A stretch of DNA of 57,387 nt from the NCBI GenBank assembly GCA_034927595.1, contig JAYFPQ010000085.1, forward strand, positions 1-57,387, given 5' to 3'. Below, piece after piece: positions 1 through 57,387 of the stretch (positions are counted from its first letter, which is position 1; every line of letters starts with the position of its first letter). The stretch comes from Christensenella sp. Its GTDB lineage: Bacteria; Bacillota; Clostridia; Christensenellales; CAG-138. Made by a program: the position numbers and the translations under genes. A model generated the notes under the pieces. That model saw only the letters and a list, made by a program, of their open reading frames with translations, was not told the origin of the DNA and searched no databases.

Positions 1-1742
1 TACACCAGCAGATAATCCAGATGCGAGAGCGACTCAATCCCTTTCAAACTCGTCAGTTGCTGGTCAAACAGCATTAAACCCGTCAGTTTATTCAGCTTCC
101 GCAGCGGCGCGAAGTCGGGTGCCGTTCCGTCAAGCTCCAGATAGGTCAACGAACTCAGTTGCGAGATCGTCTCAATCCTGCGCTCGTTTACGTTGGATGC
201 CGTAAAGCGTTCCAGCGAAGGCATATTGGTCAGGAACGAGTACTCGTCGCCCGGAATATTCTTTAGATACAGCGATTGAAGATTGAGGTTTGCAAGCGGC
301 GAAAGATCGATCACGCTGGTGCTGCTTACGTCGAGTACACGAAGATACGGGCACTCGCCAATGACGTCGATGGCAACGATCGGATTACTCCCTGTGTAGA
401 GCTCGTTGAGATACGGCAGTTCCTTCAGCGGCGACAGGTCGGAAATCTGGTTTCCGCCGAGCGCAAGATGAACCAGTTGCAACCCGGCCAGAGGGGATAT
501 ATCCGTAATTCCCTGATTGCACACGGCAAGATCGGTCAGATTTCGAAACTTCGGAATATCCGTGAGCGTGCGAATCGTGCCGCTGGGGTCAGATGTTCGG
601 TAGAGCGAGTGATAGGTAATGTCGCTCCAATTCGAGTAGGTCTCCGTGCCAAAAAAGTAGAGTTTCGTGACCCGATCCAGATCGGCCTGCGTCAGCGGCG
701 TTGCTGCATCCATGCCAAGCTGGTTTCGCACCGCTTGCTCAATCTCCGACGATTCAAACGTGATAACGGAGCTGTTTGCGGCCGGGCTCGGCTTTGCGAG
801 GGGAACGCTCGCTGCAACCGCCTGCTTCGAACTCCATTGCTGCGGAAGCACGCCTACCGCGCCGAGCAACACCGCGAGCCCAAATCCCGCTGCGAGGCCA
901 ATGCCCGTTCCGCGCAAGAACAACCGCTTGGGCAACGATCGCGCCTTTGCGGCGAACCGTAAATCCGACTGCAATTGCCGGATGTTTGCGTACCGGCGCT
1001 CAGGATCAAACTGCGTGCAGGTTTCGATGACGCGCGCGAGCTTGCGGTTCTGCAGCGACGCTATACCGTCCAGATCGTAGGAACCGGTGCAAAAATAGAG
1101 CAGCAGTACACCGGTGGAGTAGATGTCCGAACGTTGATCGGTCTGCTTGTAGCCAAACTGCTCCGGCGCGGCGGTTGTCTGTGTGCCGAGGCAGACGGTG
1201 TCGCTTCTCCGCTTGGGCTGGTAATGCCGCGCGGCGTCAAAATCGATGAGCGCGAGCCCGTGCTCCCGCGTATAAATCAGGTTTTGCGGCTTGATGTCGC
1301 GGTGGATCACCGGCGGATTCTGCCGATGCAGCATGCTCAACGTGTCGCAAAAACCGATCCCGATTCGAATCGTTTCCCGCTCACTCAGCGGCCCGTACTG
1401 CTCGATGTAGTCCGAAATAGGCGTGCCGGGGATATAGCCGCGCAAAAAATACTCCGTGTGATCGTCCGCCTGATATAAAAGCGCCTTCGGAAATACCGGC
1501 GAATCCAGCGCGTCGAGGATTTGATATTCCCCAAGCAGGTTTCGGCCTGCGCGCTTTGCGGCTACCTTGAGAATGCTGAGCGAGCCGTCCGCCTTGTTTT
1601 TTACCAGAAAGGTGGAGGACGCCTCCGAACCGCGCAGGCAGTCCACAAGCGAATACCGCTCTGCAAGACTGGGCGGCAGTGAGACGTAAGAATCCAACAC
1701 GACCTGATAATCCGCGAGAAACGACGAAAGCAGATCCTCCAT
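1..1742 (-). CDS. Ser/Thr protein kinase with TM helix and C-terminal internalin-type leucine-rich repeats (partial, runs off window start)
   Basis: Manual translation from ATG at 1742 (MEDLLSSFLADYQ...): ILKV, HRDIKPQN, LIDFDAAR, APEQFGY, RSDIYS; hydrophobic GIGLAAGFGLAVLLGAVGVL; then ITFESSEIEQAVRNQLG cap and LRRs such as LVHLALGGNQISDLSPLKEL. Absent from the ORF track because no stop lies in the window. Confidence 0.9.
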   Translation of the reverse strand, partial: MEDLLSSFLADYQVVLDSYVSLPPSLAERYSLVDCLRGSEASSTFLVKNKADGSLSILKVAAKRAGRNLLGEYQILDALDSPVFPKALLYQADDHTEYFLRGYIPGTPISDYIEQYGPLSERETIRIGIGFCDTLSMLHRQNPPVIHRDIKPQNLIYTREHGLALIDFDAARHYQPKRRSDTVCLGTQTTAAPEQFGYKQTDQRSDIYSTGVLLLYFCTGSYDLDGIASLQNRKLARVIETCTQFDPERRYANIRQLQSDLRFAAKARSLPKRLFLRGTGIGLAAGFGLAVLLGAVGVLPQQWSSKQAVAASVPLAKPSPAANSSVITFESSEIEQAVRNQLGMDAATPLTQADLDRVTKLYFFGTETYSNWSDITYHSLYRTSDPSGTIRTLTDIPKFRNLTDLAVCNQGITDISPLAGLQLVHLALGGNQISDLSPLKELPYLNELYTGSNPIVAIDVIGECPYLRVLDVSSTSVIDLSPLANLNLQSLYLKNIPGDEYSFLTNMPSLERFTASNVNERRIETISQLSSLTYLELDGTAPDFAPLRKLNKLTGLMLFDQQLTSLKGIESLSHLDYLLV

Positions 1743-1752
1743 AGCTAGCCCC

Positions 1753-2190
1753 TTAGCCCAAAAGTTTCTCGCCGATTTGCTCTAGCAGGATCTCGGCGTC
1801 AATGACGCTGGTTTGATGTTGTATGCAGTAGATGAGCGCGGCGTCCCGGCGGTTTCTTGGATAAAGCTCGCCGCGCTGCGCAACTTTCAGCAGCCGTTGC
1901 GTCTCGTTTATCGTTAAACCAATGCCGAGCGCGAGGCGAATCAGTGCGTTTCGGCTGGGATTTCGATAACCGTTGAGAATCTGATAGCCGAGGGAATAGT
2001 TCAGGTTGGCGGCTTCCAACGCGCTTTGCTTTGAAATGTTGTGTTGGGTCAGCATCTGTTGAAGATAGGCGGGGGTGCTGATGGACGGCAGGTCCTCCTC
2101 GTGCGCGGTTAAAAATTCCTCCAGTTGCTGTGTGTTTTGCAACAGTTGAAACAGTTCCTCGGTTGAGGCGGATTTCTTTTTGACTGCCAT
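1753..2190 (-). CDS. XRE-like helix-turn-helix protein
   Basis: ORF 1753..2211; ATG at 2190 has GGGAG upstream; ISKQSALEAANLNYSLGYQILNGYRNPSRNALIRLA is XRE-HTH-like; ends 10 bp before the kinase start. Confidence 0.75.
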   Translation of the reverse strand: MAVKKKSASTEELFQLLQNTQQLEEFLTAHEEDLPSISTPAYLQQMLTQHNISKQSALEAANLNYSLGYQILNGYRNPSRNALIRLALGIGLTINETQRLLKVAQRGELYPRNRRDAALIYCIQHQTSVIDAEILLEQIGEKLLG

Positions 2191-2227
2191 GCGATTCTCC
2201 CCCCGGATCATCTGCCGAACTATCGAA

Positions 2228-2257
2228 ATAGTAACATTGGCCTGTTTATAATGTCAA
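2228..2257 (-). promoter_or_regulatory. sigma70/SigA-like promoter for HTH-kinase operon
   Basis: Minus strand TTGACA (2257-2252), 18 bp spacer, TG-N-TACTAT (-10 at 2233-2228). Confidence 0.6.
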
Positions 2258-2376
2258 CACACGTATGCATACATTTTCGATATTTTACGCAATTTGCACA
2301 CCGAAATCTTTCGAAAAGTCCTATCATAATAAGATTACGCTGTTTTACTGGAAACAGAAGTTCAATAGGGAAACAA

Positions 2377-2421
2377 TAAAAAAAAGACAACGCCAGGCAA
2401 GAGGTCGCCAGACGTTGTCTT
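2377..2421 (-). terminator. Intrinsic terminator downstream of 2499..3179
   Basis: AAGACAACG...CGTTGTCTT stem followed on the minus strand by a T run. Confidence 0.65.
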
Positions 2422-2498
2422 CCTTTGGTTGGTTCGTCGTGGAAGTATCGTTTCAAGCGTATGCGTGACGTTCTTTACCGGAGAATGCGGCGCTGCGT

Positions 2499-3179
2499 TT
2501 ACGTCAGCCAATAGACGACGCTCGCAAGATAGGGACTGACGTCGTCCCGAAAGTCGCGAACGTAACTTTTTCCTCGTTCCATGGCGCCTTCGAGCGTGCC
2601 GAAATACTCGTATGTCGCGTCGTAGCTCCACTCGTCCGAACCTGCATAACTGCCAGAATCCGGGGCGGACCAAGGATCGGTGATGTGGATCGTGTAGTTG
2701 CGAATTCCGGTGTAATGGTGAAGAATCTGCTCGACGACGGCGGCGTCCACGGCGTACGATTGGTCGCCCGCCTGCAATGCGTCGAGCAGGGTTTGCGCAT
2801 CAATCCAATCGAACCGGTCGGACGGCGCGTGCTTCAGATACGGCGAGCACTGCGCCATACCGAGCAACAGGTACACGCGGCAGAGTTCCCGATTTGGCTC
2901 CGTTGGCAGGTCGAAGCAGAACAGGCACTCTTCCGGCTGCGTTTGTTCCAACTGCTCCGCGAGAATCCGCGCCAGCGCCTGCTCAAACGATTCGGCAGAC
3001 GCGACCCGACCCTCGCAGGGCACGCCGAACCGACCCTGCGCCGCTGCGTCGTTGGCGACGCGCTGGCGAAGCATGAGGGAGAAGCGCCCGCTTTCCGAAA
3101 TTGCCCCGGCGTACCAAACCTGAATTTGCTCCAGTCGGTTGGCGGAATCATCTTGCGGTTGAGAAATATTCCGTTCCAT
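2499..3179 (-). CDS. Hypothetical protein with degenerate Nudix/IDI-like domain
   Basis: LMLRQRV...GRFGVPCEGRVASAESFEQALARILAEQL resembles a decayed Nudix box; PNRELCRVY resembles the IDI NExC motif; AAAGGAG RBS. Confidence 0.6.
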   Translation of the reverse strand: MERNISQPQDDSANRLEQIQVWYAGAISESGRFSLMLRQRVANDAAAQGRFGVPCEGRVASAESFEQALARILAEQLEQTQPEECLFCFDLPTEPNRELCRVYLLLGMAQCSPYLKHAPSDRFDWIDAQTLLDALQAGDQSYAVDAAVVEQILHHYTGIRNYTIHITDPWSAPDSGSYAGSDEWSYDATYEYFGTLEGAMERGKSYVRDFRDDVSPYLASVVYWLT

Positions 3180-3208
3180 AAAAGTCTCCTTTCGAGCGTG
3201 AAGACGCT

Positions 3209-4327
3209 CTATTCGAGCTTGTCGAGCAGTTCCGGCTCCTCCGACAGGCGCTTGAGCACGCGTTTTAGCCCGTCGTTGGCCTGCTCCGGATGCGCATCGA
3301 CCTGACGAATCAGCTCGCCGAGCCTCCAGAACCGCCCGACATACGTCCGCGAGACCGACTCGCCAATGGAGTCGATCCAGTCGTCCTTGATGCGCACTTC
3401 ACCCGGAACGTTGAGCAAATGCTGCGTTCCGTTGGTGTAGCGGCAGAAAAACACCCAGGAGATCTCGTTGTTCGTTCCCTCCGCGTGCGTGCCGCGGTAG
3501 CGGTTGGTAAACCAGAGCGAGAGGTTCTCCTCCGGCTGGCTTGGGCTGACCAACTCGCGTGCCAGTTCCCGCCGCGCACAGTTCCAGAGCACTGGGTCAA
3601 CCGGAATCGGCTTTCCCGCGAAGGCACCTTCTGCGTCCGAAGCGCCGCTGTTGAGCGGAAAATCCTCCTCGCGGACATGACCGCCGAGAACGTCCAGCGC
3701 GGAGGCAACGGGGGAGGCGTCGTCCCCCGCGCCGAGTTTATCTGCCTTGTCGACCACGAGGAAGGCTGGTTCGCCCGTCTTCGGATCGCGCTTGTAGACG
3801 ACCAGAATCGACGTTGGATGCAGCAGCCCCGCCTCGTGGAGCGTGCGCTTGGTTGGGTAAAACGCGAGCACATTGCCCGCTTCGTCCAACGACGGAATGC
3901 GCGTTCGTTCCGACTCCGGCTTCTTCTTCTTGCGGCGCTTGAGGCTGTCTCCAAGCAATTCGTCCAGCAGCAGCAGCCCGCGCGCCTGACGCATGCGATT
4001 GTTAAACTGGTTTCGCATGCGCCGCGCCGAGACCTCCGGAATGCCCATCTTCTGGGCAATCTCCTTGTCTTTCAGTCCGGCGAAGACATGGTAGAGATAG
4101 CTCTTCTCCTTGGCGGTGAAGGCAAACACGCTGTCCGCGTTCAGCAACAGGTCGAACTTTTCCTGCCTGCCGTGGCGACTCGCGTGCTTCTTCTGCTGGT
4201 CGGCGGGCACCCGTTCGCCGCAATAGATACAGATCTGCGCGCCGGACACCGCATTCGTATCTTCCGGTTCGTCGGCGCGAAAGCCGCTTTCCAGAATGTG
4301 AGAGCTATCAAAGTCGTATATTTGCAT
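3209..4327 (-). CDS. Zn-finger-like + LuxR-like HTH fused to IDI-like Nudix domain
   Basis: CIYC...H...H; FTAKEKSYLYHVFAGLKDKEIAQKMGIPEVSARR HTH; GLLHPTS, LGGHV...ARRELAREL, NNEISWVF. Confidence 0.75.
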   Translation of the reverse strand: MQIYDFDSSHILESGFRADEPEDTNAVSGAQICIYCGERVPADQQKKHASRHGRQEKFDLLLNADSVFAFTAKEKSYLYHVFAGLKDKEIAQKMGIPEVSARRMRNQFNNRMRQARGLLLLDELLGDSLKRRKKKKPESERTRIPSLDEAGNVLAFYPTKRTLHEAGLLHPTSILVVYKRDPKTGEPAFLVVDKADKLGAGDDASPVASALDVLGGHVREEDFPLNSGASDAEGAFAGKPIPVDPVLWNCARRELARELVSPSQPEENLSLWFTNRYRGTHAEGTNNEISWVFFCRYTNGTQHLLNVPGEVRIKDDWIDSIGESVSRTYVGRFWRLGELIRQVDAHPEQANDGLKRVLKRLSEEPELLDKLE

Positions 4328-4408
4328 AAAGTGTATACTCCGTACTTGATATTCGTGCTTTATTCTGCGTGATATAAATACTTCGTGCGTAAAATACCAT
4401 TCTGACTA

Positions 4409-4437
4409 TTGACAGGTCGTTCGCCCTGTGCTACCAT
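4409..4437 (+). promoter_or_regulatory. sigma70/SigA-like promoter
   Basis: TTGACA-N17-TACCAT with extended -10 TG. Confidence 0.7.
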
Positions 4438-4583
4438 TCGAATTAAGAAATGTTCACTCTGTATGATCATTATAACAACGACATCCATTCCAGTCAACGT
4501 TTTCTTTTCTGGTTTCTTCTATTAAAAAACCATGCACCGCGTTGCCGTCAGACGATGGCGCAACAGAAAGGGAGGAATGATCG

Positions 4584-5693
4584 ATGGAACACGATTCGAA
4601 TTCGAGCGACAACTTTGGGTACAGCGGCGGGTGCCAGCACCTGTTTGCAAGCAACTCCAACGGCAGCGGAACCGGGCGCGTCGAGGTTTGGTGCGTGCGT
4701 TGCGGCGAGCAGGAGATTTACTACGACGACACCGGAACGGTGCTCTACAGCGAGCTGGACCCGGACTTCGACAACAGCCGCTATACTGGCGTGATCCATA
4801 CGCTGGAAGAGCTGAACGACTCCATTCGCGGGAATCACTTCTGTGAGCGGTATGCGGACGAGCAAAACGTTTGCCTCGTTTGCGGCAAACAGCTGGAGCC
4901 CAAGGAACCGGAGAAACCGGTCGCGCCGCCTCCGCCGAAAGCCGTACCCGCCGAGAAACTGTACATCGTGCAGAAGACCAAGCGCGGCTACGAGATCTGC
5001 GGGCTGGAGGAGCGTTCCGTGGCCGAGCAGAAGGGACTGCGTCACCTGACGGTGATCATCGTTCCGTTTGTGGCGGGCGGGCCGGAACAGGGGCGCTGGA
5101 TTGTCCACGACCGCACCGCGAAACTCTGGGCAAAGAAGAAGGCGGCGGGCGCCTCCGCGAGCCTGAACCTCTTTGGCGGGCATTGCTCCGCGGACGAGGG
5201 AGCGATCAACCGCATCGGTACGCCCGTTACCATGGATATCTTCGACGTTGCAGCAGAGCGCGAGCTGGAGGAAGAGCTGTTCCGCCGGGGTACCGGACAC
5301 AAGCTGGAGGTTTGGGAGAATTCCGAAGGCGCTTCCGACAGCCGCGAGACGGCAAGGTATGCGCACCTGCCGTTGATTCCCGTGGGAATCGTCACTTACT
5401 CCAGCGCGAGCAACTGCGAGGCGAGCTATCTGTATGCGCTGCCCGTTCCGGCGGCGGATGTGGACGCATTGATCGCGGCGGATAACTACATGCGCGACGG
5501 CGAGGAGCGCGACATCGCGCTGCCGATCATACGCATGCGCGAAAACGAACTCCGAAAGCTACAGAAGAACAATCCTGATGTGGAAATCTGCGACGCGATT
5601 TCGCGCCTCTGGCTTTGCAAGAACCGAGCCGCGCGTAAAAAACTACAGCGCGTGATTCGGGACTACTGCGCCGACAAGCAGACGAAGAAATAG
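4584..5693 (+). CDS. Cys/His-rich N-terminal domain + Pro linker + IDI-like Nudix hydrolase
   Basis: CQH, CVRC, HFC, CLVC; PEKPVAPPPPK linker; GLRHLTV, FGGHC...AAERELEEEL; GGAGG RBS. Confidence 0.8.
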   Translation: MEHDSNSSDNFGYSGGCQHLFASNSNGSGTGRVEVWCVRCGEQEIYYDDTGTVLYSELDPDFDNSRYTGVIHTLEELNDSIRGNHFCERYADEQNVCLVCGKQLEPKEPEKPVAPPPPKAVPAEKLYIVQKTKRGYEICGLEERSVAEQKGLRHLTVIIVPFVAGGPEQGRWIVHDRTAKLWAKKKAAGASASLNLFGGHCSADEGAINRIGTPVTMDIFDVAAERELEEELFRRGTGHKLEVWENSEGASDSRETARYAHLPLIPVGIVTYSSASNCEASYLYALPVPAADVDALIAADNYMRDGEERDIALPIIRMRENELRKLQKNNPDVEICDAISRLWLCKNRAARKKLQRVIRDYCADKQTKK

Positions 5694-5743
5694 AGCTCTT
5701 CCGGAACCGCCGACCGACAAAACAAGAACAATACGCATTTGTG

Positions 5744-5776
5744 CACCCGCGAACGAAATGGGCTCGCGGGTGTTTT
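5744..5776 (+). terminator. Intrinsic terminator
   Basis: CACCCGCGA...TCGCGGGTG followed by TTTT. Confidence 0.65.
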
Positions 5777-5817
5777 GCTGTTTTCGACCGTTAGGATTTC
5801 TAAGAAAAAATAGATGC

Positions 5818-5846
5818 TTGACAAGCCGTTTGATGTTTGGTATAAA
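5818..5846 (+). promoter_or_regulatory. sigma70/SigA-like promoter of MBL-ABC-esterase operon
   Basis: TTGACA-N17-TATAAA with extended TG. Confidence 0.7.
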
Positions 5847-6006
5847 TGGGTTGTCAGTTAGAAAACGAAATTACGTAACATACTAATTCATCTAAAAACG
5901 ATCTTTCACAATCTTTCGAATCTTACTCAAGCATTCGAATCCAGCATCCAGCACAAATAAAAAAGCGATACTCTTTCGATTCTGTTACACCGGAGCATAA
6001 ACCTGC

Positions 6007-6846
6007 ATGCGCGACGAAAACACAACCATACACGGGCTGCTCTACGGCAGCTGGGTGATTCGCCCGAACCTTTGGGTTCTCTCGAACGGATGGCAGAATT
6101 TTCAGTATCTGTTCGTCGGGGAACGTCAGGCGGTGCTGATCGATTCCGGATATGGCGAAGGAAACATTCGCGCGGTGGTGGAGGAGAAGACGAACCTTCC
6201 GGTCATGGTGATCAATACGCACGGGCACTTCGACCATACCGGCGGAAACGGCTGCTGGCCGAAAGCCTGGATGGGGGAAGCGTCGCAACGCGACTGCAAG
6301 CACGGGTTTGCGCCGATTCACGAACAATGGGCCGCGCAAAAGCCGTTTTCCGACTACGAAACCGGCGTGCTGGTGGACGGCACGCGCATTGACCTCGGCA
6401 ACGAGGTGCTCGAGATCATCGCGATTCCGGCGCACCACGACGGCAGCATCGCAATTCTGGCGCAGAAAAACCGCTTCCTCTTTACGGGGGACGAATTCGA
6501 GAGCGGGCAGGTGCTGATTCTCAAGCGTCGCTCCGATCCGGACTTTCTGCCGACCATTCGGCGGCACCGCGCAAACGCCGAACGGCTGCTCGCCCGAAGG
6601 AACGAATACGACGCGCTGTTTCCGGCGCACAACGGCTATCTGCTCGACCCGGATCGCTACTTGAACGACTTTATCGCGCTGGACGGCGAAATTCTCGCGG
6701 GTACCGCGCAGGCGCAGCCGAACACGGCGGGGTTCAACTTTCCGGCGGACGCGGTCGCCAGCGGCTCGGTGTTTGGCGTGTTTGGCAAACAGATTCGCGT
6801 TTACCACGGCGCGGCATCGATCGTATACCGGGACGATATTGATTGA
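6007..6846 (+). CDS. Metallo-beta-lactamase-fold hydrolase
   Basis: LIDSG, NTHGHFDH (HxHxDH), PAHH, FTGD, PAH. Confidence 0.9.
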   Translation: MRDENTTIHGLLYGSWVIRPNLWVLSNGWQNFQYLFVGERQAVLIDSGYGEGNIRAVVEEKTNLPVMVINTHGHFDHTGGNGCWPKAWMGEASQRDCKHGFAPIHEQWAAQKPFSDYETGVLVDGTRIDLGNEVLEIIAIPAHHDGSIAILAQKNRFLFTGDEFESGQVLILKRRSDPDFLPTIRRHRANAERLLARRNEYDALFPAHNGYLLDPDRYLNDFIALDGEILAGTAQAQPNTAGFNFPADAVASGSVFGVFGKQIRVYHGAASIVYRDDID

Positions 6847-6963
6847 ATCACGAAACACAACGATGAATAGAATCGCAGTGTAAATTAGAATATCTTGATA
6901 CAAAAGCGTTTTCAAGCAGCCAGATAGACTGCTGAAATACATCAAAAATGGAGGAGAAATCGA

Positions 6964-8079
6964 ATGAAGAAAATCGTAGCTCTGGTTCTGGTCCTTGCCT
7001 TGTGCCTGTCGATGGTCGCTTGCAAGGCGCAGGCGCCAGCCGCAAGCACCGAACCCGCCGCCACCGAAGCAGCCGCCGCTGAAGCAACCACTGCGCCCGA
7101 GGAAGCCGCTGCTCCCGAGACCAAACCCGCAACCGCAGGCGTCTGCTGGTACAACTTCGCCGATACGTTCATCTCCAGCGCGCGTCAAACGCTGGAAGAC
7201 GCGGCGGATGGCAGCGGCTGGCTGACCCTCTCCTCTGCGGACAGCGCGTTCGACGTGCCGACGCAGGCCAACAACGTCAACCTCTTCCTCACGCAGGACG
7301 TCGACTACCTGCTCGTCAACAACCTCGACACCGCAGGCACCGCCAACCTGATTCAGCAGGCCAAGGACGCCGGCAAGACCATCATCTTCCTCAACACGAA
7401 CACCCCGACGGACGAAGAGTTCGCCATGTATGACAACGTATGGTTCATCTCCTCGCTGGCGGATCAGTCCGGTACGATCATGGGCAACTATGCCGCGAAG
7501 TACTGGCAGGAGCATCCCGAAGCGGATCGCAACGGCAACGGCATGCTAGACTACGTGATGCTGATCGGTTTCGAATGGCACTATGACTCCCTCGCGCGCC
7601 GCGACTACTCGATCAAGGCCGTGGAAGACGCGGGCATCAAGACCAACAAGGTCTATGAAGCGGTCTGCAACTACAGCCGCGCGGACGCGATGAACACGAT
7701 GCAGTCGATTCTGACCTCCAATTCGGACGACGTAGAAGCCGTCTTTGCGGCGAACGACGACATGGCCCTCGGCGCAATCGAAGCCATGAAGGCAGCCGGT
7801 TGGTTCGACGACGACGGCCCGAAAATCCCGGTTTGCAGCGTAGACGCAACCGCGGTTGGCTGCGAAGCCCTCACGGAAGGCACACTGCTCGGCACCGCGC
7901 TGAACAACCCGGTTACGCTCGGCAACCTGGCTTACCGTCTCATGTTCTGCCTGCAGAACGGGCTCGAAGTGAATGCGGAGAACCTTGCGTATGACGCAGG
8001 CTTCAAGGTAGAAGGCCACCGCATCTGGATTGACTACATCCCGATCGACGCGAGCAACGTCGCAGACGCAACGTACTAA
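6964..8079 (+). CDS. mglB: Galactose/glucose-type sugar ABC substrate-binding lipoprotein
   Basis: Lipobox MVAC, Ala/Pro/Glu linker, YNFADTFIS, Ca-loop DRNGNGMLD, AANDDMALGA, VDA. Confidence 0.85.
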   Translation: MKKIVALVLVLALCLSMVACKAQAPAASTEPAATEAAAAEATTAPEEAAAPETKPATAGVCWYNFADTFISSARQTLEDAADGSGWLTLSSADSAFDVPTQANNVNLFLTQDVDYLLVNNLDTAGTANLIQQAKDAGKTIIFLNTNTPTDEEFAMYDNVWFISSLADQSGTIMGNYAAKYWQEHPEADRNGNGMLDYVMLIGFEWHYDSLARRDYSIKAVEDAGIKTNKVYEAVCNYSRADAMNTMQSILTSNSDDVEAVFAANDDMALGAIEAMKAAGWFDDDGPKIPVCSVDATAVGCEALTEGTLLGTALNNPVTLGNLAYRLMFCLQNGLEVNAENLAYDAGFKVEGHRIWIDYIPIDASNVADATY

Positions 8080-8092
8080 CGCCGTCACCCTC

Positions 8093-8122
8093 CGCCGGCG
8101 GCCCGGTACAAAGGCCGCCGGC
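8093..8122 (+). terminator. Stem-loop after SBP gene (mRNA stabiliser or partial terminator)
   Basis: GCCGGCGGCC...GGCCGCCGGC 10-bp stem. Confidence 0.6.
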
Positions 8123-8237
8123 TCTTCTTGTATTCAAGCGCTCTTTGGGGCAAAATGAAACAAGAAGAGCCGCACGGAAAACAGCAAGAAAGAATGGCAC
8201 CCGGCCATTTCTTTCGAAGTGGAACAAGGAGAATAGC

Positions 8238-9782
8238 ATGGACCAAAACAACATGGTTCTGGAAATGCGGAACATCAGCAAGCAGTTTCCCGGCGTCAAA
8301 GCGCTGGACGGCGTGTCCCTCGCGGTGCGCGCGGGCAGCGTCCACGCGGTCATGGGCGAAAACGGCGCGGGAAAGTCGACGCTGATGAAATGCGCCTTCG
8401 GCATCTATCAGCCGGACGAAGGCGAAGTGCTCGTGAACGGAGCGCCCGTTCACTTCGTCGATACGCGCGACGCAATCGACGCGGGTATTTCGATGATTCA
8501 CCAGGAGCTGCAGGTTGTTCGCAGCCGAAACGTCATGGAAAACGTTTGGCTCGGCCGAATTCCCTACAGGCGTACGCTGGGGGTCAAATGGGTCGATTAT
8601 AAATCGATGTACAAGAACACGCTGGAAATCTTTCAGGGGCTGGGAATTGAGATTGACCCCAAGGCAAATCTTTCGCGCCTCTCCGTTTCGTATTGCCAGC
8701 TCATCGAGATTGTTCGCGCGGTCTCAAGCGATGCAAAGGTCATCATTATGGACGAGCCGACCTCGTCGCTTTCCGAGAACGAAGCGGAACTGTTATTTCG
8801 AATTATCCGCCAACTCACGGCAAAAGGCGTTGCAATTATTTATATCTCCCACAAGATCGAAGAGATTTTGCAGATTTCCGACGAGGTCACCATCATGCGC
8901 GACGGCACGAAGGTTGGCACCTGGCCGGCCAGCGAGCTCGACAACCGCGCGATCATCAACCGCATGGTCGGCCGCGAAATGACGAACCGCTTCCCGGCGC
9001 GGGACTACGTGCGCGGAGACGTGCACCTCGAGGTTAAGAACCTCACTTCCGCCGACCCGAAGTCCTTTCAGGACGTCAGTTTCTCCGTTCGAAAGGGCGA
9101 AATCTTTGGCATCGGCGGCCTGATTGGCGCGCAGCGCACCGAGCTGATGGAGTCCATCTTTGGCCTGCGCGCGGTGAAGTCCGGCGAGATTGTCAAAGAC
9201 GGAAAAACCCTGCGCCATACTTGCGCGCGGGACGCGATTCGAAACGGCTTTGCGCTGCTCACGGAAGAACGGCGCGAGACGGGCATTATCCCGATGCTCT
9301 CCATCGTGGAGAACATGGTCATCGCGAACCAGGCGATCAACCGCAAGCGCTACACCGGTAAGATCGGGTTCCTGCGCTCAAAGAAGCGCAAGGAGGACAC
9401 CGCGAAATACGTCGACGCGCTCTCGATCAAGACGACGAGCATTGCCACGCAGATCAAGTACCTCTCCGGCGGCAATCAGCAGAAGGTGGTTCTCTCACGC
9501 TGGCTTTTGACCGAGCCGGACATTCTGATTCTGGACGAACCGACGCGCGGCATTGACATTGGCGCGAAGTACGAAATCTACTCGCTGCTGGTTGAAATGG
9601 CCAAACAGGGCAAGAGTATTCTAATCGTCTGCTCGGAGATGCCGGAGCTCATTGGCATGTCCGACCGCGTGATGGTCATGTGCGAAGGGCGCGTTTCCGG
9701 GTTCCTCGAAGGCGAGCAGATTCAGGATCAGGCGATCATGCACCTCGCCAGCTCTTATCAGAATCCGGCGGAACAGAACTAG
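8238..9782 (+). CDS. mglA: Sugar ABC transporter ATP-binding protein (two ABC domains)
   Basis: GENGAGKST, MDEPT, LSGGNQQK, DEPTRGID; AAGGAG before ATG 8238. Confidence 0.93.
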   Translation: MDQNNMVLEMRNISKQFPGVKALDGVSLAVRAGSVHAVMGENGAGKSTLMKCAFGIYQPDEGEVLVNGAPVHFVDTRDAIDAGISMIHQELQVVRSRNVMENVWLGRIPYRRTLGVKWVDYKSMYKNTLEIFQGLGIEIDPKANLSRLSVSYCQLIEIVRAVSSDAKVIIMDEPTSSLSENEAELLFRIIRQLTAKGVAIIYISHKIEEILQISDEVTIMRDGTKVGTWPASELDNRAIINRMVGREMTNRFPARDYVRGDVHLEVKNLTSADPKSFQDVSFSVRKGEIFGIGGLIGAQRTELMESIFGLRAVKSGEIVKDGKTLRHTCARDAIRNGFALLTEERRETGIIPMLSIVENMVIANQAINRKRYTGKIGFLRSKKRKEDTAKYVDALSIKTTSIATQIKYLSGGNQQKVVLSRWLLTEPDILILDEPTRGIDIGAKYEIYSLLVEMAKQGKSILIVCSEMPELIGMSDRVMVMCEGRVSGFLEGEQIQDQAIMHLASSYQNPAEQN

Positions 9783-9829
9783 TCTTATTAGAACTAGCCT
9801 TAACAGATCTTGGAAGGAAGAACCGATTT

Positions 9830-10834
9830 ATGAAAACGAAAAGCAAGTTTGATTTTCGGCTGTTCATGATGAACAACGCAATCTATGCCATCATGCTGGT
9901 CATGATTGCGCTGGTCGTCGTGATTAAGCCCTCGTTTTTCTCGCTGCGCGTGCTGCGCGACATCCTGATGCAGAGCAGCGTCCGCATCGTCGTTGCGCTG
10001 GGCTGTATGTTCGTCATCCTCTCCGGCTCGGCGGACCTTTCCGGCGGGCGCATGGTCGGCTTGACGGCGGTCATCGCCGGCTCGCTGGCGGAGCAGGCAA
10101 CCTACTACTTAAAATATTACGCAAACCTGCCGGAACTGCCCGGTTTCGTTCCGCTGCTGGTTGCGGTTCTCGTTGGCCTGCTCTTCGGCCTGTTCAACGG
10201 CCTCGTGGTCTCCAAACTGAAGGTACCCGCGTTTCTGGCCACGCTGGGCACGGCCATGCTCGCGTTTGGCATCGCGAATCTTTATATGGACGCCGAACCG
10301 AACAGCTCCCAGCCGCTCGGCAGCTATACCGCCGGGTTTAAGGCGATTGGCTCCGGTTCGTTCCACGACATCCCCTACATTCTGCTCATCGCGCTGGCCT
10401 GCGTTGCCATCGTTTGGATTCTGCAGAACAAGACGGTGCTCGGCAAGGAAATCTTTGCCGTCGGCGGCAACATGGAAGCGGCCAAGGTCAGCGGCATCAA
10501 CGTGCTCAAGATTCAGCTTTTCACGTTTGCCATTGCGGGCGCGCTCTACGGGCTCGGCGGCGCGCTGGAAGCGGCGCGCACGGGCAGCGGCACGGCGGCC
10601 TACGGCGCGGGCTATGAGCTGGACGCCATCGCGGCCTGCATCATCGGTGGCTGCTCGGCGGGCGGCGGCATCGGCGGCGTCGGCGGCGTGGTCGCGGGCG
10701 TCATCATCTTCAACATCATGAGCTATGGTCTGACGTTTATCGGTCTGAGCCCGTATTGGCAGTATGTTGCCAAGGGACTCATCATCATTGCCGCGGTGGC
10801 GATCGACGTTCGGAAATACGCCAGAAAACACTAA
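9830..10834 (+). CDS. mglC: Sugar ABC transporter permease
   Basis: DLSGGR, VPAFLATLG, AVGGNMEAAKVSGI, YELDAIAACIIGG. Confidence 0.9.
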   Translation: MKTKSKFDFRLFMMNNAIYAIMLVMIALVVVIKPSFFSLRVLRDILMQSSVRIVVALGCMFVILSGSADLSGGRMVGLTAVIAGSLAEQATYYLKYYANLPELPGFVPLLVAVLVGLLFGLFNGLVVSKLKVPAFLATLGTAMLAFGIANLYMDAEPNSSQPLGSYTAGFKAIGSGSFHDIPYILLIALACVAIVWILQNKTVLGKEIFAVGGNMEAAKVSGINVLKIQLFTFAIAGALYGLGGALEAARTGSGTAAYGAGYELDAIAACIIGGCSAGGGIGGVGGVVAGVIIFNIMSYGLTFIGLSPYWQYVAKGLIIIAAVAIDVRKYARKH

Positions 10835-10845
10835 GGGGAACCAAC

Positions 10846-11637
10846 ATGGCATTTTTTGACGGGGTTCTCTATTCCAAATCACTGCAGATTGACACGCGCC
10901 TTGCCGTGATTCTGCCGCAGGACAGCCGCGAAGCGCGCGTGGACGCGCCCGCGCAGAAGCCGACCAACGCGCCCCAGCGGACGCTGATTTTGCTGCACGG
11001 CCTGTCGGACAACGCCGCCGCGTGGTGGATGCGCACGTCGATCATCCGCTACGCCGAAGCGCACGGAATCGCGGTGCTCATGCCGCAGGGCGAGAAGAGC
11101 TTTTACCACGACATGGTCTTTGGCGACGACTACTTTACTTACCTGACGGAGGAGCTGCCGCAGATGGCTTCGCGCCTGTTCGGGCTGTCCGTCGCGCCGG
11201 AAGATCTGATGATTGCGGGGCTTTCCATGGGCGGTTACGGCGCGCTGCGCTGCGCGCTGACCTATCCGGAGCGCTACCGCGCCTGCGCCGCGTTTTCGAG
11301 CGCCTGCGATATTCGGCAGATTTCCGAACACGCGGAGGTCATTGAGCAGACGAAGGGTATCCACCAGACGTTTGAGGCGATCTTCGGCTCGCCCGTCTCG
11401 GTGCCGGATTCGAGCGACCTGTTTGTGCTCGCGAAACAAAACGCCGAGCGGCTGAAGCACCTGCAGCTGTATTTGGCCTGCGGGCGGCAGGACTTTCTCT
11501 ACGAAGCCAACGTTCGCCTCGCGGGAGAAATGCGAAACGCGCCGCTTTCGCGCCTGCTCTACGAGGAATGGGACGGCACACACGAATGGGGTTTCTGGGA
11601 CACGGCGATTCAAAAAGCACTGAACTGGATCGAATAG
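10846..11637 (+). CDS. alpha/beta-hydrolase esterase (XynC/CE1-like)
   Basis: LLHG, GLSMGGYGA nucleophile elbow, CGRQDFL, GTHEWGFW. Confidence 0.9.
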   Translation: MAFFDGVLYSKSLQIDTRLAVILPQDSREARVDAPAQKPTNAPQRTLILLHGLSDNAAAWWMRTSIIRYAEAHGIAVLMPQGEKSFYHDMVFGDDYFTYLTEELPQMASRLFGLSVAPEDLMIAGLSMGGYGALRCALTYPERYRACAAFSSACDIRQISEHAEVIEQTKGIHQTFEAIFGSPVSVPDSSDLFVLAKQNAERLKHLQLYLACGRQDFLYEANVRLAGEMRNAPLSRLLYEEWDGTHEWGFWDTAIQKALNWIE

Positions 11638-11649
11638 CGAAGCAAAACA

Positions 11650-11683
11650 CCCGCGCTGCACCAAACGGCGCGGGTTCCTTTTC
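11650..11683 (+). terminator. Intrinsic terminator
   Basis: ACCCGCGCTG...CGGCGCGGGT then TCCTTTT. Confidence 0.55.
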
Positions 11684-11721
11684 CGCAACGCAGCATGGAG
11701 TGAATATACGGTTCCCTCGTG

Positions 11722-11750
11722 TTGCAAACAAGTTGGGCGTTGTCTATAAT
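11722..11750 (+). promoter_or_regulatory. sigma70/SigA-like promoter of ROK gene
   Basis: TTGCAA-N17-TATAAT. Confidence 0.7.
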
Positions 11751-11801
11751 AGAGTTACCTAACAAATTGTCGTAACGAATAATGGTCGGAGAGAAAGCGC
11801 A

Positions 11802-13052
11802 ATGGAACACGAAAACAGGCCTTCGCAGGTTGCGATTCCCAAGGAACTCAAGGTGAAAAACCGCCAGACGGTGCTCACCGCGTTCCTGCGCGGGGAACCG
11901 CTGACCGCTGTGGAAATATCCGAAAAAACGCGTATCAGCCGCCAGACCGTGCAAAAGAGCATTGAACATTTCTTGAGCAACGAACTGCTCGTGCCTTTTG
12001 GAAAAGGTACTTCGGGCAGCCTCGGCGGCAAGCGGCCGGAGCTCTATGTGCTCAATCCGGACCTGTATTTTCTCGCGATTCAAAACCGCGAGGGCGGCTT
12101 TGTCTTCTCGCTGACCAACCTCGCCGGAACCGTGATCCGCAGCGGACTCTGCATGCACGGGGACAACAAAACGCCGGAGGACATCTACCGCGCGCTGTCA
12201 AATTATGCGGCCTCGTTCTTTACGCCAGAGGAGCGCGCGCATCTGCTGGGGGTTTGCTACTCGCTCGGCGGCGTCATCGACCGCAAGACGGGGCGCATTC
12301 GCTACAACCTCGCGTATATGACGATGCCCTCGGAGGAGGATTTGGACTACAACCGGCTCACGGAGATTTTTCCAACCGCGCGATATGCGATTGTCGAGAA
12401 CGACGCCCGCATCGCCGCGTTCGCAACGCTAAAGGAGCACGCGGATCGCTTTGAGGACGTGCAGGCGATTACGGTGTTCGCCGGCGTTGGCATTGCGGGC
12501 GGGTTCTTCAGCGACGGAAAAATGATCTTTGGCTGCCACTCGCTCGTGGGCGAAATCGGGCACATCGTCGTTGACCCCGGCGATGCGGAGCTCTGCAAAT
12601 GCGGCAACCACGGCTGCCTGGAGCGGCTGGTCAGCATTCAGCGGTTGCGCTCGCTGCTCACGCGCGACCCGGCGCGGTATCAAAAGAGCGCACTCGGCGG
12701 ACGGGCGATTGAGTCGATTGAGTACACGGATGTGTTTGAGGCCTCCGGCGCGGGGGACGCGCTTTGCCGCGAAGTTTCCGAATACATTGCGCACTGGTTT
12801 GCCGCGGCGCTCAAGAGTATATTTGTCACGTTCGACCCGCAGATCGTGATCTTTCAGGGCTATTTCGCGTTTGCGGACGAATACTTCAAGCAGGTGCTGC
12901 TCGAAGAGGTAAAGAAATTTCTTTACTATCCGTCGAACCACAAGCTGGAGCTGGTCTTTGACCGGCGCAGCTGGGCCGAGGTGGAGACGATCGGCGCGGT
13001 CGCCGCGCTGAGCACGCGGATTCTGGAGGACGACAGCGTCTTTGCGGGATAA
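11802..13052 (+). CDS. ROK-family transcriptional regulator
   Basis: N-terminal HTH, GGKRP, ENDA, GEIGH, CKCGNHGCLE. Confidence 0.92.
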   Translation: MEHENRPSQVAIPKELKVKNRQTVLTAFLRGEPLTAVEISEKTRISRQTVQKSIEHFLSNELLVPFGKGTSGSLGGKRPELYVLNPDLYFLAIQNREGGFVFSLTNLAGTVIRSGLCMHGDNKTPEDIYRALSNYAASFFTPEERAHLLGVCYSLGGVIDRKTGRIRYNLAYMTMPSEEDLDYNRLTEIFPTARYAIVENDARIAAFATLKEHADRFEDVQAITVFAGVGIAGGFFSDGKMIFGCHSLVGEIGHIVVDPGDAELCKCGNHGCLERLVSIQRLRSLLTRDPARYQKSALGGRAIESIEYTDVFEASGAGDALCREVSEYIAHWFAAALKSIFVTFDPQIVIFQGYFAFADEYFKQVLLEEVKKFLYYPSNHKLELVFDRRSWAEVETIGAVAALSTRILEDDSVFAG

Positions 13053-13069
13053 CTCCATACGAGAATCTT

Positions 13070-13098
13070 GCACGCGGAGAAACACCGCGTGCTTTTTT
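13070..13098 (+). terminator. Intrinsic terminator
   Basis: GCACGCGG...CCGCGTGC followed by TTTTTT. Confidence 0.75.
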
Positions 13099-13245
13099 GT
13101 TTTCGGTTTCGCTCGATACAGGGAAATTGACGACGATTCCGAAAGAAGCATTGCCCCGGCCCTGCCGAATCTGGTAAGATGGCGACGGACCATACCGAAT
13201 GCTCGAGCATGGTCCAATGCTTCGATAGATGAGAGGATACACACC

Positions 13246-14532
13246 ATGGCAAACGTCAACGCGGTCGTCGCGCTGGGCGGCGGCCCTTCGCCCGTCATCA
13301 ACGCTTCGCTGCTCGGCGCCGTCAAGCGCTGCTTCGATTACAACGACCGAATCCAAACGGTCTACGCGGCGAAACACGGCATTGAGGGCGTGCTGCGCGA
13401 GGAATTGATCGACATGAACGCGCAGGATCCCGCGGAGCTGGAACGGCTGATCCATACGCCCGGCTCCGGCGCGGTCGGCACCTGCCGCTACAAGCTGAAC
13501 AACGAATGCGAGGAGGACTTTTCGCGCATTCTCGACGTGTTTGCCGCGCACGACGTCGGGTACTTCTTCTACATTGGCGGCAACGACTCCATGGACACCG
13601 CGGACAAGGTATCCAAGCTTGCGCATCAGCGCGGCTACGACCTCATCGTGGCGGGGATTCCGAAGACGATTGATAACGATCTCGGCGACGAGGCGTTTAC
13701 CATCATTGACCATACGCCCGGCTACGCCAGCGCGGCACGCTACTGGGCAAACATCATTCAGATTACAAACGAGGAAAACCGGGGCATGCGCGTTTCCGAG
13801 CCGGTCGCGGTGCTGCAGGCGATGGGACGCAAAGCGGGCTACATCACGGCGGCGGCGCGGCTTGCAGACCCGAACCGCGAGATGCCGCTCCAGCTGTATT
13901 TTGCGGAGTCCGGCCACAACCTCGATTCGATGACGGAACTTGTGCATGCCGAACTCAAGCGCAGCGGGCGCTGCATCGTCGTCGTCAACGAAGGGTTCGA
14001 CGTAGGCTCGCTGGGCGAAGCGCGGGACGGGTTTGGCCACGTGGAGTATGGCGCGAGCCAGACGACCGCGGCGCAGGTGGTCGTCAATCACCTGAACCGC
14101 TCGAAACTGCCGGTGCGCGGCAACGCAACCGGTCAGGTGCCGGGAATTCTTCAGCGCTCTACATCGATCTTTCGCTCCAAAGTGGACATCCAGGAGGCAT
14201 ACGAGGTTGGCGCCTACGCGGTGGATATGGCGATGTCGGATGGAACGGGCTATATGGCGACCATTCTGCGCGCGCCGGGGGCGACGTATCGCGCCGTATA
14301 TGACAAGGTTTCGCTGCGAACGGTGGCCAACTCCGAGCGGCATTTGCCGAAGAGCTGGATTGCGCCAAACGGAATTGACGTAACGGACGATTTTCTCCGC
14401 TACGCGGAACCGCTGCTGGGCGACGGCTGGCCGGAGATTCCGGTCGAAAACGGGCTCCAGCGCTTTGCGCGGCTGAAGACGGAGACGATTGCAAAGCGCC
14501 TCGATACCTACGTTCCCTTTCAGCATCGTTAA
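13246..14532 (+). CDS. pfp: Pyrophosphate-dependent phosphofructokinase
   Basis: GGGPSPVIN, GGNDS (Asp typical of PPi-PFK), PKTIDND, MGR; GAGG before ATG 13246. Confidence 0.85.
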   Translation: MANVNAVVALGGGPSPVINASLLGAVKRCFDYNDRIQTVYAAKHGIEGVLREELIDMNAQDPAELERLIHTPGSGAVGTCRYKLNNECEEDFSRILDVFAAHDVGYFFYIGGNDSMDTADKVSKLAHQRGYDLIVAGIPKTIDNDLGDEAFTIIDHTPGYASAARYWANIIQITNEENRGMRVSEPVAVLQAMGRKAGYITAAARLADPNREMPLQLYFAESGHNLDSMTELVHAELKRSGRCIVVVNEGFDVGSLGEARDGFGHVEYGASQTTAAQVVVNHLNRSKLPVRGNATGQVPGILQRSTSIFRSKVDIQEAYEVGAYAVDMAMSDGTGYMATILRAPGATYRAVYDKVSLRTVANSERHLPKSWIAPNGIDVTDDFLRYAEPLLGDGWPEIPVENGLQRFARLKTETIAKRLDTYVPFQHR

Positions 14533-14591
14533 ACCGTTTCAAGCAATCCGCAACTTGATTTGATCCAAAGAATAAAAGAATACATGCAATA

Positions 14592-14628
14592 AAGGCCGGA
14601 AGGAGAGCTTTCCGGCTTTTGTTTTTTT
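14592..14628 (+). terminator. Intrinsic terminator
   Basis: GCCGGAA...TTCCGGC followed by a T run. Confidence 0.75.
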
Positions 14629-14834
14629 GATGATACAGACGCAGGATACACAGCAACGGTATGCTACGAAACCAACGTTTTCGATGTCAAGCAAGATCGA
14701 CTCAGGAAGCGCAACATTCGCAATGTATCTAGCAAGAATAGGATAGAACCTGTCGAATCCGGTTGATATGATAGAGTGGAATTGAAACAGCATATCTTAT
14801 CGATCGAATCGGTTCACGGACGGAGAAAAAGAAT

Positions 14835-16235
14835 ATGCAGCACGCGTTCAGCGAAGACCTGTTTTTGACAAACGCAACCGGAAAACACCTATACGAGCGG
14901 TACGCCAAGGATCTGCCAATCGTGGATTTCCACTGCCACCTCGTGCCGAAGGAGATCTACGAGAACAAGCCGTTTCAGGATCTCGGCGAAATGTGGCTGG
15001 CGCATGATCACTACAAATGGCGCGCCATGCGCACGTTTGGCATCGGCGAGCGGCTGATCACCGGCGACGCAAGCTGCTTTGAAAAGTTTCTCGCGTTTGC
15101 CGCGATTCTGCCGGAGCTGATCGGCAACCCGCTCTACATCTGGTGCGCGCTGGAGCTCAAGCGGTTTTTCGACATCGACGAACCGCTCTGTATGCAGAAC
15201 GCCGCCCGCATTTACGAGCAAACGAAGGCGCTCATTCAGGCTGAGGGGATGTGCCCGCGCTGGTGCATGGAGCGCGCAAACGTCGAACTGGTCTGCACGA
15301 CGGACGATCCGGTGGATGACCTGCACTACCATCGCCTGCTTCGAGAGGATTCGTCGTTTCCTGTTCGCGTGATGCCCGCGTTTCGACCGGACAAGGCGAT
15401 GAACTGCGAGAAAGTACCGTTTCGGGGGTATTTAGACGAGCTGGAGACCGTCGTCGGCGAACCGATCGGCTCGTTTTCCGCGTTGATTTCCGCGCTGGAG
15501 CGGCGGCTGCTGGCGTTTCAAAGCGTCGGAAGCAGCATCAGCGACGCGGGCGTGGACAACTTTCTTTGGCAGGAGGCGACCGACGCCGAGCTGGACGAGA
15601 TCGTCCTTCGCGCGCGCCGCGGCGAACCGCTGACGCGGATGCAGGTGAATCAGTACCGGAGCGCGTTTCTGCTGAACATGGGTCGCGTGTACGCGAAACA
15701 CGGGTTCGTCATGCAGATTCACATTGGCGCATATCGAAACGCCAACCGTGCGATGGCGGCGGCGCTCGGCCCCGACACGGGCTACGATTGCATGGACAGC
15801 GCAAACGACCTAAGCGCAATGGCGTCGCTGCTCAACGCGCTCAACGATGCGGGGAGCCTGCCGAAGACGATTCTCTACCCGCTGAATCCGGCGGATATGG
15901 AGCCTTACGCGGTGCTCGCCGCGGCGTTCTGCAAGGCGCCCACTCGGGGGTTGGTTCAGCTCGGTGCGCCCTGGTGGTTCAACGATCAGGTGCACGGCAT
16001 GGATCGGCAGTTTGCGGCGGTGGCAAACCTATATCCCGTCGCCCTGTCCGTCGGCATGCTGACCGACAGCCGTAGCTTTTTGAGCTACCCGCGACACGAG
16101 CTCTACCGCCGCGTGTTCTGCAATTATCTCGGCGGGCTGATCGAACGCGGGGAGTATTTCTCCGGCGAGGATGAGCAGAAGAAAATCGTGGAAAACGTCT
16201 GTTACCGCAACGTGGTGGCATATTTCGGGCTGTAA
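14835..16235 (+). CDS. uxaC: Uronate (glucuronate/galacturonate) isomerase
   Basis: DFHCHL, DHYKWRAMR, GNPLY, CTTDDP, WWFND, GMLTDSRSFLSYPRHE. Confidence 0.96.
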   Translation: MQHAFSEDLFLTNATGKHLYERYAKDLPIVDFHCHLVPKEIYENKPFQDLGEMWLAHDHYKWRAMRTFGIGERLITGDASCFEKFLAFAAILPELIGNPLYIWCALELKRFFDIDEPLCMQNAARIYEQTKALIQAEGMCPRWCMERANVELVCTTDDPVDDLHYHRLLREDSSFPVRVMPAFRPDKAMNCEKVPFRGYLDELETVVGEPIGSFSALISALERRLLAFQSVGSSISDAGVDNFLWQEATDAELDEIVLRARRGEPLTRMQVNQYRSAFLLNMGRVYAKHGFVMQIHIGAYRNANRAMAAALGPDTGYDCMDSANDLSAMASLLNALNDAGSLPKTILYPLNPADMEPYAVLAAAFCKAPTRGLVQLGAPWWFNDQVHGMDRQFAAVANLYPVALSVGMLTDSRSFLSYPRHELYRRVFCNYLGGLIERGEYFSGEDEQKKIVENVCYRNVVAYFGL

Positions 16236-16286
16236 TTCGGGCGAAACGTCTGTAATGTGCGCATTCGAAACAGGACAGGAGATCAT

Positions 16287-17684
16287 ATGAACGTCTACCC
16301 AAGATCGGAACATCGCTTGGCGAAGGGTACCGTCTGTATGGTGCGCGGGGAAGACGCGGACTACCTATGCGTGTCCGGCACGAACCCCGGCTTTGCCGGC
16401 GAAATCTCGGACGGGGTGTTTCTCGCGCCGCTGACGCACGAAAACGCCGAGGTGCTCCGCGCGGTTTTTCCGTTTACCGCGCCAAAGCCGGTATTGAGCG
16501 AGCGGCGCACGTTTGGCGTTGGCGACCGGCTCGGCATTGCGACGCCCGGGCATCTGCGCGTGTTTGAAGCATACGACGCGCTGCCCGTGCTCGCGCAGCA
16601 GTCCGTTCGCGAGCTGAACCTGACGAAGCGCACGTTTACGGATGTGCTGGACTGCGCGTCGTTTGCGGTGTTTCGGGAAGACTTTCAGCGCGGGTTTGGC
16701 GCGGACGGCGATCATCTCAAGACGGACGAAGAGGTGGAATACGCGCTCGCCAACGGATATACGATGATTACGCTCGATTGCAGCGAGCACATACGAAACG
16801 ACGCTGCCGGGTGGACGGACGAGGCGGTCGACGCCGCCTACTGTCCACGCGCCGACTGGGAGGCGCTCTACTGCGACAAAACGTTTGCCGTGGAGGATCA
16901 GCGCGTCTCGTTCAACCAGCGGGACTTTCGCCGCGCGTGCCTGATTTATGGCGACGCGCTGGATCACGCCGCGCGCATCTACGAAACGCACCTCCGCGAT
17001 AAAGCGGTCGATTTTGAAATCTCCATCGACGAAACCACCACGCCGACGACGCCCGCGCAGCACTACTTTGTGGCGAGCGAGCTGCTCCGCCGCGGGGTAC
17101 AGTTTGCGACCATCGCGCCGCGCTTTTGCGGCGAGTTTCAAAAGGGCATCGACTACGTTGGCGATCTTGAGCAGTTCGAAGCCGAGCTGCGCGTGCACGC
17201 CGCGATTGCGAGAAGCCTCGGCTACAAGCTTTCGATTCACTCCGGATCGGACAAATTCTCCGTGTTTCCGCTCATCGGGCGGCTGACGCAGGGCAATTTT
17301 CACGTGAAGACCGCGGGCACGAACTGGCTGGAGGCGATGCGCGTGGTCGCGATGACGGAGCCCGCGCTTTATCGCGAGGTGCATTCGTTTGCGCTTCGTT
17401 CGTTTGAAGAAGCGAAGCGATACTACCACGTGACCACCGATCTTGCCAAAATTCCTGCGCTCGACACGTTGACGAATACGGAGCTGCCGGGCTTGTTTGA
17501 GCAGAACGACGCGCGCCAGTTGATTCACATTACCTATGGGTTGATTCTAAACGCGGCGGACGAGCGCGGCGCGAATCTCTGGAAACAGCGGCTCTATCGC
17601 TGCTGGCGCGAGCACGACGGGCTGTATTACGACCGACTCGAGGCGCACGTTGGCCGCCATCTCGCGCTGCTGGCGGGGGAATAG
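16287..17684 (+). CDS. uxaE: Tagaturonate/fructuronate epimerase
   Basis: FGVGDRLG, AQQSVRE, GADGDHLK, FEISIDE, GEFQKG, SIHSGSDKF, HVKTAGT. Confidence 0.93.
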   Translation: MNVYPRSEHRLAKGTVCMVRGEDADYLCVSGTNPGFAGEISDGVFLAPLTHENAEVLRAVFPFTAPKPVLSERRTFGVGDRLGIATPGHLRVFEAYDALPVLAQQSVRELNLTKRTFTDVLDCASFAVFREDFQRGFGADGDHLKTDEEVEYALANGYTMITLDCSEHIRNDAAGWTDEAVDAAYCPRADWEALYCDKTFAVEDQRVSFNQRDFRRACLIYGDALDHAARIYETHLRDKAVDFEISIDETTTPTTPAQHYFVASELLRRGVQFATIAPRFCGEFQKGIDYVGDLEQFEAELRVHAAIARSLGYKLSIHSGSDKFSVFPLIGRLTQGNFHVKTAGTNWLEAMRVVAMTEPALYREVHSFALRSFEEAKRYYHVTTDLAKIPALDTLTNTELPGLFEQNDARQLIHITYGLILNAADERGANLWKQRLYRCWREHDGLYYDRLEAHVGRHLALLAGE

Positions 17685-17864
17685 ACTATTTCGTCCGCCT
17701 CCGGCGGAAACTTCTTTCAGCTAAAAAGAAAAATCAAATCGGCAAACTTCATTGTTTCGGATCAAACATCTTTCTAAATCAATCGACACTCGAACAACAG
17801 AACCAGCATTATTTGGAACCAATTCAGCATTCATTTCAAATCGGATGGAAAGGTATTGGCATTT

Positions 17865-19307
17865 ATGAAGAAGCTCAGTTTCGGCGTGAAGCTCTCCTAC
17901 GGCCTCGGGGACTTCTACGGCGGCGCCTCGGCCAGCATCATCGGCTTGTTTTTCCTCTTCTTTCTGACCAACGTCGTTGGCATTTCGCCGCTGGTCGCGG
18001 GGTCGATTGTGCTCTTTGGCCGCGCAGTGGACGCGGTGACCGACCCGCTGATGGGCGCCATCAGCGACCACACGCGCTCCAAATGGGGGCGTCGCGTCGC
18101 CTGGTTCTTCTTTGGCATTCTGCCGGTCGGGCTCTCGTATGTGCTCATGTGGGTGGTTCCGCCGTTTTCGCGCGGACTTCAGGTTGCGTATTACTTCTTT
18201 GCTTACGCGTTCTTCTCTTGCGCATTCACGATGGTCATGGTGCCATACGGTGCGCTGCCGCAGGACCTGACGGCGGACTCCAACGAGCGGACGGTGCTGG
18301 TCAGCTTCCGCATGGCGTTCTCCGTGCTCGGCGGGCTGCTCTCTGCCGTGGTGCCCGATTTGATGATTAAGCGCGCGGCGAATCTGAACACGGGCTACTT
18401 CATCATGGGACTTTCGTTTGCCGTGCTCTTTATGCTCATTTGGCTCGTCATGTTCCTCTCGCTGCGTAATAAGGTGCAGGCGGAAATGCCCGCGACGACG
18501 GCGTCCCTCGGTGAGTCCGTCAAGTACTGCGTGGGCAACAAGAGCTTTCTGCTGCTCTGTGCAATCTACCTGCTCTCGTTCATTCCAAACGACATCATGA
18601 GCAGCAACTTCAAATACTTTATCAACGACGTGCTCTTTATGGGCGACAAGTTCGCGCTGACGATGGGCGCGCTGATGATCTGCGCGGTGCTGAGCCTGCC
18701 GCTGTATGTCGCCGCGTGCCGCAAGGTCGGCAAACGCAAGACGTTTATCTACGGCTCCGTGTTTCGCATGGCGGCGCTGCTGTTGCTTTTCTTACTGGGG
18801 CCGGATTCCTCGACGTTTCGGCTCGTGGCAATCGCGGTCGTCATCGGCATTGGCACCGGCGTTGCGTATGCGATTCCCTGGTCCATGCTGCCGGACGTGA
18901 CCGACCTCGACGAGGCCTACACAGGCTACCGGCAGGAGGGCATCTACGCGGGCATGATGACGTTTATTCGAAAACTCTCCAGCGGACTCGCGATTTTCCT
19001 CGTTGGTCTGCTGCTGCAGGTCTCCGGCTACACGGCGGGCGCACCGGAGCAGGCCACGGTGACGAAGGACGTGATTGTCGGCATCCTGACGATTGTGCCG
19101 ATCCTCTTCGTGCTGCTCGGCGTCTTCGCGGCGCTGCGCTACCCGATTGACAAGCATAATTTCCAGTCGATTCGAAACGTCGTGGAGCAGCGCCGAAACG
19201 GCACCTTTGCCGCGCTGGACGAATCGGCGCAGAAGAGCCTGCTGATGCAGATGAAGGAGATACTGGACGCGAAACGGAAGGGGCGCGCGCATGCAGACCA
19301 GAATTGA
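17865..19307 (+). CDS. GPH-family (glycoside-pentoside-hexuronide) MFS cation symporter
   Basis: DAVTDPLMGAISDHTRSKWGRR, VPYGAL, WSMLPDVTD, RQEGIY; about 12 hydrophobic segments. Confidence 0.9.
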   Translation: MKKLSFGVKLSYGLGDFYGGASASIIGLFFLFFLTNVVGISPLVAGSIVLFGRAVDAVTDPLMGAISDHTRSKWGRRVAWFFFGILPVGLSYVLMWVVPPFSRGLQVAYYFFAYAFFSCAFTMVMVPYGALPQDLTADSNERTVLVSFRMAFSVLGGLLSAVVPDLMIKRAANLNTGYFIMGLSFAVLFMLIWLVMFLSLRNKVQAEMPATTASLGESVKYCVGNKSFLLLCAIYLLSFIPNDIMSSNFKYFINDVLFMGDKFALTMGALMICAVLSLPLYVAACRKVGKRKTFIYGSVFRMAALLLLFLLGPDSSTFRLVAIAVVIGIGTGVAYAIPWSMLPDVTDLDEAYTGYRQEGIYAGMMTFIRKLSSGLAIFLVGLLLQVSGYTAGAPEQATVTKDVIVGILTIVPILFVLLGVFAALRYPIDKHNFQSIRNVVEQRRNGTFAALDESAQKSLLMQMKEILDAKRKGRAHADQN

Positions 19308-20763
19308 TCAGGCGAAAGCCCGCGCAAAAGAATATCTGCTCTCGTTGCAGGTTCGCCCCGGCGTGTTTGACTACTCTGCATATAACGGCGGCCGGGAAGA
19401 GGGTATGCTGCTGCCCGGCACCTACAACGCCGTAAACGCGCTCGGGCTGATGAAGCGGCTGGACGCGGTCGACGCGGCGGAATCGGTTGCATTTTTACGC
19501 GCGCACCGCCAGCGGAACAGTTTTTTCCGGATGCGCGGCATGCGAAAAAACGAGCTGACCTATCCGAGCTTTGAATATGACGATTTGCACATCACCAACT
19601 ACGCCATGTCCGCGCTCGACTACCTCGGTCAGCGTCCACAGGCGGACGAGCTGCGCTTTTTAAGCCGCTACACCGGCAGGCGGCTGGAACGCTGGTTAAA
19701 AAAGCGCGATCTGTCGAAACCATGGAGCGAGGGGAACTACCTCGTAAACGTCGCGTCGTTCCTCATCGAAGGCGCGAATCTTGGCCTACGCGGCTGCGAG
19801 GCGGGCGTTCGCGCCATGCAGCGCTGGCATGAGAACGCGCAGGACGAATTCGGCTTCTTCCACGACACGTCGATTCAGGATCTGACGAACGCCTTTGCCG
19901 GAGCCACGCACGATTATCACCTCTATTACTATTACGATACGCCGATTCCGCAGTACCGCGCGGTTGTGGACTATATTCTGACGCGCCCCACCGACGCGGA
20001 CAGCGCCTGCATCGACGTGGACGAAATGGACGTTCTCTTTCACTTCTATCGGTTTGGCTACCGCGAGGCGGACATCCGCGCCTGGGTGGAGCGGAAGCTT
20101 TCGAGCATTCTTGCGCTGCAACGCGAGGACGGGGGCTTTCCGGACGCGCTGGTTGGCGAGCTGATGTTTGACGGCTGGACGAAATACCGCGAACCGCAGG
20201 GGAACTCCAACGCGTTTGCCACGTGGTTTCGCCTCATCGCCATCGGCATGGCGGACGTGCTGCTCTACGGCGGAGCCGACCGCTGGGCGTTCCGGCGGAC
20301 GATTGGCATTGGCTACGCGAACCCGAATTATCTACCGAACGGATTTTCGGAGGACGAGCTTCTGCCCAAACAGGAGGCGGTGCTGCGCCGCGCCGAGGAA
20401 CAGCGCGAGCGGATGCAGAACGATCCGGTGTTTCAGAATTTGCAGGACGCGCGCGTGGCCGACCTTGTGGAGACATTCACGAAAAAGATGGAGACCTGCG
20501 ACAAAATGCTGCTCAACTACAACGCGCGCTTTACGTTTGTGCTGCTCAACGAGGGCGCGTTCGGCATCGCCATTGAGGACGGCGCGGCTACGGTGTCCGC
20601 CGGGGTGCTGCCGGGCAGTCAGCTCATCGTGATTACGGATCGCAAGACGCTCGGCAAGCTGATGAATAAAAAACTCGACAGCAAGATGGCCTACGCGCTG
20701 GGCAAGATCAAGATTCGCGGAAACATATCGCTCGCGCTGAAACTCGGAGGACTGCTGGTATGA
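19291..20763 (+). CDS. Prenyltransferase/squalene-oxidase-repeat (alpha/alpha toroid) protein fused to C-terminal SCP2 sterol-binding domain
   Basis: YLLSLQVRPGVF, ENAQDEFGFF, LALQREDGGF repeats; C-terminal KLDSKMAYALGKIKIRGNISLALKL is SCP2-like; overlaps both neighbours. Confidence 0.75.
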   Translation: MQTRIDQAKARAKEYLLSLQVRPGVFDYSAYNGGREEGMLLPGTYNAVNALGLMKRLDAVDAAESVAFLRAHRQRNSFFRMRGMRKNELTYPSFEYDDLHITNYAMSALDYLGQRPQADELRFLSRYTGRRLERWLKKRDLSKPWSEGNYLVNVASFLIEGANLGLRGCEAGVRAMQRWHENAQDEFGFFHDTSIQDLTNAFAGATHDYHLYYYYDTPIPQYRAVVDYILTRPTDADSACIDVDEMDVLFHFYRFGYREADIRAWVERKLSSILALQREDGGFPDALVGELMFDGWTKYREPQGNSNAFATWFRLIAIGMADVLLYGGADRWAFRRTIGIGYANPNYLPNGFSEDELLPKQEAVLRRAEEQRERMQNDPVFQNLQDARVADLVETFTKKMETCDKMLLNYNARFTFVLLNEGAFGIAIEDGAATVSAGVLPGSQLIVITDRKTLGKLMNKKLDSKMAYALGKIKIRGNISLALKLGGLLV

Positions 20764-22709
20764 CCGGATGGGTTGTGCTGCTTGCGGTGCTGGGCGTCGT
20801 CGTTTGCCTGCTGCTTTTTGTGATCTGGCAGCTGTTCGGGGTTCGGCGGGCGCCGCGTCCGAAGCTGCCGTTGGAGCAGCCAAACGGGCTTCCCGTGTTG
20901 CTGCAAAACGGCCTGCCGTATCCCGGCAGCTTTGCGCGAACGAGCAACTCCACTCGCTCACTCGACGGCGACTGGCGTTTCGGCCTTGGCGACGTGATTC
21001 ACGATCCCGGAGTAGAACTGTGGGAGGTTTCGGTGCCGGTGTCGTTCAACACGCTTGGCTCCGAGCTCGCGTTCTATCAGGGGCCGTTTTCCTACGTAAA
21101 GACGTTCCACGTGGACGCGCTCGAGCAGGGGCTTGATCGCCTTTGCCTTAAGAGCGTTGGCGGAGCATGCAGCGTAACCCTCAACGGGCAAAAACTCTGC
21201 GACAACACGGACTCCTACCAGCCCATCTATTGCGACGCCACCGGTGCGTTGCGGGCGGGTGAAAACACGCTCGTCGTTGTTGGGGACAACACCCCGACGC
21301 AGATGACGCTGCCGCCGAGCCAGTTTCCGGGGTCGAAACTCGGCTGGCATGTCTACGCGGGTATCACGAAGGGCGTGCTTCTGGAGCACCTGCCAAAGCA
21401 ATACTGCGTGTACCTGCGGCTTGCGGCGGAGGGGAAGCGGCTGCGCGGCGCCGCCGTGTACGCCGGGCACCCGAGGGGGTGCCGCATTCGCCTGCTGGAC
21501 GGCGCGCATGCACTCGTTGAACAGGAGCTGACGCTGCGCCCTGCCGGGGATTATTCAACCGCCGAATTCGAGTTGGAACGCCCGATAGGGCTGATCGACT
21601 GGCAGCCGGACGAACCGAAACTCTATACGCTCGAAGCGCAGACGGAAGAGGAGACCGTTGCCGTTGAAACGGGTTTTCGCAGCATTCGGGCGGAGGGACA
21701 AACGCTGCTGATGAACCAATCACCGTTTACGGTGCGCGGCGTCTGCATGCACGAGGAGGATGTCCAACTGGGCAGCGCGCTGGATCGTGCGGCGATCGAA
21801 CGAAATCTCTCGCTCGCGCAGGAGCTGGGCTGCAACTTCGTCCGACTCGCGCACTATCCGCACGTGGACGAAACGCTGGAGCTTTGCGACCAGAGTGGGC
21901 TCTGCTGCTGGAGTGAGATTCCGAACTATCAGGCGGGGCTGGGGCTTGTGCAGCGGCTGTTCGGCAAGAGCAAGCAGCTTCGGCAGCGTGTAACGGCGGC
22001 AAAGGTCGTCGAAAGCCTGCTGGGCACAAAACAGCTGCTCAACGAACAATACCTGCTGGACGCGGGCGTTCAGCTCACCAAAATGGTGTTCCGTTTTCAA
22101 AATCACCCAAGCGTGCTGTTCTGGGGCGTTGGCAACGAGTGCTTTGCCTACACGCCCGCCAGCCGCCGCGCGCTGCGCTTTCTTCGGGATACGGTGCGCG
22201 CGTTTGACCAGACAAGGCTCGTTGGGTACGCGGCGTTTACGATTCCCAAAATCACACAGCGGTTTGAGCAATCCTTTCGGGAGTTTGACGTGGTCTGCGC
22301 CAACGAATACTTCGGCTGGTACTATGGTGAGCCGGACGACTGCGAAGCCTTCTGGCGGACGCTGAGTCGAAAGTACCGAAAACCGATGCTCTGCACCGAA
22401 ACGGGCAGCGACGCGCGCTTTGGCGCGGCTGGTGTTGACCTCGTGAGCAAGAACGCCAACAGCGAGGACTATCAGGTGCGCATGCTGGAGCGGCACCTGC
22501 GGCTCACCGGCGAAGTGCCGGGGTATTGCGGCACCTGCATCTGGGTGCTCAAGGACTTCTTCTGCGACGAATACGGGGTGGAGGATCTGGTTCCGTACTG
22601 CAACGCAAAAGGACTGGTTTCTGCGGAGTACCAGAAGAAGAAGGCGTTTTTTGCGGTACAACAGATGTACCAAGCCGAACAGGAACAGGAAAACGGTGCG
22701 CGCCGATAA
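20760..22709 (+). CDS. uidA: GH2 beta-glucuronidase (or beta-galacturonidase) with N-terminal membrane anchor
   Basis: RGVCMHE, RLAHYP, NHPSVLFWGVGNE (acid/base), NEYFGWY, TETGSD (nucleophile), NAKG (NxKG uronidase motif); N-terminal WVVLLAVLGVVVCLLLFVIW. Confidence 0.85.
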   Translation: MTGWVVLLAVLGVVVCLLLFVIWQLFGVRRAPRPKLPLEQPNGLPVLLQNGLPYPGSFARTSNSTRSLDGDWRFGLGDVIHDPGVELWEVSVPVSFNTLGSELAFYQGPFSYVKTFHVDALEQGLDRLCLKSVGGACSVTLNGQKLCDNTDSYQPIYCDATGALRAGENTLVVVGDNTPTQMTLPPSQFPGSKLGWHVYAGITKGVLLEHLPKQYCVYLRLAAEGKRLRGAAVYAGHPRGCRIRLLDGAHALVEQELTLRPAGDYSTAEFELERPIGLIDWQPDEPKLYTLEAQTEEETVAVETGFRSIRAEGQTLLMNQSPFTVRGVCMHEEDVQLGSALDRAAIERNLSLAQELGCNFVRLAHYPHVDETLELCDQSGLCCWSEIPNYQAGLGLVQRLFGKSKQLRQRVTAAKVVESLLGTKQLLNEQYLLDAGVQLTKMVFRFQNHPSVLFWGVGNECFAYTPASRRALRFLRDTVRAFDQTRLVGYAAFTIPKITQRFEQSFREFDVVCANEYFGWYYGEPDDCEAFWRTLSRKYRKPMLCTETGSDARFGAAGVDLVSKNANSEDYQVRMLERHLRLTGEVPGYCGTCIWVLKDFFCDEYGVEDLVPYCNAKGLVSAEYQKKKAFFAVQQMYQAEQEQENGARR

Positions 22710-22744
22710 GGCGCTATAGCGTTATTGATGGAATGGAAACAAGA

Positions 22745-22780
22745 ACAAGAGCGCATCCGAACGATGCGCTCTTGTCTTTT
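22745..22780 (+). terminator. Intrinsic terminator
   Basis: ACAAGAGCGCATC...GATGCGCTCTTGT then CTTTT. Confidence 0.8.
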
Positions 22781-22951
22781 GGTGCTTTACAAGCCACGCT
22801 GTTGAAAATCTCTTGATCGTATGCATAAATATTGCTAATATGAACTTAGACCATTTCTGTACGTCTCGTCGAATTTGAACAAACCGGGTTTCTTTGTTAC
22901 ACAAGATAAAAACGAATAAGCGCAAAGATCGTTACAGCGAAAGGCGCATGT

Positions 22952-24517
22952 ATGGATATTGATATCAAGACAATAGCCCTTTTTTATTTGATCGCGAACG
23001 TAATGAACAACGGCCTGATGTTCATTATCTGGCGCATGTATCGCAAGCACTTTCGGGGTCTATCGTTCTTGTTTGCGGACATGTGCTTTCAAACGTTGGG
23101 GGCAATGTTCCTGCTGCTGCGCGGCGCGATGCCCGATCTGGTATCCATCGTGCTGACGAATCTGTTTTCGATTTCCGGATTGCTTTGCACCCTCATTGGT
23201 CTGGAACTGTTTTTCGATCGGATTCGACCGCGCATCTATAATTACTTCGTATTCGTCATCTACATGTTCCTGATCGTTCACTTCACGACGAGCCAGGAAA
23301 ACCTGCTCGCGAGAAACATCTTTCTTTCGAGTATGATTATTTTCTTTAACGGACAGAGCAGTTTTCTCCTGTTTCGAGAGATACAGCCGGAGTCCCGGCG
23401 CATGGCACGGTTCACGGCGAGCATTCTTCTGGCGTACTGCGTCTTCAGCGTCGCAAGGATCGTTGCCATGGTTCTATTGCCGCAGCCCGGCAACGATTTC
23501 TTCCAGTCCGGAATTGTAAACTCGATTGCGATGGTCGCATACAGCTCGCTGAACATCCTCTTCGCCGCGGGGGTGATCATGATGGTCAGCCAGCGCGTGC
23601 TCAACGAAGCGCAGACGGAGAAAGACAAATACAACAAGGCGTTCAACTCCTCGCCGTATGCGATGTTGCTGACCAAGGAACTGGACGGGAAGATCTTTGA
23701 GGTAAACGAGGGCTTTGTCCGGATGACTGGGTATCAGCCGGAAGAGGTTGTTGGAAAAACGACGCTGGAGGTTGGTCTCTGGATTGATCCGGAAGATCGC
23801 AAAGAGTTTGTTCGCGACCTGATGAATGGCGACGTGCATGAAAAAGAATCAACCTTTCGCGTGAAAAACGATACCTTCATCACCTGCCTCATCTCGGCAA
23901 CCGTCATTTCGGTGCTCGGCGAGGAATGCATCCTGACGAGTGTAAACGACATTTCGGAGATGAACCGAATTCGAAAGAAACTCGAAATCATGGCGCTGCA
24001 TGATACGCTGACTGGCCTGCCCAACCGGCAACTGTTCTACGACCGCGCCGAAATTGCCTTTGCCAATGCCAGACGGGAGCAGAATAGCGTTGCCGTTGTG
24101 TCGCTCGATGTTGACCGGCTGAAATCGATCAACGATCAATGGGGGCATGCGGCAGGCGATTCCGCGCTGATCTCGGTGAGCGGGCGCTTGGTCAAGCTGC
24201 TACGAAAAGGGGATACGGTGTCCCGTTTCGGTGGCGACGAATTCCTGATTTTGCTGAATGGGATTACCAATGTGGAAGATATCCGCGTCGTCGTTCAGAA
24301 AATGATTGACAGCGTGGCGGAACCGATTTTGTTTGAAGGTAACGAATTTGTGATTTCCGCCAGCGTGGGAATTGCGGTTTACCCGCAGGATGGGGCGGAG
24401 ATTGATTTACTGATTCGAAAGTCGGACGAGGCCATGTATTACATCAAGGAGCACGGACGCAACGGATTCCGTTTTTACAGTGAACTTGGAGAAAGCATTT
24501 CTATACAAGCGGAGTGA
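22952..24517 (+). CDS. Membrane-bound PAS-GGDEF diguanylate cyclase
   Basis: About 7 N-terminal TM segments, PAS (VNEGFVRMTGYQPEEVVGK), HDTLTGLPNR, RKGD I-site, RFGGDEF. Confidence 0.93.
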   Translation: MDIDIKTIALFYLIANVMNNGLMFIIWRMYRKHFRGLSFLFADMCFQTLGAMFLLLRGAMPDLVSIVLTNLFSISGLLCTLIGLELFFDRIRPRIYNYFVFVIYMFLIVHFTTSQENLLARNIFLSSMIIFFNGQSSFLLFREIQPESRRMARFTASILLAYCVFSVARIVAMVLLPQPGNDFFQSGIVNSIAMVAYSSLNILFAAGVIMMVSQRVLNEAQTEKDKYNKAFNSSPYAMLLTKELDGKIFEVNEGFVRMTGYQPEEVVGKTTLEVGLWIDPEDRKEFVRDLMNGDVHEKESTFRVKNDTFITCLISATVISVLGEECILTSVNDISEMNRIRKKLEIMALHDTLTGLPNRQLFYDRAEIAFANARREQNSVAVVSLDVDRLKSINDQWGHAAGDSALISVSGRLVKLLRKGDTVSRFGGDEFLILLNGITNVEDIRVVVQKMIDSVAEPILFEGNEFVISASVGIAVYPQDGAEIDLLIRKSDEAMYYIKEHGRNGFRFYSELGESISIQAE

Positions 24518-24551
24518 CGCCAGCCGCCTGAACGGACGAGCCGAGTGTTAT

Positions 24552-24593
24552 AACAAAGAGCAGCTCCATTACGGAGTTGCTCTTTGTTGTTAT
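24552..24593. terminator. Bidirectional terminator between convergent genes
   Basis: AACAAAGAGCAGCTCC...GGAGTTGCTCTTTGTT. Confidence 0.75.
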
Positions 24594-24643
24594 GGCGTAC
24601 TGGTTTATGCTACCAGAGATTTTGAACGGTCGTTCTGGATCCT

Positions 24644-25537
24644 TTATTTTTTCTCAATCGACGCGGCGTAGATGCTCCGAATGGAGGCCGACAACGTTTC
24701 GTTGAACTGCTCGTCCGTCTGTCCGGCGAAGAGCCCTTCGGCCAGCGCGCGGGAGAAACTCGCGATCAGGCCGGAGTTGCGGGCGAGCTTCTCGTTCGCT
24801 TCCGCCTGCGTGTATCCGCCGGAAAGCGCAACCACGCGCAGCACGCGTGGATGGCGCATCACGTCGCTATAGAACCCGTCCACCGAGGGAATGGAAAGCT
24901 TGAGCATCACGTTCATCGATGCGGGCAACGCGTCCAACTGCTGGAGCAGCGCCTGCTTGAGCAGCACTTCGGACTGTACTTTGTCCGCACTGTGGATATC
25001 CACCTCGGGTTCGATGATGGGGACCAGCCCTGCATCCAGAATCTGCCTGCCATACATAAACTGCTGCTCCACGACGCGGTCGATCCCTTCCGAAGCGGCT
25101 TGGCTGATGACGGAGCGCATCTTCGTGCCAAAGACGTTGCGGGCGACCGCGCGCTCGAGCAGCGCGTCCAGCCCGTTGATCGGCTTCATCAACTGCACGC
25201 CGCCTTCCAGCGGGGCCAAGCCCTGGTCCACCTTCAAAAACGGAACAATACCCTTCACATTCCAGAGGTAGTCCGCCGTGAATTGGCCTTCGACCTTGCG
25301 ATCCATGGTTTGTTCAAACAGAATCGCGCCCAGAATGTACCGGCTCGTAAACGCCGGGCTTGTCATGATTCTCGTTCGCATCTGGTGCACGAGGTCAAAC
25401 ATCTCCTCGTCGCCGGAGTACGCGCTGCGCGGAATGCCGTAGTGCTCCAGTGCCTTTGGGGTGCTGCCGCCGCTTTGATCCAGCGCCGCCAGAAAGCCCT
25501 TGCCCGTACGAATCAATTCCTGTTGTTTGTTGTTCAT
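24644..25537 (-). CDS. fda: Class I fructose-bisphosphate aldolase
   Basis: [50 protein letters not shown]. Confidence 0.95.
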
Positions 25538-25798
25538 CGCAATGCCTCCGTTTCATGATCAATATTTCTTGGGATACCGGTTGCAACCGTTGAACCGCTT
25601 AGACTCACGGATGTTCGGAAAATGGGATGTTGCCGGAAAAACACCTCTTGTTTGAATCAACTTCACTGTAGCAAAGTGCGTTCGTTTGTTCTGTAACCGC
25701 CTCTAGTATAGCACAATCTGAAAAAAATCGATCGTGGTGATACACAACTACGTGGTGTCGGGGGATGGCGTATGCGGGAACAACGCCCGCCCCCAAAA

Positions 25799-25862
25799 GA
25801 GCAAAGGGGACGCAAATATTCCGGCGTATGGATTCCCCGATGATCGTGCGGGGTATGCCGGA
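25799..25862 (+). ncRNA. Candidate structured RNA resembling a truncated c-di-GMP-I riboswitch
   Basis: GCAAA-GGG-GACGCAAA-TATTCCG...CGGGGTA-TGCC; P3-like pairing present, but the GAAA-capped P2 helix is missing. Confidence 0.25.
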
Positions 25863-26048
25863 CGGCGTTCGCTAGGCCTTATATGAAATACGTATGATTT
25901 CAGTTTTCCGATTGTGGTATACTCGAACTAACCAACGCTATTATCCTTGGAACTAAGGCATAGGCTTTGCGCTTCGGCGCGTGACGCGCCGATGCAGTAA
26001 TCGACGCGACAACCAACAGAAATGCAAATCGGATCGGAGTACCAGATC

Positions 26049-27041
26049 ATGAGCATTGGCAAGATGTGGAGACCGGAATCGTTCCAGGGCGGAAATCGGA
26101 AACGGCACTATTTTGAAGGCTGGTACTTCAAGCTGATTGACGCTCGGCGGGAGACGGTACTGGCGATCATTCCGGGAATTGCAATCGGCGAAAGTCGCGC
26201 GGATGCGCACGCCTTTGTGCAAGTGATCGACGCGAACACAGGCGAAACGGAGTATTATCGTTTTCCATTTTCGGATTTTCATGCGGATTCCCGCAAGTTC
26301 CTGGTCACAATCGGGAAGAACACATTTTCGGACAGCGGAATCCGGCTTGACCTGAACAACGAACACTCCGCCTTGTCGGGTGAACTGCAGTTTACCGACA
26401 TCGACCCCTACCCAAAGTCCTTGTTCCATCCCGGCATCATGGGCCCGTTTTCCTTCGTTCCCGGCATGGAATGCTACCACGGCGTGGTCAACATCAACCA
26501 CAAAATCAACGGCAGCCTGTTTCGAAACGGAATCCAGATTGTTATGACGGGCGGGGAAGGGTACATTGAAAAGGACTGGGGGCGATCCTTTCCGGACGCC
26601 TGGATCTGGGTGCAGGCCAACCATTTTGAAGAGGCCGGCGCATCGTTTCTGTTTTCGGTTGCGCGTATCCCTTGGCTGGGCACAAGTTTTACGGGCCTGA
26701 TCGCCTTTCTGAGGACAACGCGCGGGTTTGAGACATTCGCAACCTACAATGGCGGCAAGATCCGTTCCATTCAACTCGAAGAGAATCTGCTGGATATTAC
26801 GCTGACAAACGCAAAACACATCCTGCACTTTTCCACGAGCATTCCCCGCGGCGGAATCCTCAAAGCGCCGAAAAACGGACTCATGAGCCGCGAAATTGAG
26901 GAAAGTATTACCGCAACAACTTCATTACAACTGCTCCATCGAAACGGCGAAGTGCTTTTTCAAGGCAAAAGTCAATGGACGGGAATCGAGATTGCCGGAA
27001 GCCTGTCCGAAATAATAGATGGATTACCCAACAAAACATGA
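26049..27041 (+). CDS. Tocopherol-cyclase-family protein
   Basis: YFEGWYFK, IMGPF, MECYHG, GYIEKDWGRSFP, WIWVQ; start could be 26022 or 26049. Confidence 0.85.
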   Translation: MSIGKMWRPESFQGGNRKRHYFEGWYFKLIDARRETVLAIIPGIAIGESRADAHAFVQVIDANTGETEYYRFPFSDFHADSRKFLVTIGKNTFSDSGIRLDLNNEHSALSGELQFTDIDPYPKSLFHPGIMGPFSFVPGMECYHGVVNINHKINGSLFRNGIQIVMTGGEGYIEKDWGRSFPDAWIWVQANHFEEAGASFLFSVARIPWLGTSFTGLIAFLRTTRGFETFATYNGGKIRSIQLEENLLDITLTNAKHILHFSTSIPRGGILKAPKNGLMSREIEESITATTSLQLLHRNGEVLFQGKSQWTGIEIAGSLSEIIDGLPNKT

Positions 27042-27115
27042 TCGCAAGACACAACGATAGAAAAGCGAAAAACGCAACGAACCATGTTTCAACAAACCGA
27101 TAGGAAAGGAAAGTA

Positions 27116-28789
27116 ATGATGTACAATTTGCTGATTGGGGGCGCTGCCGGTCAGGGCATTGAGACCATGGCAGCCATACTGGAAAAGCTGCTCAAGCGTT
27201 CCGGTTACTATGTGTTTACCGTTCGAGACTTCATGTCGCGCGTGCGCGGTGGGCATAACTTTTCGTTGATTCGGTTTGACACCGCCCCGGTGTACTCGCA
27301 CAGCAGCAGCCTCGACGGCATCCTAGCGATGGACGATGAGACGGTTTTGGAGCACCTGGGTCAGCTTAAGGAAGACGGGTTTCTTCTTTGCGATCAAAAG
27401 GTGTCCGCCAACGATCCGCGCGCGATGCAGTTTGACTTGGCTGGAATGGCAAAGACGTTAGGCAATCCGCGGGTCGCGGGTATCCTCGCGGTTGGCATCG
27501 TTTTGAAATTGTTCGGGGAGACGCTGGACGGCGCGGAGGAGGTGCTCCGTGCGTTTGTCAAACAGCAGTATCTCGAAATCAACGTCAAGGCGCTGCAGGC
27601 GGGGTATCAGATTGCGCAGGCCCGCTATGCGCATCAGAGCGGAAGCTATCAGGACTGGATGCTGGTTTCCGGCAGCCATGCGGTCGCGCTCGGCGCGGCT
27701 GCGGCGGGGCTGCGGTTTTACTCCGCCTATCCCATGTCGCCTTCGACTTCCATCATGGAGACGCTGGCGGCGCTGGGCGACGAGGCGGGGCTGGTGGTCG
27801 AGCAGGCGGAGGACGAGATTGCCGCAATCAACATGGCAATTGGCGCCTCGTTTGCGGGCGCGCGGGCGATGACGGGCACATCCGGCGGCGGGTTCTCGCT
27901 CATGGTAGAGGCGCTGGGGCTTTCCGGCATGGCGGAGATACCGCTCGTGGTCATCGACGTGCAGCGTCCCGGCCCCGTAACGGGGCTTCCAACGCGCACG
28001 GAGCAGAGCGATCTGCGGTTCGTAATCTCTGCGTCGCAGGGGGAATTCCCGCGGATGGTCATCGCGCTGCGGAACCAAACCGATGCGTTTTATCAAACCA
28101 TGCGCGCGTTTCATCTGGCGGAAGCCTATCAGATTCCGGTGATCTTGCTCAGCGATCAATATCTGGGCGACGCAACCGCTACCGTGGAACCGTTTGATCC
28201 GAATCGAATTCAAGTGGCGAATTCCGCGAGCGAACACAGCGGAAAAGGCGAGTATCTGCGGTATCGGTACACCGGAAACGGAATCTCCCCGCGCTTGATT
28301 CCGGGCACGACAAAACACCTCGTCACCGCGGACAGCGACGAACACGACGAGCGCGGCTGGATTACGGAATCCGCCGAGGTGCGCACCAAGATGATGGATA
28401 AGCGCATGAAGAAGCTGGATGGAATTCGCGGCGAACTGCAGGAGCCGGAATTCATCGGCGAGGAAGGCTGCGACACGCTTCTGCTCGGCTGGGGCTCGAC
28501 CTGGGGCCCGATTACGGAGGCAATCAAGCTGCTCAACGGTGCGGGCGACCGGCGCTGCGCCGCGCTGGTATTTGGGGACGTCTACCCGCTGCCGCAAAAA
28601 CGGCTGCTTGAACATGCACCAAAGGCCAAGCACATCATCAACGTGGAACAGAACGCAACCGGGCAGCTCGCAGGGCTGATTCGCGAACAAACGGGAATCG
28701 CGTGCACCGGCAGCATTCTAAAATACGACGGCAGGCAGATTTCTGCCGAAGAGATCGTGAGCAGCGTTCAAAAGGAGGAGTCGAAATGA
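27116..28789 (+). CDS. korA: 2-oxoacid:ferredoxin oxidoreductase alpha subunit (with fused gamma domain)
   Basis: GGAAGQG, SRVRGG, YPMSP, QAEDEIAA, TSGGG, QRPGPVTGLPT. Confidence 0.92.
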   Translation: MMYNLLIGGAAGQGIETMAAILEKLLKRSGYYVFTVRDFMSRVRGGHNFSLIRFDTAPVYSHSSSLDGILAMDDETVLEHLGQLKEDGFLLCDQKVSANDPRAMQFDLAGMAKTLGNPRVAGILAVGIVLKLFGETLDGAEEVLRAFVKQQYLEINVKALQAGYQIAQARYAHQSGSYQDWMLVSGSHAVALGAAAAGLRFYSAYPMSPSTSIMETLAALGDEAGLVVEQAEDEIAAINMAIGASFAGARAMTGTSGGGFSLMVEALGLSGMAEIPLVVIDVQRPGPVTGLPTRTEQSDLRFVISASQGEFPRMVIALRNQTDAFYQTMRAFHLAEAYQIPVILLSDQYLGDATATVEPFDPNRIQVANSASEHSGKGEYLRYRYTGNGISPRLIPGTTKHLVTADSDEHDERGWITESAEVRTKMMDKRMKKLDGIRGELQEPEFIGEEGCDTLLLGWGSTWGPITEAIKLLNGAGDRRCAALVFGDVYPLPQKRLLEHAPKAKHIINVEQNATGQLAGLIREQTGIACTGSILKYDGRQISAEEIVSSVQKEESK

Positions 28790-29637
28790 GTACGGAATCG
28801 TTTTGCACCTACGAAACCGCCTGGTGCCCGGGTTGCGGAAATTTTGTGATTCTCGAGTGCCTGAAAACCGCTCTGGAACAACTGGGCAAGGAACCCTCGG
28901 ACGTTCTGCTGGCGGCCGGGATCGGGCAGGCGGCTAAAACGCCGCAGTACCTGAGCGCAAACGCGTTTTGCGGACTCCACGGACGCTCGCTTCCGGCTGC
29001 GATTGCGGCGAAGATTGCCAACGAGTCGCTCACGGTCATCGTCAACACCGGCGACGGAGACTCCTACGGCGAGGGCGGCAATCACTTTGTGCACAACATC
29101 CGCAGAAACGTAGACATTACGCATTTTGTGCACGACAATCAGATCTACGGCCTGACCAAGGGACAGGCGTCGCCCACCTCCCTTTTTGGCATGGTGACTG
29201 GCGTGCAGACCGACGGCAATATCAGCGAGCCGCTGAATCCGGTGCTGCTGGCAATTGCCTGCGGCGCGGGGTTTGTCGCGCGGGGCTTTACGGGGCACAA
29301 GGCGCAGCTGATTGAACTCATGAAACAGGCGATTTCCTACAAGGGGTATGCGCTGGTCGACATTTTGCAGCCCTGCATCAGCTTTAATAAAATCAACACA
29401 TTTGGCTGGTACAACGAACGCGTTTACGAACTGGGGGATGCTTACGACCCGCAAAACAAGGCGGCCGCGATGCAAAAGGCGTTGGAGTTTGACGACAAGA
29501 TTCCACTCGGCATTTTATACCGCGAGGAGAAGAGCACCTTCCACCAGAAAAACGCCGTCCTTCAGCAGGGAACGCCCTTGCTGGAAAGAAAGACGGACTC
29601 AAACGTGCTGAAAAGGCTCATCGCATCGTATATTTGA
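28786..29637 (+). CDS. korB: 2-oxoacid:ferredoxin oxidoreductase beta subunit (TPP-binding)
   Basis: WCPGCG, LHGR, GDGD...NQIYGLTKGQ, LQPC; ATGA overlap with alpha. Confidence 0.93.
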   Translation: MSTESFCTYETAWCPGCGNFVILECLKTALEQLGKEPSDVLLAAGIGQAAKTPQYLSANAFCGLHGRSLPAAIAAKIANESLTVIVNTGDGDSYGEGGNHFVHNIRRNVDITHFVHDNQIYGLTKGQASPTSLFGMVTGVQTDGNISEPLNPVLLAIACGAGFVARGFTGHKAQLIELMKQAISYKGYALVDILQPCISFNKINTFGWYNERVYELGDAYDPQNKAAAMQKALEFDDKIPLGILYREEKSTFHQKNAVLQQGTPLLERKTDSNVLKRLIASYI

Positions 29638-29699
29638 GCCGGAGCGGGATACACAGCAGCAACGCGTATAGAACAATATGCTGATTGCATACGAGAAAC

Positions 29700-29736
29700 A
29701 AACCAAAAGGCCACCAATTGGTGGCCTTTTGGTTTG
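29700..29736. terminator. Bidirectional terminator
   Basis: AAACCAAAAGGCCACC-AATT-GGTGGCCTTTTGGTTT. Confidence 0.8.
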
Positions 29737-29951
29737 CTCGTGATACCCCGGCAATGCTGCCGGGTCGCATCGATCGGAAAAATGCTGCGCAATTCGTTGA
29801 GTATACCCGGTCAAAAGGAGGAAGAAAGCCAAATCATGCGCATACATCTTGGAATGCAGGATTTTGCGGAGCAGCCGTTTTTTCACACAGCAACGCGCAA
29901 AGCTTCGAACATTTGCGGAAACCACGCTGCTGCGAAAGGCTGCCGTTTCGC

Positions 29952-30902
29952 TCAGTTGGTATCCGCGCAGAGCGGGCCGGCCAGTTCCTGCATGAAGAAC
30001 AGCTTGCCCGGCATGGTCGGGATAAAGCTGGAGGTGATGCAGGTGGTTGGGCCATAGCGAAGCGTCATCCAGAAGGACATACCCTGCCACTGCATGCCGC
30101 GCGCGAACACGCCGTCCGCTCCGCCGATGATGTAGTCGGACTGGAAGATGATGCCCGGGCCAATTGTATTGGCGTAGCAGGGGATCAGCGCGTAGTTGCT
30201 GCGAAAGCTCGTCAACGCGTTCTGCTCAATCGTCAGCGGATGCAGGCGCGCGCCAACACGATGGGTCGCGGCCATCCAGTCGGCCTGGGTTGCATAGTCC
30301 TTGGCAAAGTGCGGTTCCCAGAACGCAATGTGGCAAACCCGGCCAATGCCGAACACCAGCACCTGCTTGGCGCCCTTTTCCTTGAGTGCGGCAATCTGCT
30401 CGGCATAGCGCGGCAGTTCGTCGCGCGTGGCAAAGTGCCGCTGCGATTCCGGAACGGTCAGCTCGCCAAGCGGCCCGTAGAACGCGCCGAGCATTGCGTT
30501 TTGAAACGCGGCGGGATCGCTCGCGGGCAGCGTGTTGCCCTGCTCGTCGGACCACTCGTCCATGTTGAACCCGTGCACGTGTTTGCAGTCCACGTTCCAT
30601 TCCTTCAGGAAGTACACGGCCCACTTATACATGCCCATCGGCCCGACCGGAAGAATCAGAATCAAATCGTGCTTTGCTTCCTTGGCCAGCCGAATCTGCC
30701 AGGCGATCTCGTGTCCCATATACGCGCCGAACTCTTCGAGATTCTCGCAGGATACCGGGCGAAAATCCTTGTTCCAGAACGGCTGGGGCTGCAATACGTC
30801 CTCGGGTTTGTTGGAGCAACAGTCGCGAATTCGGGCGATATCCCAACCGGCGGGGAATATCGTTTCGAAGTACGAACCGTGCAGCGTGCTTAACATGTCC
30901 AT
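29952..30902 (-). CDS. Divergent glucosamine-6-phosphate isomerase/deaminase (NagB-like)
   Basis: LPVGP, FNMDEW, FGIGRVCHIAFWEP, ANTIGP; GAGGAGG before ATG 30902. Confidence 0.8.
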   Translation of the reverse strand: MDMLSTLHGSYFETIFPAGWDIARIRDCCSNKPEDVLQPQPFWNKDFRPVSCENLEEFGAYMGHEIAWQIRLAKEAKHDLILILPVGPMGMYKWAVYFLKEWNVDCKHVHGFNMDEWSDEQGNTLPASDPAAFQNAMLGAFYGPLGELTVPESQRHFATRDELPRYAEQIAALKEKGAKQVLVFGIGRVCHIAFWEPHFAKDYATQADWMAATHRVGARLHPLTIEQNALTSFRSNYALIPCYANTIGPGIIFQSDYIIGGADGVFARGMQWQGMSFWMTLRYGPTTCITSSFIPTMPGKLFFMQELAGPLCADTN

Positions 30903-30992
30903 GGCAGAGGCCTCCTCGTTTTTTTGAATATTGGAGTAAGCGGCGCGAATGTCCGCGTGGGGTTGACGAAACGCGAAGAATGGAATAAATAA

Positions 30993-31013
30993 TAATGTCA
31001 CTGGAGGAATTAA
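30993..31013. promoter_or_regulatory. Candidate ROK operator (copy 1)
   Basis: TAATGTCACTGGAGGAATTAA, similar to 38777..38797. Confidence 0.55.
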
Positions 31014-31017
31014 TCGT

Positions 31018-31046
31018 ATTATGAGCGCTAATATCCGGTTTGTCAA
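31018..31046 (-). promoter_or_regulatory. sigma70/SigA-like promoter for NagB-like gene
   Basis: Minus strand TTGACA-N17-CATAAT. Confidence 0.65.
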
Positions 31047-31177
31047 CGTTTTTTGAAGAAGCAAAAATGCAACGTCAAGCGAACCCACTCTTGACGGCGC
31101 CTATGCCTGCGGTTAGAATGAACACGCACGAGTTCGATTGGACGTTTAAAAAATCCGCATCGGAGGGCAAAATCTGC

Positions 31178-32533
31178 ATGAAGACGAGTTTTCGCTCCAT
31201 CGTTATCACCGCGCCAATCGGCGTTCCGCTAGCGGGAAACGGGCGGGAGGATTCGCGTTCGCGCGGCGTCCACGACGATCTTTGCGCGAATTTTGCCTAT
31301 GTCGAGAGCGGGGAGCAGCGTCATCTCTTCATCGGGCTGGACCTGCTGGGGCTCAAGCGCGGCGAAGCGGACGCGATTAAACAACGCGTTTTTGCGAGCT
31401 GCGGCATCGCGCCCGAACAGATCACCATTTTTGCGACGCACACGCACAGCGGCCCGAACACGCTGGAGATCTTTCGCTCGTTTCTAACGCGGGAGGACCT
31501 CGCGGCCTGCGGCGAATATTGCGCCTGGCTGGTGGAACGAATATCCTCTGTGGTGCCGGAGCTGGTGGCCTCGGCGGCGGAGTCCCAACTGGCGATTGGC
31601 AGCGACGTGGTGGAGGGGTACTCGTTTAACCGACGCGTCATCCTGAACGACGGCACGCTCAAAATGGTGTTTGAAGACTACGACCGCGCGCAGATTGCGC
31701 GGCTTGCCGGGACAAACGGCGACCCGGTGATGCACGTATTTGCGTTTGCGGACTTGCAGGATCGGGTCCGGGGCGTGATCGTTCGCTTTACCAGCCATCC
31801 GGCAATCGTGTGCGGCGAGGACTGGCTCTACACGAGGGATTATGTTAATGCGCTCACCGTCGCGCTTCAGCGGCGGTATGGGCCGGAGCTGGTCGTGCTG
31901 TATGCCAACGGCGCGCAGGGAAATCAGGTTGCGTCCGATCCCTACGGGCCGTTTGTAACGGGCTTTGCCGAGGCGGACCGCGTTGGAAGAGGGCTTGCGC
32001 AGGGCGCAATTCAAATCATCGACCGGCTGCTGCTTCGGCGTGCGTTCCGGCGGGAAGCAGAACTGTCCGCGGCAACGGCGCGGCTGACATTGCCCATCCG
32101 GCGCATTTCGCCGGAGGAACGCGAGCGCGCTTTGGCGGTCATTCGCGACGCGGAACATGGAACGGGCGCGCAGCTGCACGGACTTGACCCGCGCGTCGAG
32201 GCGGAGAGCATTCTCGAGATGGCGGACAAGGGACAGGACAGTGATGAGACGCTGATTCAGACCATACGGCTTGGCGGCGCGCTGATATTGACGTTTCCGG
32301 GCGAGGTATTTCTGGAGCATGCGCAGAGCGCGTTGCGCGGACTGCCGGTGGAATCGGCCATGGTCTTTGGCCTTGCGAACGACTATGTCGGCTACATTCC
32401 GACGCGGGAGGCGTTCGCGGAGGGCGGATATGAGGTGAAAACCTCGTTCGTGTCCAGCCGGTTTGATCCATCGGCGGGCGAACGGCTGGTTTCGGCCTGC
32501 CGGGCGCTGGCGACGGAACTGCTGGCGCGTTGA
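31178..32533 (+). CDS. Neutral/alkaline ceramidase-like amidohydrolase
   Basis: ITAP...LAG, GVHDDL, ATHTHSGP, FNRR, SHP, NGAQGN, FPGE, ANDYVGYIPT, GGYE. Confidence 0.8.
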   Translation: MKTSFRSIVITAPIGVPLAGNGREDSRSRGVHDDLCANFAYVESGEQRHLFIGLDLLGLKRGEADAIKQRVFASCGIAPEQITIFATHTHSGPNTLEIFRSFLTREDLAACGEYCAWLVERISSVVPELVASAAESQLAIGSDVVEGYSFNRRVILNDGTLKMVFEDYDRAQIARLAGTNGDPVMHVFAFADLQDRVRGVIVRFTSHPAIVCGEDWLYTRDYVNALTVALQRRYGPELVVLYANGAQGNQVASDPYGPFVTGFAEADRVGRGLAQGAIQIIDRLLLRRAFRREAELSAATARLTLPIRRISPEERERALAVIRDAEHGTGAQLHGLDPRVEAESILEMADKGQDSDETLIQTIRLGGALILTFPGEVFLEHAQSALRGLPVESAMVFGLANDYVGYIPTREAFAEGGYEVKTSFVSSRFDPSAGERLVSACRALATELLAR

Positions 32534-32561
32534 TTCGACGAACTTGAAACGAGAGCGACAA

Positions 32562-32592
32562 AAAGCGAGCAGCCCGTCGGGCTGCTCGCTTT
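32562..32592. terminator. Bidirectional terminator
   Basis: AAAGCGAGCAGCCC-GTC-GGGCTGCTCGCTTT. Confidence 0.8.
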
Positions 32593-32671
32593 GATGTTGC
32601 ATTGAACTTGGAATCAAATCCGCTCAGGATTACTCGTTTTGATGTTGGAATGATTGCTGAATTGAATGCGC

Positions 32672-33904
32672 TCAGGACTGCTCGTTTTTAAAGATTTCGT
32701 CCATACTCATCATGACGGCGGAGCGGCGGAGTGTCTCAAAATCGCCGGAAGACGCTTCAATTGCGACGTCCTGCGCATGGAGCAAGCGAAACTGACTGTG
32801 AATCGTCTTTCGCACCATGTCGAGGAAGCCTTCGCCGAGCATGGTGATGGAGCCGCCAATGTGAATCACGTGGACGTCGTAGAGGTTGATCGCGCTGACC
32901 AGCCCGCAGCAGAGCGCATAGACATAGTCGTTCAAGACCTCCAGAACCGCCGGTTCGTGCGCGAGGAAGCGCGTGGCCACTTCGCGCATGGCGATTTCGT
33001 TGATCTGCGCGGCAAAGCAGTCGTTGTAGGTCAGGTGAAGTCCGGCGCGTTCGTTCAGCGCGCGAAACAGCGCGGCGGTGGAACAGATGCTCTCGAGGCA
33101 GCCGCGGTTGGAGCAGCGGCACATCGGTCCGTTACGGTCCACGATGATATGGCCGATCTCCAACGAAAAGCACTGCGCGGGGTCCTTGTGCGCGTCGCCC
33201 AACACAACGCCGGCGCTGATGCCTTCGTCAATGTTGATGGCCAGCACGCGCTTTCCGGGGGAGTAGTCGTCCGAACTGTACTCCATAAACGCGAGTACGC
33301 TCGTGTTGTTGCTCATGAGCACGCGCGAGTCGGGGAATTTTTCACGCAGCTGCGCAACCAGATCCGCCTCGGTGAGTTCCTCGGCGGGAATGACGGCAGA
33401 AAACTGGATGCAGCCGGTTTCCGCGTCGAAGATGCCGGGAAAGATCACGTGAATTCCGATCAGTCGATACATGGGTATACGTTTTGCCTTGAGCAGCTTC
33501 TTGATCTCCGCGGAGATCTGCTCGCTCGTATGCGTAGCTCCGTGAATGCGAACGCTGCCGAGCTTACGGAAGCAAATGTCGTAAAGCGAACAGATGAAGC
33601 TGTGGCTGATGATTTCTACCGTCGCAATGCAGCCGCCCGCCGCGTTGACCTCGAGCATAATCGGCTTTCGCCCGCGCATGGTGGACGCGCCTGCGCCCGT
33701 TTCGCGAATCCATTTGTTCTGAATCAGCTCGTCCACGAGCATGGAGACGGTGGTTGGCGAAAGATTGGTTTGGGTTGCCAGCGTCGCGCGCGAAGTAGGC
33801 ATTGTCTTGCGAATGATATTAAAGAGCAGCATGGTGTTGCTCGCTTTAATCTTTTGCTGCGAGAAGTTCGTCGGTGCTTTATCGGCGACGATTGGATGAA
33901 TCAT
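32672..33904 (-). CDS. ROK-family transcriptional regulator
   Basis: SRATLATQTNLSPTTVS HTH, GRKP, EIGH, CRCSNRGCLE. Confidence 0.92.
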   Translation of the reverse strand: MIHPIVADKAPTNFSQQKIKASNTMLLFNIIRKTMPTSRATLATQTNLSPTTVSMLVDELIQNKWIRETGAGASTMRGRKPIMLEVNAAGGCIATVEIISHSFICSLYDICFRKLGSVRIHGATHTSEQISAEIKKLLKAKRIPMYRLIGIHVIFPGIFDAETGCIQFSAVIPAEELTEADLVAQLREKFPDSRVLMSNNTSVLAFMEYSSDDYSPGKRVLAINIDEGISAGVVLGDAHKDPAQCFSLEIGHIIVDRNGPMCRCSNRGCLESICSTAALFRALNERAGLHLTYNDCFAAQINEIAMREVATRFLAHEPAVLEVLNDYVYALCCGLVSAINLYDVHVIHIGGSITMLGEGFLDMVRKTIHSQFRLLHAQDVAIEASSGDFETLRRSAVMMSMDEIFKNEQS

Positions 33905-34664
33905 AGGAACACCTCATTGCTTTTGCAGAATACAGATTACTCCATCGCACGAAATAATAATTGTGACATATGTTGTTAGTATTCTAGCATCAACAAAGGG
34001 CTTCTGGCAAGCGGCGCGTGGAAAAGCTTTTACCGGAAATCACGCAAATACGTCCTCTTTGCTGGTGGGCAAAACCGCCAATCGCGCTGCGGGACTGCGC
34101 GGATATCGCATCAAACCGCCGTTTCAGCCCAAAACGACGGGAAAATTGGCGTTTCTCGTTCAAAATTTGAAATTCGAATGGAAAAATTGCAATAAAAATA
34201 ATTCAGCGAAAAAAATAAAACAAGTTATAATACGAAATATGTCAATAAAAAGCCAGTAATATAGCACATAATAATAGTCCAAGAATATTATTAAAAAATG
34301 CAAAACACAAGAAATGCAAAATTTTATATTGATTTTTGAATATGGGTATTGTATCATGACATCAATCGAACTGCGATGCAGCACGCAAAGGCGCATGCAC
34401 GTATCAACTGGAAATATTCTCGTAAATCCTTAAAAAACATTCGGCATCGAAATCCAATTATCAGCAAACCGCGAAAACCAACGATCCCGCAAGCATTGCC
34501 GCGACGAACCGTAACATTGTTGTTACCCGCAATCGTGCAGCAAGTAGTTTTCGTTGCGTTTACAAAACCCCTCAAGCACAAAGCGGTCAAGCGCGAGCCC
34601 AAACAAACCGGTGATACAACATCAATACTGGTATGGTAAAACCGCCATCAAAGGAGTGAAAGCG

Positions 34665-35669
34665 ATGAGTGACCCCTGCGTATCCAAAGTGAGTTATTCC
34701 AATTCCGATTTTGCGAAAAAGGTATCCAATTTTACAAAAGAGAATATGGCGATCGTGGCGATTGTTCTAATGAGCGTTGTCTTCTCTTTTACGTCGCCCT
34801 ATTTCCTCTCCTGGGAGAACTGGAAGAACATCCTGCTTCAAACCTCTACGGTGTCCATTGCGGCCATGGGGCAGGCGATCGTTCTACTCACCGGTAACTT
34901 CGACCTGTCGCTCGGGCGCAACGTCGCATTCACCAGTTGTCTGGGCGCGGTTCTAATGAAAGGGCTCACCGCTGGTGCAGCGCAGATGAATCCGTGGCTT
35001 GCAATCGTCATCATGCTGCTGGCCGGAACGGCGATTGGCCTTGCCAACGGCGTGCTCACGGCGTATGCCGGTCTGCCGGCGTTTATCGCTACGCTGGGCT
35101 TGCAGAACATCTGCTACGGTATGGCGAAGGTCATTACAAACGCTACGCCGATTGCAACCTTCTCCGATCAGATTGCGTTCTTCGGCCGCGGCTATCTCGG
35201 CCCGATTCCGTACTGCGTCATCATCATGATTGCCCTGTATGTTGTAGCACAGTTTCTTTCGACCAAAACCCGGCTGGGCCGGAACATCTACGCGGTTGGC
35301 GGAAGCAAGGAAGCCGCGTTCTTCTCCGGCATCGACGTGAAGAAGTATACGTGCCTCGCGTTCGTCATCGCGGGATTGCTCGCTTCGTTCAGCGGCGTTG
35401 TGCTGATGAGCCGGTTGAACTCCGTCGCCATTACGAACGGCCAGAACTACGAGTTCGACGCGGTCATTGGTTCCATCATCGGCGGCATCAGCCTCGCGGG
35501 CGGCAAGGGCAAGATCATTGGCACCATGTTCGGTTCCATCTTCCTCATTACGCTGTTCAACGGCATGGCACAGATGCACGTAGACCCGTTCGTACAGGAC
35601 GTTCTTAAGGGCGTTGTACTGCTCGCGGCCATCGGTCTGGACGTGCTGCGCAACCGGAAACGCGCTTAA
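34665..35669 (+). CDS. Monosaccharide (RbsC-like) ABC permease
   Basis: FDLSLG, LPAFIATLG, YAVGGSKEAAFFSGI, YEFDAVIGSIIGG; AAGGAG RBS. Confidence 0.92.
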   Translation: MSDPCVSKVSYSNSDFAKKVSNFTKENMAIVAIVLMSVVFSFTSPYFLSWENWKNILLQTSTVSIAAMGQAIVLLTGNFDLSLGRNVAFTSCLGAVLMKGLTAGAAQMNPWLAIVIMLLAGTAIGLANGVLTAYAGLPAFIATLGLQNICYGMAKVITNATPIATFSDQIAFFGRGYLGPIPYCVIIMIALYVVAQFLSTKTRLGRNIYAVGGSKEAAFFSGIDVKKYTCLAFVIAGLLASFSGVVLMSRLNSVAITNGQNYEFDAVIGSIIGGISLAGGKGKIIGTMFGSIFLITLFNGMAQMHVDPFVQDVLKGVVLLAAIGLDVLRNRKRA

Positions 35670-35710
35670 TGGCGACGTTTTCTGAAGATCAAGAAAGGGC
35701 TGACAGCACG

Positions 35711-37192
35711 ATGGAGAAAGACTACATCCTGAGTATAGAGGGAACAAGCAAGTGCTTTCCAGGTGTAAAAGCGCTTGACTCGGTATCCTTTCAAATCGAG
35801 CGCGGCACCATTCATGCGCTGGTTGGCGAGAATGGAGCCGGAAAGAGCACGCTGATTAAGATTCTGGCGGGCATCTATCATGCGGAGGAGGGGAAAGTTC
35901 TCCTCAACGGAAACTGCGTGGAGTTCCGCACGCCCCATGAATCCCGCGCGGCCGGCATCGCGGTTGTCCATCAGGAAGTGAAGCTCGCGGAACCGCTCTC
36001 CGTAACCGAGAATCTGTTCGTCGGAAACCTGATTATGCGCGGACGTCTCGTGGACTGGAAAGAGATGCGCCGCCGCGCGCTGGAGACCATTCAGAACCTC
36101 GGCGTGGAGATCGACGTCGACGCGCCGGTCGAGACGCTGACCGTTGCGAAGAAGCAGATCGTTGAGATTTGCCGCGCGGTCAACATGAACTGCAAACTCC
36201 TGATCATGGACGAGCCCTCGGCAACGCTGACCGATCGCGAGCTGGACATTATGTTCGGAATCGTAAAGAAGCTCCGCTCGGAAGGTATTACGATCATCTA
36301 CATTTCGCATCGTCTGGACGAGGTGTTCAATCTGGCGGACAACGTTACCGTTCTGCGGGACGGCAAGCATGTTGCAACGCAGCCGGTTGCGGACGTCTCG
36401 CGCGAAAAGCTGATCTCGCTGATGGTTGGCCGCGAACTCGGACAGGAGTATCCCAAGATTGCCGCGGCGACCGGCGACGTAATCCTCGACGTAAAGAACC
36501 TCTGCCGCAGGGGCGTGCTGCACGACATCAGCTTTTCGGTTCGAAAAGGCGAGGTGCTCGGCATCTCCGGTCTGGTCGGCGCGGGACGCACCGAACTTGC
36601 GCGCGCCATATTGGGCATTGACCGAATCGACTCCGGCGAAATCTTCGTTCGCGGGAAAAAGGTGCATTATCGGTCCTTCCGTGAGGCGATTCACGACGGA
36701 TTGGGCTTGATTCCGGAGGATCGTAAGCTGCAGGGTTTGGTGCAGGTTTTCTCCGTAAAGCGCAACATCTGCATGGTGAGCCTCGATAAAATCATTCGCC
36801 ATGGCATTGTGCGCGAGAAACTCGAGACGAAGTATGCGGAGGAATACTCTAAGAAACTGCGCGTTGCAACGCCGACGCTGGACACCCAGGTGCAGTATCT
36901 CTCCGGCGGAAATCAGCAGAAGGTCGTCGTTGCAAAGTGGCTGCTCCAGAACAGCGATATTCTGTTTCTGGACGAGCCGACGCGCGGCATCGACGTTGGC
37001 GCGAAGGCGGAAATCTACGGGCTCATCAATGTGCTCGTGGAGCAGGGTAGAACCGTCATTATGATCTCGTCTGAAATGCCGGAGATTCTGGGCATGTGCG
37101 ACCGCATCGTCGTGCTGCACGAAGGCAAGAAGATGGGCGAACTGCTGCGCGAAGAGGCGACGCAGGAAAAGATCATGGCGCTCTGCGTATAA
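35711..37192 (+). CDS. Monosaccharide (RbsA-like) ABC ATP-binding protein
   Basis: GENGAGKST, MDEPS, LSGGNQQK, DEPTRGID. Confidence 0.93.
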   Translation: MEKDYILSIEGTSKCFPGVKALDSVSFQIERGTIHALVGENGAGKSTLIKILAGIYHAEEGKVLLNGNCVEFRTPHESRAAGIAVVHQEVKLAEPLSVTENLFVGNLIMRGRLVDWKEMRRRALETIQNLGVEIDVDAPVETLTVAKKQIVEICRAVNMNCKLLIMDEPSATLTDRELDIMFGIVKKLRSEGITIIYISHRLDEVFNLADNVTVLRDGKHVATQPVADVSREKLISLMVGRELGQEYPKIAAATGDVILDVKNLCRRGVLHDISFSVRKGEVLGISGLVGAGRTELARAILGIDRIDSGEIFVRGKKVHYRSFREAIHDGLGLIPEDRKLQGLVQVFSVKRNICMVSLDKIIRHGIVREKLETKYAEEYSKKLRVATPTLDTQVQYLSGGNQQKVVVAKWLLQNSDILFLDEPTRGIDVGAKAEIYGLINVLVEQGRTVIMISSEMPEILGMCDRIVVLHEGKKMGELLREEATQEKIMALCV

Positions 37193-37219
37193 GTATTAAT
37201 AGAAAAAACAACGTTATCT

Positions 37220-37332
37220 TACGGATTTAACGGGGAACGGTGAAAGCCAAAACATCAAGGAGGAGTCCCTACCTCCAAAAAACATACGGATTTAACGGGA
37301 AACTGTTAAAAATAAAACATCAAGGAGGAGTC
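37220..37332 (+). repeat. Tandem 48-bp imperfect direct repeat containing the SBP ribosome-binding site
   Basis: TACGGATTTAACGGG...AAAACATCAAGGAGGAGTC at 37220-37267 and 37285-37332. Confidence 0.85.
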
Positions 37333-37338
37333 TCTAAC

Positions 37339-38388
37339 ATGAAGAAGTTTCTGTCCATGCTGCTGGTAGCGATGCTTGCGATCTCCATTTTCGGTTGTGC
37401 GGCACCCGCCGCCGTGGCCCCCGCCGCGGAAGAACCCGCCGCCGCCGCAACGGAAGCCCCCGCTGCCGAAGCAGCCGCCGAAGCCCCTGCCGCGGATGCG
37501 AGCAAACCGCTGGCCGGCCTCAAAATCGGCAATACCATCGTCTACAAGGGTGACGTATGGTGTGCTCTGCTGGCTGAGGAATTCGAAAAGCAGGCTACCG
37601 CGCTTGGCGCCGAAATCACCGTGGAAGACGGCGACCTGAACGCAGAGACGCAGTCCAAGCAGATCGAAAACATGATCGCGCGTGACGTGGATGTTATCTT
37701 CGCCGATCCCGCGACGTTTGACGGCTGCACCGCGGCCTTCGAAAAGGCAACGGCCGCCGGCATCCCGGTGTTCACCTACGACAGCGCGCCTTCCTATGAA
37801 GGCATTGTCACCCACACCGGTTGGGACAACGTGGAAACCGGCAAGATGGTTGGCGACTACGTACTGGAATGGGTCAAGACCAACATGGCGGACAAACTCC
37901 CGGCGCGCATCATCCTGCTGGGCAACTATGCTTCCGAGCACTGCATTACGCGTGAAGACGCCTTCATGGAAGTTGTCAACGCCAATCCGGATGCACTGAC
38001 CGTCATCTCCCGCCAGGATTGCGAAGGCAACCGTGAAAAGGGCGCGAATGCCGTTACCAACATCGTGGAACCGTTTGACATCGTCGTGAGCGTTGTGGAC
38101 AACGGCGCGTGGGGCGCGGTTTCCGCAATCGAAGCGCGCGGCCTGACCGGCGTCAAAGTGTTCTGCATGGGCGCATACGGCGACGAACCGTTCCGCGCGC
38201 TGCGCGATTCACACCCGATCTACGAAGCCTGCCTCATTGTTGATCCGGCCGCGATTGCCCGAATCACGCTGGACAGCTACGCGAAGTATGTGCAGGGTCA
38301 GACCGAGTTTGAAAAGATCACCAACATCCCGCTCTACATCTGCAACACCGAGAACATTGCGGACTTCTACTCGTTCCCGAACGGCTAA
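37339..38388 (+). CDS. Sugar ABC substrate-binding lipoprotein (periplasmic-binding class I)
   Basis: Lipobox IFGC, Ala/Pro/Glu linker, QSKQIENMIARDVDVI, GIPVFTYD, GWDN. Confidence 0.9.
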   Translation: MKKFLSMLLVAMLAISIFGCAAPAAVAPAAEEPAAAATEAPAAEAAAEAPAADASKPLAGLKIGNTIVYKGDVWCALLAEEFEKQATALGAEITVEDGDLNAETQSKQIENMIARDVDVIFADPATFDGCTAAFEKATAAGIPVFTYDSAPSYEGIVTHTGWDNVETGKMVGDYVLEWVKTNMADKLPARIILLGNYASEHCITREDAFMEVVNANPDALTVISRQDCEGNREKGANAVTNIVEPFDIVVSVVDNGAWGAVSAIEARGLTGVKVFCMGAYGDEPFRALRDSHPIYEACLIVDPAAIARITLDSYAKYVQGQTEFEKITNIPLYICNTENIADFYSFPNG

Positions 38389-38415
38389 GGTACGCAAGCG
38401 ATCAAACGGAACATG

Positions 38416-38449
38416 CCCGCGAAGGAACCGAAACCGGTTCCTTCGCGGG
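38416..38449 (+). terminator. 15-bp stem-loop after SBP gene
   Basis: CCCGCGAAGGAACCG-AAAC-CGGTTCCTTCGCGGG; no clear U tract. Confidence 0.6.
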
Positions 38450-38743
38450 AAACACGAGAGTCTAGTCGCATGTTATGCGATCGCATCTGTTCCCGTGGAG
38501 CCGATTCCGGTTCCCTCGCGAGAAACACAAGAACTCAATCATATGCATCAGGGGCCTATTTGTTTTGCGGCAGGCTGCCGCAGGCAAAGACCATTTCTCT
38601 TGCTCCGGTAACGCACGGAGCGCGGGCAGTTATAAGTATTACTTACTGCGCCGCGACAAATGAACAAGGAATTCCCGATCGATCGCACGATCTTTTGATA
38701 AAACAATTCCGCAAAAAAATCCAGATAAAAATACGCATCCTTG

Positions 38744-38797
38744 TTGACAAAGGGAAGAAAGAATAGTATTAATATATTAAGTCACTGGACTAATTAA
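38744..38797 (+). promoter_or_regulatory. Promoter plus candidate ROK operator (copy 2)
   Basis: TTGACA-N17-TATTAA followed by TTAAGTCACTGGACTAATTAA (38777-38797). Confidence 0.6.
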
Positions 38798-38815
38798 ATA
38801 ACAGGGAGCGAAAAC

Positions 38816-40093
38816 ATGAAACAGCCGAACGAGCAATTGGTAATGAATGCCGCGGGTATCCTCGAGCTTGGATTCCCGATGTGGCCGCAGTTTGCGCCGG
38901 AAACGCCGCAGGACGTTGCGGATATTCTCAAGAGCGGACTGGTCAACTACTGGACCGGCAAGAAGGGCATGGAGTTTGAAGAACAGTTCCGCGCGTGGTC
39001 CGGAGCAAAGATGGCGATTTCCTGCACGAACGGAACAGCGGCGCTGCACATTGGCCTGGCAAGCCTTGGCATTGGGCCCGGGGACGAGGTGTTGGTGCCT
39101 TCCTACTCGTTTATCGCTTCTTCCTTCTCCATCGTGCAGGCTGGGGCAATCCCCGTGTTCTGTGACGTGACGGAGGATCACACCGTGGATCCGGACGACA
39201 TCGAGCGTAAGATTACACCGCGCACGAAGGGCATCGTCTGCGTCCATCTCTACGGCGTGGTGTGCGACATGGCGCGCATTCTGGACATTGCCAAGCGGCA
39301 TCATCTGTACGTGATCGAAGACGCGGCGCAGTGCATTGGCGGCAAGTTCAACGGCAAGATGGTTGGCACGATTGGCGACGTCGGCTGCTTCAGCTTCTGC
39401 CAGTCGAAACACTTCACGACGGGCGGCGAGGGCGGCATGGTGCTGACCAACGACGAGAACATCGGCTGGGAAGCCCGCTCGTTCCGCGACCACGGCTACG
39501 ACGTCAAGAAGCGCATGAACATGCTAGCGCTGGAGGAAAAGCTGCCATACATCCACACCCGCGTGGGCTTTAACTACCGCATGACGGAGATGCAGTCCAT
39601 GATTGGCATCAACGAGATGAAGCGGTTCGACAGCTGGAACCTGCCGCGCAGACTGCAATACGCAAAGATGTATGACGAAGCGTTTCAGGGGTTAAAAGGC
39701 ATTGCGAAGTTGCCGGTCAACACGGCGGAACGACAGAATTCCTACTGGTGGTATCCCATTACGCTGAATCTGGACGAGCTGACGACGGACGCGCAGGGCA
39801 TTTTACACGCGCTGCACGAGGAGAAGATTCCGTGCTACGGAATCCAGTGGCCGGAGGCCTATGAGGAGCGCGCGTACAAGGAACTGAACGGCTTTGGCAC
39901 GGCGCAGTTCCCCTTCCACTCGAAGGAGTATACGGCGCAGGGGCTGAGCTACGAACAGGTGCTCTGCCCGGTTGCAAAGTCGCTGCGCGCGAGAACGGTC
40001 AATCTCTTCCTCCACCCAACGTGGGACGAAGTACATATCCGCCGGGTGATTGAGGCGTTTACCGCGGTGCTTTCCGCGCATACAAAAGCGTAA
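38816..40093 (+). CDS. DegT/DnrJ/EryC1/StrS PLP aminotransferase
   Basis: NGTAALH, GPGDEV, IEDAAQ, SFCQSKHFTTGGEGG, GFNYRM. Confidence 0.93.
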   Translation: MKQPNEQLVMNAAGILELGFPMWPQFAPETPQDVADILKSGLVNYWTGKKGMEFEEQFRAWSGAKMAISCTNGTAALHIGLASLGIGPGDEVLVPSYSFIASSFSIVQAGAIPVFCDVTEDHTVDPDDIERKITPRTKGIVCVHLYGVVCDMARILDIAKRHHLYVIEDAAQCIGGKFNGKMVGTIGDVGCFSFCQSKHFTTGGEGGMVLTNDENIGWEARSFRDHGYDVKKRMNMLALEEKLPYIHTRVGFNYRMTEMQSMIGINEMKRFDSWNLPRRLQYAKMYDEAFQGLKGIAKLPVNTAERQNSYWWYPITLNLDELTTDAQGILHALHEEKIPCYGIQWPEAYEERAYKELNGFGTAQFPFHSKEYTAQGLSYEQVLCPVAKSLRARTVNLFLHPTWDEVHIRRVIEAFTAVLSAHTKA

Positions 40094-40101
40094 TTATTCG
40101 G

Positions 40102-40149
40102 GCGCCGGTCTGCGCACAGGGGATGGACCGGCGCTCTCCTCCCTTTTTT
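40102..40149 (+). terminator. Possible internal terminator/attenuator
   Basis: GCGCCGGTC...GACCGGCGC then CT-rich tail and TTTTTT. Confidence 0.4.
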
Positions 40150-40169
40150 GACGGTTAGGAGAACATAAG

Positions 40170-41222
40170 ATGGCAGAACAGAAAAAAGTACGTTGGGGCG
40201 TCATCGGCGCCGGTGGCATTGCAGATCGAAGGACGATTCCCGGCATGATGCTGGCGAACAATGCCGAGCTCGTAGCGGTGATGGAGATTGACCTGCAGCA
40301 GGCGAACCGGCTGAAGGAGAAGTACGGCGCAAAGCGCGCCTACGACTCGGAGGCGGAGCTGCTGGCGGATTCCGAGGTGGACGCGGTCTACATTGCGTCT
40401 CCGGTGGTACTGCACGCCAAGCAGGCGAAGATGGCCGCGGACGCAGGCAAGCACATTTTAATCGAGAAACCGCTCGCCATGACCAGCGCGGAAGGACAGG
40501 AAGTGCTGGACTACTGCAGCGCGCGCGGCATTTTGATTGCGGCGGGGCTGATGATGCGCTTCGGCGCGAATGTGATGGCGATGCGCGAGGCCGTTCAGTC
40601 GGGACAAATTGGCGCGGTCGTTTCCGGCTTTGCGCAGTTCACCTGCTGGTACCCGGATATTCCCGGCAACTGGCGCCAGCAAAAGAGCACCGCGGGCGGC
40701 GGGTCGCTGATGGACATGGGCGTGCACTGCATCGACCTGATTCAGTACGCCACCGACAGCAAGGTCAAACAGGTTGCGGGATTTCACGATACGCTGACGT
40801 TTGGCTACGAGGTGGAGGATTCCTCCAGCGTACTGCTGCGATTGGAAAACGGCGCAATGTGCACCGTACAGTCGAACTTCAACATTCCGGACGAAGCGGC
40901 CAAGTGGCGGCTGGAGTTCTTTGGAACGCGCGGACGCCTGCTGGGCGATTCAGTCATCGGTCAAGTGGACGGCGGCAGCGTGGACGCAATGTTCCTTGCG
41001 GACGTCGGCGGTTACGACGCGGCGCAGGACGGCAAGGAAGCGCAAAAGACGATGCTCAACGCTACACTTGGCAACATGTATACGCGCGAGATCGAGAGCT
41101 TTGGCGAATCGCTGCTCAAAGGAACGCCGCTCACGGTTCCGGCTTCGGAGGCGGTGCAGGTGCAGCGCGTGATTGAGGCGGCGTATCGTTCCTGCGAGGA
41201 GAAGCGGATCATCGATCTGTAA
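40170..41222 (+). CDS. Gfo/Idh/MocA NAD(P)-dependent oxidoreductase
   Basis: GVIGAGGIA, GKHILIEKP, GGGSLMDMGVH. Confidence 0.93.
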   Translation: MAEQKKVRWGVIGAGGIADRRTIPGMMLANNAELVAVMEIDLQQANRLKEKYGAKRAYDSEAELLADSEVDAVYIASPVVLHAKQAKMAADAGKHILIEKPLAMTSAEGQEVLDYCSARGILIAAGLMMRFGANVMAMREAVQSGQIGAVVSGFAQFTCWYPDIPGNWRQQKSTAGGGSLMDMGVHCIDLIQYATDSKVKQVAGFHDTLTFGYEVEDSSSVLLRLENGAMCTVQSNFNIPDEAAKWRLEFFGTRGRLLGDSVIGQVDGGSVDAMFLADVGGYDAAQDGKEAQKTMLNATLGNMYTREIESFGESLLKGTPLTVPASEAVQVQRVIEAAYRSCEEKRIIDL

Positions 41223-41245
41223 ACGAAATCAAACGGGAGGCACCG

Positions 41246-42088
41246 ATGAAGAAGAGCATCAATTTCTGGTCGTTTGCCGCGGGCACCACGGTTGCGGAAG
41301 CAATCCGGCTCGCGAAGGACGCCGGTTTTGCGGGAATCGAACTCTCCATGGGCGAAGTGGGGCTGATGGGGCTGCCAACCGCGGACGCGGCGAAGACGGC
41401 GCGGAGCATTGCCGAGAGCGAAGGCATTGCGCTGCCCAGCCTTGCCTGCGGGCTGTGCTGGGACGCGCTGTTGACCAGCGCGATTGAAAAGAAGCGCGTT
41501 GAGGCGAAGGACATGATCCGCCGTCAGGTGGATCTGGCGGCCGAGCTCGGCGCGGACAGCATACTCGTGATTCCCGGCGCGGTCGGCGTGGATTTTTTGA
41601 ACGGAAACGAGAACCTGCTGCCCTATGACGAAGCATACGACGCCGCGCTGGAAGGCATTCTGGAGCTGACGCCCCATGCGGAGCAGGCGCGCGTGAATCT
41701 GGCGCTGGAGAACGTTTGGAACAAGTTTTTGCTCTCGCCGCTCGAGCTGCGGGACTTTATCGACAAGATCGGCTCCGATTATGTCGGCAGTTACTTCGAT
41801 GTTGGCAACGTGGTACTGACGGGCTATCCGGAGCAATGGGTGCGAATCTTGGGCAAACGGATCAAGAAGGTGCACTTTAAAGATTATCGGCGCAACCCCG
41901 GCGGGTTCAACTGCTTTTGCGATCTGCTGTCGGGCGATGTGGACTATCCCGCCGTCGTCGAGGCGCTCGAGGCGGTTGGTTACGACGACTATTGCGCGGC
42001 GGAGATGATTCCGAACTATCGGCACTACACCAGCCAAACGATCTACAACGCGTCCAAATCGATGGACCGGATTTTAAACAAAGCCTAG
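41246..42088 (+). CDS. Sugar-phosphate isomerase/epimerase (xylose-isomerase-like TIM barrel)
   Basis: GFAGIEL, LENVWN, YFDVGN, VHFKD, AEM. Confidence 0.9.
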   Translation: MKKSINFWSFAAGTTVAEAIRLAKDAGFAGIELSMGEVGLMGLPTADAAKTARSIAESEGIALPSLACGLCWDALLTSAIEKKRVEAKDMIRRQVDLAAELGADSILVIPGAVGVDFLNGNENLLPYDEAYDAALEGILELTPHAEQARVNLALENVWNKFLLSPLELRDFIDKIGSDYVGSYFDVGNVVLTGYPEQWVRILGKRIKKVHFKDYRRNPGGFNCFCDLLSGDVDYPAVVEALEAVGYDDYCAAEMIPNYRHYTSQTIYNASKSMDRILNKA

Positions 42089-42166
42089 GTCATAAGGCTG
42101 CATATTTCATTTCGACGAATCGAATTGTTGAAAAGTTTAATCGCAGAGAACAGAAAGAGGTAGCGA

Positions 42167-43174
42167 ATGGCACGCATTGGAATCATTGGTGCGGGATTTA
42201 TGGGCACCGCGCACTCGGCGGCGATTCTGAAGTCAACGAAGCATACCCTCGTCGGCATTGCGGACATCGACCGCAAGAAGGGCGAAGCGCTCGCGAACGA
42301 ACGCGGCTGCAAGTATTTTTCGACGGCAGAGGAACTGCTCGCGCAGCCGGATATCGACATCGTCCACATCTGCCTGCCGACCAATCTGCACTGCGCCTAT
42401 ATTCAGAAGGCCGCGGCGGCCGGGAAACACGTGCTCTGCGAAAAGCCGTTTTCGCTGCACGACAGCGAGATTGCCGCGGCAATCGACGCGGCCAAGGCAA
42501 ACAATGTCAAGCTTATGATCGCGCAGGTGGTGCGCTTCTGGCCGGAAAACGTCGTCATCAAGCAACACAAAGAAAGCGGCGCGTTGGGCGAAATCAAGAT
42601 GTGCAGCGCGCACCGGCTGGCGCAGATTCCCGCCTGGGCGGACTGGTATCGCAATCCGGAAATCAGCGGCGGCGGGCTGTTTGACCTGCATACGCACGAC
42701 ATTGACAACATGATCGACCTGTTTGGCGCCTGCACGGAGGTCTACTCAATTGGAGCCAAGCGGGACGGTTGCTGGAACTATATGTCGACCTCGTTGACGT
42801 TTTCGAGCGGCAAGAAGAGCATTGTGGAATCCAGCCTGAATATGCCGGGCGATTATCCGTTTTCCACGTCGTTCCGCCTGCTGGGCGAGCGCGCCTGCAT
42901 TGAGCAGACCATGCGCGCCGGCGCGAATCTGGACGATATGTCCAACAGCGTTCGAACGCTCAAGCTCTACGAAGACGGGAAACCTTGCGTTAATGTGCCT
43001 TATGAGGCATACGACGCGTACTGGTGCGAAATTGAGCACTTTGCGGGCTGCGTGGATCAGGGCGTTGCCCCGCGCATTTCGCCGGAGGAGTCGCGAAACG
43101 TCATGCGCGTGATCCGCGCAATCGAAGCTTCGCTCGCAAGCGGCGAGGTCGTGCCGACCGGCTGGGTCGACTGA
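42167..43174 (+). CDS. Gfo/Idh/MocA NAD(P)-dependent oxidoreductase
   Basis: GIIGAGFMG, GKHVLCEKP, SGGGLFDLHTHDID. Confidence 0.93.
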   Translation: MARIGIIGAGFMGTAHSAAILKSTKHTLVGIADIDRKKGEALANERGCKYFSTAEELLAQPDIDIVHICLPTNLHCAYIQKAAAAGKHVLCEKPFSLHDSEIAAAIDAAKANNVKLMIAQVVRFWPENVVIKQHKESGALGEIKMCSAHRLAQIPAWADWYRNPEISGGGLFDLHTHDIDNMIDLFGACTEVYSIGAKRDGCWNYMSTSLTFSSGKKSIVESSLNMPGDYPFSTSFRLLGERACIEQTMRAGANLDDMSNSVRTLKLYEDGKPCVNVPYEAYDAYWCEIEHFAGCVDQGVAPRISPEESRNVMRVIRAIEASLASGEVVPTGWVD

Positions 43175-43178
43175 GCGA

Positions 43179-43781
43179 ATGCAGCGCAGTTACGCGGTTT
43201 CAAGCTGCGAAGGCACGCCGAACTGGGAAACGATTCCCGCGGCGCAGATCGACGAGGCGCAATGGCTGCCCAACCCCGGCGTTGCGGCCTGGGCGCAGGT
43301 CTGCGCTGCGGCAGACGCGCTGTACGTTCGCCTGTTTGCGCGCGAGGCGGAACCGCTAGCCCGGTTTACGGGCGAAACGGACATGATCTGCCTTGACAGC
43401 TGCCTGGAATTCTTCTTTTGCCCGTTGCCGGACGATACGCGTTATTTCAATTTTGAGTTCAATCCAAACGGCGCGCTCTATCTGGGATTTGGACACGATC
43501 GCTACGACAGCGTTCGTCAGCTCGTGCCGCGCGCGGGTTCGTTTTTTTGCGTCGAACAGCTCAAGCAGGGCGACGTTTGGGGAATCGGCTTTCGCATTCC
43601 ATATGCGTTTATCCGGCTCTATGCGCCAGAATTTACGCTGCGCCCCGGCCTGCGGCTGCGTGGGAATTTTTATCATTGCGGTGAGGAAACGCGCGTCCCG
43701 CGCTATCTTTCCTGGAACCGCATTCATTGTGAGACACCGGAGTTTCACCAGCCCTCAGATTTTGGTTGGCTGGTTTTTTAG
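43179..43781 (+). CDS. Carbohydrate-binding family 9-like protein
   Basis: DSCLEFF, YFNFEFNPNG, RGNFYHCG, LSW...PEFHQPSDFG. Confidence 0.8.
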   Translation: MQRSYAVSSCEGTPNWETIPAAQIDEAQWLPNPGVAAWAQVCAAADALYVRLFAREAEPLARFTGETDMICLDSCLEFFFCPLPDDTRYFNFEFNPNGALYLGFGHDRYDSVRQLVPRAGSFFCVEQLKQGDVWGIGFRIPYAFIRLYAPEFTLRPGLRLRGNFYHCGEETRVPRYLSWNRIHCETPEFHQPSDFGWLVF

Positions 43782-43794
43782 GAGGATTTGACTT

Positions 43795-44964
43795 GTGAGG
43801 ACGACCCTGTACAACGGACAGGTGATTACCCCGCTCGTGGTACGCCGCGGCGGAGTGGTGGTGGAAGATGGCAGAATTCTGCGCGTTTTTGAAGGCGATG
43901 ACTTTGAGCGGACCGGAGAGTTGATCGACTGCCGCGAACAGTTCATTTCACCGGGATTTGTCGACATCCATACGCACGGCATTTTCAACGGCGACACGAT
44001 GGATGCAACGCCGGAGGCGCTGCATCGCATTACGCGCCTGCATGCCCAGCATGGCACGACCAGCCTGCTGCCGACGACGCTCTCGCGCGGGCACGACGAA
44101 ATTCTGCGCGCGCTAAAGAACATCTGCGTTTGCAGCGAGCTGCCGCCGGATGGCGCGCGGATTCTCGGCGCGCATCTGGAGGGAAACTATTTTTCGCCCA
44201 AGATGGCGGGCGCGCAGAACCCGGCCTACTTGTATCCGCCAGTTGAACAGGACTACATGGAGTATGTGAAAACCGGTTGCGTTGTCCGCGTTGCGGCGGC
44301 GCCGGAGCTGCCCGGCGCGCTGAAGATGGCGGAACAGCTGGTGCCGCTCGGCATTCAGCTTTCCATTGGGCACTCAAACGGCACGCCGCAGGACGTTCAG
44401 AACGCGATTGCCGTCGGGTATTCCTCTCTGACGCATATCTTTAATGCACAGTCCGCGCTGACCAGCGTGTTTGTCTACCCCGAGGCGGGCGTTTGCGAGT
44501 CTGCACTATTGCACGATGAGCTGCGCGTTGAGTGCATTTGCGACGGAAACCATCTCTCGCCAACACTGCTGAAGCTGATTTACAAGATCAAGGGTGCGGA
44601 CGGCATGATTGGCATTACGGATGCCGTGTATGCCGGCGCGGCGGACGGCGACTACAACATGGGCGGCCTCGACGTAGAGGTAAAAAACAACATCTGCATT
44701 CTCAAGAACCAGAGCGCGTTTGCGGGCAGCATTGCGACAATGGATCTTTGTGTGCGGACGCTGCATCACAAAGCAGGCATTCCGATTCAGGACGCGGTGT
44801 CGATTTGTTCCTATACCCCGGCAAAGGTCATTGGCCGGCAGAACAGCATTGGCATGCTGCACCCGAGATTTGATGCGGATATCAACGTGTTCGATTCTGA
44901 GATCAACATTCTCTATACGATGGTTCAGGGAAAGTCGTTCCAAAACAAGCTGGCGAATGCTTGA
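43795..44964 (+). CDS. nagA: N-acetylglucosamine-6-phosphate deacetylase-like amidohydrolase
   Basis: PGFVDIHTHG, HGTT, HLEG, APE, GHS, THIFN, DGNH, ITDA, AGS; GTG start with GGAGG. Confidence 0.85.
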   Translation: MRTTLYNGQVITPLVVRRGGVVVEDGRILRVFEGDDFERTGELIDCREQFISPGFVDIHTHGIFNGDTMDATPEALHRITRLHAQHGTTSLLPTTLSRGHDEILRALKNICVCSELPPDGARILGAHLEGNYFSPKMAGAQNPAYLYPPVEQDYMEYVKTGCVVRVAAAPELPGALKMAEQLVPLGIQLSIGHSNGTPQDVQNAIAVGYSSLTHIFNAQSALTSVFVYPEAGVCESALLHDELRVECICDGNHLSPTLLKLIYKIKGADGMIGITDAVYAGAADGDYNMGGLDVEVKNNICILKNQSAFAGSIATMDLCVRTLHHKAGIPIQDAVSICSYTPAKVIGRQNSIGMLHPRFDADINVFDSEINILYTMVQGKSFQNKLANA

Positions 44965-45009
44965 TCCGTTGAGTCGAAAGAATACATTCGAGTGAGAGAA
45001 GGCGGGCGC

Positions 45010-46326
45010 ATGAAGAAGAAGAATGATTCGGATTTTCGCTACAACACCGGTGAAACGCGCGTTCCATGGGCGGCAGTCGGCGAAAACTACAACGCGCTGG
45101 ATACCTTGGAGGTCATCCGGTTTCTGATGCAGGGGGAAGGCGAGGATTACGAAGCGGCGTTCCAATCGGTCAGAGAGACCATTCACCGACTGGATGCCGT
45201 GTCCAGCCCGCCGGGCAAACTCTCGCTGGACGCGCAGGTGGCGCGCGCGGAGGCGCTCTGCGACGCGTATCTGCAAACCAGCGGATGCGTGTTTGTGACC
45301 AACGCAACGGCCGGATTCGAGATTGCCTACAAATACGCGAACATCGGCCCCGGAGACGAGGTGATTGTTCCGGCAATCACGTTTATCGCAACCATGGCAT
45401 ATCCGCTCTCCGTTGGGGCAAAGCTGGTGTTTGCGGACGTTGACCCCGTTACGCTGAACATGGACCCCGCAGATGTGGCAAGAAAGATCACCCCGCGCAC
45501 GAAGATGATTGTTCCGGTGCACATTGGCGGCTATCCGGTGGACATGGACCCGATCATGGAACTGGCGCGTGAGCACGATCTCATCGTGCTGGAGGACGCG
45601 GCGCACGCGTTTGGCGCGGAATATAAGGGACGCAAAGTTGGAACCATTGGCCATTTCGGCGCGTTCAGCTTCCACGAGGTAAAAAACATTACCTCGTTCG
45701 GCGAGGGCGGCATTCTGACCACCAGCATCGAGAGCTTTCGGCCGGAGATGCGGCGCGCGCGGTTTCTGGGGCTGGACTTCTCGAAGCAGATTAAGGACTG
45801 GCTCTACGATGTTTCCCCGATTTCCGGAAAATACGGCCCATTCGTGGCGGGCAACCACTCCACAACCGAGATTCAGGCGCTCGGGCTTGCGCGGCAGGTG
45901 GGGCGCGTGGACGAGATCATCGCCGCCCGGCGCGCGGCTTCCGCGTATCTGACGGAGCGTCTTTCGGCCGACCCCGCGATTACTCCGCAGGATTTGGGCA
46001 GCGCGGCGATCAAACCGACGTTTCACCTCTATCGCATGCTGATCGATCCTTCGCAGGCAGGCGCAGACGTACAGGTGCTCAAGCGAAAACTCGCACAGAA
46101 GGGCGTCACGACGATTCCGCACTTTGGCCCGCTCTACCGTTTTCAGGTGGCGGCGACCTTCGGGTACAACGGGGACGAAATTGCGAAAACCTGCCCCGTT
46201 TGCGAAGAGGTGTTTCACCATCGCTTTACGCATTTCCCGATCTATGGGCTCTCGCAGGATCAGCTGACCTTTATGGCGGACGCGATTCTGGAGTCGCTTG
46301 CCGAGATGCGGCGCGAGGCAAAGTAG
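45010..46326 (+). CDS. DegT/DnrJ/EryC1/StrS PLP aminotransferase
   Basis: GPGDEVIVPAITFIAT, VHIGG, LEDAAHAFG, SFHEVKNITSFGEGG. Confidence 0.92.
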   Translation: MKKKNDSDFRYNTGETRVPWAAVGENYNALDTLEVIRFLMQGEGEDYEAAFQSVRETIHRLDAVSSPPGKLSLDAQVARAEALCDAYLQTSGCVFVTNATAGFEIAYKYANIGPGDEVIVPAITFIATMAYPLSVGAKLVFADVDPVTLNMDPADVARKITPRTKMIVPVHIGGYPVDMDPIMELAREHDLIVLEDAAHAFGAEYKGRKVGTIGHFGAFSFHEVKNITSFGEGGILTTSIESFRPEMRRARFLGLDFSKQIKDWLYDVSPISGKYGPFVAGNHSTTEIQALGLARQVGRVDEIIAARRAASAYLTERLSADPAITPQDLGSAAIKPTFHLYRMLIDPSQAGADVQVLKRKLAQKGVTTIPHFGPLYRFQVAATFGYNGDEIAKTCPVCEEVFHHRFTHFPIYGLSQDQLTFMADAILESLAEMRREAK

Positions 46327-46365
46327 CGCGCTGTTTGAAGCAGCTCTATCAAAAGTGAATCAGAC

Positions 46366-46392
46366 GAGCGCATCGGGAAGATGCGCTCCTTT
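46366..46392 (+). terminator. Stem-loop / probable terminator
   Basis: GAGCGCATC...GATGCGCTC then CTTT. Confidence 0.55.
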
Positions 46393-46424
46393 GATATTTC
46401 GCGAAGAGAGGGTATACTAACCCT

Positions 46425-47309
46425 ATGGATTCAATCTTAATCATTGGCGGAAATGGCTTTCTGGGGTCGCACCTCGCGGCGCGCGCAGGAATGCTTGGCA
46501 TGCGCGTCAGCGTGGTTGGAACGGCGCAGCGCTCCGCGGTGCCAAACGCGGCATACCATCGCGCAGACATCGGCGATCGAAGCGCGATGCAGGCCGTGTT
46601 TCAAGCGGTCTCGCCGCGCTATGTCGTGAATGCGGCGGCGATTGCGGACATTGACTATGCCGAGCAGCACTCGGAGGAAGCGCTGCGCGTGAATGCACAC
46701 GGCGCGGAGATCTGCGCTCTACTGGCGGCGCAGTACCATGCCCGGCACCTGTTCTTCTCGTCGGACGCGGTGTTTGACGGAACAAAAGAGACCTATTCGG
46801 AGGACGACGCGACGAACCCTTGCAACTATTACGGAAGAACCAAGGAGCTCGCGGAGCAGAAAGTCGCGTTGGCTCATCCGGACGCGGTGATTGCGCGGGT
46901 GTCGCTGCTGCTCGGACGAAGCAGCGGAAACTCCGGCGTGGTCGATCCGCTGATGCGCAGGCTGGAGGCGGGGGATATCGCGTTTAGCAACAGCGACCAG
47001 ATTCGCACGCCGATCGACATTTATACGTTGGCAGATGCTACGTTTGAGTTGCTGGCACGGCAAGAGTGCTCCGGCCTCATTCATCTGGCGTGCACCGAGG
47101 CGGCAAGCAAGCTGGAGATTTGCCGGGACATCGCGCGAGGATGCGGATACGATCCGGAACGTGTGCAGCCCTACCCGGAGGGAAGTACGCGGGGAGCCAA
47201 GCGCCATTTAAACGGCGTGCTAAGCGTAGAGAAGGCGGCGCGTATATTGAAACAGACGCATATGCCAACGTTGGAGGGAACCATCGAGCGCGCGATGCAG
47301 GGCAGATAA
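46425..47309 (+). CDS. Extended SDR, RmlD-like NAD(P)-dependent reductase
   Basis: GGNGFLG, NAAA, SSDAVFDG, YGRTK. Confidence 0.88.
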   Translation: MDSILIIGGNGFLGSHLAARAGMLGMRVSVVGTAQRSAVPNAAYHRADIGDRSAMQAVFQAVSPRYVVNAAAIADIDYAEQHSEEALRVNAHGAEICALLAAQYHARHLFFSSDAVFDGTKETYSEDDATNPCNYYGRTKELAEQKVALAHPDAVIARVSLLLGRSSGNSGVVDPLMRRLEAGDIAFSNSDQIRTPIDIYTLADATFELLARQECSGLIHLACTEAASKLEICRDIARGCGYDPERVQPYPEGSTRGAKRHLNGVLSVEKAARILKQTHMPTLEGTIERAMQGR

Positions 47310-47419
47310 GCAATTGCCCGAACTCCGACGAAACCGAAGCTTTCGAAACATAAAAACAAGAGTCCATCTCACGATGGACTCTGTTTATAGAAATACTACG
47401 TTTGGAACAATCGCGAATG

Positions 47420-48754
47420 TTAATCTTGCGCAATCTCCACGCTGACGATGGAATCCGCATGCAGCGAAATCTCAATCAGGCTGCCTTCCAGCCGCAGGAA
47501 GACACGTCGTTCAACGGCACAATTGTTGGAAAGCACCGCGACAATCGTTCCGTCCGGATTGCGGAAAGCCGCCGCGTCCACCTCCGTTGAAAACGTGGTG
47601 GTGGATATGTGCCGGGCGCCGGACGCGATAAAATGGCTGAAGTGCCAGATATAGTAGTAGGAGAGGCGCTTTTCAAAGGCGCCTGTTTTCGTGTTGCACA
47701 GAATGGGCGCGTCGCAGAAATTCTGCGCGTGGTTGGGGCCGCCGTCGCTGCCCAGTGCGATATTCCAGTCGAGAAAGGTATTCATGCCCGCGTTGAAATT
47801 GCCGATCATGTCGTGCGCATACATGCGCGCGCTCTGCAGCTGATCCTCGCGGTCAAAACGGTTGTACTCGATGCACCCTTCGGAGAACAGCAGCGAGAGC
47901 GCGGGGTATTGAGCGCGCACCAGTCGCAGAGCGTCAAAATGATCGCCGCTATACCAGTGAAATGCGGCGCCGTGGATCAACCGCGCGGTGGATTCGTCTA
48001 CCACTTCGCAAACGCGGTCGAAGAGGCGCTCCTTGTTGTGATCCCAGATGTAGATTGCAATATCGCCCAAGCCTGCTTTGATCAGAGCGGGGTAGAGGAA
48101 GTCGCGCAGAAAGGTCTTTTCCTCCTCGCCGGTAAACAGGCAGCTGTCCCAAAGCTGCGTTGCGTTTGGCTCGTTTTGCACGGAGAGGCGGGTGACGGTT
48201 AGCCCGTGCGCCTGATACGAGCGGATGTAGCGGCAGATGTACTCCGCCCAAGCCGAGTAACACTCTGGCTTGAGTGCTCCGCCGTGGCTGCGCTCGCCGT
48301 TGCTCTTCATATAGGCCGGAGGGGACCATGGCGTCAGCATGACGCCAATCGTCTCCGGGCAAACCTTCTGCGCCGCCTGAATATAGGGAATGACGTAGGT
48401 TTCGTCATGGCGAAGGTCAAAGGGTGCGTCGGGTGACGGCGAAGCCTCGTATTGCGACAGCGCAAAATCACAACTGTCGATGGAGGTTCGAACGAGCGTA
48501 TAGCGCAGCCCTTCCGCGCGAAACACGGCGTCGAGAATCTGCTGCTGCGCGGAAGGCGGCATCAGGGAGAGCGTGTATCCGACGGACTCGGTGATCGCAC
48601 CGCCGAACCCGTCGATCTGTTGATTGGCGAGTTTCGGGTAGAGGTTGATGACGTCCCGCTCCTGCGAGCCGGTGTCGGGGGTAATGTTGCATTCTTCGAT
48701 GGAATGGGTGATGGTGCCGTTGCGGTAGTTTGTAAAGGTAGCCTTTGCCTGCAT
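47420..48754 (-). CDS. Glycoside hydrolase family 30 (glucosylceramidase/beta-glucosidase-like)
   Basis: DGFGGA, SCDF, PWSPPAYMK, VQNEP, WDHN, HWYSG, FSEGC, DWN, GGPNH; AAGGAG before ATG 48754. Confidence 0.92.
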   Translation of the reverse strand: MQAKATFTNYRNGTITHSIEECNITPDTGSQERDVINLYPKLANQQIDGFGGAITESVGYTLSLMPPSAQQQILDAVFRAEGLRYTLVRTSIDSCDFALSQYEASPSPDAPFDLRHDETYVIPYIQAAQKVCPETIGVMLTPWSPPAYMKSNGERSHGGALKPECYSAWAEYICRYIRSYQAHGLTVTRLSVQNEPNATQLWDSCLFTGEEEKTFLRDFLYPALIKAGLGDIAIYIWDHNKERLFDRVCEVVDESTARLIHGAAFHWYSGDHFDALRLVRAQYPALSLLFSEGCIEYNRFDREDQLQSARMYAHDMIGNFNAGMNTFLDWNIALGSDGGPNHAQNFCDAPILCNTKTGAFEKRLSYYYIWHFSHFIASGARHISTTTFSTEVDAAAFRNPDGTIVAVLSNNCAVERRVFLRLEGSLIEISLHADSIVSVEIAQD

Positions 48755-48789
48755 TGGGGTACTCCTTGCTGATTGATGGATGATCGTTG

Positions 48790-50127
48790 TTATCGAATCA
48801 GGATGCTGTTGACCGAGCGCGGCTCCAGCGGGAAGCGAAGTGTTTCGCCGTTGTGCAGCAGCGTGACGGATCGCACTTCGCAAAACGGGTTGAATACGCT
48901 GAGCGCTAAGGAGCCGTCGGGATTTTGAAATGCGAGGGTGTCCGCGGCCCAAACGCCCGTCATGCCGAGGCGAACTGCGCCGCGCTGCACGATGGCGGAG
49001 GCGCTCTTCATAACGTAGTAATCCGGATTGAGCGTATAGCGCTTGCTCGCGGGGTCTACGGTGACCATTGCGTTTTGCGGGTCGCCCCAGGTGCTCCGCC
49101 CGACCGGCTCCAGAACGGGATTCCAGTAGAGATAGCTCTCCGCGCCGTTGCCGATGTAGTGCTTCATCATCGTCCAGACATAGAGCGCATAGTCCCAGGT
49201 GTTGTCGCCAAAGCCGCATTCGTTTTCGGACTGCATGAGCCGAACGCGCGGCCACCAGCTCTCAAACGTTCGCTGAATCGCGATTTTGCCGCCCCACTGG
49301 TAGCTCACGCCCGCGATGAATGCCAGCGCGCGCTCGTCCGAAAGGACGATGTTGGCAAAATAGTCGTAGTCCTCCGTCGCCCACTTATCGAAGATCAGGC
49401 GGTTGTAGTCGCAGCCCGGCGCGTTGATCGTGCCCAGCCAAAGCTCGGTGCTCGGGCACTGCCGCTTCAGCACCGGGCCAATGTAGTCCCGAATGAACAC
49501 GCGCAGTTCCTCGCCCGTCCACATGCAGGAGGGGAACTTCTGGTTCGCGACCGGTTCGTTCTGCACGTGGATCTGGTCGATATGAACGCCTTGCTCCGCG
49601 TAGGCCAGCACGAATTTCGCAAAGTAGTTTGCGTAGGCACTCAGGTTCTCCGGCGTCCAGACGAGTTTGCCCCAGTTGTAGACCGGCGGGTTCTTCATCC
49701 ACGTTGGCGGGCTCCAGGGCGAGGCAAAGAGCTTCATCTCCGGCTGATAGGTCTGCGCTTCTTTGATGTAGGGAATCAGGCAGCGCTTGTCCCGCTCAAT
49801 GCTGAACTTTTCCAGCGCGAAGTCTCCTGGCGTCTCGTCGAGGCTATACCAGTCCTCGGCATAGTCGTTTGCGCCGATGGGCAGACGGCAAAGGTTGAAG
49901 TTTGCGTGGTCGGGCGCGTAGAGCTCCGTAAACAGGGCCGCGCGGTCTTCGGCGGATAGGTGCGACAGCGCGCGGTAACCCAGCTCATTGAAGCAGCCGC
50001 CGAACCCCTCCATACGCTGATAGGTTCGTCCGTCCGGCGCAAGCGAGGGCGGCGTATCGGCCCGCTCGCAGGTCTTTTGCTGCCATTGGGCTTGTTCGTT
50101 GCTGAAATACCAGCTGACGTTCGACAT
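48790..50127 (-). CDS. Glycoside hydrolase family 30
   Basis: EGFGG, GANDY, SPWSPPTWMK, VQNEP, QSENECG, YWN. Confidence 0.92.
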   Translation of the reverse strand: MSNVSWYFSNEQAQWQQKTCERADTPPSLAPDGRTYQRMEGFGGCFNELGYRALSHLSAEDRAALFTELYAPDHANFNLCRLPIGANDYAEDWYSLDETPGDFALEKFSIERDKRCLIPYIKEAQTYQPEMKLFASPWSPPTWMKNPPVYNWGKLVWTPENLSAYANYFAKFVLAYAEQGVHIDQIHVQNEPVANQKFPSCMWTGEELRVFIRDYIGPVLKRQCPSTELWLGTINAPGCDYNRLIFDKWATEDYDYFANIVLSDERALAFIAGVSYQWGGKIAIQRTFESWWPRVRLMQSENECGFGDNTWDYALYVWTMMKHYIGNGAESYLYWNPVLEPVGRSTWGDPQNAMVTVDPASKRYTLNPDYYVMKSASAIVQRGAVRLGMTGVWAADTLAFQNPDGSLALSVFNPFCEVRSVTLLHNGETLRFPLEPRSVNSILIR

Positions 50128-50140
50128 AGGGGACAACCTC

Positions 50141-50968
50141 CTATTTTTCGGATCCGGCGGTCAGGCCGTCGATGATGTAGCGCGAGAAGATTGCAAATAC
50201 GATCATAATCGGGATGACGGAAATCGCAACCGCGAGGTACATGGCGCCATAGTTCGTAACATAGAGCCCCTTGATCATGGAGATCATCACGGGCATGGTA
50301 TAGAGTTCCTTGCGCTGGAGTATGATCAGCGGCCCCATGTAGGCGTTCCACGACGCGACAAAGTTGAAGATGCACATGGTCGCCACCCCCGGCATGATGC
50401 AGGGCAGCACGATGCGGTTGAAGATGCCAAACTCGGAGCAGCCCTCGATGCGCGGCGCTTCGATCATGGAGTCCGAAATGCTCTGCTCAATCATACCCCG
50501 CAGGAAGAACACGGTGGTTGCGTTTGCAATGCCGGGAATGATGAACGGCAGATAGCTGTTGGTCAGCCCCAGCTTGAGGCAGAGCCGGTAGAACCCGATG
50601 ATGCTCAACTGCGAGGGAATCATCATAGAAGCCAACACGATGGCATAGAGCACATTCTGGAACCGGAATTTGTATTTGGCAAACCCGTAGGCGGTAAACG
50701 CGCCGAAGTAGCCGGTGAGCAGCGTAAACGGAATGGTGATGGCAATGCTGTTGAAGAACCCACGCCAGATGTCGACGAGCTTCTGCATCGTTTGGTAGTT
50801 TTCCGCCAGCGCGTCGCCCGGCAGCAGATGGAACTTGGTGACGATGTCGAGACTACTATGCGTGCTGTTGACGAACACCACGAGAAACGGCACCACGCAG
50901 AGCAGCGTCAGCACAATCAGCAACAGCCAGATGCCAAGCGAGGAAGGACGGAAGGTTCGATGTTTCAT
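50141..50968 (-). CDS. Carbohydrate ABC permease (MalG-like)
   Basis: AYGFAKY, MMIP, EAPRIEG (EAA loop), SWN. Confidence 0.92.
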   Translation of the reverse strand: MKHRTFRPSSLGIWLLLIVLTLLCVVPFLVVFVNSTHSSLDIVTKFHLLPGDALAENYQTMQKLVDIWRGFFNSIAITIPFTLLTGYFGAFTAYGFAKYKFRFQNVLYAIVLASMMIPSQLSIIGFYRLCLKLGLTNSYLPFIIPGIANATTVFFLRGMIEQSISDSMIEAPRIEGCSEFGIFNRIVLPCIMPGVATMCIFNFVASWNAYMGPLIILQRKELYTMPVMISMIKGLYVTNYGAMYLAVAISVIPIMIVFAIFSRYIIDGLTAGSEK

Positions 50969-51897
50969 AGTTTGTACGCGCCGTCCTTTCTACGCATAGA
51001 TTTGTATGCAAAGCCGCTCATCACCGCGATAAAGAGGAACAGCACGCAGGAGATGGTGGCGGAATAGCCATAGTTAAAGTTCTTGAACCCCTGATTGTAC
51101 AGATACATCGAGACGGTCAGCACCGCCTTGCCGGGGTCGCCAAGGTTGTTGGAGAGCGTCAGTGGCACGTCAAAGAGCTGCATGCCGCCAATGAACGACG
51201 TAATCGCGAGGTACACGAGCGTCGGCTGAATCAGGGGGAGGGTGATCTTCCAGAACGTTTGACTTTTGCTCGCGCCGTCCACCATCGCGGCTTCGTAGAG
51301 GCTCTTGTCGACCGTGGTGGTTCCCGCGAGGATGATCACGGTGGTGTAGCCAAACCACATCCACCATTGCACAAACGAGACAAGGCCGCTCGTGAGCGTC
51401 TTACTCATAAAGAAGCTGATGGGCGCGCCCTGCACGCCGAGGGAGACAAGCAGCTGGTTGATTGGCGAATGGTCGCCGTCCAGCAGCAGGTTAAAGAGCA
51501 GGCCGACGGAGGTTGCGGTGATCAGGTTCGGCAGGTAGAACACCGCGCGGTAGAAGTTTTTACCGCGGACGCGACAGAAGGTGAAGATTGCGGTGAGGAC
51601 GAGCGCCATACCAAACTGCGGAATCGCGTTGCCCAGCCAGATTCGAATCGTGTTCCAAAGCGCGAGGTAGAACACGTCGTCGCCAAGGATGCGCGCGTAG
51701 TTCTTGAGGCCGATCTGGACGGCGGGCATCAACCCGTCCCACTTTTGCAGGCTCAGCGAAAACGTACTGACGATGGGATATAGCCCGAAGATCAGAAAAA
51801 CAAGGAAAAACGGGGCAATGAACAGGTAGCCATACCAGCCCTTGTCCAGCTTGCTCCGCTTTTTGGGAAGCGCGGAATTCGTTGCGTCTGCTTGCAT
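50965..51897 (-). CDS. Carbohydrate ABC permease (MalF-like)
   Basis: YLFIAP, GLKNY, LYEAAMVDGA, FWKITLP. Confidence 0.93.
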   Translation of the reverse strand: MQADATNSALPKKRSKLDKGWYGYLFIAPFFLVFLIFGLYPIVSTFSLSLQKWDGLMPAVQIGLKNYARILGDDVFYLALWNTIRIWLGNAIPQFGMALVLTAIFTFCRVRGKNFYRAVFYLPNLITATSVGLLFNLLLDGDHSPINQLLVSLGVQGAPISFFMSKTLTSGLVSFVQWWMWFGYTTVIILAGTTTVDKSLYEAAMVDGASKSQTFWKITLPLIQPTLVYLAITSFIGGMQLFDVPLTLSNNLGDPGKAVLTVSMYLYNQGFKNFNYGYSATISCVLFLFIAVMSGFAYKSMRRKDGAYKL

Positions 51898-52012
51898 GGA
51901 GGTTCCTTCCTTCCAAAGATGGGTTTACCGCGGCGGAACAAACGACTCAAGCCCGGCGCGAGGGGGAGGCAAGGGCCGCCGCAGTCTGCGGCGGCCCCGC
52001 TCGATGGTTCGT

Positions 52013-53344
52013 TTAGTCCGCGATGGTGAGATCGGGGTAGGCGTTCAGCGCGTCCGCTTTGAACTGCGCAATGGCCTCGTCCTTCGTCATCGCGCCGGAA
52101 ACATAGGACTTCACGGCGGAGAGGAAGGCGTTGTTCAGCGTTCCGTCATACTGCGTCATCAGATCCGCGGGGATCTTGGCCATGACGCTGTTGTAGAAAG
52201 CGTAGAGGTTCTGTCCGCCGAGGACCGCGTCGCCGGCTTCGCTGGCAAGGGCTTCGTCCACGCTCTTGAGCGCAACGTATTCGCCATACTGGCTGGCATA
52301 CGCTTTGACGGATTCTTCGTTCAGCGTGCAATACTGCAGGAACAGCCAGGCGAGGTCCTTGTTCGTGCTGCCGTCGTAGATGCCGACCCAGGTGCCGCCC
52401 TTGACGTAGGGCACCGGCGCTTCGCACATGGCCCACTGGCCGCTCGTCGTCACGGCGGACGGCTTGATCAGGAACTGGTAGCCCCAGGTGGGCAGAATGT
52501 AGCAGAAGCAGTCCGCGCTCTCGACGGCGGCATACCATTCACCGCTCCACGGGTCGCAGTTCTTATCATAGCCCTTGTCGACGATGGTCTTGGCCATGTC
52601 CATGTATTCCGTCAGGCTCGGGTCAATGGTCAGCGTGCCGTCCTTCACCCAGCCGCTCGCGCGGTTCGTGAATTCCATGTTCATGATGTCCTGCCAGGTG
52701 GCAAACATCTTCACGTTCTGTTCGGCCATCTTGGCGGCAACTTCCATCATCTTGGCGTTGCTACCCAGCATTTCGCCGACGGCGACGGGATCATCGGTGC
52801 CGAGCACGGTCTTGGCGATGTCACGGCGGTAGATGATGCCGCCCGGGGAGGCCTGCCAGCTCAGGGCTTTGATGACGCCCTTGGAGTCGGTGCCGATGTT
52901 GCGGACGTAATCCCAGATGTTATCCTTGTACTGGTCGATGCCAAACTGGCTCAGGTCGGTCCAATACGGCGTTTCCACGAGGTATTTCACGTAGTCCGAT
53001 TCACCGGTGAACATGTCCGGCGCCTGACCGCCGGAGATCGCGGTGGAGAGCTTGGTGAGGAACTCCGAATTCGGAACAACGGTGACTTCGACCTTGATGT
53101 TCGGGTAGATGGCGTTAAAGCCTTCCACGAAGCGGGTCAGTTCCTCGCCGGAGGACCAAACGGTGATGGTGCCGCTCAGCGATGCGGGATCGGTAGTGGG
53201 CGCTTCCGTTGCTTCGGCGGCGGGCGCGGCGGTATCCGCAGCGGCGGTGTCCGCGGGGGTGGCTTCTGTGGCGGGCGAGCTAGTGCAGGCAAACATTCCG
53301 AGTGCCAGAACCAGCGCAAGAACGATAGCAAGGGTCTTCTTCAT
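52013..53344 (-). CDS. Oligosaccharide ABC substrate-binding lipoprotein
   Basis: Lipobox MFAC, Ala/Pro/Thr linker, ITVWS, YPNIKV, YRRD, GGTWVGI; AGGAGG RBS. Confidence 0.92.
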   Translation of the reverse strand: MKKTLAIVLALVLALGMFACTSSPATEATPADTAAADTAAPAAEATEAPTTDPASLSGTITVWSSGEELTRFVEGFNAIYPNIKVEVTVVPNSEFLTKLSTAISGGQAPDMFTGESDYVKYLVETPYWTDLSQFGIDQYKDNIWDYVRNIGTDSKGVIKALSWQASPGGIIYRRDIAKTVLGTDDPVAVGEMLGSNAKMMEVAAKMAEQNVKMFATWQDIMNMEFTNRASGWVKDGTLTIDPSLTEYMDMAKTIVDKGYDKNCDPWSGEWYAAVESADCFCYILPTWGYQFLIKPSAVTTSGQWAMCEAPVPYVKGGTWVGIYDGSTNKDLAWLFLQYCTLNEESVKAYASQYGEYVALKSVDEALASEAGDAVLGGQNLYAFYNSVMAKIPADLMTQYDGTLNNAFLSAVKSYVSGAMTKDEAIAQFKADALNAYPDLTIAD

Positions 53345-53426
53345 GGATTCTCTCCTCCTTTTATATACTGAAATGCAGGTGCATTCAGTTTCCGTTCGTT
53401 TCCCCCGCGAAGCCACAGCCCGGTGT

Positions 53427-54401
53427 TCAGCCATTCACCCGCGCAACGCTGTCGCGCAGAATCAGGTCTGGCGGAACGAGTTCCTTGACGCGCTTCTGGC
53501 TGCCGTTCAGGCGGGCAATCAGGGTTTCGGCCAGGCGCATGCCGATTTCGTAGACCGGCTGGTGGACGGTGGTGACGTTGGGGCGAACGAGCAGATCGTG
53601 CCCCAGTCCGTCGAAACCCACGAGGGAAAGGTCCGCGGGAATCTTCTTTCCCGCTTTGAGGATGGCGTTTGCGGCTCCGATTGCAAGGGTATCCGTTGCG
53701 CAGAAGACGCCGCTGACCTCCGGATGTTCCACGATGAGCCGCTTCATTGCGCCGTATCCGCCTTCTACGTTGTTGACGGCGATGATCTGCGGGCAATGTT
53801 GGGGATCGATACCCGCTTCCTCCAGCGCACGGCGGTAGCCCAACGCACGGTCGAGGGTATAGTCCTTGTCTTCGTCAACATTGATCATTGCGACGTGGCG
53901 GTGCCCGTTTTCAATGAGCAGTTGCGTTACTTTTTTTGCGCCCAACGTATTGTCCACGTCGATGCAGTCGATATCCGGGTGCTCCGTGTGCCCAAAGAGC
54001 ACGAGCGGGCGATTGCGTTCATTCGTGTATTGGTAGATCTGTTTGACTTCGTCCTTTAATAAACCCGTGGCGATGTAGCCGTCGCAGAGATGCTCGTTGT
54101 CCAGCTCCCGCCGAATGAGAAAGGAGTATACGTGCTTGCTGAGCACCTCGCTGATTCCCGCGACAAAGTGCATGACGAATGGGTTGGTCAAATCGATGGC
54201 GGCGGGAATGTAGACCGCGATGATTCCAATCTTGTTGGAAGCCAGCGCACGGGCGACGGGGTTTTGAACATAGTTGAGTTCGTTGAGCGCGCGTTCCACC
54301 TTTTCGCGCGTAGCAGGCTTGACCAGCTCCGGTGAATTGATTACCCGCGACACCGTAATGATGGATACGCCGGCGAGCTTTGCAACATCTTCAAGTCTCA
54401 T
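53427..54401 (-). CDS. LacI-family transcriptional regulator
   Basis: LEDVAKLAGVSIITVSRVIN, ARAL hinge, VDN, VGFD, TTVHQP. Confidence 0.95.
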   Translation of the reverse strand: MRLEDVAKLAGVSIITVSRVINSPELVKPATREKVERALNELNYVQNPVARALASNKIGIIAVYIPAAIDLTNPFVMHFVAGISEVLSKHVYSFLIRRELDNEHLCDGYIATGLLKDEVKQIYQYTNERNRPLVLFGHTEHPDIDCIDVDNTLGAKKVTQLLIENGHRHVAMINVDEDKDYTLDRALGYRRALEEAGIDPQHCPQIIAVNNVEGGYGAMKRLIVEHPEVSGVFCATDTLAIGAANAILKAGKKIPADLSLVGFDGLGHDLLVRPNVTTVHQPVYEIGMRLAETLIARLNGSQKRVKELVPPDLILRDSVARVNG

Positions 54402-54424
54402 TCGATTATCAACTGCCTTTACAA

Positions 54425-54442
54425 AATGATAGCGCTATCATT
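54425..54442. promoter_or_regulatory. LacI-type operator O1 overlapping extended -10 (TGG-TATAAT, minus strand)
   Basis: Perfect 18-bp palindrome AATGATAGCGCTATCATT. Confidence 0.85.
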
Positions 54443-54479
54443 ATACCAGAAAAAGAAAAGCGAGAACAGATCAATTTGA

Positions 54480-54497
54480 AATGTTAGCGCTATCATT
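54480..54497. promoter_or_regulatory. LacI-type operator O2
   Basis: AATGTTAGCGCTATCATT, one mismatch to O1. Confidence 0.8.
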
Positions 54498-54770
54498 TTT
54501 GACAACTTGATACTAGCACATGCTTTTTCCAAAAGCAATACAGAATTCGAAAATGATTCTACTTTTTTCTGCCGGAACGGATTTCGGTTTGAGCGGCATG
54601 TTAAAATAGTCCAATGCAACACGCCAAATTCGTACAATCGCGATAGGGGGAAAAGGCGGGGAGAATGTATTATAATATTAGTATCGAGCAGTGCGCAAAT
54701 CCGATCATCTTAGTTTCTGTTGAACGATACGGACGCAGACAACCGCTACCCTGACACATCCGGGAGAATT

Positions 54771-56546
54771 ATGAAACAGCCGATCATACGGGGTTCGATT
54801 CGAAAAAAATTATTCTACAGCATGCTGGCTTTGAGCGTTTGCATCACGGCGGCGGTAACGATTGTCGCGCTCATCAGCACATACGGCACCATGCGCGAAC
54901 AGTTGATCTACGACCGGCGCACCAACATCGGCTGGCTTGAGAATCGCCTTTATCTGGAAACAAAGAGCGACATGAACCGCTTTTATGAGTTCGAGGTCGA
55001 CAAAACGCTGAAGAACGACGTGATGACTTGGTATACCCAGGGGAACGGCGCGGATTACTCGGCAAAGCTCGACTTGATTAACGCGTTGAATTCCGTCATC
55101 AGCCTGGACAGCAACATCAATTCGATTGATCTGTTCAACCTGGGCAACGACACCGTCCTTCGCGCGCAGCGCTCCGGCGCAAGCATCGTGGAAACGGGCG
55201 ACTTGCTGGATTCCTGGAACGCGCGCGAACAAGGATTGCAGACCAACACGGTCTACCTCAAGGAGGGGCGGGAGATTGTCGCCTACCATTTGATCCATCG
55301 TTTTTTGGACAATCGACCCGTGGCGCTGATTGCGATTCACCAGCGGCCGTATAAATTGCAGGATATCATAGCGGATATCAAGATCACGCAAAACGAATCC
55401 ATCCTGATTTACAACGATCAAAACGATCTGATTGAGTCCAACTACGGTACAAACAAGGAGATTGCGCGGGAGCGGTCGCTCGAAGTCATGCAGCAGATTG
55501 CGAGCAGCGACTCCAGAGAGACCGTTTCGGACGGGAACTTCTGGTTCTACCGCGCGGTGAACGGCGGAAAACTGCGCATCCTGCTGGTTGTTGCGGATCA
55601 GGCGATTGTTGCATCGCTTCAAAAAACGCTGATTGCGGGCATATTGGTTGCGCTCGCCGCGGTGCTCGCCGCGGTTGCTGCTTCGGCGGCGTACGCTAGA
55701 TTCTTATCCAAACCGCTGATCGAGCTTGCCGGTAGCATGGGCAGTATTCGGCTCGACAGCTCGCAGCATCTCGCGCGCAGCAATCGGGACGACGAGATCG
55801 GCCTACTACAAAACAGCTTTGTGGACATGGCGGAGCGAACACAGAACCTGATTGCGAGCGAGTATATCGCAAAAATTGAGAAGCGAAACGCGCAGCTACG
55901 CGCCTTGCAGGCGCAGATCAACCCGCATTTTATCTACAACACGTTGCAGGCCGTCGGCGGCATGGCGCTGAAGCACGGCGTGCCGGGGATCTACGAGGTT
56001 ACGCTGAACCTGATCGATATCATGCGCTATTCGTTGAATTTCTCCAAGGATCGCGTTCGCCTGGGCGATGAACTGAAGTATCTGCAAAGCTATCTTCAGA
56101 TTCAAAACTTGCGCTTTGGCAAGCGGCTCGACCTTTCGTTTGACGCGCCGGAGGATTGCTTTGAGTACCTTGTGCCAAAGCTGATTCTCCAGCCGCTCGT
56201 GGAGAACTGCTTTGAGCACGGACTTGCGGAACGGGCAGGCCGCTGGACGGTGACCGTGTCGGCGGAGGTACGCGGGAACGACCTCTTTTTGAGCGTAACC
56301 GACAACGGGGTAGGAATTCCGCTCGAAAAGCTGGAGCAGATTCGCGCCGAACTTGAAAAGGAAACGGATTCCTCCCTGCGTGGGGCGGAGCATATCGGCC
56401 TGACAAACGTCAACGCGCGCATCCGCCTGATGTTTGCCGGAGAGGATTACGGGCTGACGATTGACAGCAGCCCGGACACGGGCACGAGCATCACCGTGCG
56501 CCTGCGCGCTGTGAAGGAAGGCGAGGGAAACGATGTGCAGCTATAG
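54771..56546 (+). CDS. YesM/LytS-like sensor histidine kinase
   Basis: Two TM segments, HAMP (RDDEIG), LQAQINPHFIYNTL, LQPLVEN, DNGVG, HIGL. Confidence 0.93.
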   Translation: MKQPIIRGSIRKKLFYSMLALSVCITAAVTIVALISTYGTMREQLIYDRRTNIGWLENRLYLETKSDMNRFYEFEVDKTLKNDVMTWYTQGNGADYSAKLDLINALNSVISLDSNINSIDLFNLGNDTVLRAQRSGASIVETGDLLDSWNAREQGLQTNTVYLKEGREIVAYHLIHRFLDNRPVALIAIHQRPYKLQDIIADIKITQNESILIYNDQNDLIESNYGTNKEIARERSLEVMQQIASSDSRETVSDGNFWFYRAVNGGKLRILLVVADQAIVASLQKTLIAGILVALAAVLAAVAASAAYARFLSKPLIELAGSMGSIRLDSSQHLARSNRDDEIGLLQNSFVDMAERTQNLIASEYIAKIEKRNAQLRALQAQINPHFIYNTLQAVGGMALKHGVPGIYEVTLNLIDIMRYSLNFSKDRVRLGDELKYLQSYLQIQNLRFGKRLDLSFDAPEDCFEYLVPKLILQPLVENCFEHGLAERAGRWTVTVSAEVRGNDLFLSVTDNGVGIPLEKLEQIRAELEKETDSSLRGAEHIGLTNVNARIRLMFAGEDYGLTIDSSPDTGTSITVRLRAVKEGEGNDVQL

Positions 56547-57387
56547 CGTTGTGATCATAGACGACGAGCCCTGGACGCGGGAGGTAGTCAAGCACCTCGG
56601 ACGCTGGAAGGAGCTTGGGCTCACGATTGCGGGCGAGGCGTCCGACGGGGATCTCGGCTTGCAGATGGTGCGCGAGTTGCAGCCGGATATCATCCTGACC
56701 GACGTGCGTATGCCTTATCTGAACGGGATCGAGCTGATTCGCACGCTGCGGGACGAAAACAACGACGCGCAGGTTATCTTTTTCAGCGGGTATGACGATT
56801 CCGCCTATATTCGAAGCGCGCTGCGGCTCGGCGCGGACGATTATCTGCTCAAGCCGATCAAACCGAACGAGCTGAACGAGCGCCTCGAAAAGTGCGTGGA
56901 GGCGCGAAAACGCCGCGCGGCGGAACAAAACAAATCCGGCGCGGCAATGACGAAGGCGCCCGGCTTCATCGACACGGCGTGGGCAAAGCCGTTTTACGTG
57001 CTTTGCGAGGCGCTTCAACTGGCGCTTCAAAGCGGGGACGTCCCCGCGGTCGAGAAAAAGTTGGCCGAGATTCGCGCGTTGATCGTTCAAAACGAGGGGG
57101 ACGAGCCGCGCAGCAGTTCGTTGATTCAGGTGTATTATGCGCTGATGGGTACGTTGCAGCGGTTTATTTCCAGCAGCGGATACAGCGTGGACGAGGTGTT
57201 TGGAAAAAACGATACGGCGTTTGTCTTCGGGCGGGAGAGCACCTGCGCGGCGCTGTTTCGCTTTACCAGAGAGCTGCTGCTGGTTGCGATTGAGCGCGTG
57301 TCCGACCTGACCCGCAACAGCACAAAACTCAATCTGGAGGCGGTGCGGGATTTTGCCAAGGAGAGCTATACGCGCGGCATCACGCTC
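56533..57387 (+). CDS. YesN-like response regulator (partial, runs off window end)
   Basis: Manual translation MCSYSVVIIDDEPW...PDIILTDVRMPYLNG...FSGYDD...DYLLKP; overlaps kinase stop. Confidence 0.9.
   Translation, partial: MCSYSVVIIDDEPWTREVVKHLGRWKELGLTIAGEASDGDLGLQMVRELQPDIILTDVRMPYLNGIELIRTLRDENNDAQVIFFSGYDDSAYIRSALRLGADDYLLKPIKPNELNERLEKCVEARKRRAAEQNKSGAAMTKAPGFIDTAWAKPFYVLCEALQLALQSGDVPAVEKKLAEIRALIVQNEGDEPRSSSLIQVYYALMGTLQRFISSSGYSVDEVFGKNDTAFVFGRESTCAALFRFTRELLLVAIERVSDLTRNSTKLNLEAVRDFAKESYTRGITL

Follow-up and report, generated by a model that had tools for sequence, protein, structure and literature searches.

A candidate kinase-less locus for the catabolism of an imported N-acetylated amino sugar in Christensenella sp.

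A cluster of about 17 kb in Christensenella sp. joins a sugar importer and a ROK protein to aminotransferases and oxidoreductases of types that usually build amino sugars, which raises the question of whether it makes such a sugar or breaks one down. In the window (the whole stretch of 57,387 nucleotides that was analysed) all 14 genes of the original prediction were recovered by ORF, Pfam and NCBIfam analysis at the positions given in Table 1, and no further ORFs of at least 100 aa were found in the span besides these genes or their antisense frames. The predicted lack of nucleotidyltransferase, glycosyltransferase, flippase and kinase genes was confirmed, with no such family matches among the scanned cluster proteins, and neither an acetyltransferase nor a phosphatase was detected in the cluster by Pfam. 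We regard the cluster as probably an inducible locus for the non-phosphorylative breakdown of an amino monosaccharide that is N-acetylated, taken up from outside and likely to carry two amino groups; enzyme types that usually build amino sugars most likely serve breakdown here. A literature search found no description of such a kinase-less amino-sugar route.

Table 1. Genes and sequence elements of the cluster (positions in the window).
Feature	Position	Strand	Evidence or remark
NagB-like deaminase/isomerase, 316 aa, distinct subfamily	29952-30902	-	TIGR00502 below cut-off
Ceramidase-like protein, presumed N-deacylase	31178-32533	+	PF04734 below cut-off; fold by Foldseek
ROK transcription regulator, NagC/Mlc-like	32672-33904	-	PF00480, 1.5e-31
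CUT2 ABC importer, whole	34665-38388	+	PF02653, PF00005, PF13407
Permease	34665-35669	+	PF02653, 7.6e-39
Double ATPase	35669-37192	+	PF00005, 5.6e-54, two stretches
Lipoprotein substrate-binding protein (SBP)	37339-38388	+	PF13407, 4e-38
Hairpin after SBP gene	38416-38450	+	15-bp arms
Operator-like 16-mer before DegT1	38781-38796	+	second copy 30997-31012
DegT1, PLP sugar aminotransferase	38816-40093	+	PF01041, 6.7e-97
Gfo1, Gfo/Idh/MocA oxidoreductase	40170-41222	+	Pfam
TIM barrel, xylose-isomerase-like	41246-42088	+	PF01261, 3e-39
Gfo2 oxidoreductase	42167-43174	+	PF01408, 1.5e-28
CBM9_2-like protein, free-standing, cytoplasmic	43179-43781	+	PF16011, 4.1e-29
NagA-like amidohydrolase	43795-44964	+	TIGR00221 over cut-off
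DegT2, second PLP sugar aminotransferase	44992-46326	+	PF01041, 4.6e-76
RmlD-like SDR reductase, doubtful member	46425-47309	+	PF04321, 7.1e-54

The grouping of these genes exceeds chance. Six other contigs (L016-L021) carry the block from the NagB-like to the NagA-like gene in unchanged order, with 49-100% protein identity, and the order of 13 genes is held in four of them (L018-L021) down to 49-81% identity. The same families also re-assort around DegT1 in distant taxa. It is therefore highly improbable that the span is only a set of unrelated sugar operons lying side by side in a region rich in sugar utilisation, although sugar loci crowd the window on either side of the cluster, the span comprises at least five transcription units, and in a genus relative (G013) the importer, ceramidase-like and CBM9-like genes occur with no DegT or Gfo gene. 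Promoter-like and terminator-like consensus sites were no more frequent than expected from shuffled sequence, but two of the promoter regions have an operator-like 16-mer in common: one copy lies directly after a promoter-like TTGACA..TATTAA ahead of DegT1, and the other in the divergent promoter region of the NagB-like and ceramidase-like genes. With at most three mismatches allowed, the window contains these two matches where 0.12 would be expected, and the element is also kept ahead of DegT1 in L018, weak evidence that it could be a shared operator. The hairpin after the SBP gene was found by script and was missed by the consensus terminator scan, which demands a T run; it is a possible terminator or attenuator between the importer and enzyme genes.

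Of 192 candidate stretches, 163 encode a relative of DegT1, and the best 80 of these 163 (68-100% identity) were retained. Two near-identical to the window (L016 and L017) and one in which DegT1 was uncalled (L046) were left out, leaving 77 loci from Clostridia and Bacteroidales with DegT1 relatives 68-87% identical to that of the window. In these loci, many of which end at contig ends, and with heuristic gene calls and labels based on one representative per family, Gfo1 was found in 52/77, directly adjoining DegT1 in 38, and a ROK gene in 30/77; DegT1, Gfo1 and ROK form the core cassette. An N-deacylase of any family was present in 40/77 (ceramidase-like in 32, PIG-L in 23), a DHDPS-type gene in eight, a GH20 gene in seven and a DegT2 relative, at 65-72% identity, in six. 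The companions of DegT1 thus include three kinds of N-deacylase, NagB-like proteins, GH20 and GH123 hexosaminidases, ROK proteins and transporters of several families, rather than glycan-assembly genes, in agreement with the predicted N-acyl amino substrate. The prediction had also tied its reading to an importer in homologous clusters, and this held in part, since a transporter was labelled in 24/77 loci and none in the other 53.

The absence of a kinase can be related to the NagA-like and NagB-like proteins. According to PMC6016474, NagA grips the 6-phosphate with an arginine and an adjoining histidine and shows no activity on GlcNAc. The NagA-like protein of the cluster carries FVYPEAG where housekeeping NagAs carry FLHRAPG, so that Tyr-Pro occupies the position of the His-Arg pair and the phosphate pincer is gone. 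It scores slightly above the cut-off of the curated GlcNAc-6-P deacetylase model (TIGR00221, 241.1 bits against 225.65), which is counter to a non-phosphorylative reading; the separate NagA on another contig scores 285.4 bits. The NagB-like protein had no match in the Pfam search, stayed below the TIGR00502 cut-off (45.2 bits against 236.9) and matched E. coli NagB at 1.5e-5. It retains the Asp of MDEW and the His and Glu of GIGRxCHIAFWEP, while at the TGxT loop and the GxxKA lysine, the presumed phosphate-site residues of canonical NagB, PVGPMG replaces TGST and QWQ replaces the lysine. A literature search returned no account of the roles of these NagB residues. Relatives of 61-80% identity were found in 19/77 loci, and the protein belongs to two Atlas clusters (936 and 4431 members) that are labelled putative GlcN6P isomerase. 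Judged by sequence, both proteins have lost phosphate-binding residues, a point not made in the original prediction, and this would explain why the cluster has no kinase.

The cluster resembles the canonical GlcNAc pathway in its amidohydrolase, its NagB-superfamily protein with the catalytic residues kept and its NagC-like ROK repressor, but departs from it at both phosphate sites, in lacking a kinase or PTS, and in the addition of two aminotransferases and two oxidoreductases; housekeeping nagA, nagB and ROK kinases are encoded separately in the genome. In the archaeal chitin route (Thermococcus Dac), a PIG-L deacetylase works on unphosphorylated GlcNAc sugars, and the route then proceeds via a kinase and a GlcN-6-P deaminase. 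Deacetylation of an N-acetyl sugar ahead of phosphorylation and the PIG-L genes near DegT1 in related loci are points of likeness, but the window has no PIG-L gene.

A second deacylation activity could be provided by the ceramidase-like protein. Its PF04734 score (28.6 bits) lies under the cut-off of 32.1, but its AlphaFold model (pLDDT 92.9) has the catalytic-domain fold of neutral ceramidases (Foldseek, 2zws, E 1.6e-28, TMq 0.72; 4wgk, 6e-26), and the His-x-His residues His88 and His90, together with Glu376, Tyr406 and Tyr418, are invariant in 28 sequences. Unlike the ceramidases, the protein has 451 aa rather than 630-670, lacks the C-terminal domain, has no detectable signal peptide and sits in a sugar cluster. 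It is presumably a cytoplasmic amidohydrolase with an N-deacylase role, and a lipid substrate is unlikely.

Both aminotransferases keep the Schiff-base lysine motif (SFCQSKHFTTGGEGG in DegT1, SFHEVKNITSFGEGG in DegT2). The best NCBIfam models of DegT1 were PseC (230.9 bits against 423.5) and the LegC family (216.2 against 420), with none over its cut-off. Its solved relatives include 7l7x (1.7e-74), which we take to be a Psychrobacter diacetamido-sugar enzyme, perosamine synthetases, KdnA and 2-deoxy-scyllo-inosose aminotransferases; the closest solved relative of DegT2 is 8gyh (3e-50). Every characterised relative of DegT1 and DegT2 that was retrieved is biosynthetic, most of them acting on nucleotide sugars, and this runs counter to a catabolic role. 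WbpB/WbpE, NtdC/NtdA and the Psychrobacter pair are dehydrogenase/aminotransferase pairs that form amino sugars from substrates activated by a nucleotide or a phosphate, within glycan or antibiotic clusters. DegT1 and Gfo1 are likewise adjacent, and 7l7x, WbpE and NtdA (9e-38) are among the DegT1 matches.

A biosynthetic or salvage cluster, making for instance a 3- or 4-amino sugar or a kanosamine-like product from an imported or internal sugar, would fit these relationships, the RmlD-like reductase at the cluster end and the many minimal ROK-DegT1-Gfo1 modules with no transporter nearby. These modules lie amid housekeeping genes (DXP synthase, MiaB-like, glutamate dehydrogenase), and a catabolic role is less obvious for them. 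However, the pair in the cluster stands beside an importer, deacylases and a deaminase, with no activating enzyme, and hexosaminidases accompany it in related loci; these genes and the sugar repressors suit breakdown. Within three genes of DegT1, 126 other neighbour families were counted, of which TIM barrel (4), AraC (4) and GH123 (3) were the commonest; among the 25 commonest there was no nucleotidyltransferase or glycosyltransferase, nor any flippase, acetyltransferase or phosphatase. The RmlD-like gene, for its part, does not accompany the cluster in related loci beyond L016 and L017. Biosynthesis is considered very unlikely.

The closest solved relative of Gfo1 is 1,5-anhydro-D-fructose reductase (4koa, 6.1e-36; also 2glx, 1.8e-34), an enzyme that turns the ring ketone at C2 of a sugar into a hydroxyl, which suits the favoured catabolic reading; the likeness is moderate, and we know of no aminotransferase partner for this reductase. 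The best NCBIfam model for both oxidoreductases was inositol 2-dehydrogenase (IolG; 149.4 bits for Gfo1 and 140.5 for Gfo2, cut-off 355), and such an enzyme (4hkt, 3.4e-25) is, with DgpA, the closest solved relative of Gfo2. A breakdown pathway for aminocyclitols or aminoglycoside fragments (inosamine, streptamine or 2-deoxystreptamine), with DegT turning inosamines into inososes and the Gfo and TIM-barrel proteins acting like IolG and IolE or IolI, could be argued from these scores, from DegT1 matches to 2-deoxy-scyllo-inosose aminotransferases (1e-48 to 6e-49) and a 'glutamine-scyllo-inositol transaminase' (2e-55), from a weak IolE match of the TIM barrel (1.1e-6), and from 4irx, a CUT2 SBP relative, among the SBP matches. 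The rhizopine moc genes (MocA dehydrogenase, MocB binding protein, MocC TIM barrel) are also matched at family level by a Gfo/Idh/MocA protein, a CUT2 SBP and a xylose-isomerase-like TIM barrel in one locus. Nevertheless, DegT1 is nearer to sugar enzymes, the company of the cassette is dominated by hexosamine-type genes (NagA-like, NagB-like, PIG-L, GH20, GH123), and the genome (91.8% complete) yielded neither a match to IolB nor an IolD score above the cut-off (best 290.5 bits against 715). An aminocyclitol substrate is thus decidedly unlikely. The catabolic direction of the original prediction, with importer and ROK regulator, is upheld by comparative context, but its aminocyclitol, rhizopine and aminoglycoside substrates are not favoured; the best of its candidates is a rare bacterial glycan sugar or diamino sugar.

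The TIM-barrel protein, which has only weak solved relatives, was found in 11/77 loci and Gfo2 in 12/77, the two being paired in 11 to 12. Such pairing recalls the DgpA/DgpBC and levoglucosan LgdA/LgdB systems, in which a glycoside is cleaved by oxidation and elimination in the 3-keto-glycoside manner. In that case a Gfo protein would oxidise C3, the TIM barrel would eliminate the aglycone, and the aminotransferases would be accessory. Gfo1 and Gfo2 match DgpA C-glycoside 3-oxidases (3.4e-27 and 1.5e-23), and the Gfo proteins also match glucuronide 3-dehydrogenase and the levoglucosan dehydrogenase model, all below cut-offs. This alternative is unlikely, since the invariant core is DegT1 and Gfo1 rather than the TIM barrel and Gfo2, the TIM barrel lacks any close solved relative, the usual cargo of CUT2 importers is monosaccharides, and two aminotransferases, two deacylases and the NagB-like enzyme would be left unexplained.

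Import and control fit the catabolism of an amino monosaccharide. The SBP carries a lipoprotein signal, whereas the cluster enzymes have no signal peptide, and its closest solved relatives are ribose-binding proteins (2fn8, 2.5e-23), by which it appears to be a generic monosaccharide-type CUT2 protein; this also speaks against the aminocyclitol-type substrates. The ROK protein combines an N-terminal winged helix with the CxCGxxGCLE motif but lacks the DxGGT kinase motif, which is present in the 322-aa ROK kinase of the genome. It matches the NagC model at 1.3e-35, below the model cut-off. ROK proteins adjoining DegT1 in related loci also have the winged helix and no DxGGT. Judged by these motifs, the cluster ROK is a regulator, not a kinase.

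The favoured catabolic pathway is inferred in the direction of its reactions, the order of its steps, its substrate and the ring positions attacked. The CUT2 importer and its SBP would bring in a monosaccharide-sized substrate, best read as an N-acetyl (di)amino hexose, with the ROK repressor sensing the substrate or a product. In the cytoplasm, the ceramidase-fold Zn amidase and the NagA-like protein would free the unphosphorylated sugar of its N-acyl groups. DegT1 and DegT2 could then shift amino groups from the ring to a 2-oxo acid and so yield keto-sugars whose ketones Gfo1 and Gfo2 would reduce to hydroxyls, while the TIM-barrel enzyme may isomerise or epimerise an intermediate. The NagB-like protein would convert a 2-amino aldose to a ketose and ammonia by deamination and isomerisation, and the resulting neutral sugar would enter central metabolism via kinases encoded elsewhere.

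Membership of the RmlD-like gene in the cluster is doubtful, since a terminator-like hairpin (46366-46388) and a promoter-like site (46391-46418) lie ahead of it, and among related loci it is confined to the near-identical contigs L016 and L017. The CBM9-like protein, modelled at pLDDT 94, resembles 4jpq (Foldseek, 6.9e-14) as well as 7nwo and 1i82, both CBM9 modules, had no detectable signal peptide, and its gene adjoins the NagA-like gene both in this cluster and in relatives of the genus. Three sludge metatranscriptome runs contain contigs that are 95-99% like the gene for the SBP.

The span 29952-47309 of the window contains 14 genes, placed by ORF, Pfam and NCBIfam searches and divided among no fewer than five transcription units. 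The remaining long ORFs of the span are antisense frames with no Pfam family match, and the scanned cluster proteins gave no match to nucleotidyltransferase, glycosyltransferase, flippase or kinase families, so the gene inventory of the original prediction, including these absences, was correct. As an arrangement, the cluster works in the manner of an operon for hexosamine catabolism. Its NagA-like and NagB-like proteins fail the phosphate-site features that define their namesakes, and a dehydrogenase/aminotransferase module otherwise known from biosynthesis alone is added. We consider that the cluster probably serves a non-phosphorylative amino-sugar catabolism. The RmlD-like protein (PF04321, 183.3 bits against a cut-off of 27) is by its family a putative dTDP-sugar reductase; among the related loci its gene is confined to L016 and L017, two contigs near-identical to the window, and it is preceded by a terminator-like hairpin and a promoter-like site, which makes it a doubtful member of the cluster.

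Features of the cluster and its surroundings (window coordinates)
Feature	Coordinates	Strand
Locus resembling a glucuronide/uronate locus	6964-22709	
CUT2 ABC binding protein of that locus	6964-8079	
CUT2 ABC ATPase of that locus	8145-9782	
CUT2 ABC permease of that locus	9680-10834	
Second ROK regulator	11802-13052	
Genes just upstream of the cluster	24644-29637	
NagB-like	29952-30902	-
16-mer, second copy	30997	
Ceramidase-like	31178-32533	+
ROK	32672-33904	-
AT-rich palindrome	34269-34294	
CUT2 ABC permease	34665-35669	+
CUT2 ABC ATPase	35669-37192	+
CUT2 ABC lipoprotein binding protein (SBP)	37339-38388	+
16-mer	38781	
DegT1	38816-40093	+
Gfo1	40170-41222	+
TIM barrel	41246-42088	+
Gfo2	42167-43174	+
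CBM9_2-like	43179-43781	+
NagA-like	43795-44964	+
DegT2	44992-46326	+
RmlD-like	46425-47309	+
Separate oligosaccharide locus	47420-54401	-

The NagA-like protein exceeds the curated cut-off of TIGR00221 (241.1 against 225.65 bits) and falls below that of PRK11170 (163.7 against 483). Where three housekeeping-type NagAs read FLHRAPG, the proteins of the window and of the related locus L018 read FVYPEAG. According to a study of NagA, an invariant Arg and a neighbouring His bind the 6-phosphate, activity is abolished when this phosphate-gripping Arg is changed, and GlcNAc is not a substrate (PMC6016474). The NagB-like protein is below the TIGR00502 cut-off (45.2 against 236.9 bits) and has no PF01182 match at E<=0.001. 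In NagB an Asp, a His and a Glu are catalytic, while the TG(G/S)T loop and the Lys of GxxKA form the phosphate site. The catalytic residues are kept in the cluster protein, whose MDEW is matched in the alignment by MDEY, and whose CHIAFWEP by GHIAFNEP, in E. coli NagB; at the phosphate site PVGPMG stands in place of the canonical TG(S/G)T, the protein being two residues shorter than E. coli NagB there, and QWQ is found at the position of the GxxKA Lys. Both proteins appear from their sequences to lack the phosphate grip. The cluster encodes neither a kinase nor a PTS, which together with this apparent loss points to unphosphorylated substrates. The genome, of 3.2 Mb in 165 contigs and 91.8% complete, has the window as its contig 21; on other contigs it carries a further NagA with a better score (285.4 bits), a canonical NagB of 241 aa and three ROK kinases of 320 aa, indicating that the cluster is not the housekeeping GlcNAc route.

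The ROK protein of the cluster (PF00480, 110.5 bits) is assigned by its motifs to the regulator branch and not to the kinases. An N-terminal winged helix and the Zn/sugar motif are common to six aligned DegT1-linked ROKs, all of which miss the DxGGT present in the 322-aa ROK kinase of the genome used as contrast. The importer is of the CUT2 type, with a BPD_transp_2 permease, a tandem ABC ATPase and a Peripla_BP_4 binding protein carrying a lipoprotein signal. A hairpin with 15-bp arms lies 3' of the SBP gene, and 5' of DegT1 a promoter-like TTGACA..TATTAA is followed by a 16-mer, of which a second copy with two changes lies in the divergent promoter region between the NagB-like and ceramidase-like genes (2 matches against 0.12 expected). 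The motif is conserved by alignment upstream of DegT1 in L018, the only locus where conservation is shown; an operator in the form of a simple spacer pattern did not recur across the related loci L018-L035, and promoter and terminator consensus counts were not above those of shuffles. The 16-mer sites are weakly suggestive of one regulon. An AT-rich palindrome, TAATAATAGTCCAAGAATATTATTA, lies between the ROK and permease genes, close 5' of a promoter-like site; its TAGTCCA also occurs in the 16-mer at 38781 when that is read as its reverse complement.

DegT1 and DegT2 pass the PF01041 gathering cut-off of 19.8 (325.4 and 256.8 bits, respectively). Aminotransferases of this family have a Lys where the dehydratase members have a His, and the Schiff-base Lys motif is kept by both proteins (SFCQSKHFTTGGEGG in DegT1, SFHEVKNITSFGEGG in DegT2), which argues for aminotransferases instead of His-type dehydratases. 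Neither reached an NCBIfam equivalog cut-off (PseC, LegC family, WecE, ArnB, DesI), the best NCBIfam models being PseC for DegT1 (230.9 against 423.5) and PRK11706 for DegT2 (193.1 against 375). The solved relatives of DegT1 are 7l7x (1.7e-74), perosamine synthetases, KdnA, 2-deoxy-scyllo-inosose aminotransferases, WbpE and NtdA, several of which use substrates that carry no nucleotide; the best solved relative of DegT2 is PDB 8gyh. The Gfo/Idh/MocA Pfam domains are present in both Gfo1 and Gfo2, which score 149.4 and 140.5 bits against 355 for the IolG equivalog (TIGR04380). The nearest solved relative of Gfo1 is 1,5-anhydro-D-fructose reductase (6.1e-36), and those of Gfo2 are inositol 2-dehydrogenase and the DgpA 3-oxidases. 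Since importers, deacylases, a deaminase and hexosaminidases surround the DegT/Gfo genes, the simplest reading of their chemistry would be the conversion of an amine to a ketone and then to an alcohol on a free sugar. Attack at C2 would fit the likeness of Gfo1 to a 2-ketoreductase and the company of GH20 and GH123, and attack at C3 or C4 would agree with what is known of the family's chemistry and with two aminotransferases standing beside a NagB-like protein for the 2-amine.

The ceramidase-like protein is below the PF04734 gathering score (28.6 against 32.1 bits), and a 601-aa relative in the related locus L079 scores 41.3 bits. In Foldseek its predicted structure (pLDDT 92.9) matched neutral ceramidases only (2zws, 1.6e-28, TMq 0.72; 4wgk, 6e-26), followed by noise, which supports a neutral-ceramidase fold for its catalytic domain. 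Across 28 relatives a His-x-His, a Glu and two Tyr do not vary. Compared with the solved neutral ceramidases (630-670 aa), the window protein has 451 aa and lacks the C-terminal domain. The CBM9-like protein (PF16011, 102.2 bits against 25) gave a model with pLDDT 94 that matched 4jpq and the true CBM9 modules 7nwo and 1i82; sugar binding by this protein is putative. Close copies were found in only 3 genomes among those of 40 relatives. In L015 (8244-11974; genus relative G019), and also in L014, genes for NagA, a CBM9-like protein, an APH-family kinase and a canonical NagB lie in a row; judged from these shared rows in genus members, the free CBM9-fold protein regularly accompanies NagA.

Among database relatives of DegT1, the best 120 are 71-100% identical to it, and one of these belongs to an isolate with a species name. 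Scanning one genome for each species confirmed 163 stretches, the best 80 of which are 68-100% identical and come from Clostridia and Bacteroidales, while relatives at E<=1e-120 were found in only 4 of 300 other genomes of the phylum (an even draw), all at 55-56% identity. The block from the NagB-like to the NagA-like gene has the same order in the related loci L016-L021, at 49-100% protein identity. The core cassette of DegT1, Gfo1 and ROK is rare, scattered and highly conserved, which looks like lateral spread. The genes of the 80 loci were called by a heuristic penalising C at codon position 1 and grouped by BLASTP, and neighbour families were labelled by Pfam from one representative each. 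The resulting counts omit two loci that are nearly identical with the window (L016, L017) and one whose DegT1 was missed by the caller (L046), and are lower bounds, at least four called genes being present on both sides of DegT1 in only 48 loci.

Families found around DegT1 relatives (lower bounds)
Family	Loci of 77	Remark
Gfo1	52	directly adjacent to DegT1 in 38
Any N-deacylase family	40	
Ceramidase-like	32	
ROK	30	
Labelled transporter	24	CUT2 ABC, MFS, amino-acid permease, NhaC type
PIG-L	23	
NagB-like	19	61-80% identical
SDR	13	
Gfo2	12	
TIM barrel	11	
Aldo-keto reductase	11	
NagA-like	9	4 + 5
CBM9-like	8	
DHDPS-type	8	
GH20	7	
DegT2	6	

A strong GH20 was also found in one further locus, L077. 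Among 126 other neighbour families within three genes, the commonest were a TIM barrel (4), AraC (4) and GH123 (3), and the top 25 included neither a nucleotidyltransferase nor a glycosyltransferase. Many loci are minimal ROK-DegT1-Gfo1 modules that lack a neighbouring transporter and stand amid housekeeping genes (DXP synthase, MiaB-like, glutamate dehydrogenase), and these are counted against the catabolic reading. Proteins of 440-490 aa encoded 3' of Gfo1 in minimal loci had been taken as possible transporters; the guess was dropped after Pfam searches of five, which gave two MiaB-like radical SAM proteins, one weak GH67 N-terminal domain, one DHHW/AlgX-like protein and one without a match. 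A mannose-type PTS, guessed in some loci from small proteins 5' of DegT1 and from downstream genes, was likewise rejected, Pfam giving DHDPS-type, aldo-keto reductase and SDR proteins. Two of the small 5' proteins are Cys-rich, of ~150 aa, with no Pfam match even at E<=1; they immediately precede DegT1 in 8 and 14 of 80 loci (L071:9086-9550 and 9517-9990; L079:9531-9974) and are absent from the window.

L011 of a genus relative (G013:C9:18000-37900) has an orthologous importer (47-68% identical), ceramidase-like (54%) and CBM9-like (62%) proteins, together with other NagA-like, NagB-like and ROK paralogues and a second ceramidase-like one, and DegT, Gfo and kinase genes are all absent from it. 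The Bacteroidales locus L072 (832-20568) combines DegT1, PIG-L and NagB-like proteins with a second DegT (32% identical), a NagA, a Kelch-motif protein, a Gfo-like protein with a possible TAT signal, a GxDLY/SGNH esterase, an MFS transporter and an amino-acid permease. A DHDPS-type enzyme is encoded in some Bacteroidales loci, L072 among them. The set of DHDPS-type enzyme, Kelch protein, SGNH esterase, MFS transporter and second DegT resembles sialic-acid loci, and by this analogy some Bacteroidales versions may start from nonulosonic acids.

A di-N-acetylated diamino hexose fits the presence of two deacylases, two aminotransferases and one deaminase for a 2-amine. A 6-deoxy diamino sugar cannot take a 6-phosphate, which would explain re-tooled NagA-like and NagB-like proteins. 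The aminocyclitol offered as another substrate by the original prediction is less likely, given the hexosamine-type company and the 91.8%-complete genome, in which IolB had no match and IolD none over its cut-off. A wider reading, which we put forward tentatively and would sooner doubt than assert as a whole, is that a route for N-acetylated diamino sugars that does not depend on phosphate has spread laterally among anaerobes, candidate substrates being 2,4-diacetamido-2,4,6-trideoxyhexoses from bacterial nonulosonic acids or glycans. In it, DegT aminotransferases would act catabolically on free sugars (amine to ketone), the ceramidase-fold enzyme would be a sugar N-deacylase, and the NagA and NagB paralogues would be re-tooled for substrates unable to carry a 6-phosphate.

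In anaerobic habitats, the amino sugars of mucins, chitin, peptidoglycan and bacterial surface glycans rank among the main sources of carbon and nitrogen, and the well-known routes for them all pass, to our knowledge, through 6-phosphates. If the cassette acts as its make-up implies, it would add a second logic, in which a free sugar is deacylated, transaminated and reduced and its nitrogen goes straight to glutamate. It would give the large DegT family its first catabolic role, and functions to three sizeable orphan families, namely the 'putative GlcN6P isomerases' of 316 aa, the ceramidase-fold proteins of bacteria and the CBM9-fold proteins that stand free; its free-sugar aminotransferases and ketoreductases could be of use for the enzymatic making of amino sugars. 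Under the wider reading, the Bacteroidales versions with a DHDPS-type lyase, Kelch protein and SGNH esterase would be the first loci for the catabolism of acids of the pseudaminic or legionaminic type. The component families are already known. Full-text literature searches yielded no description of the cassette, of a catabolic DegT pathway or of a catabolic route for pseudaminic or legionaminic acid; subscription journals and supplements lie outside this coverage, and absence from print is not implied.

DNA near-identical to window positions 37240-46326 (27-58% of sampled words) was found in groundwater, sludge and sediment metagenome runs of several studies; many related loci come instead from animal-gut assemblies, by their record titles. 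Contigs 95-99% identical to the SBP and DegT1 genes were present in three sludge metatranscriptome runs, which neither proves transcription nor ranks the genes; run contigs are blind to expression level and operon structure, and cluster parts without cover in the RNA runs carry no meaning.

On the minus strand beyond the cluster, and convergent with it, is the separate oligosaccharide locus, with two GH30 enzymes, two CUT1 ABC permeases, an SBP_bac_1 binding protein and a LacI regulator. The region that looks like a glucuronide/uronate locus encodes, besides its own CUT2 importer and ROK regulator, an esterase, PFK-like, UxaC, UxaE, MFS_2 and SCP2-domain proteins and a GH2. Just upstream of the cluster are genes for a class-I aldolase-like protein (minus strand), a tocopherol-cyclase-like protein and a two-gene 2-oxoacid:ferredoxin oxidoreductase.
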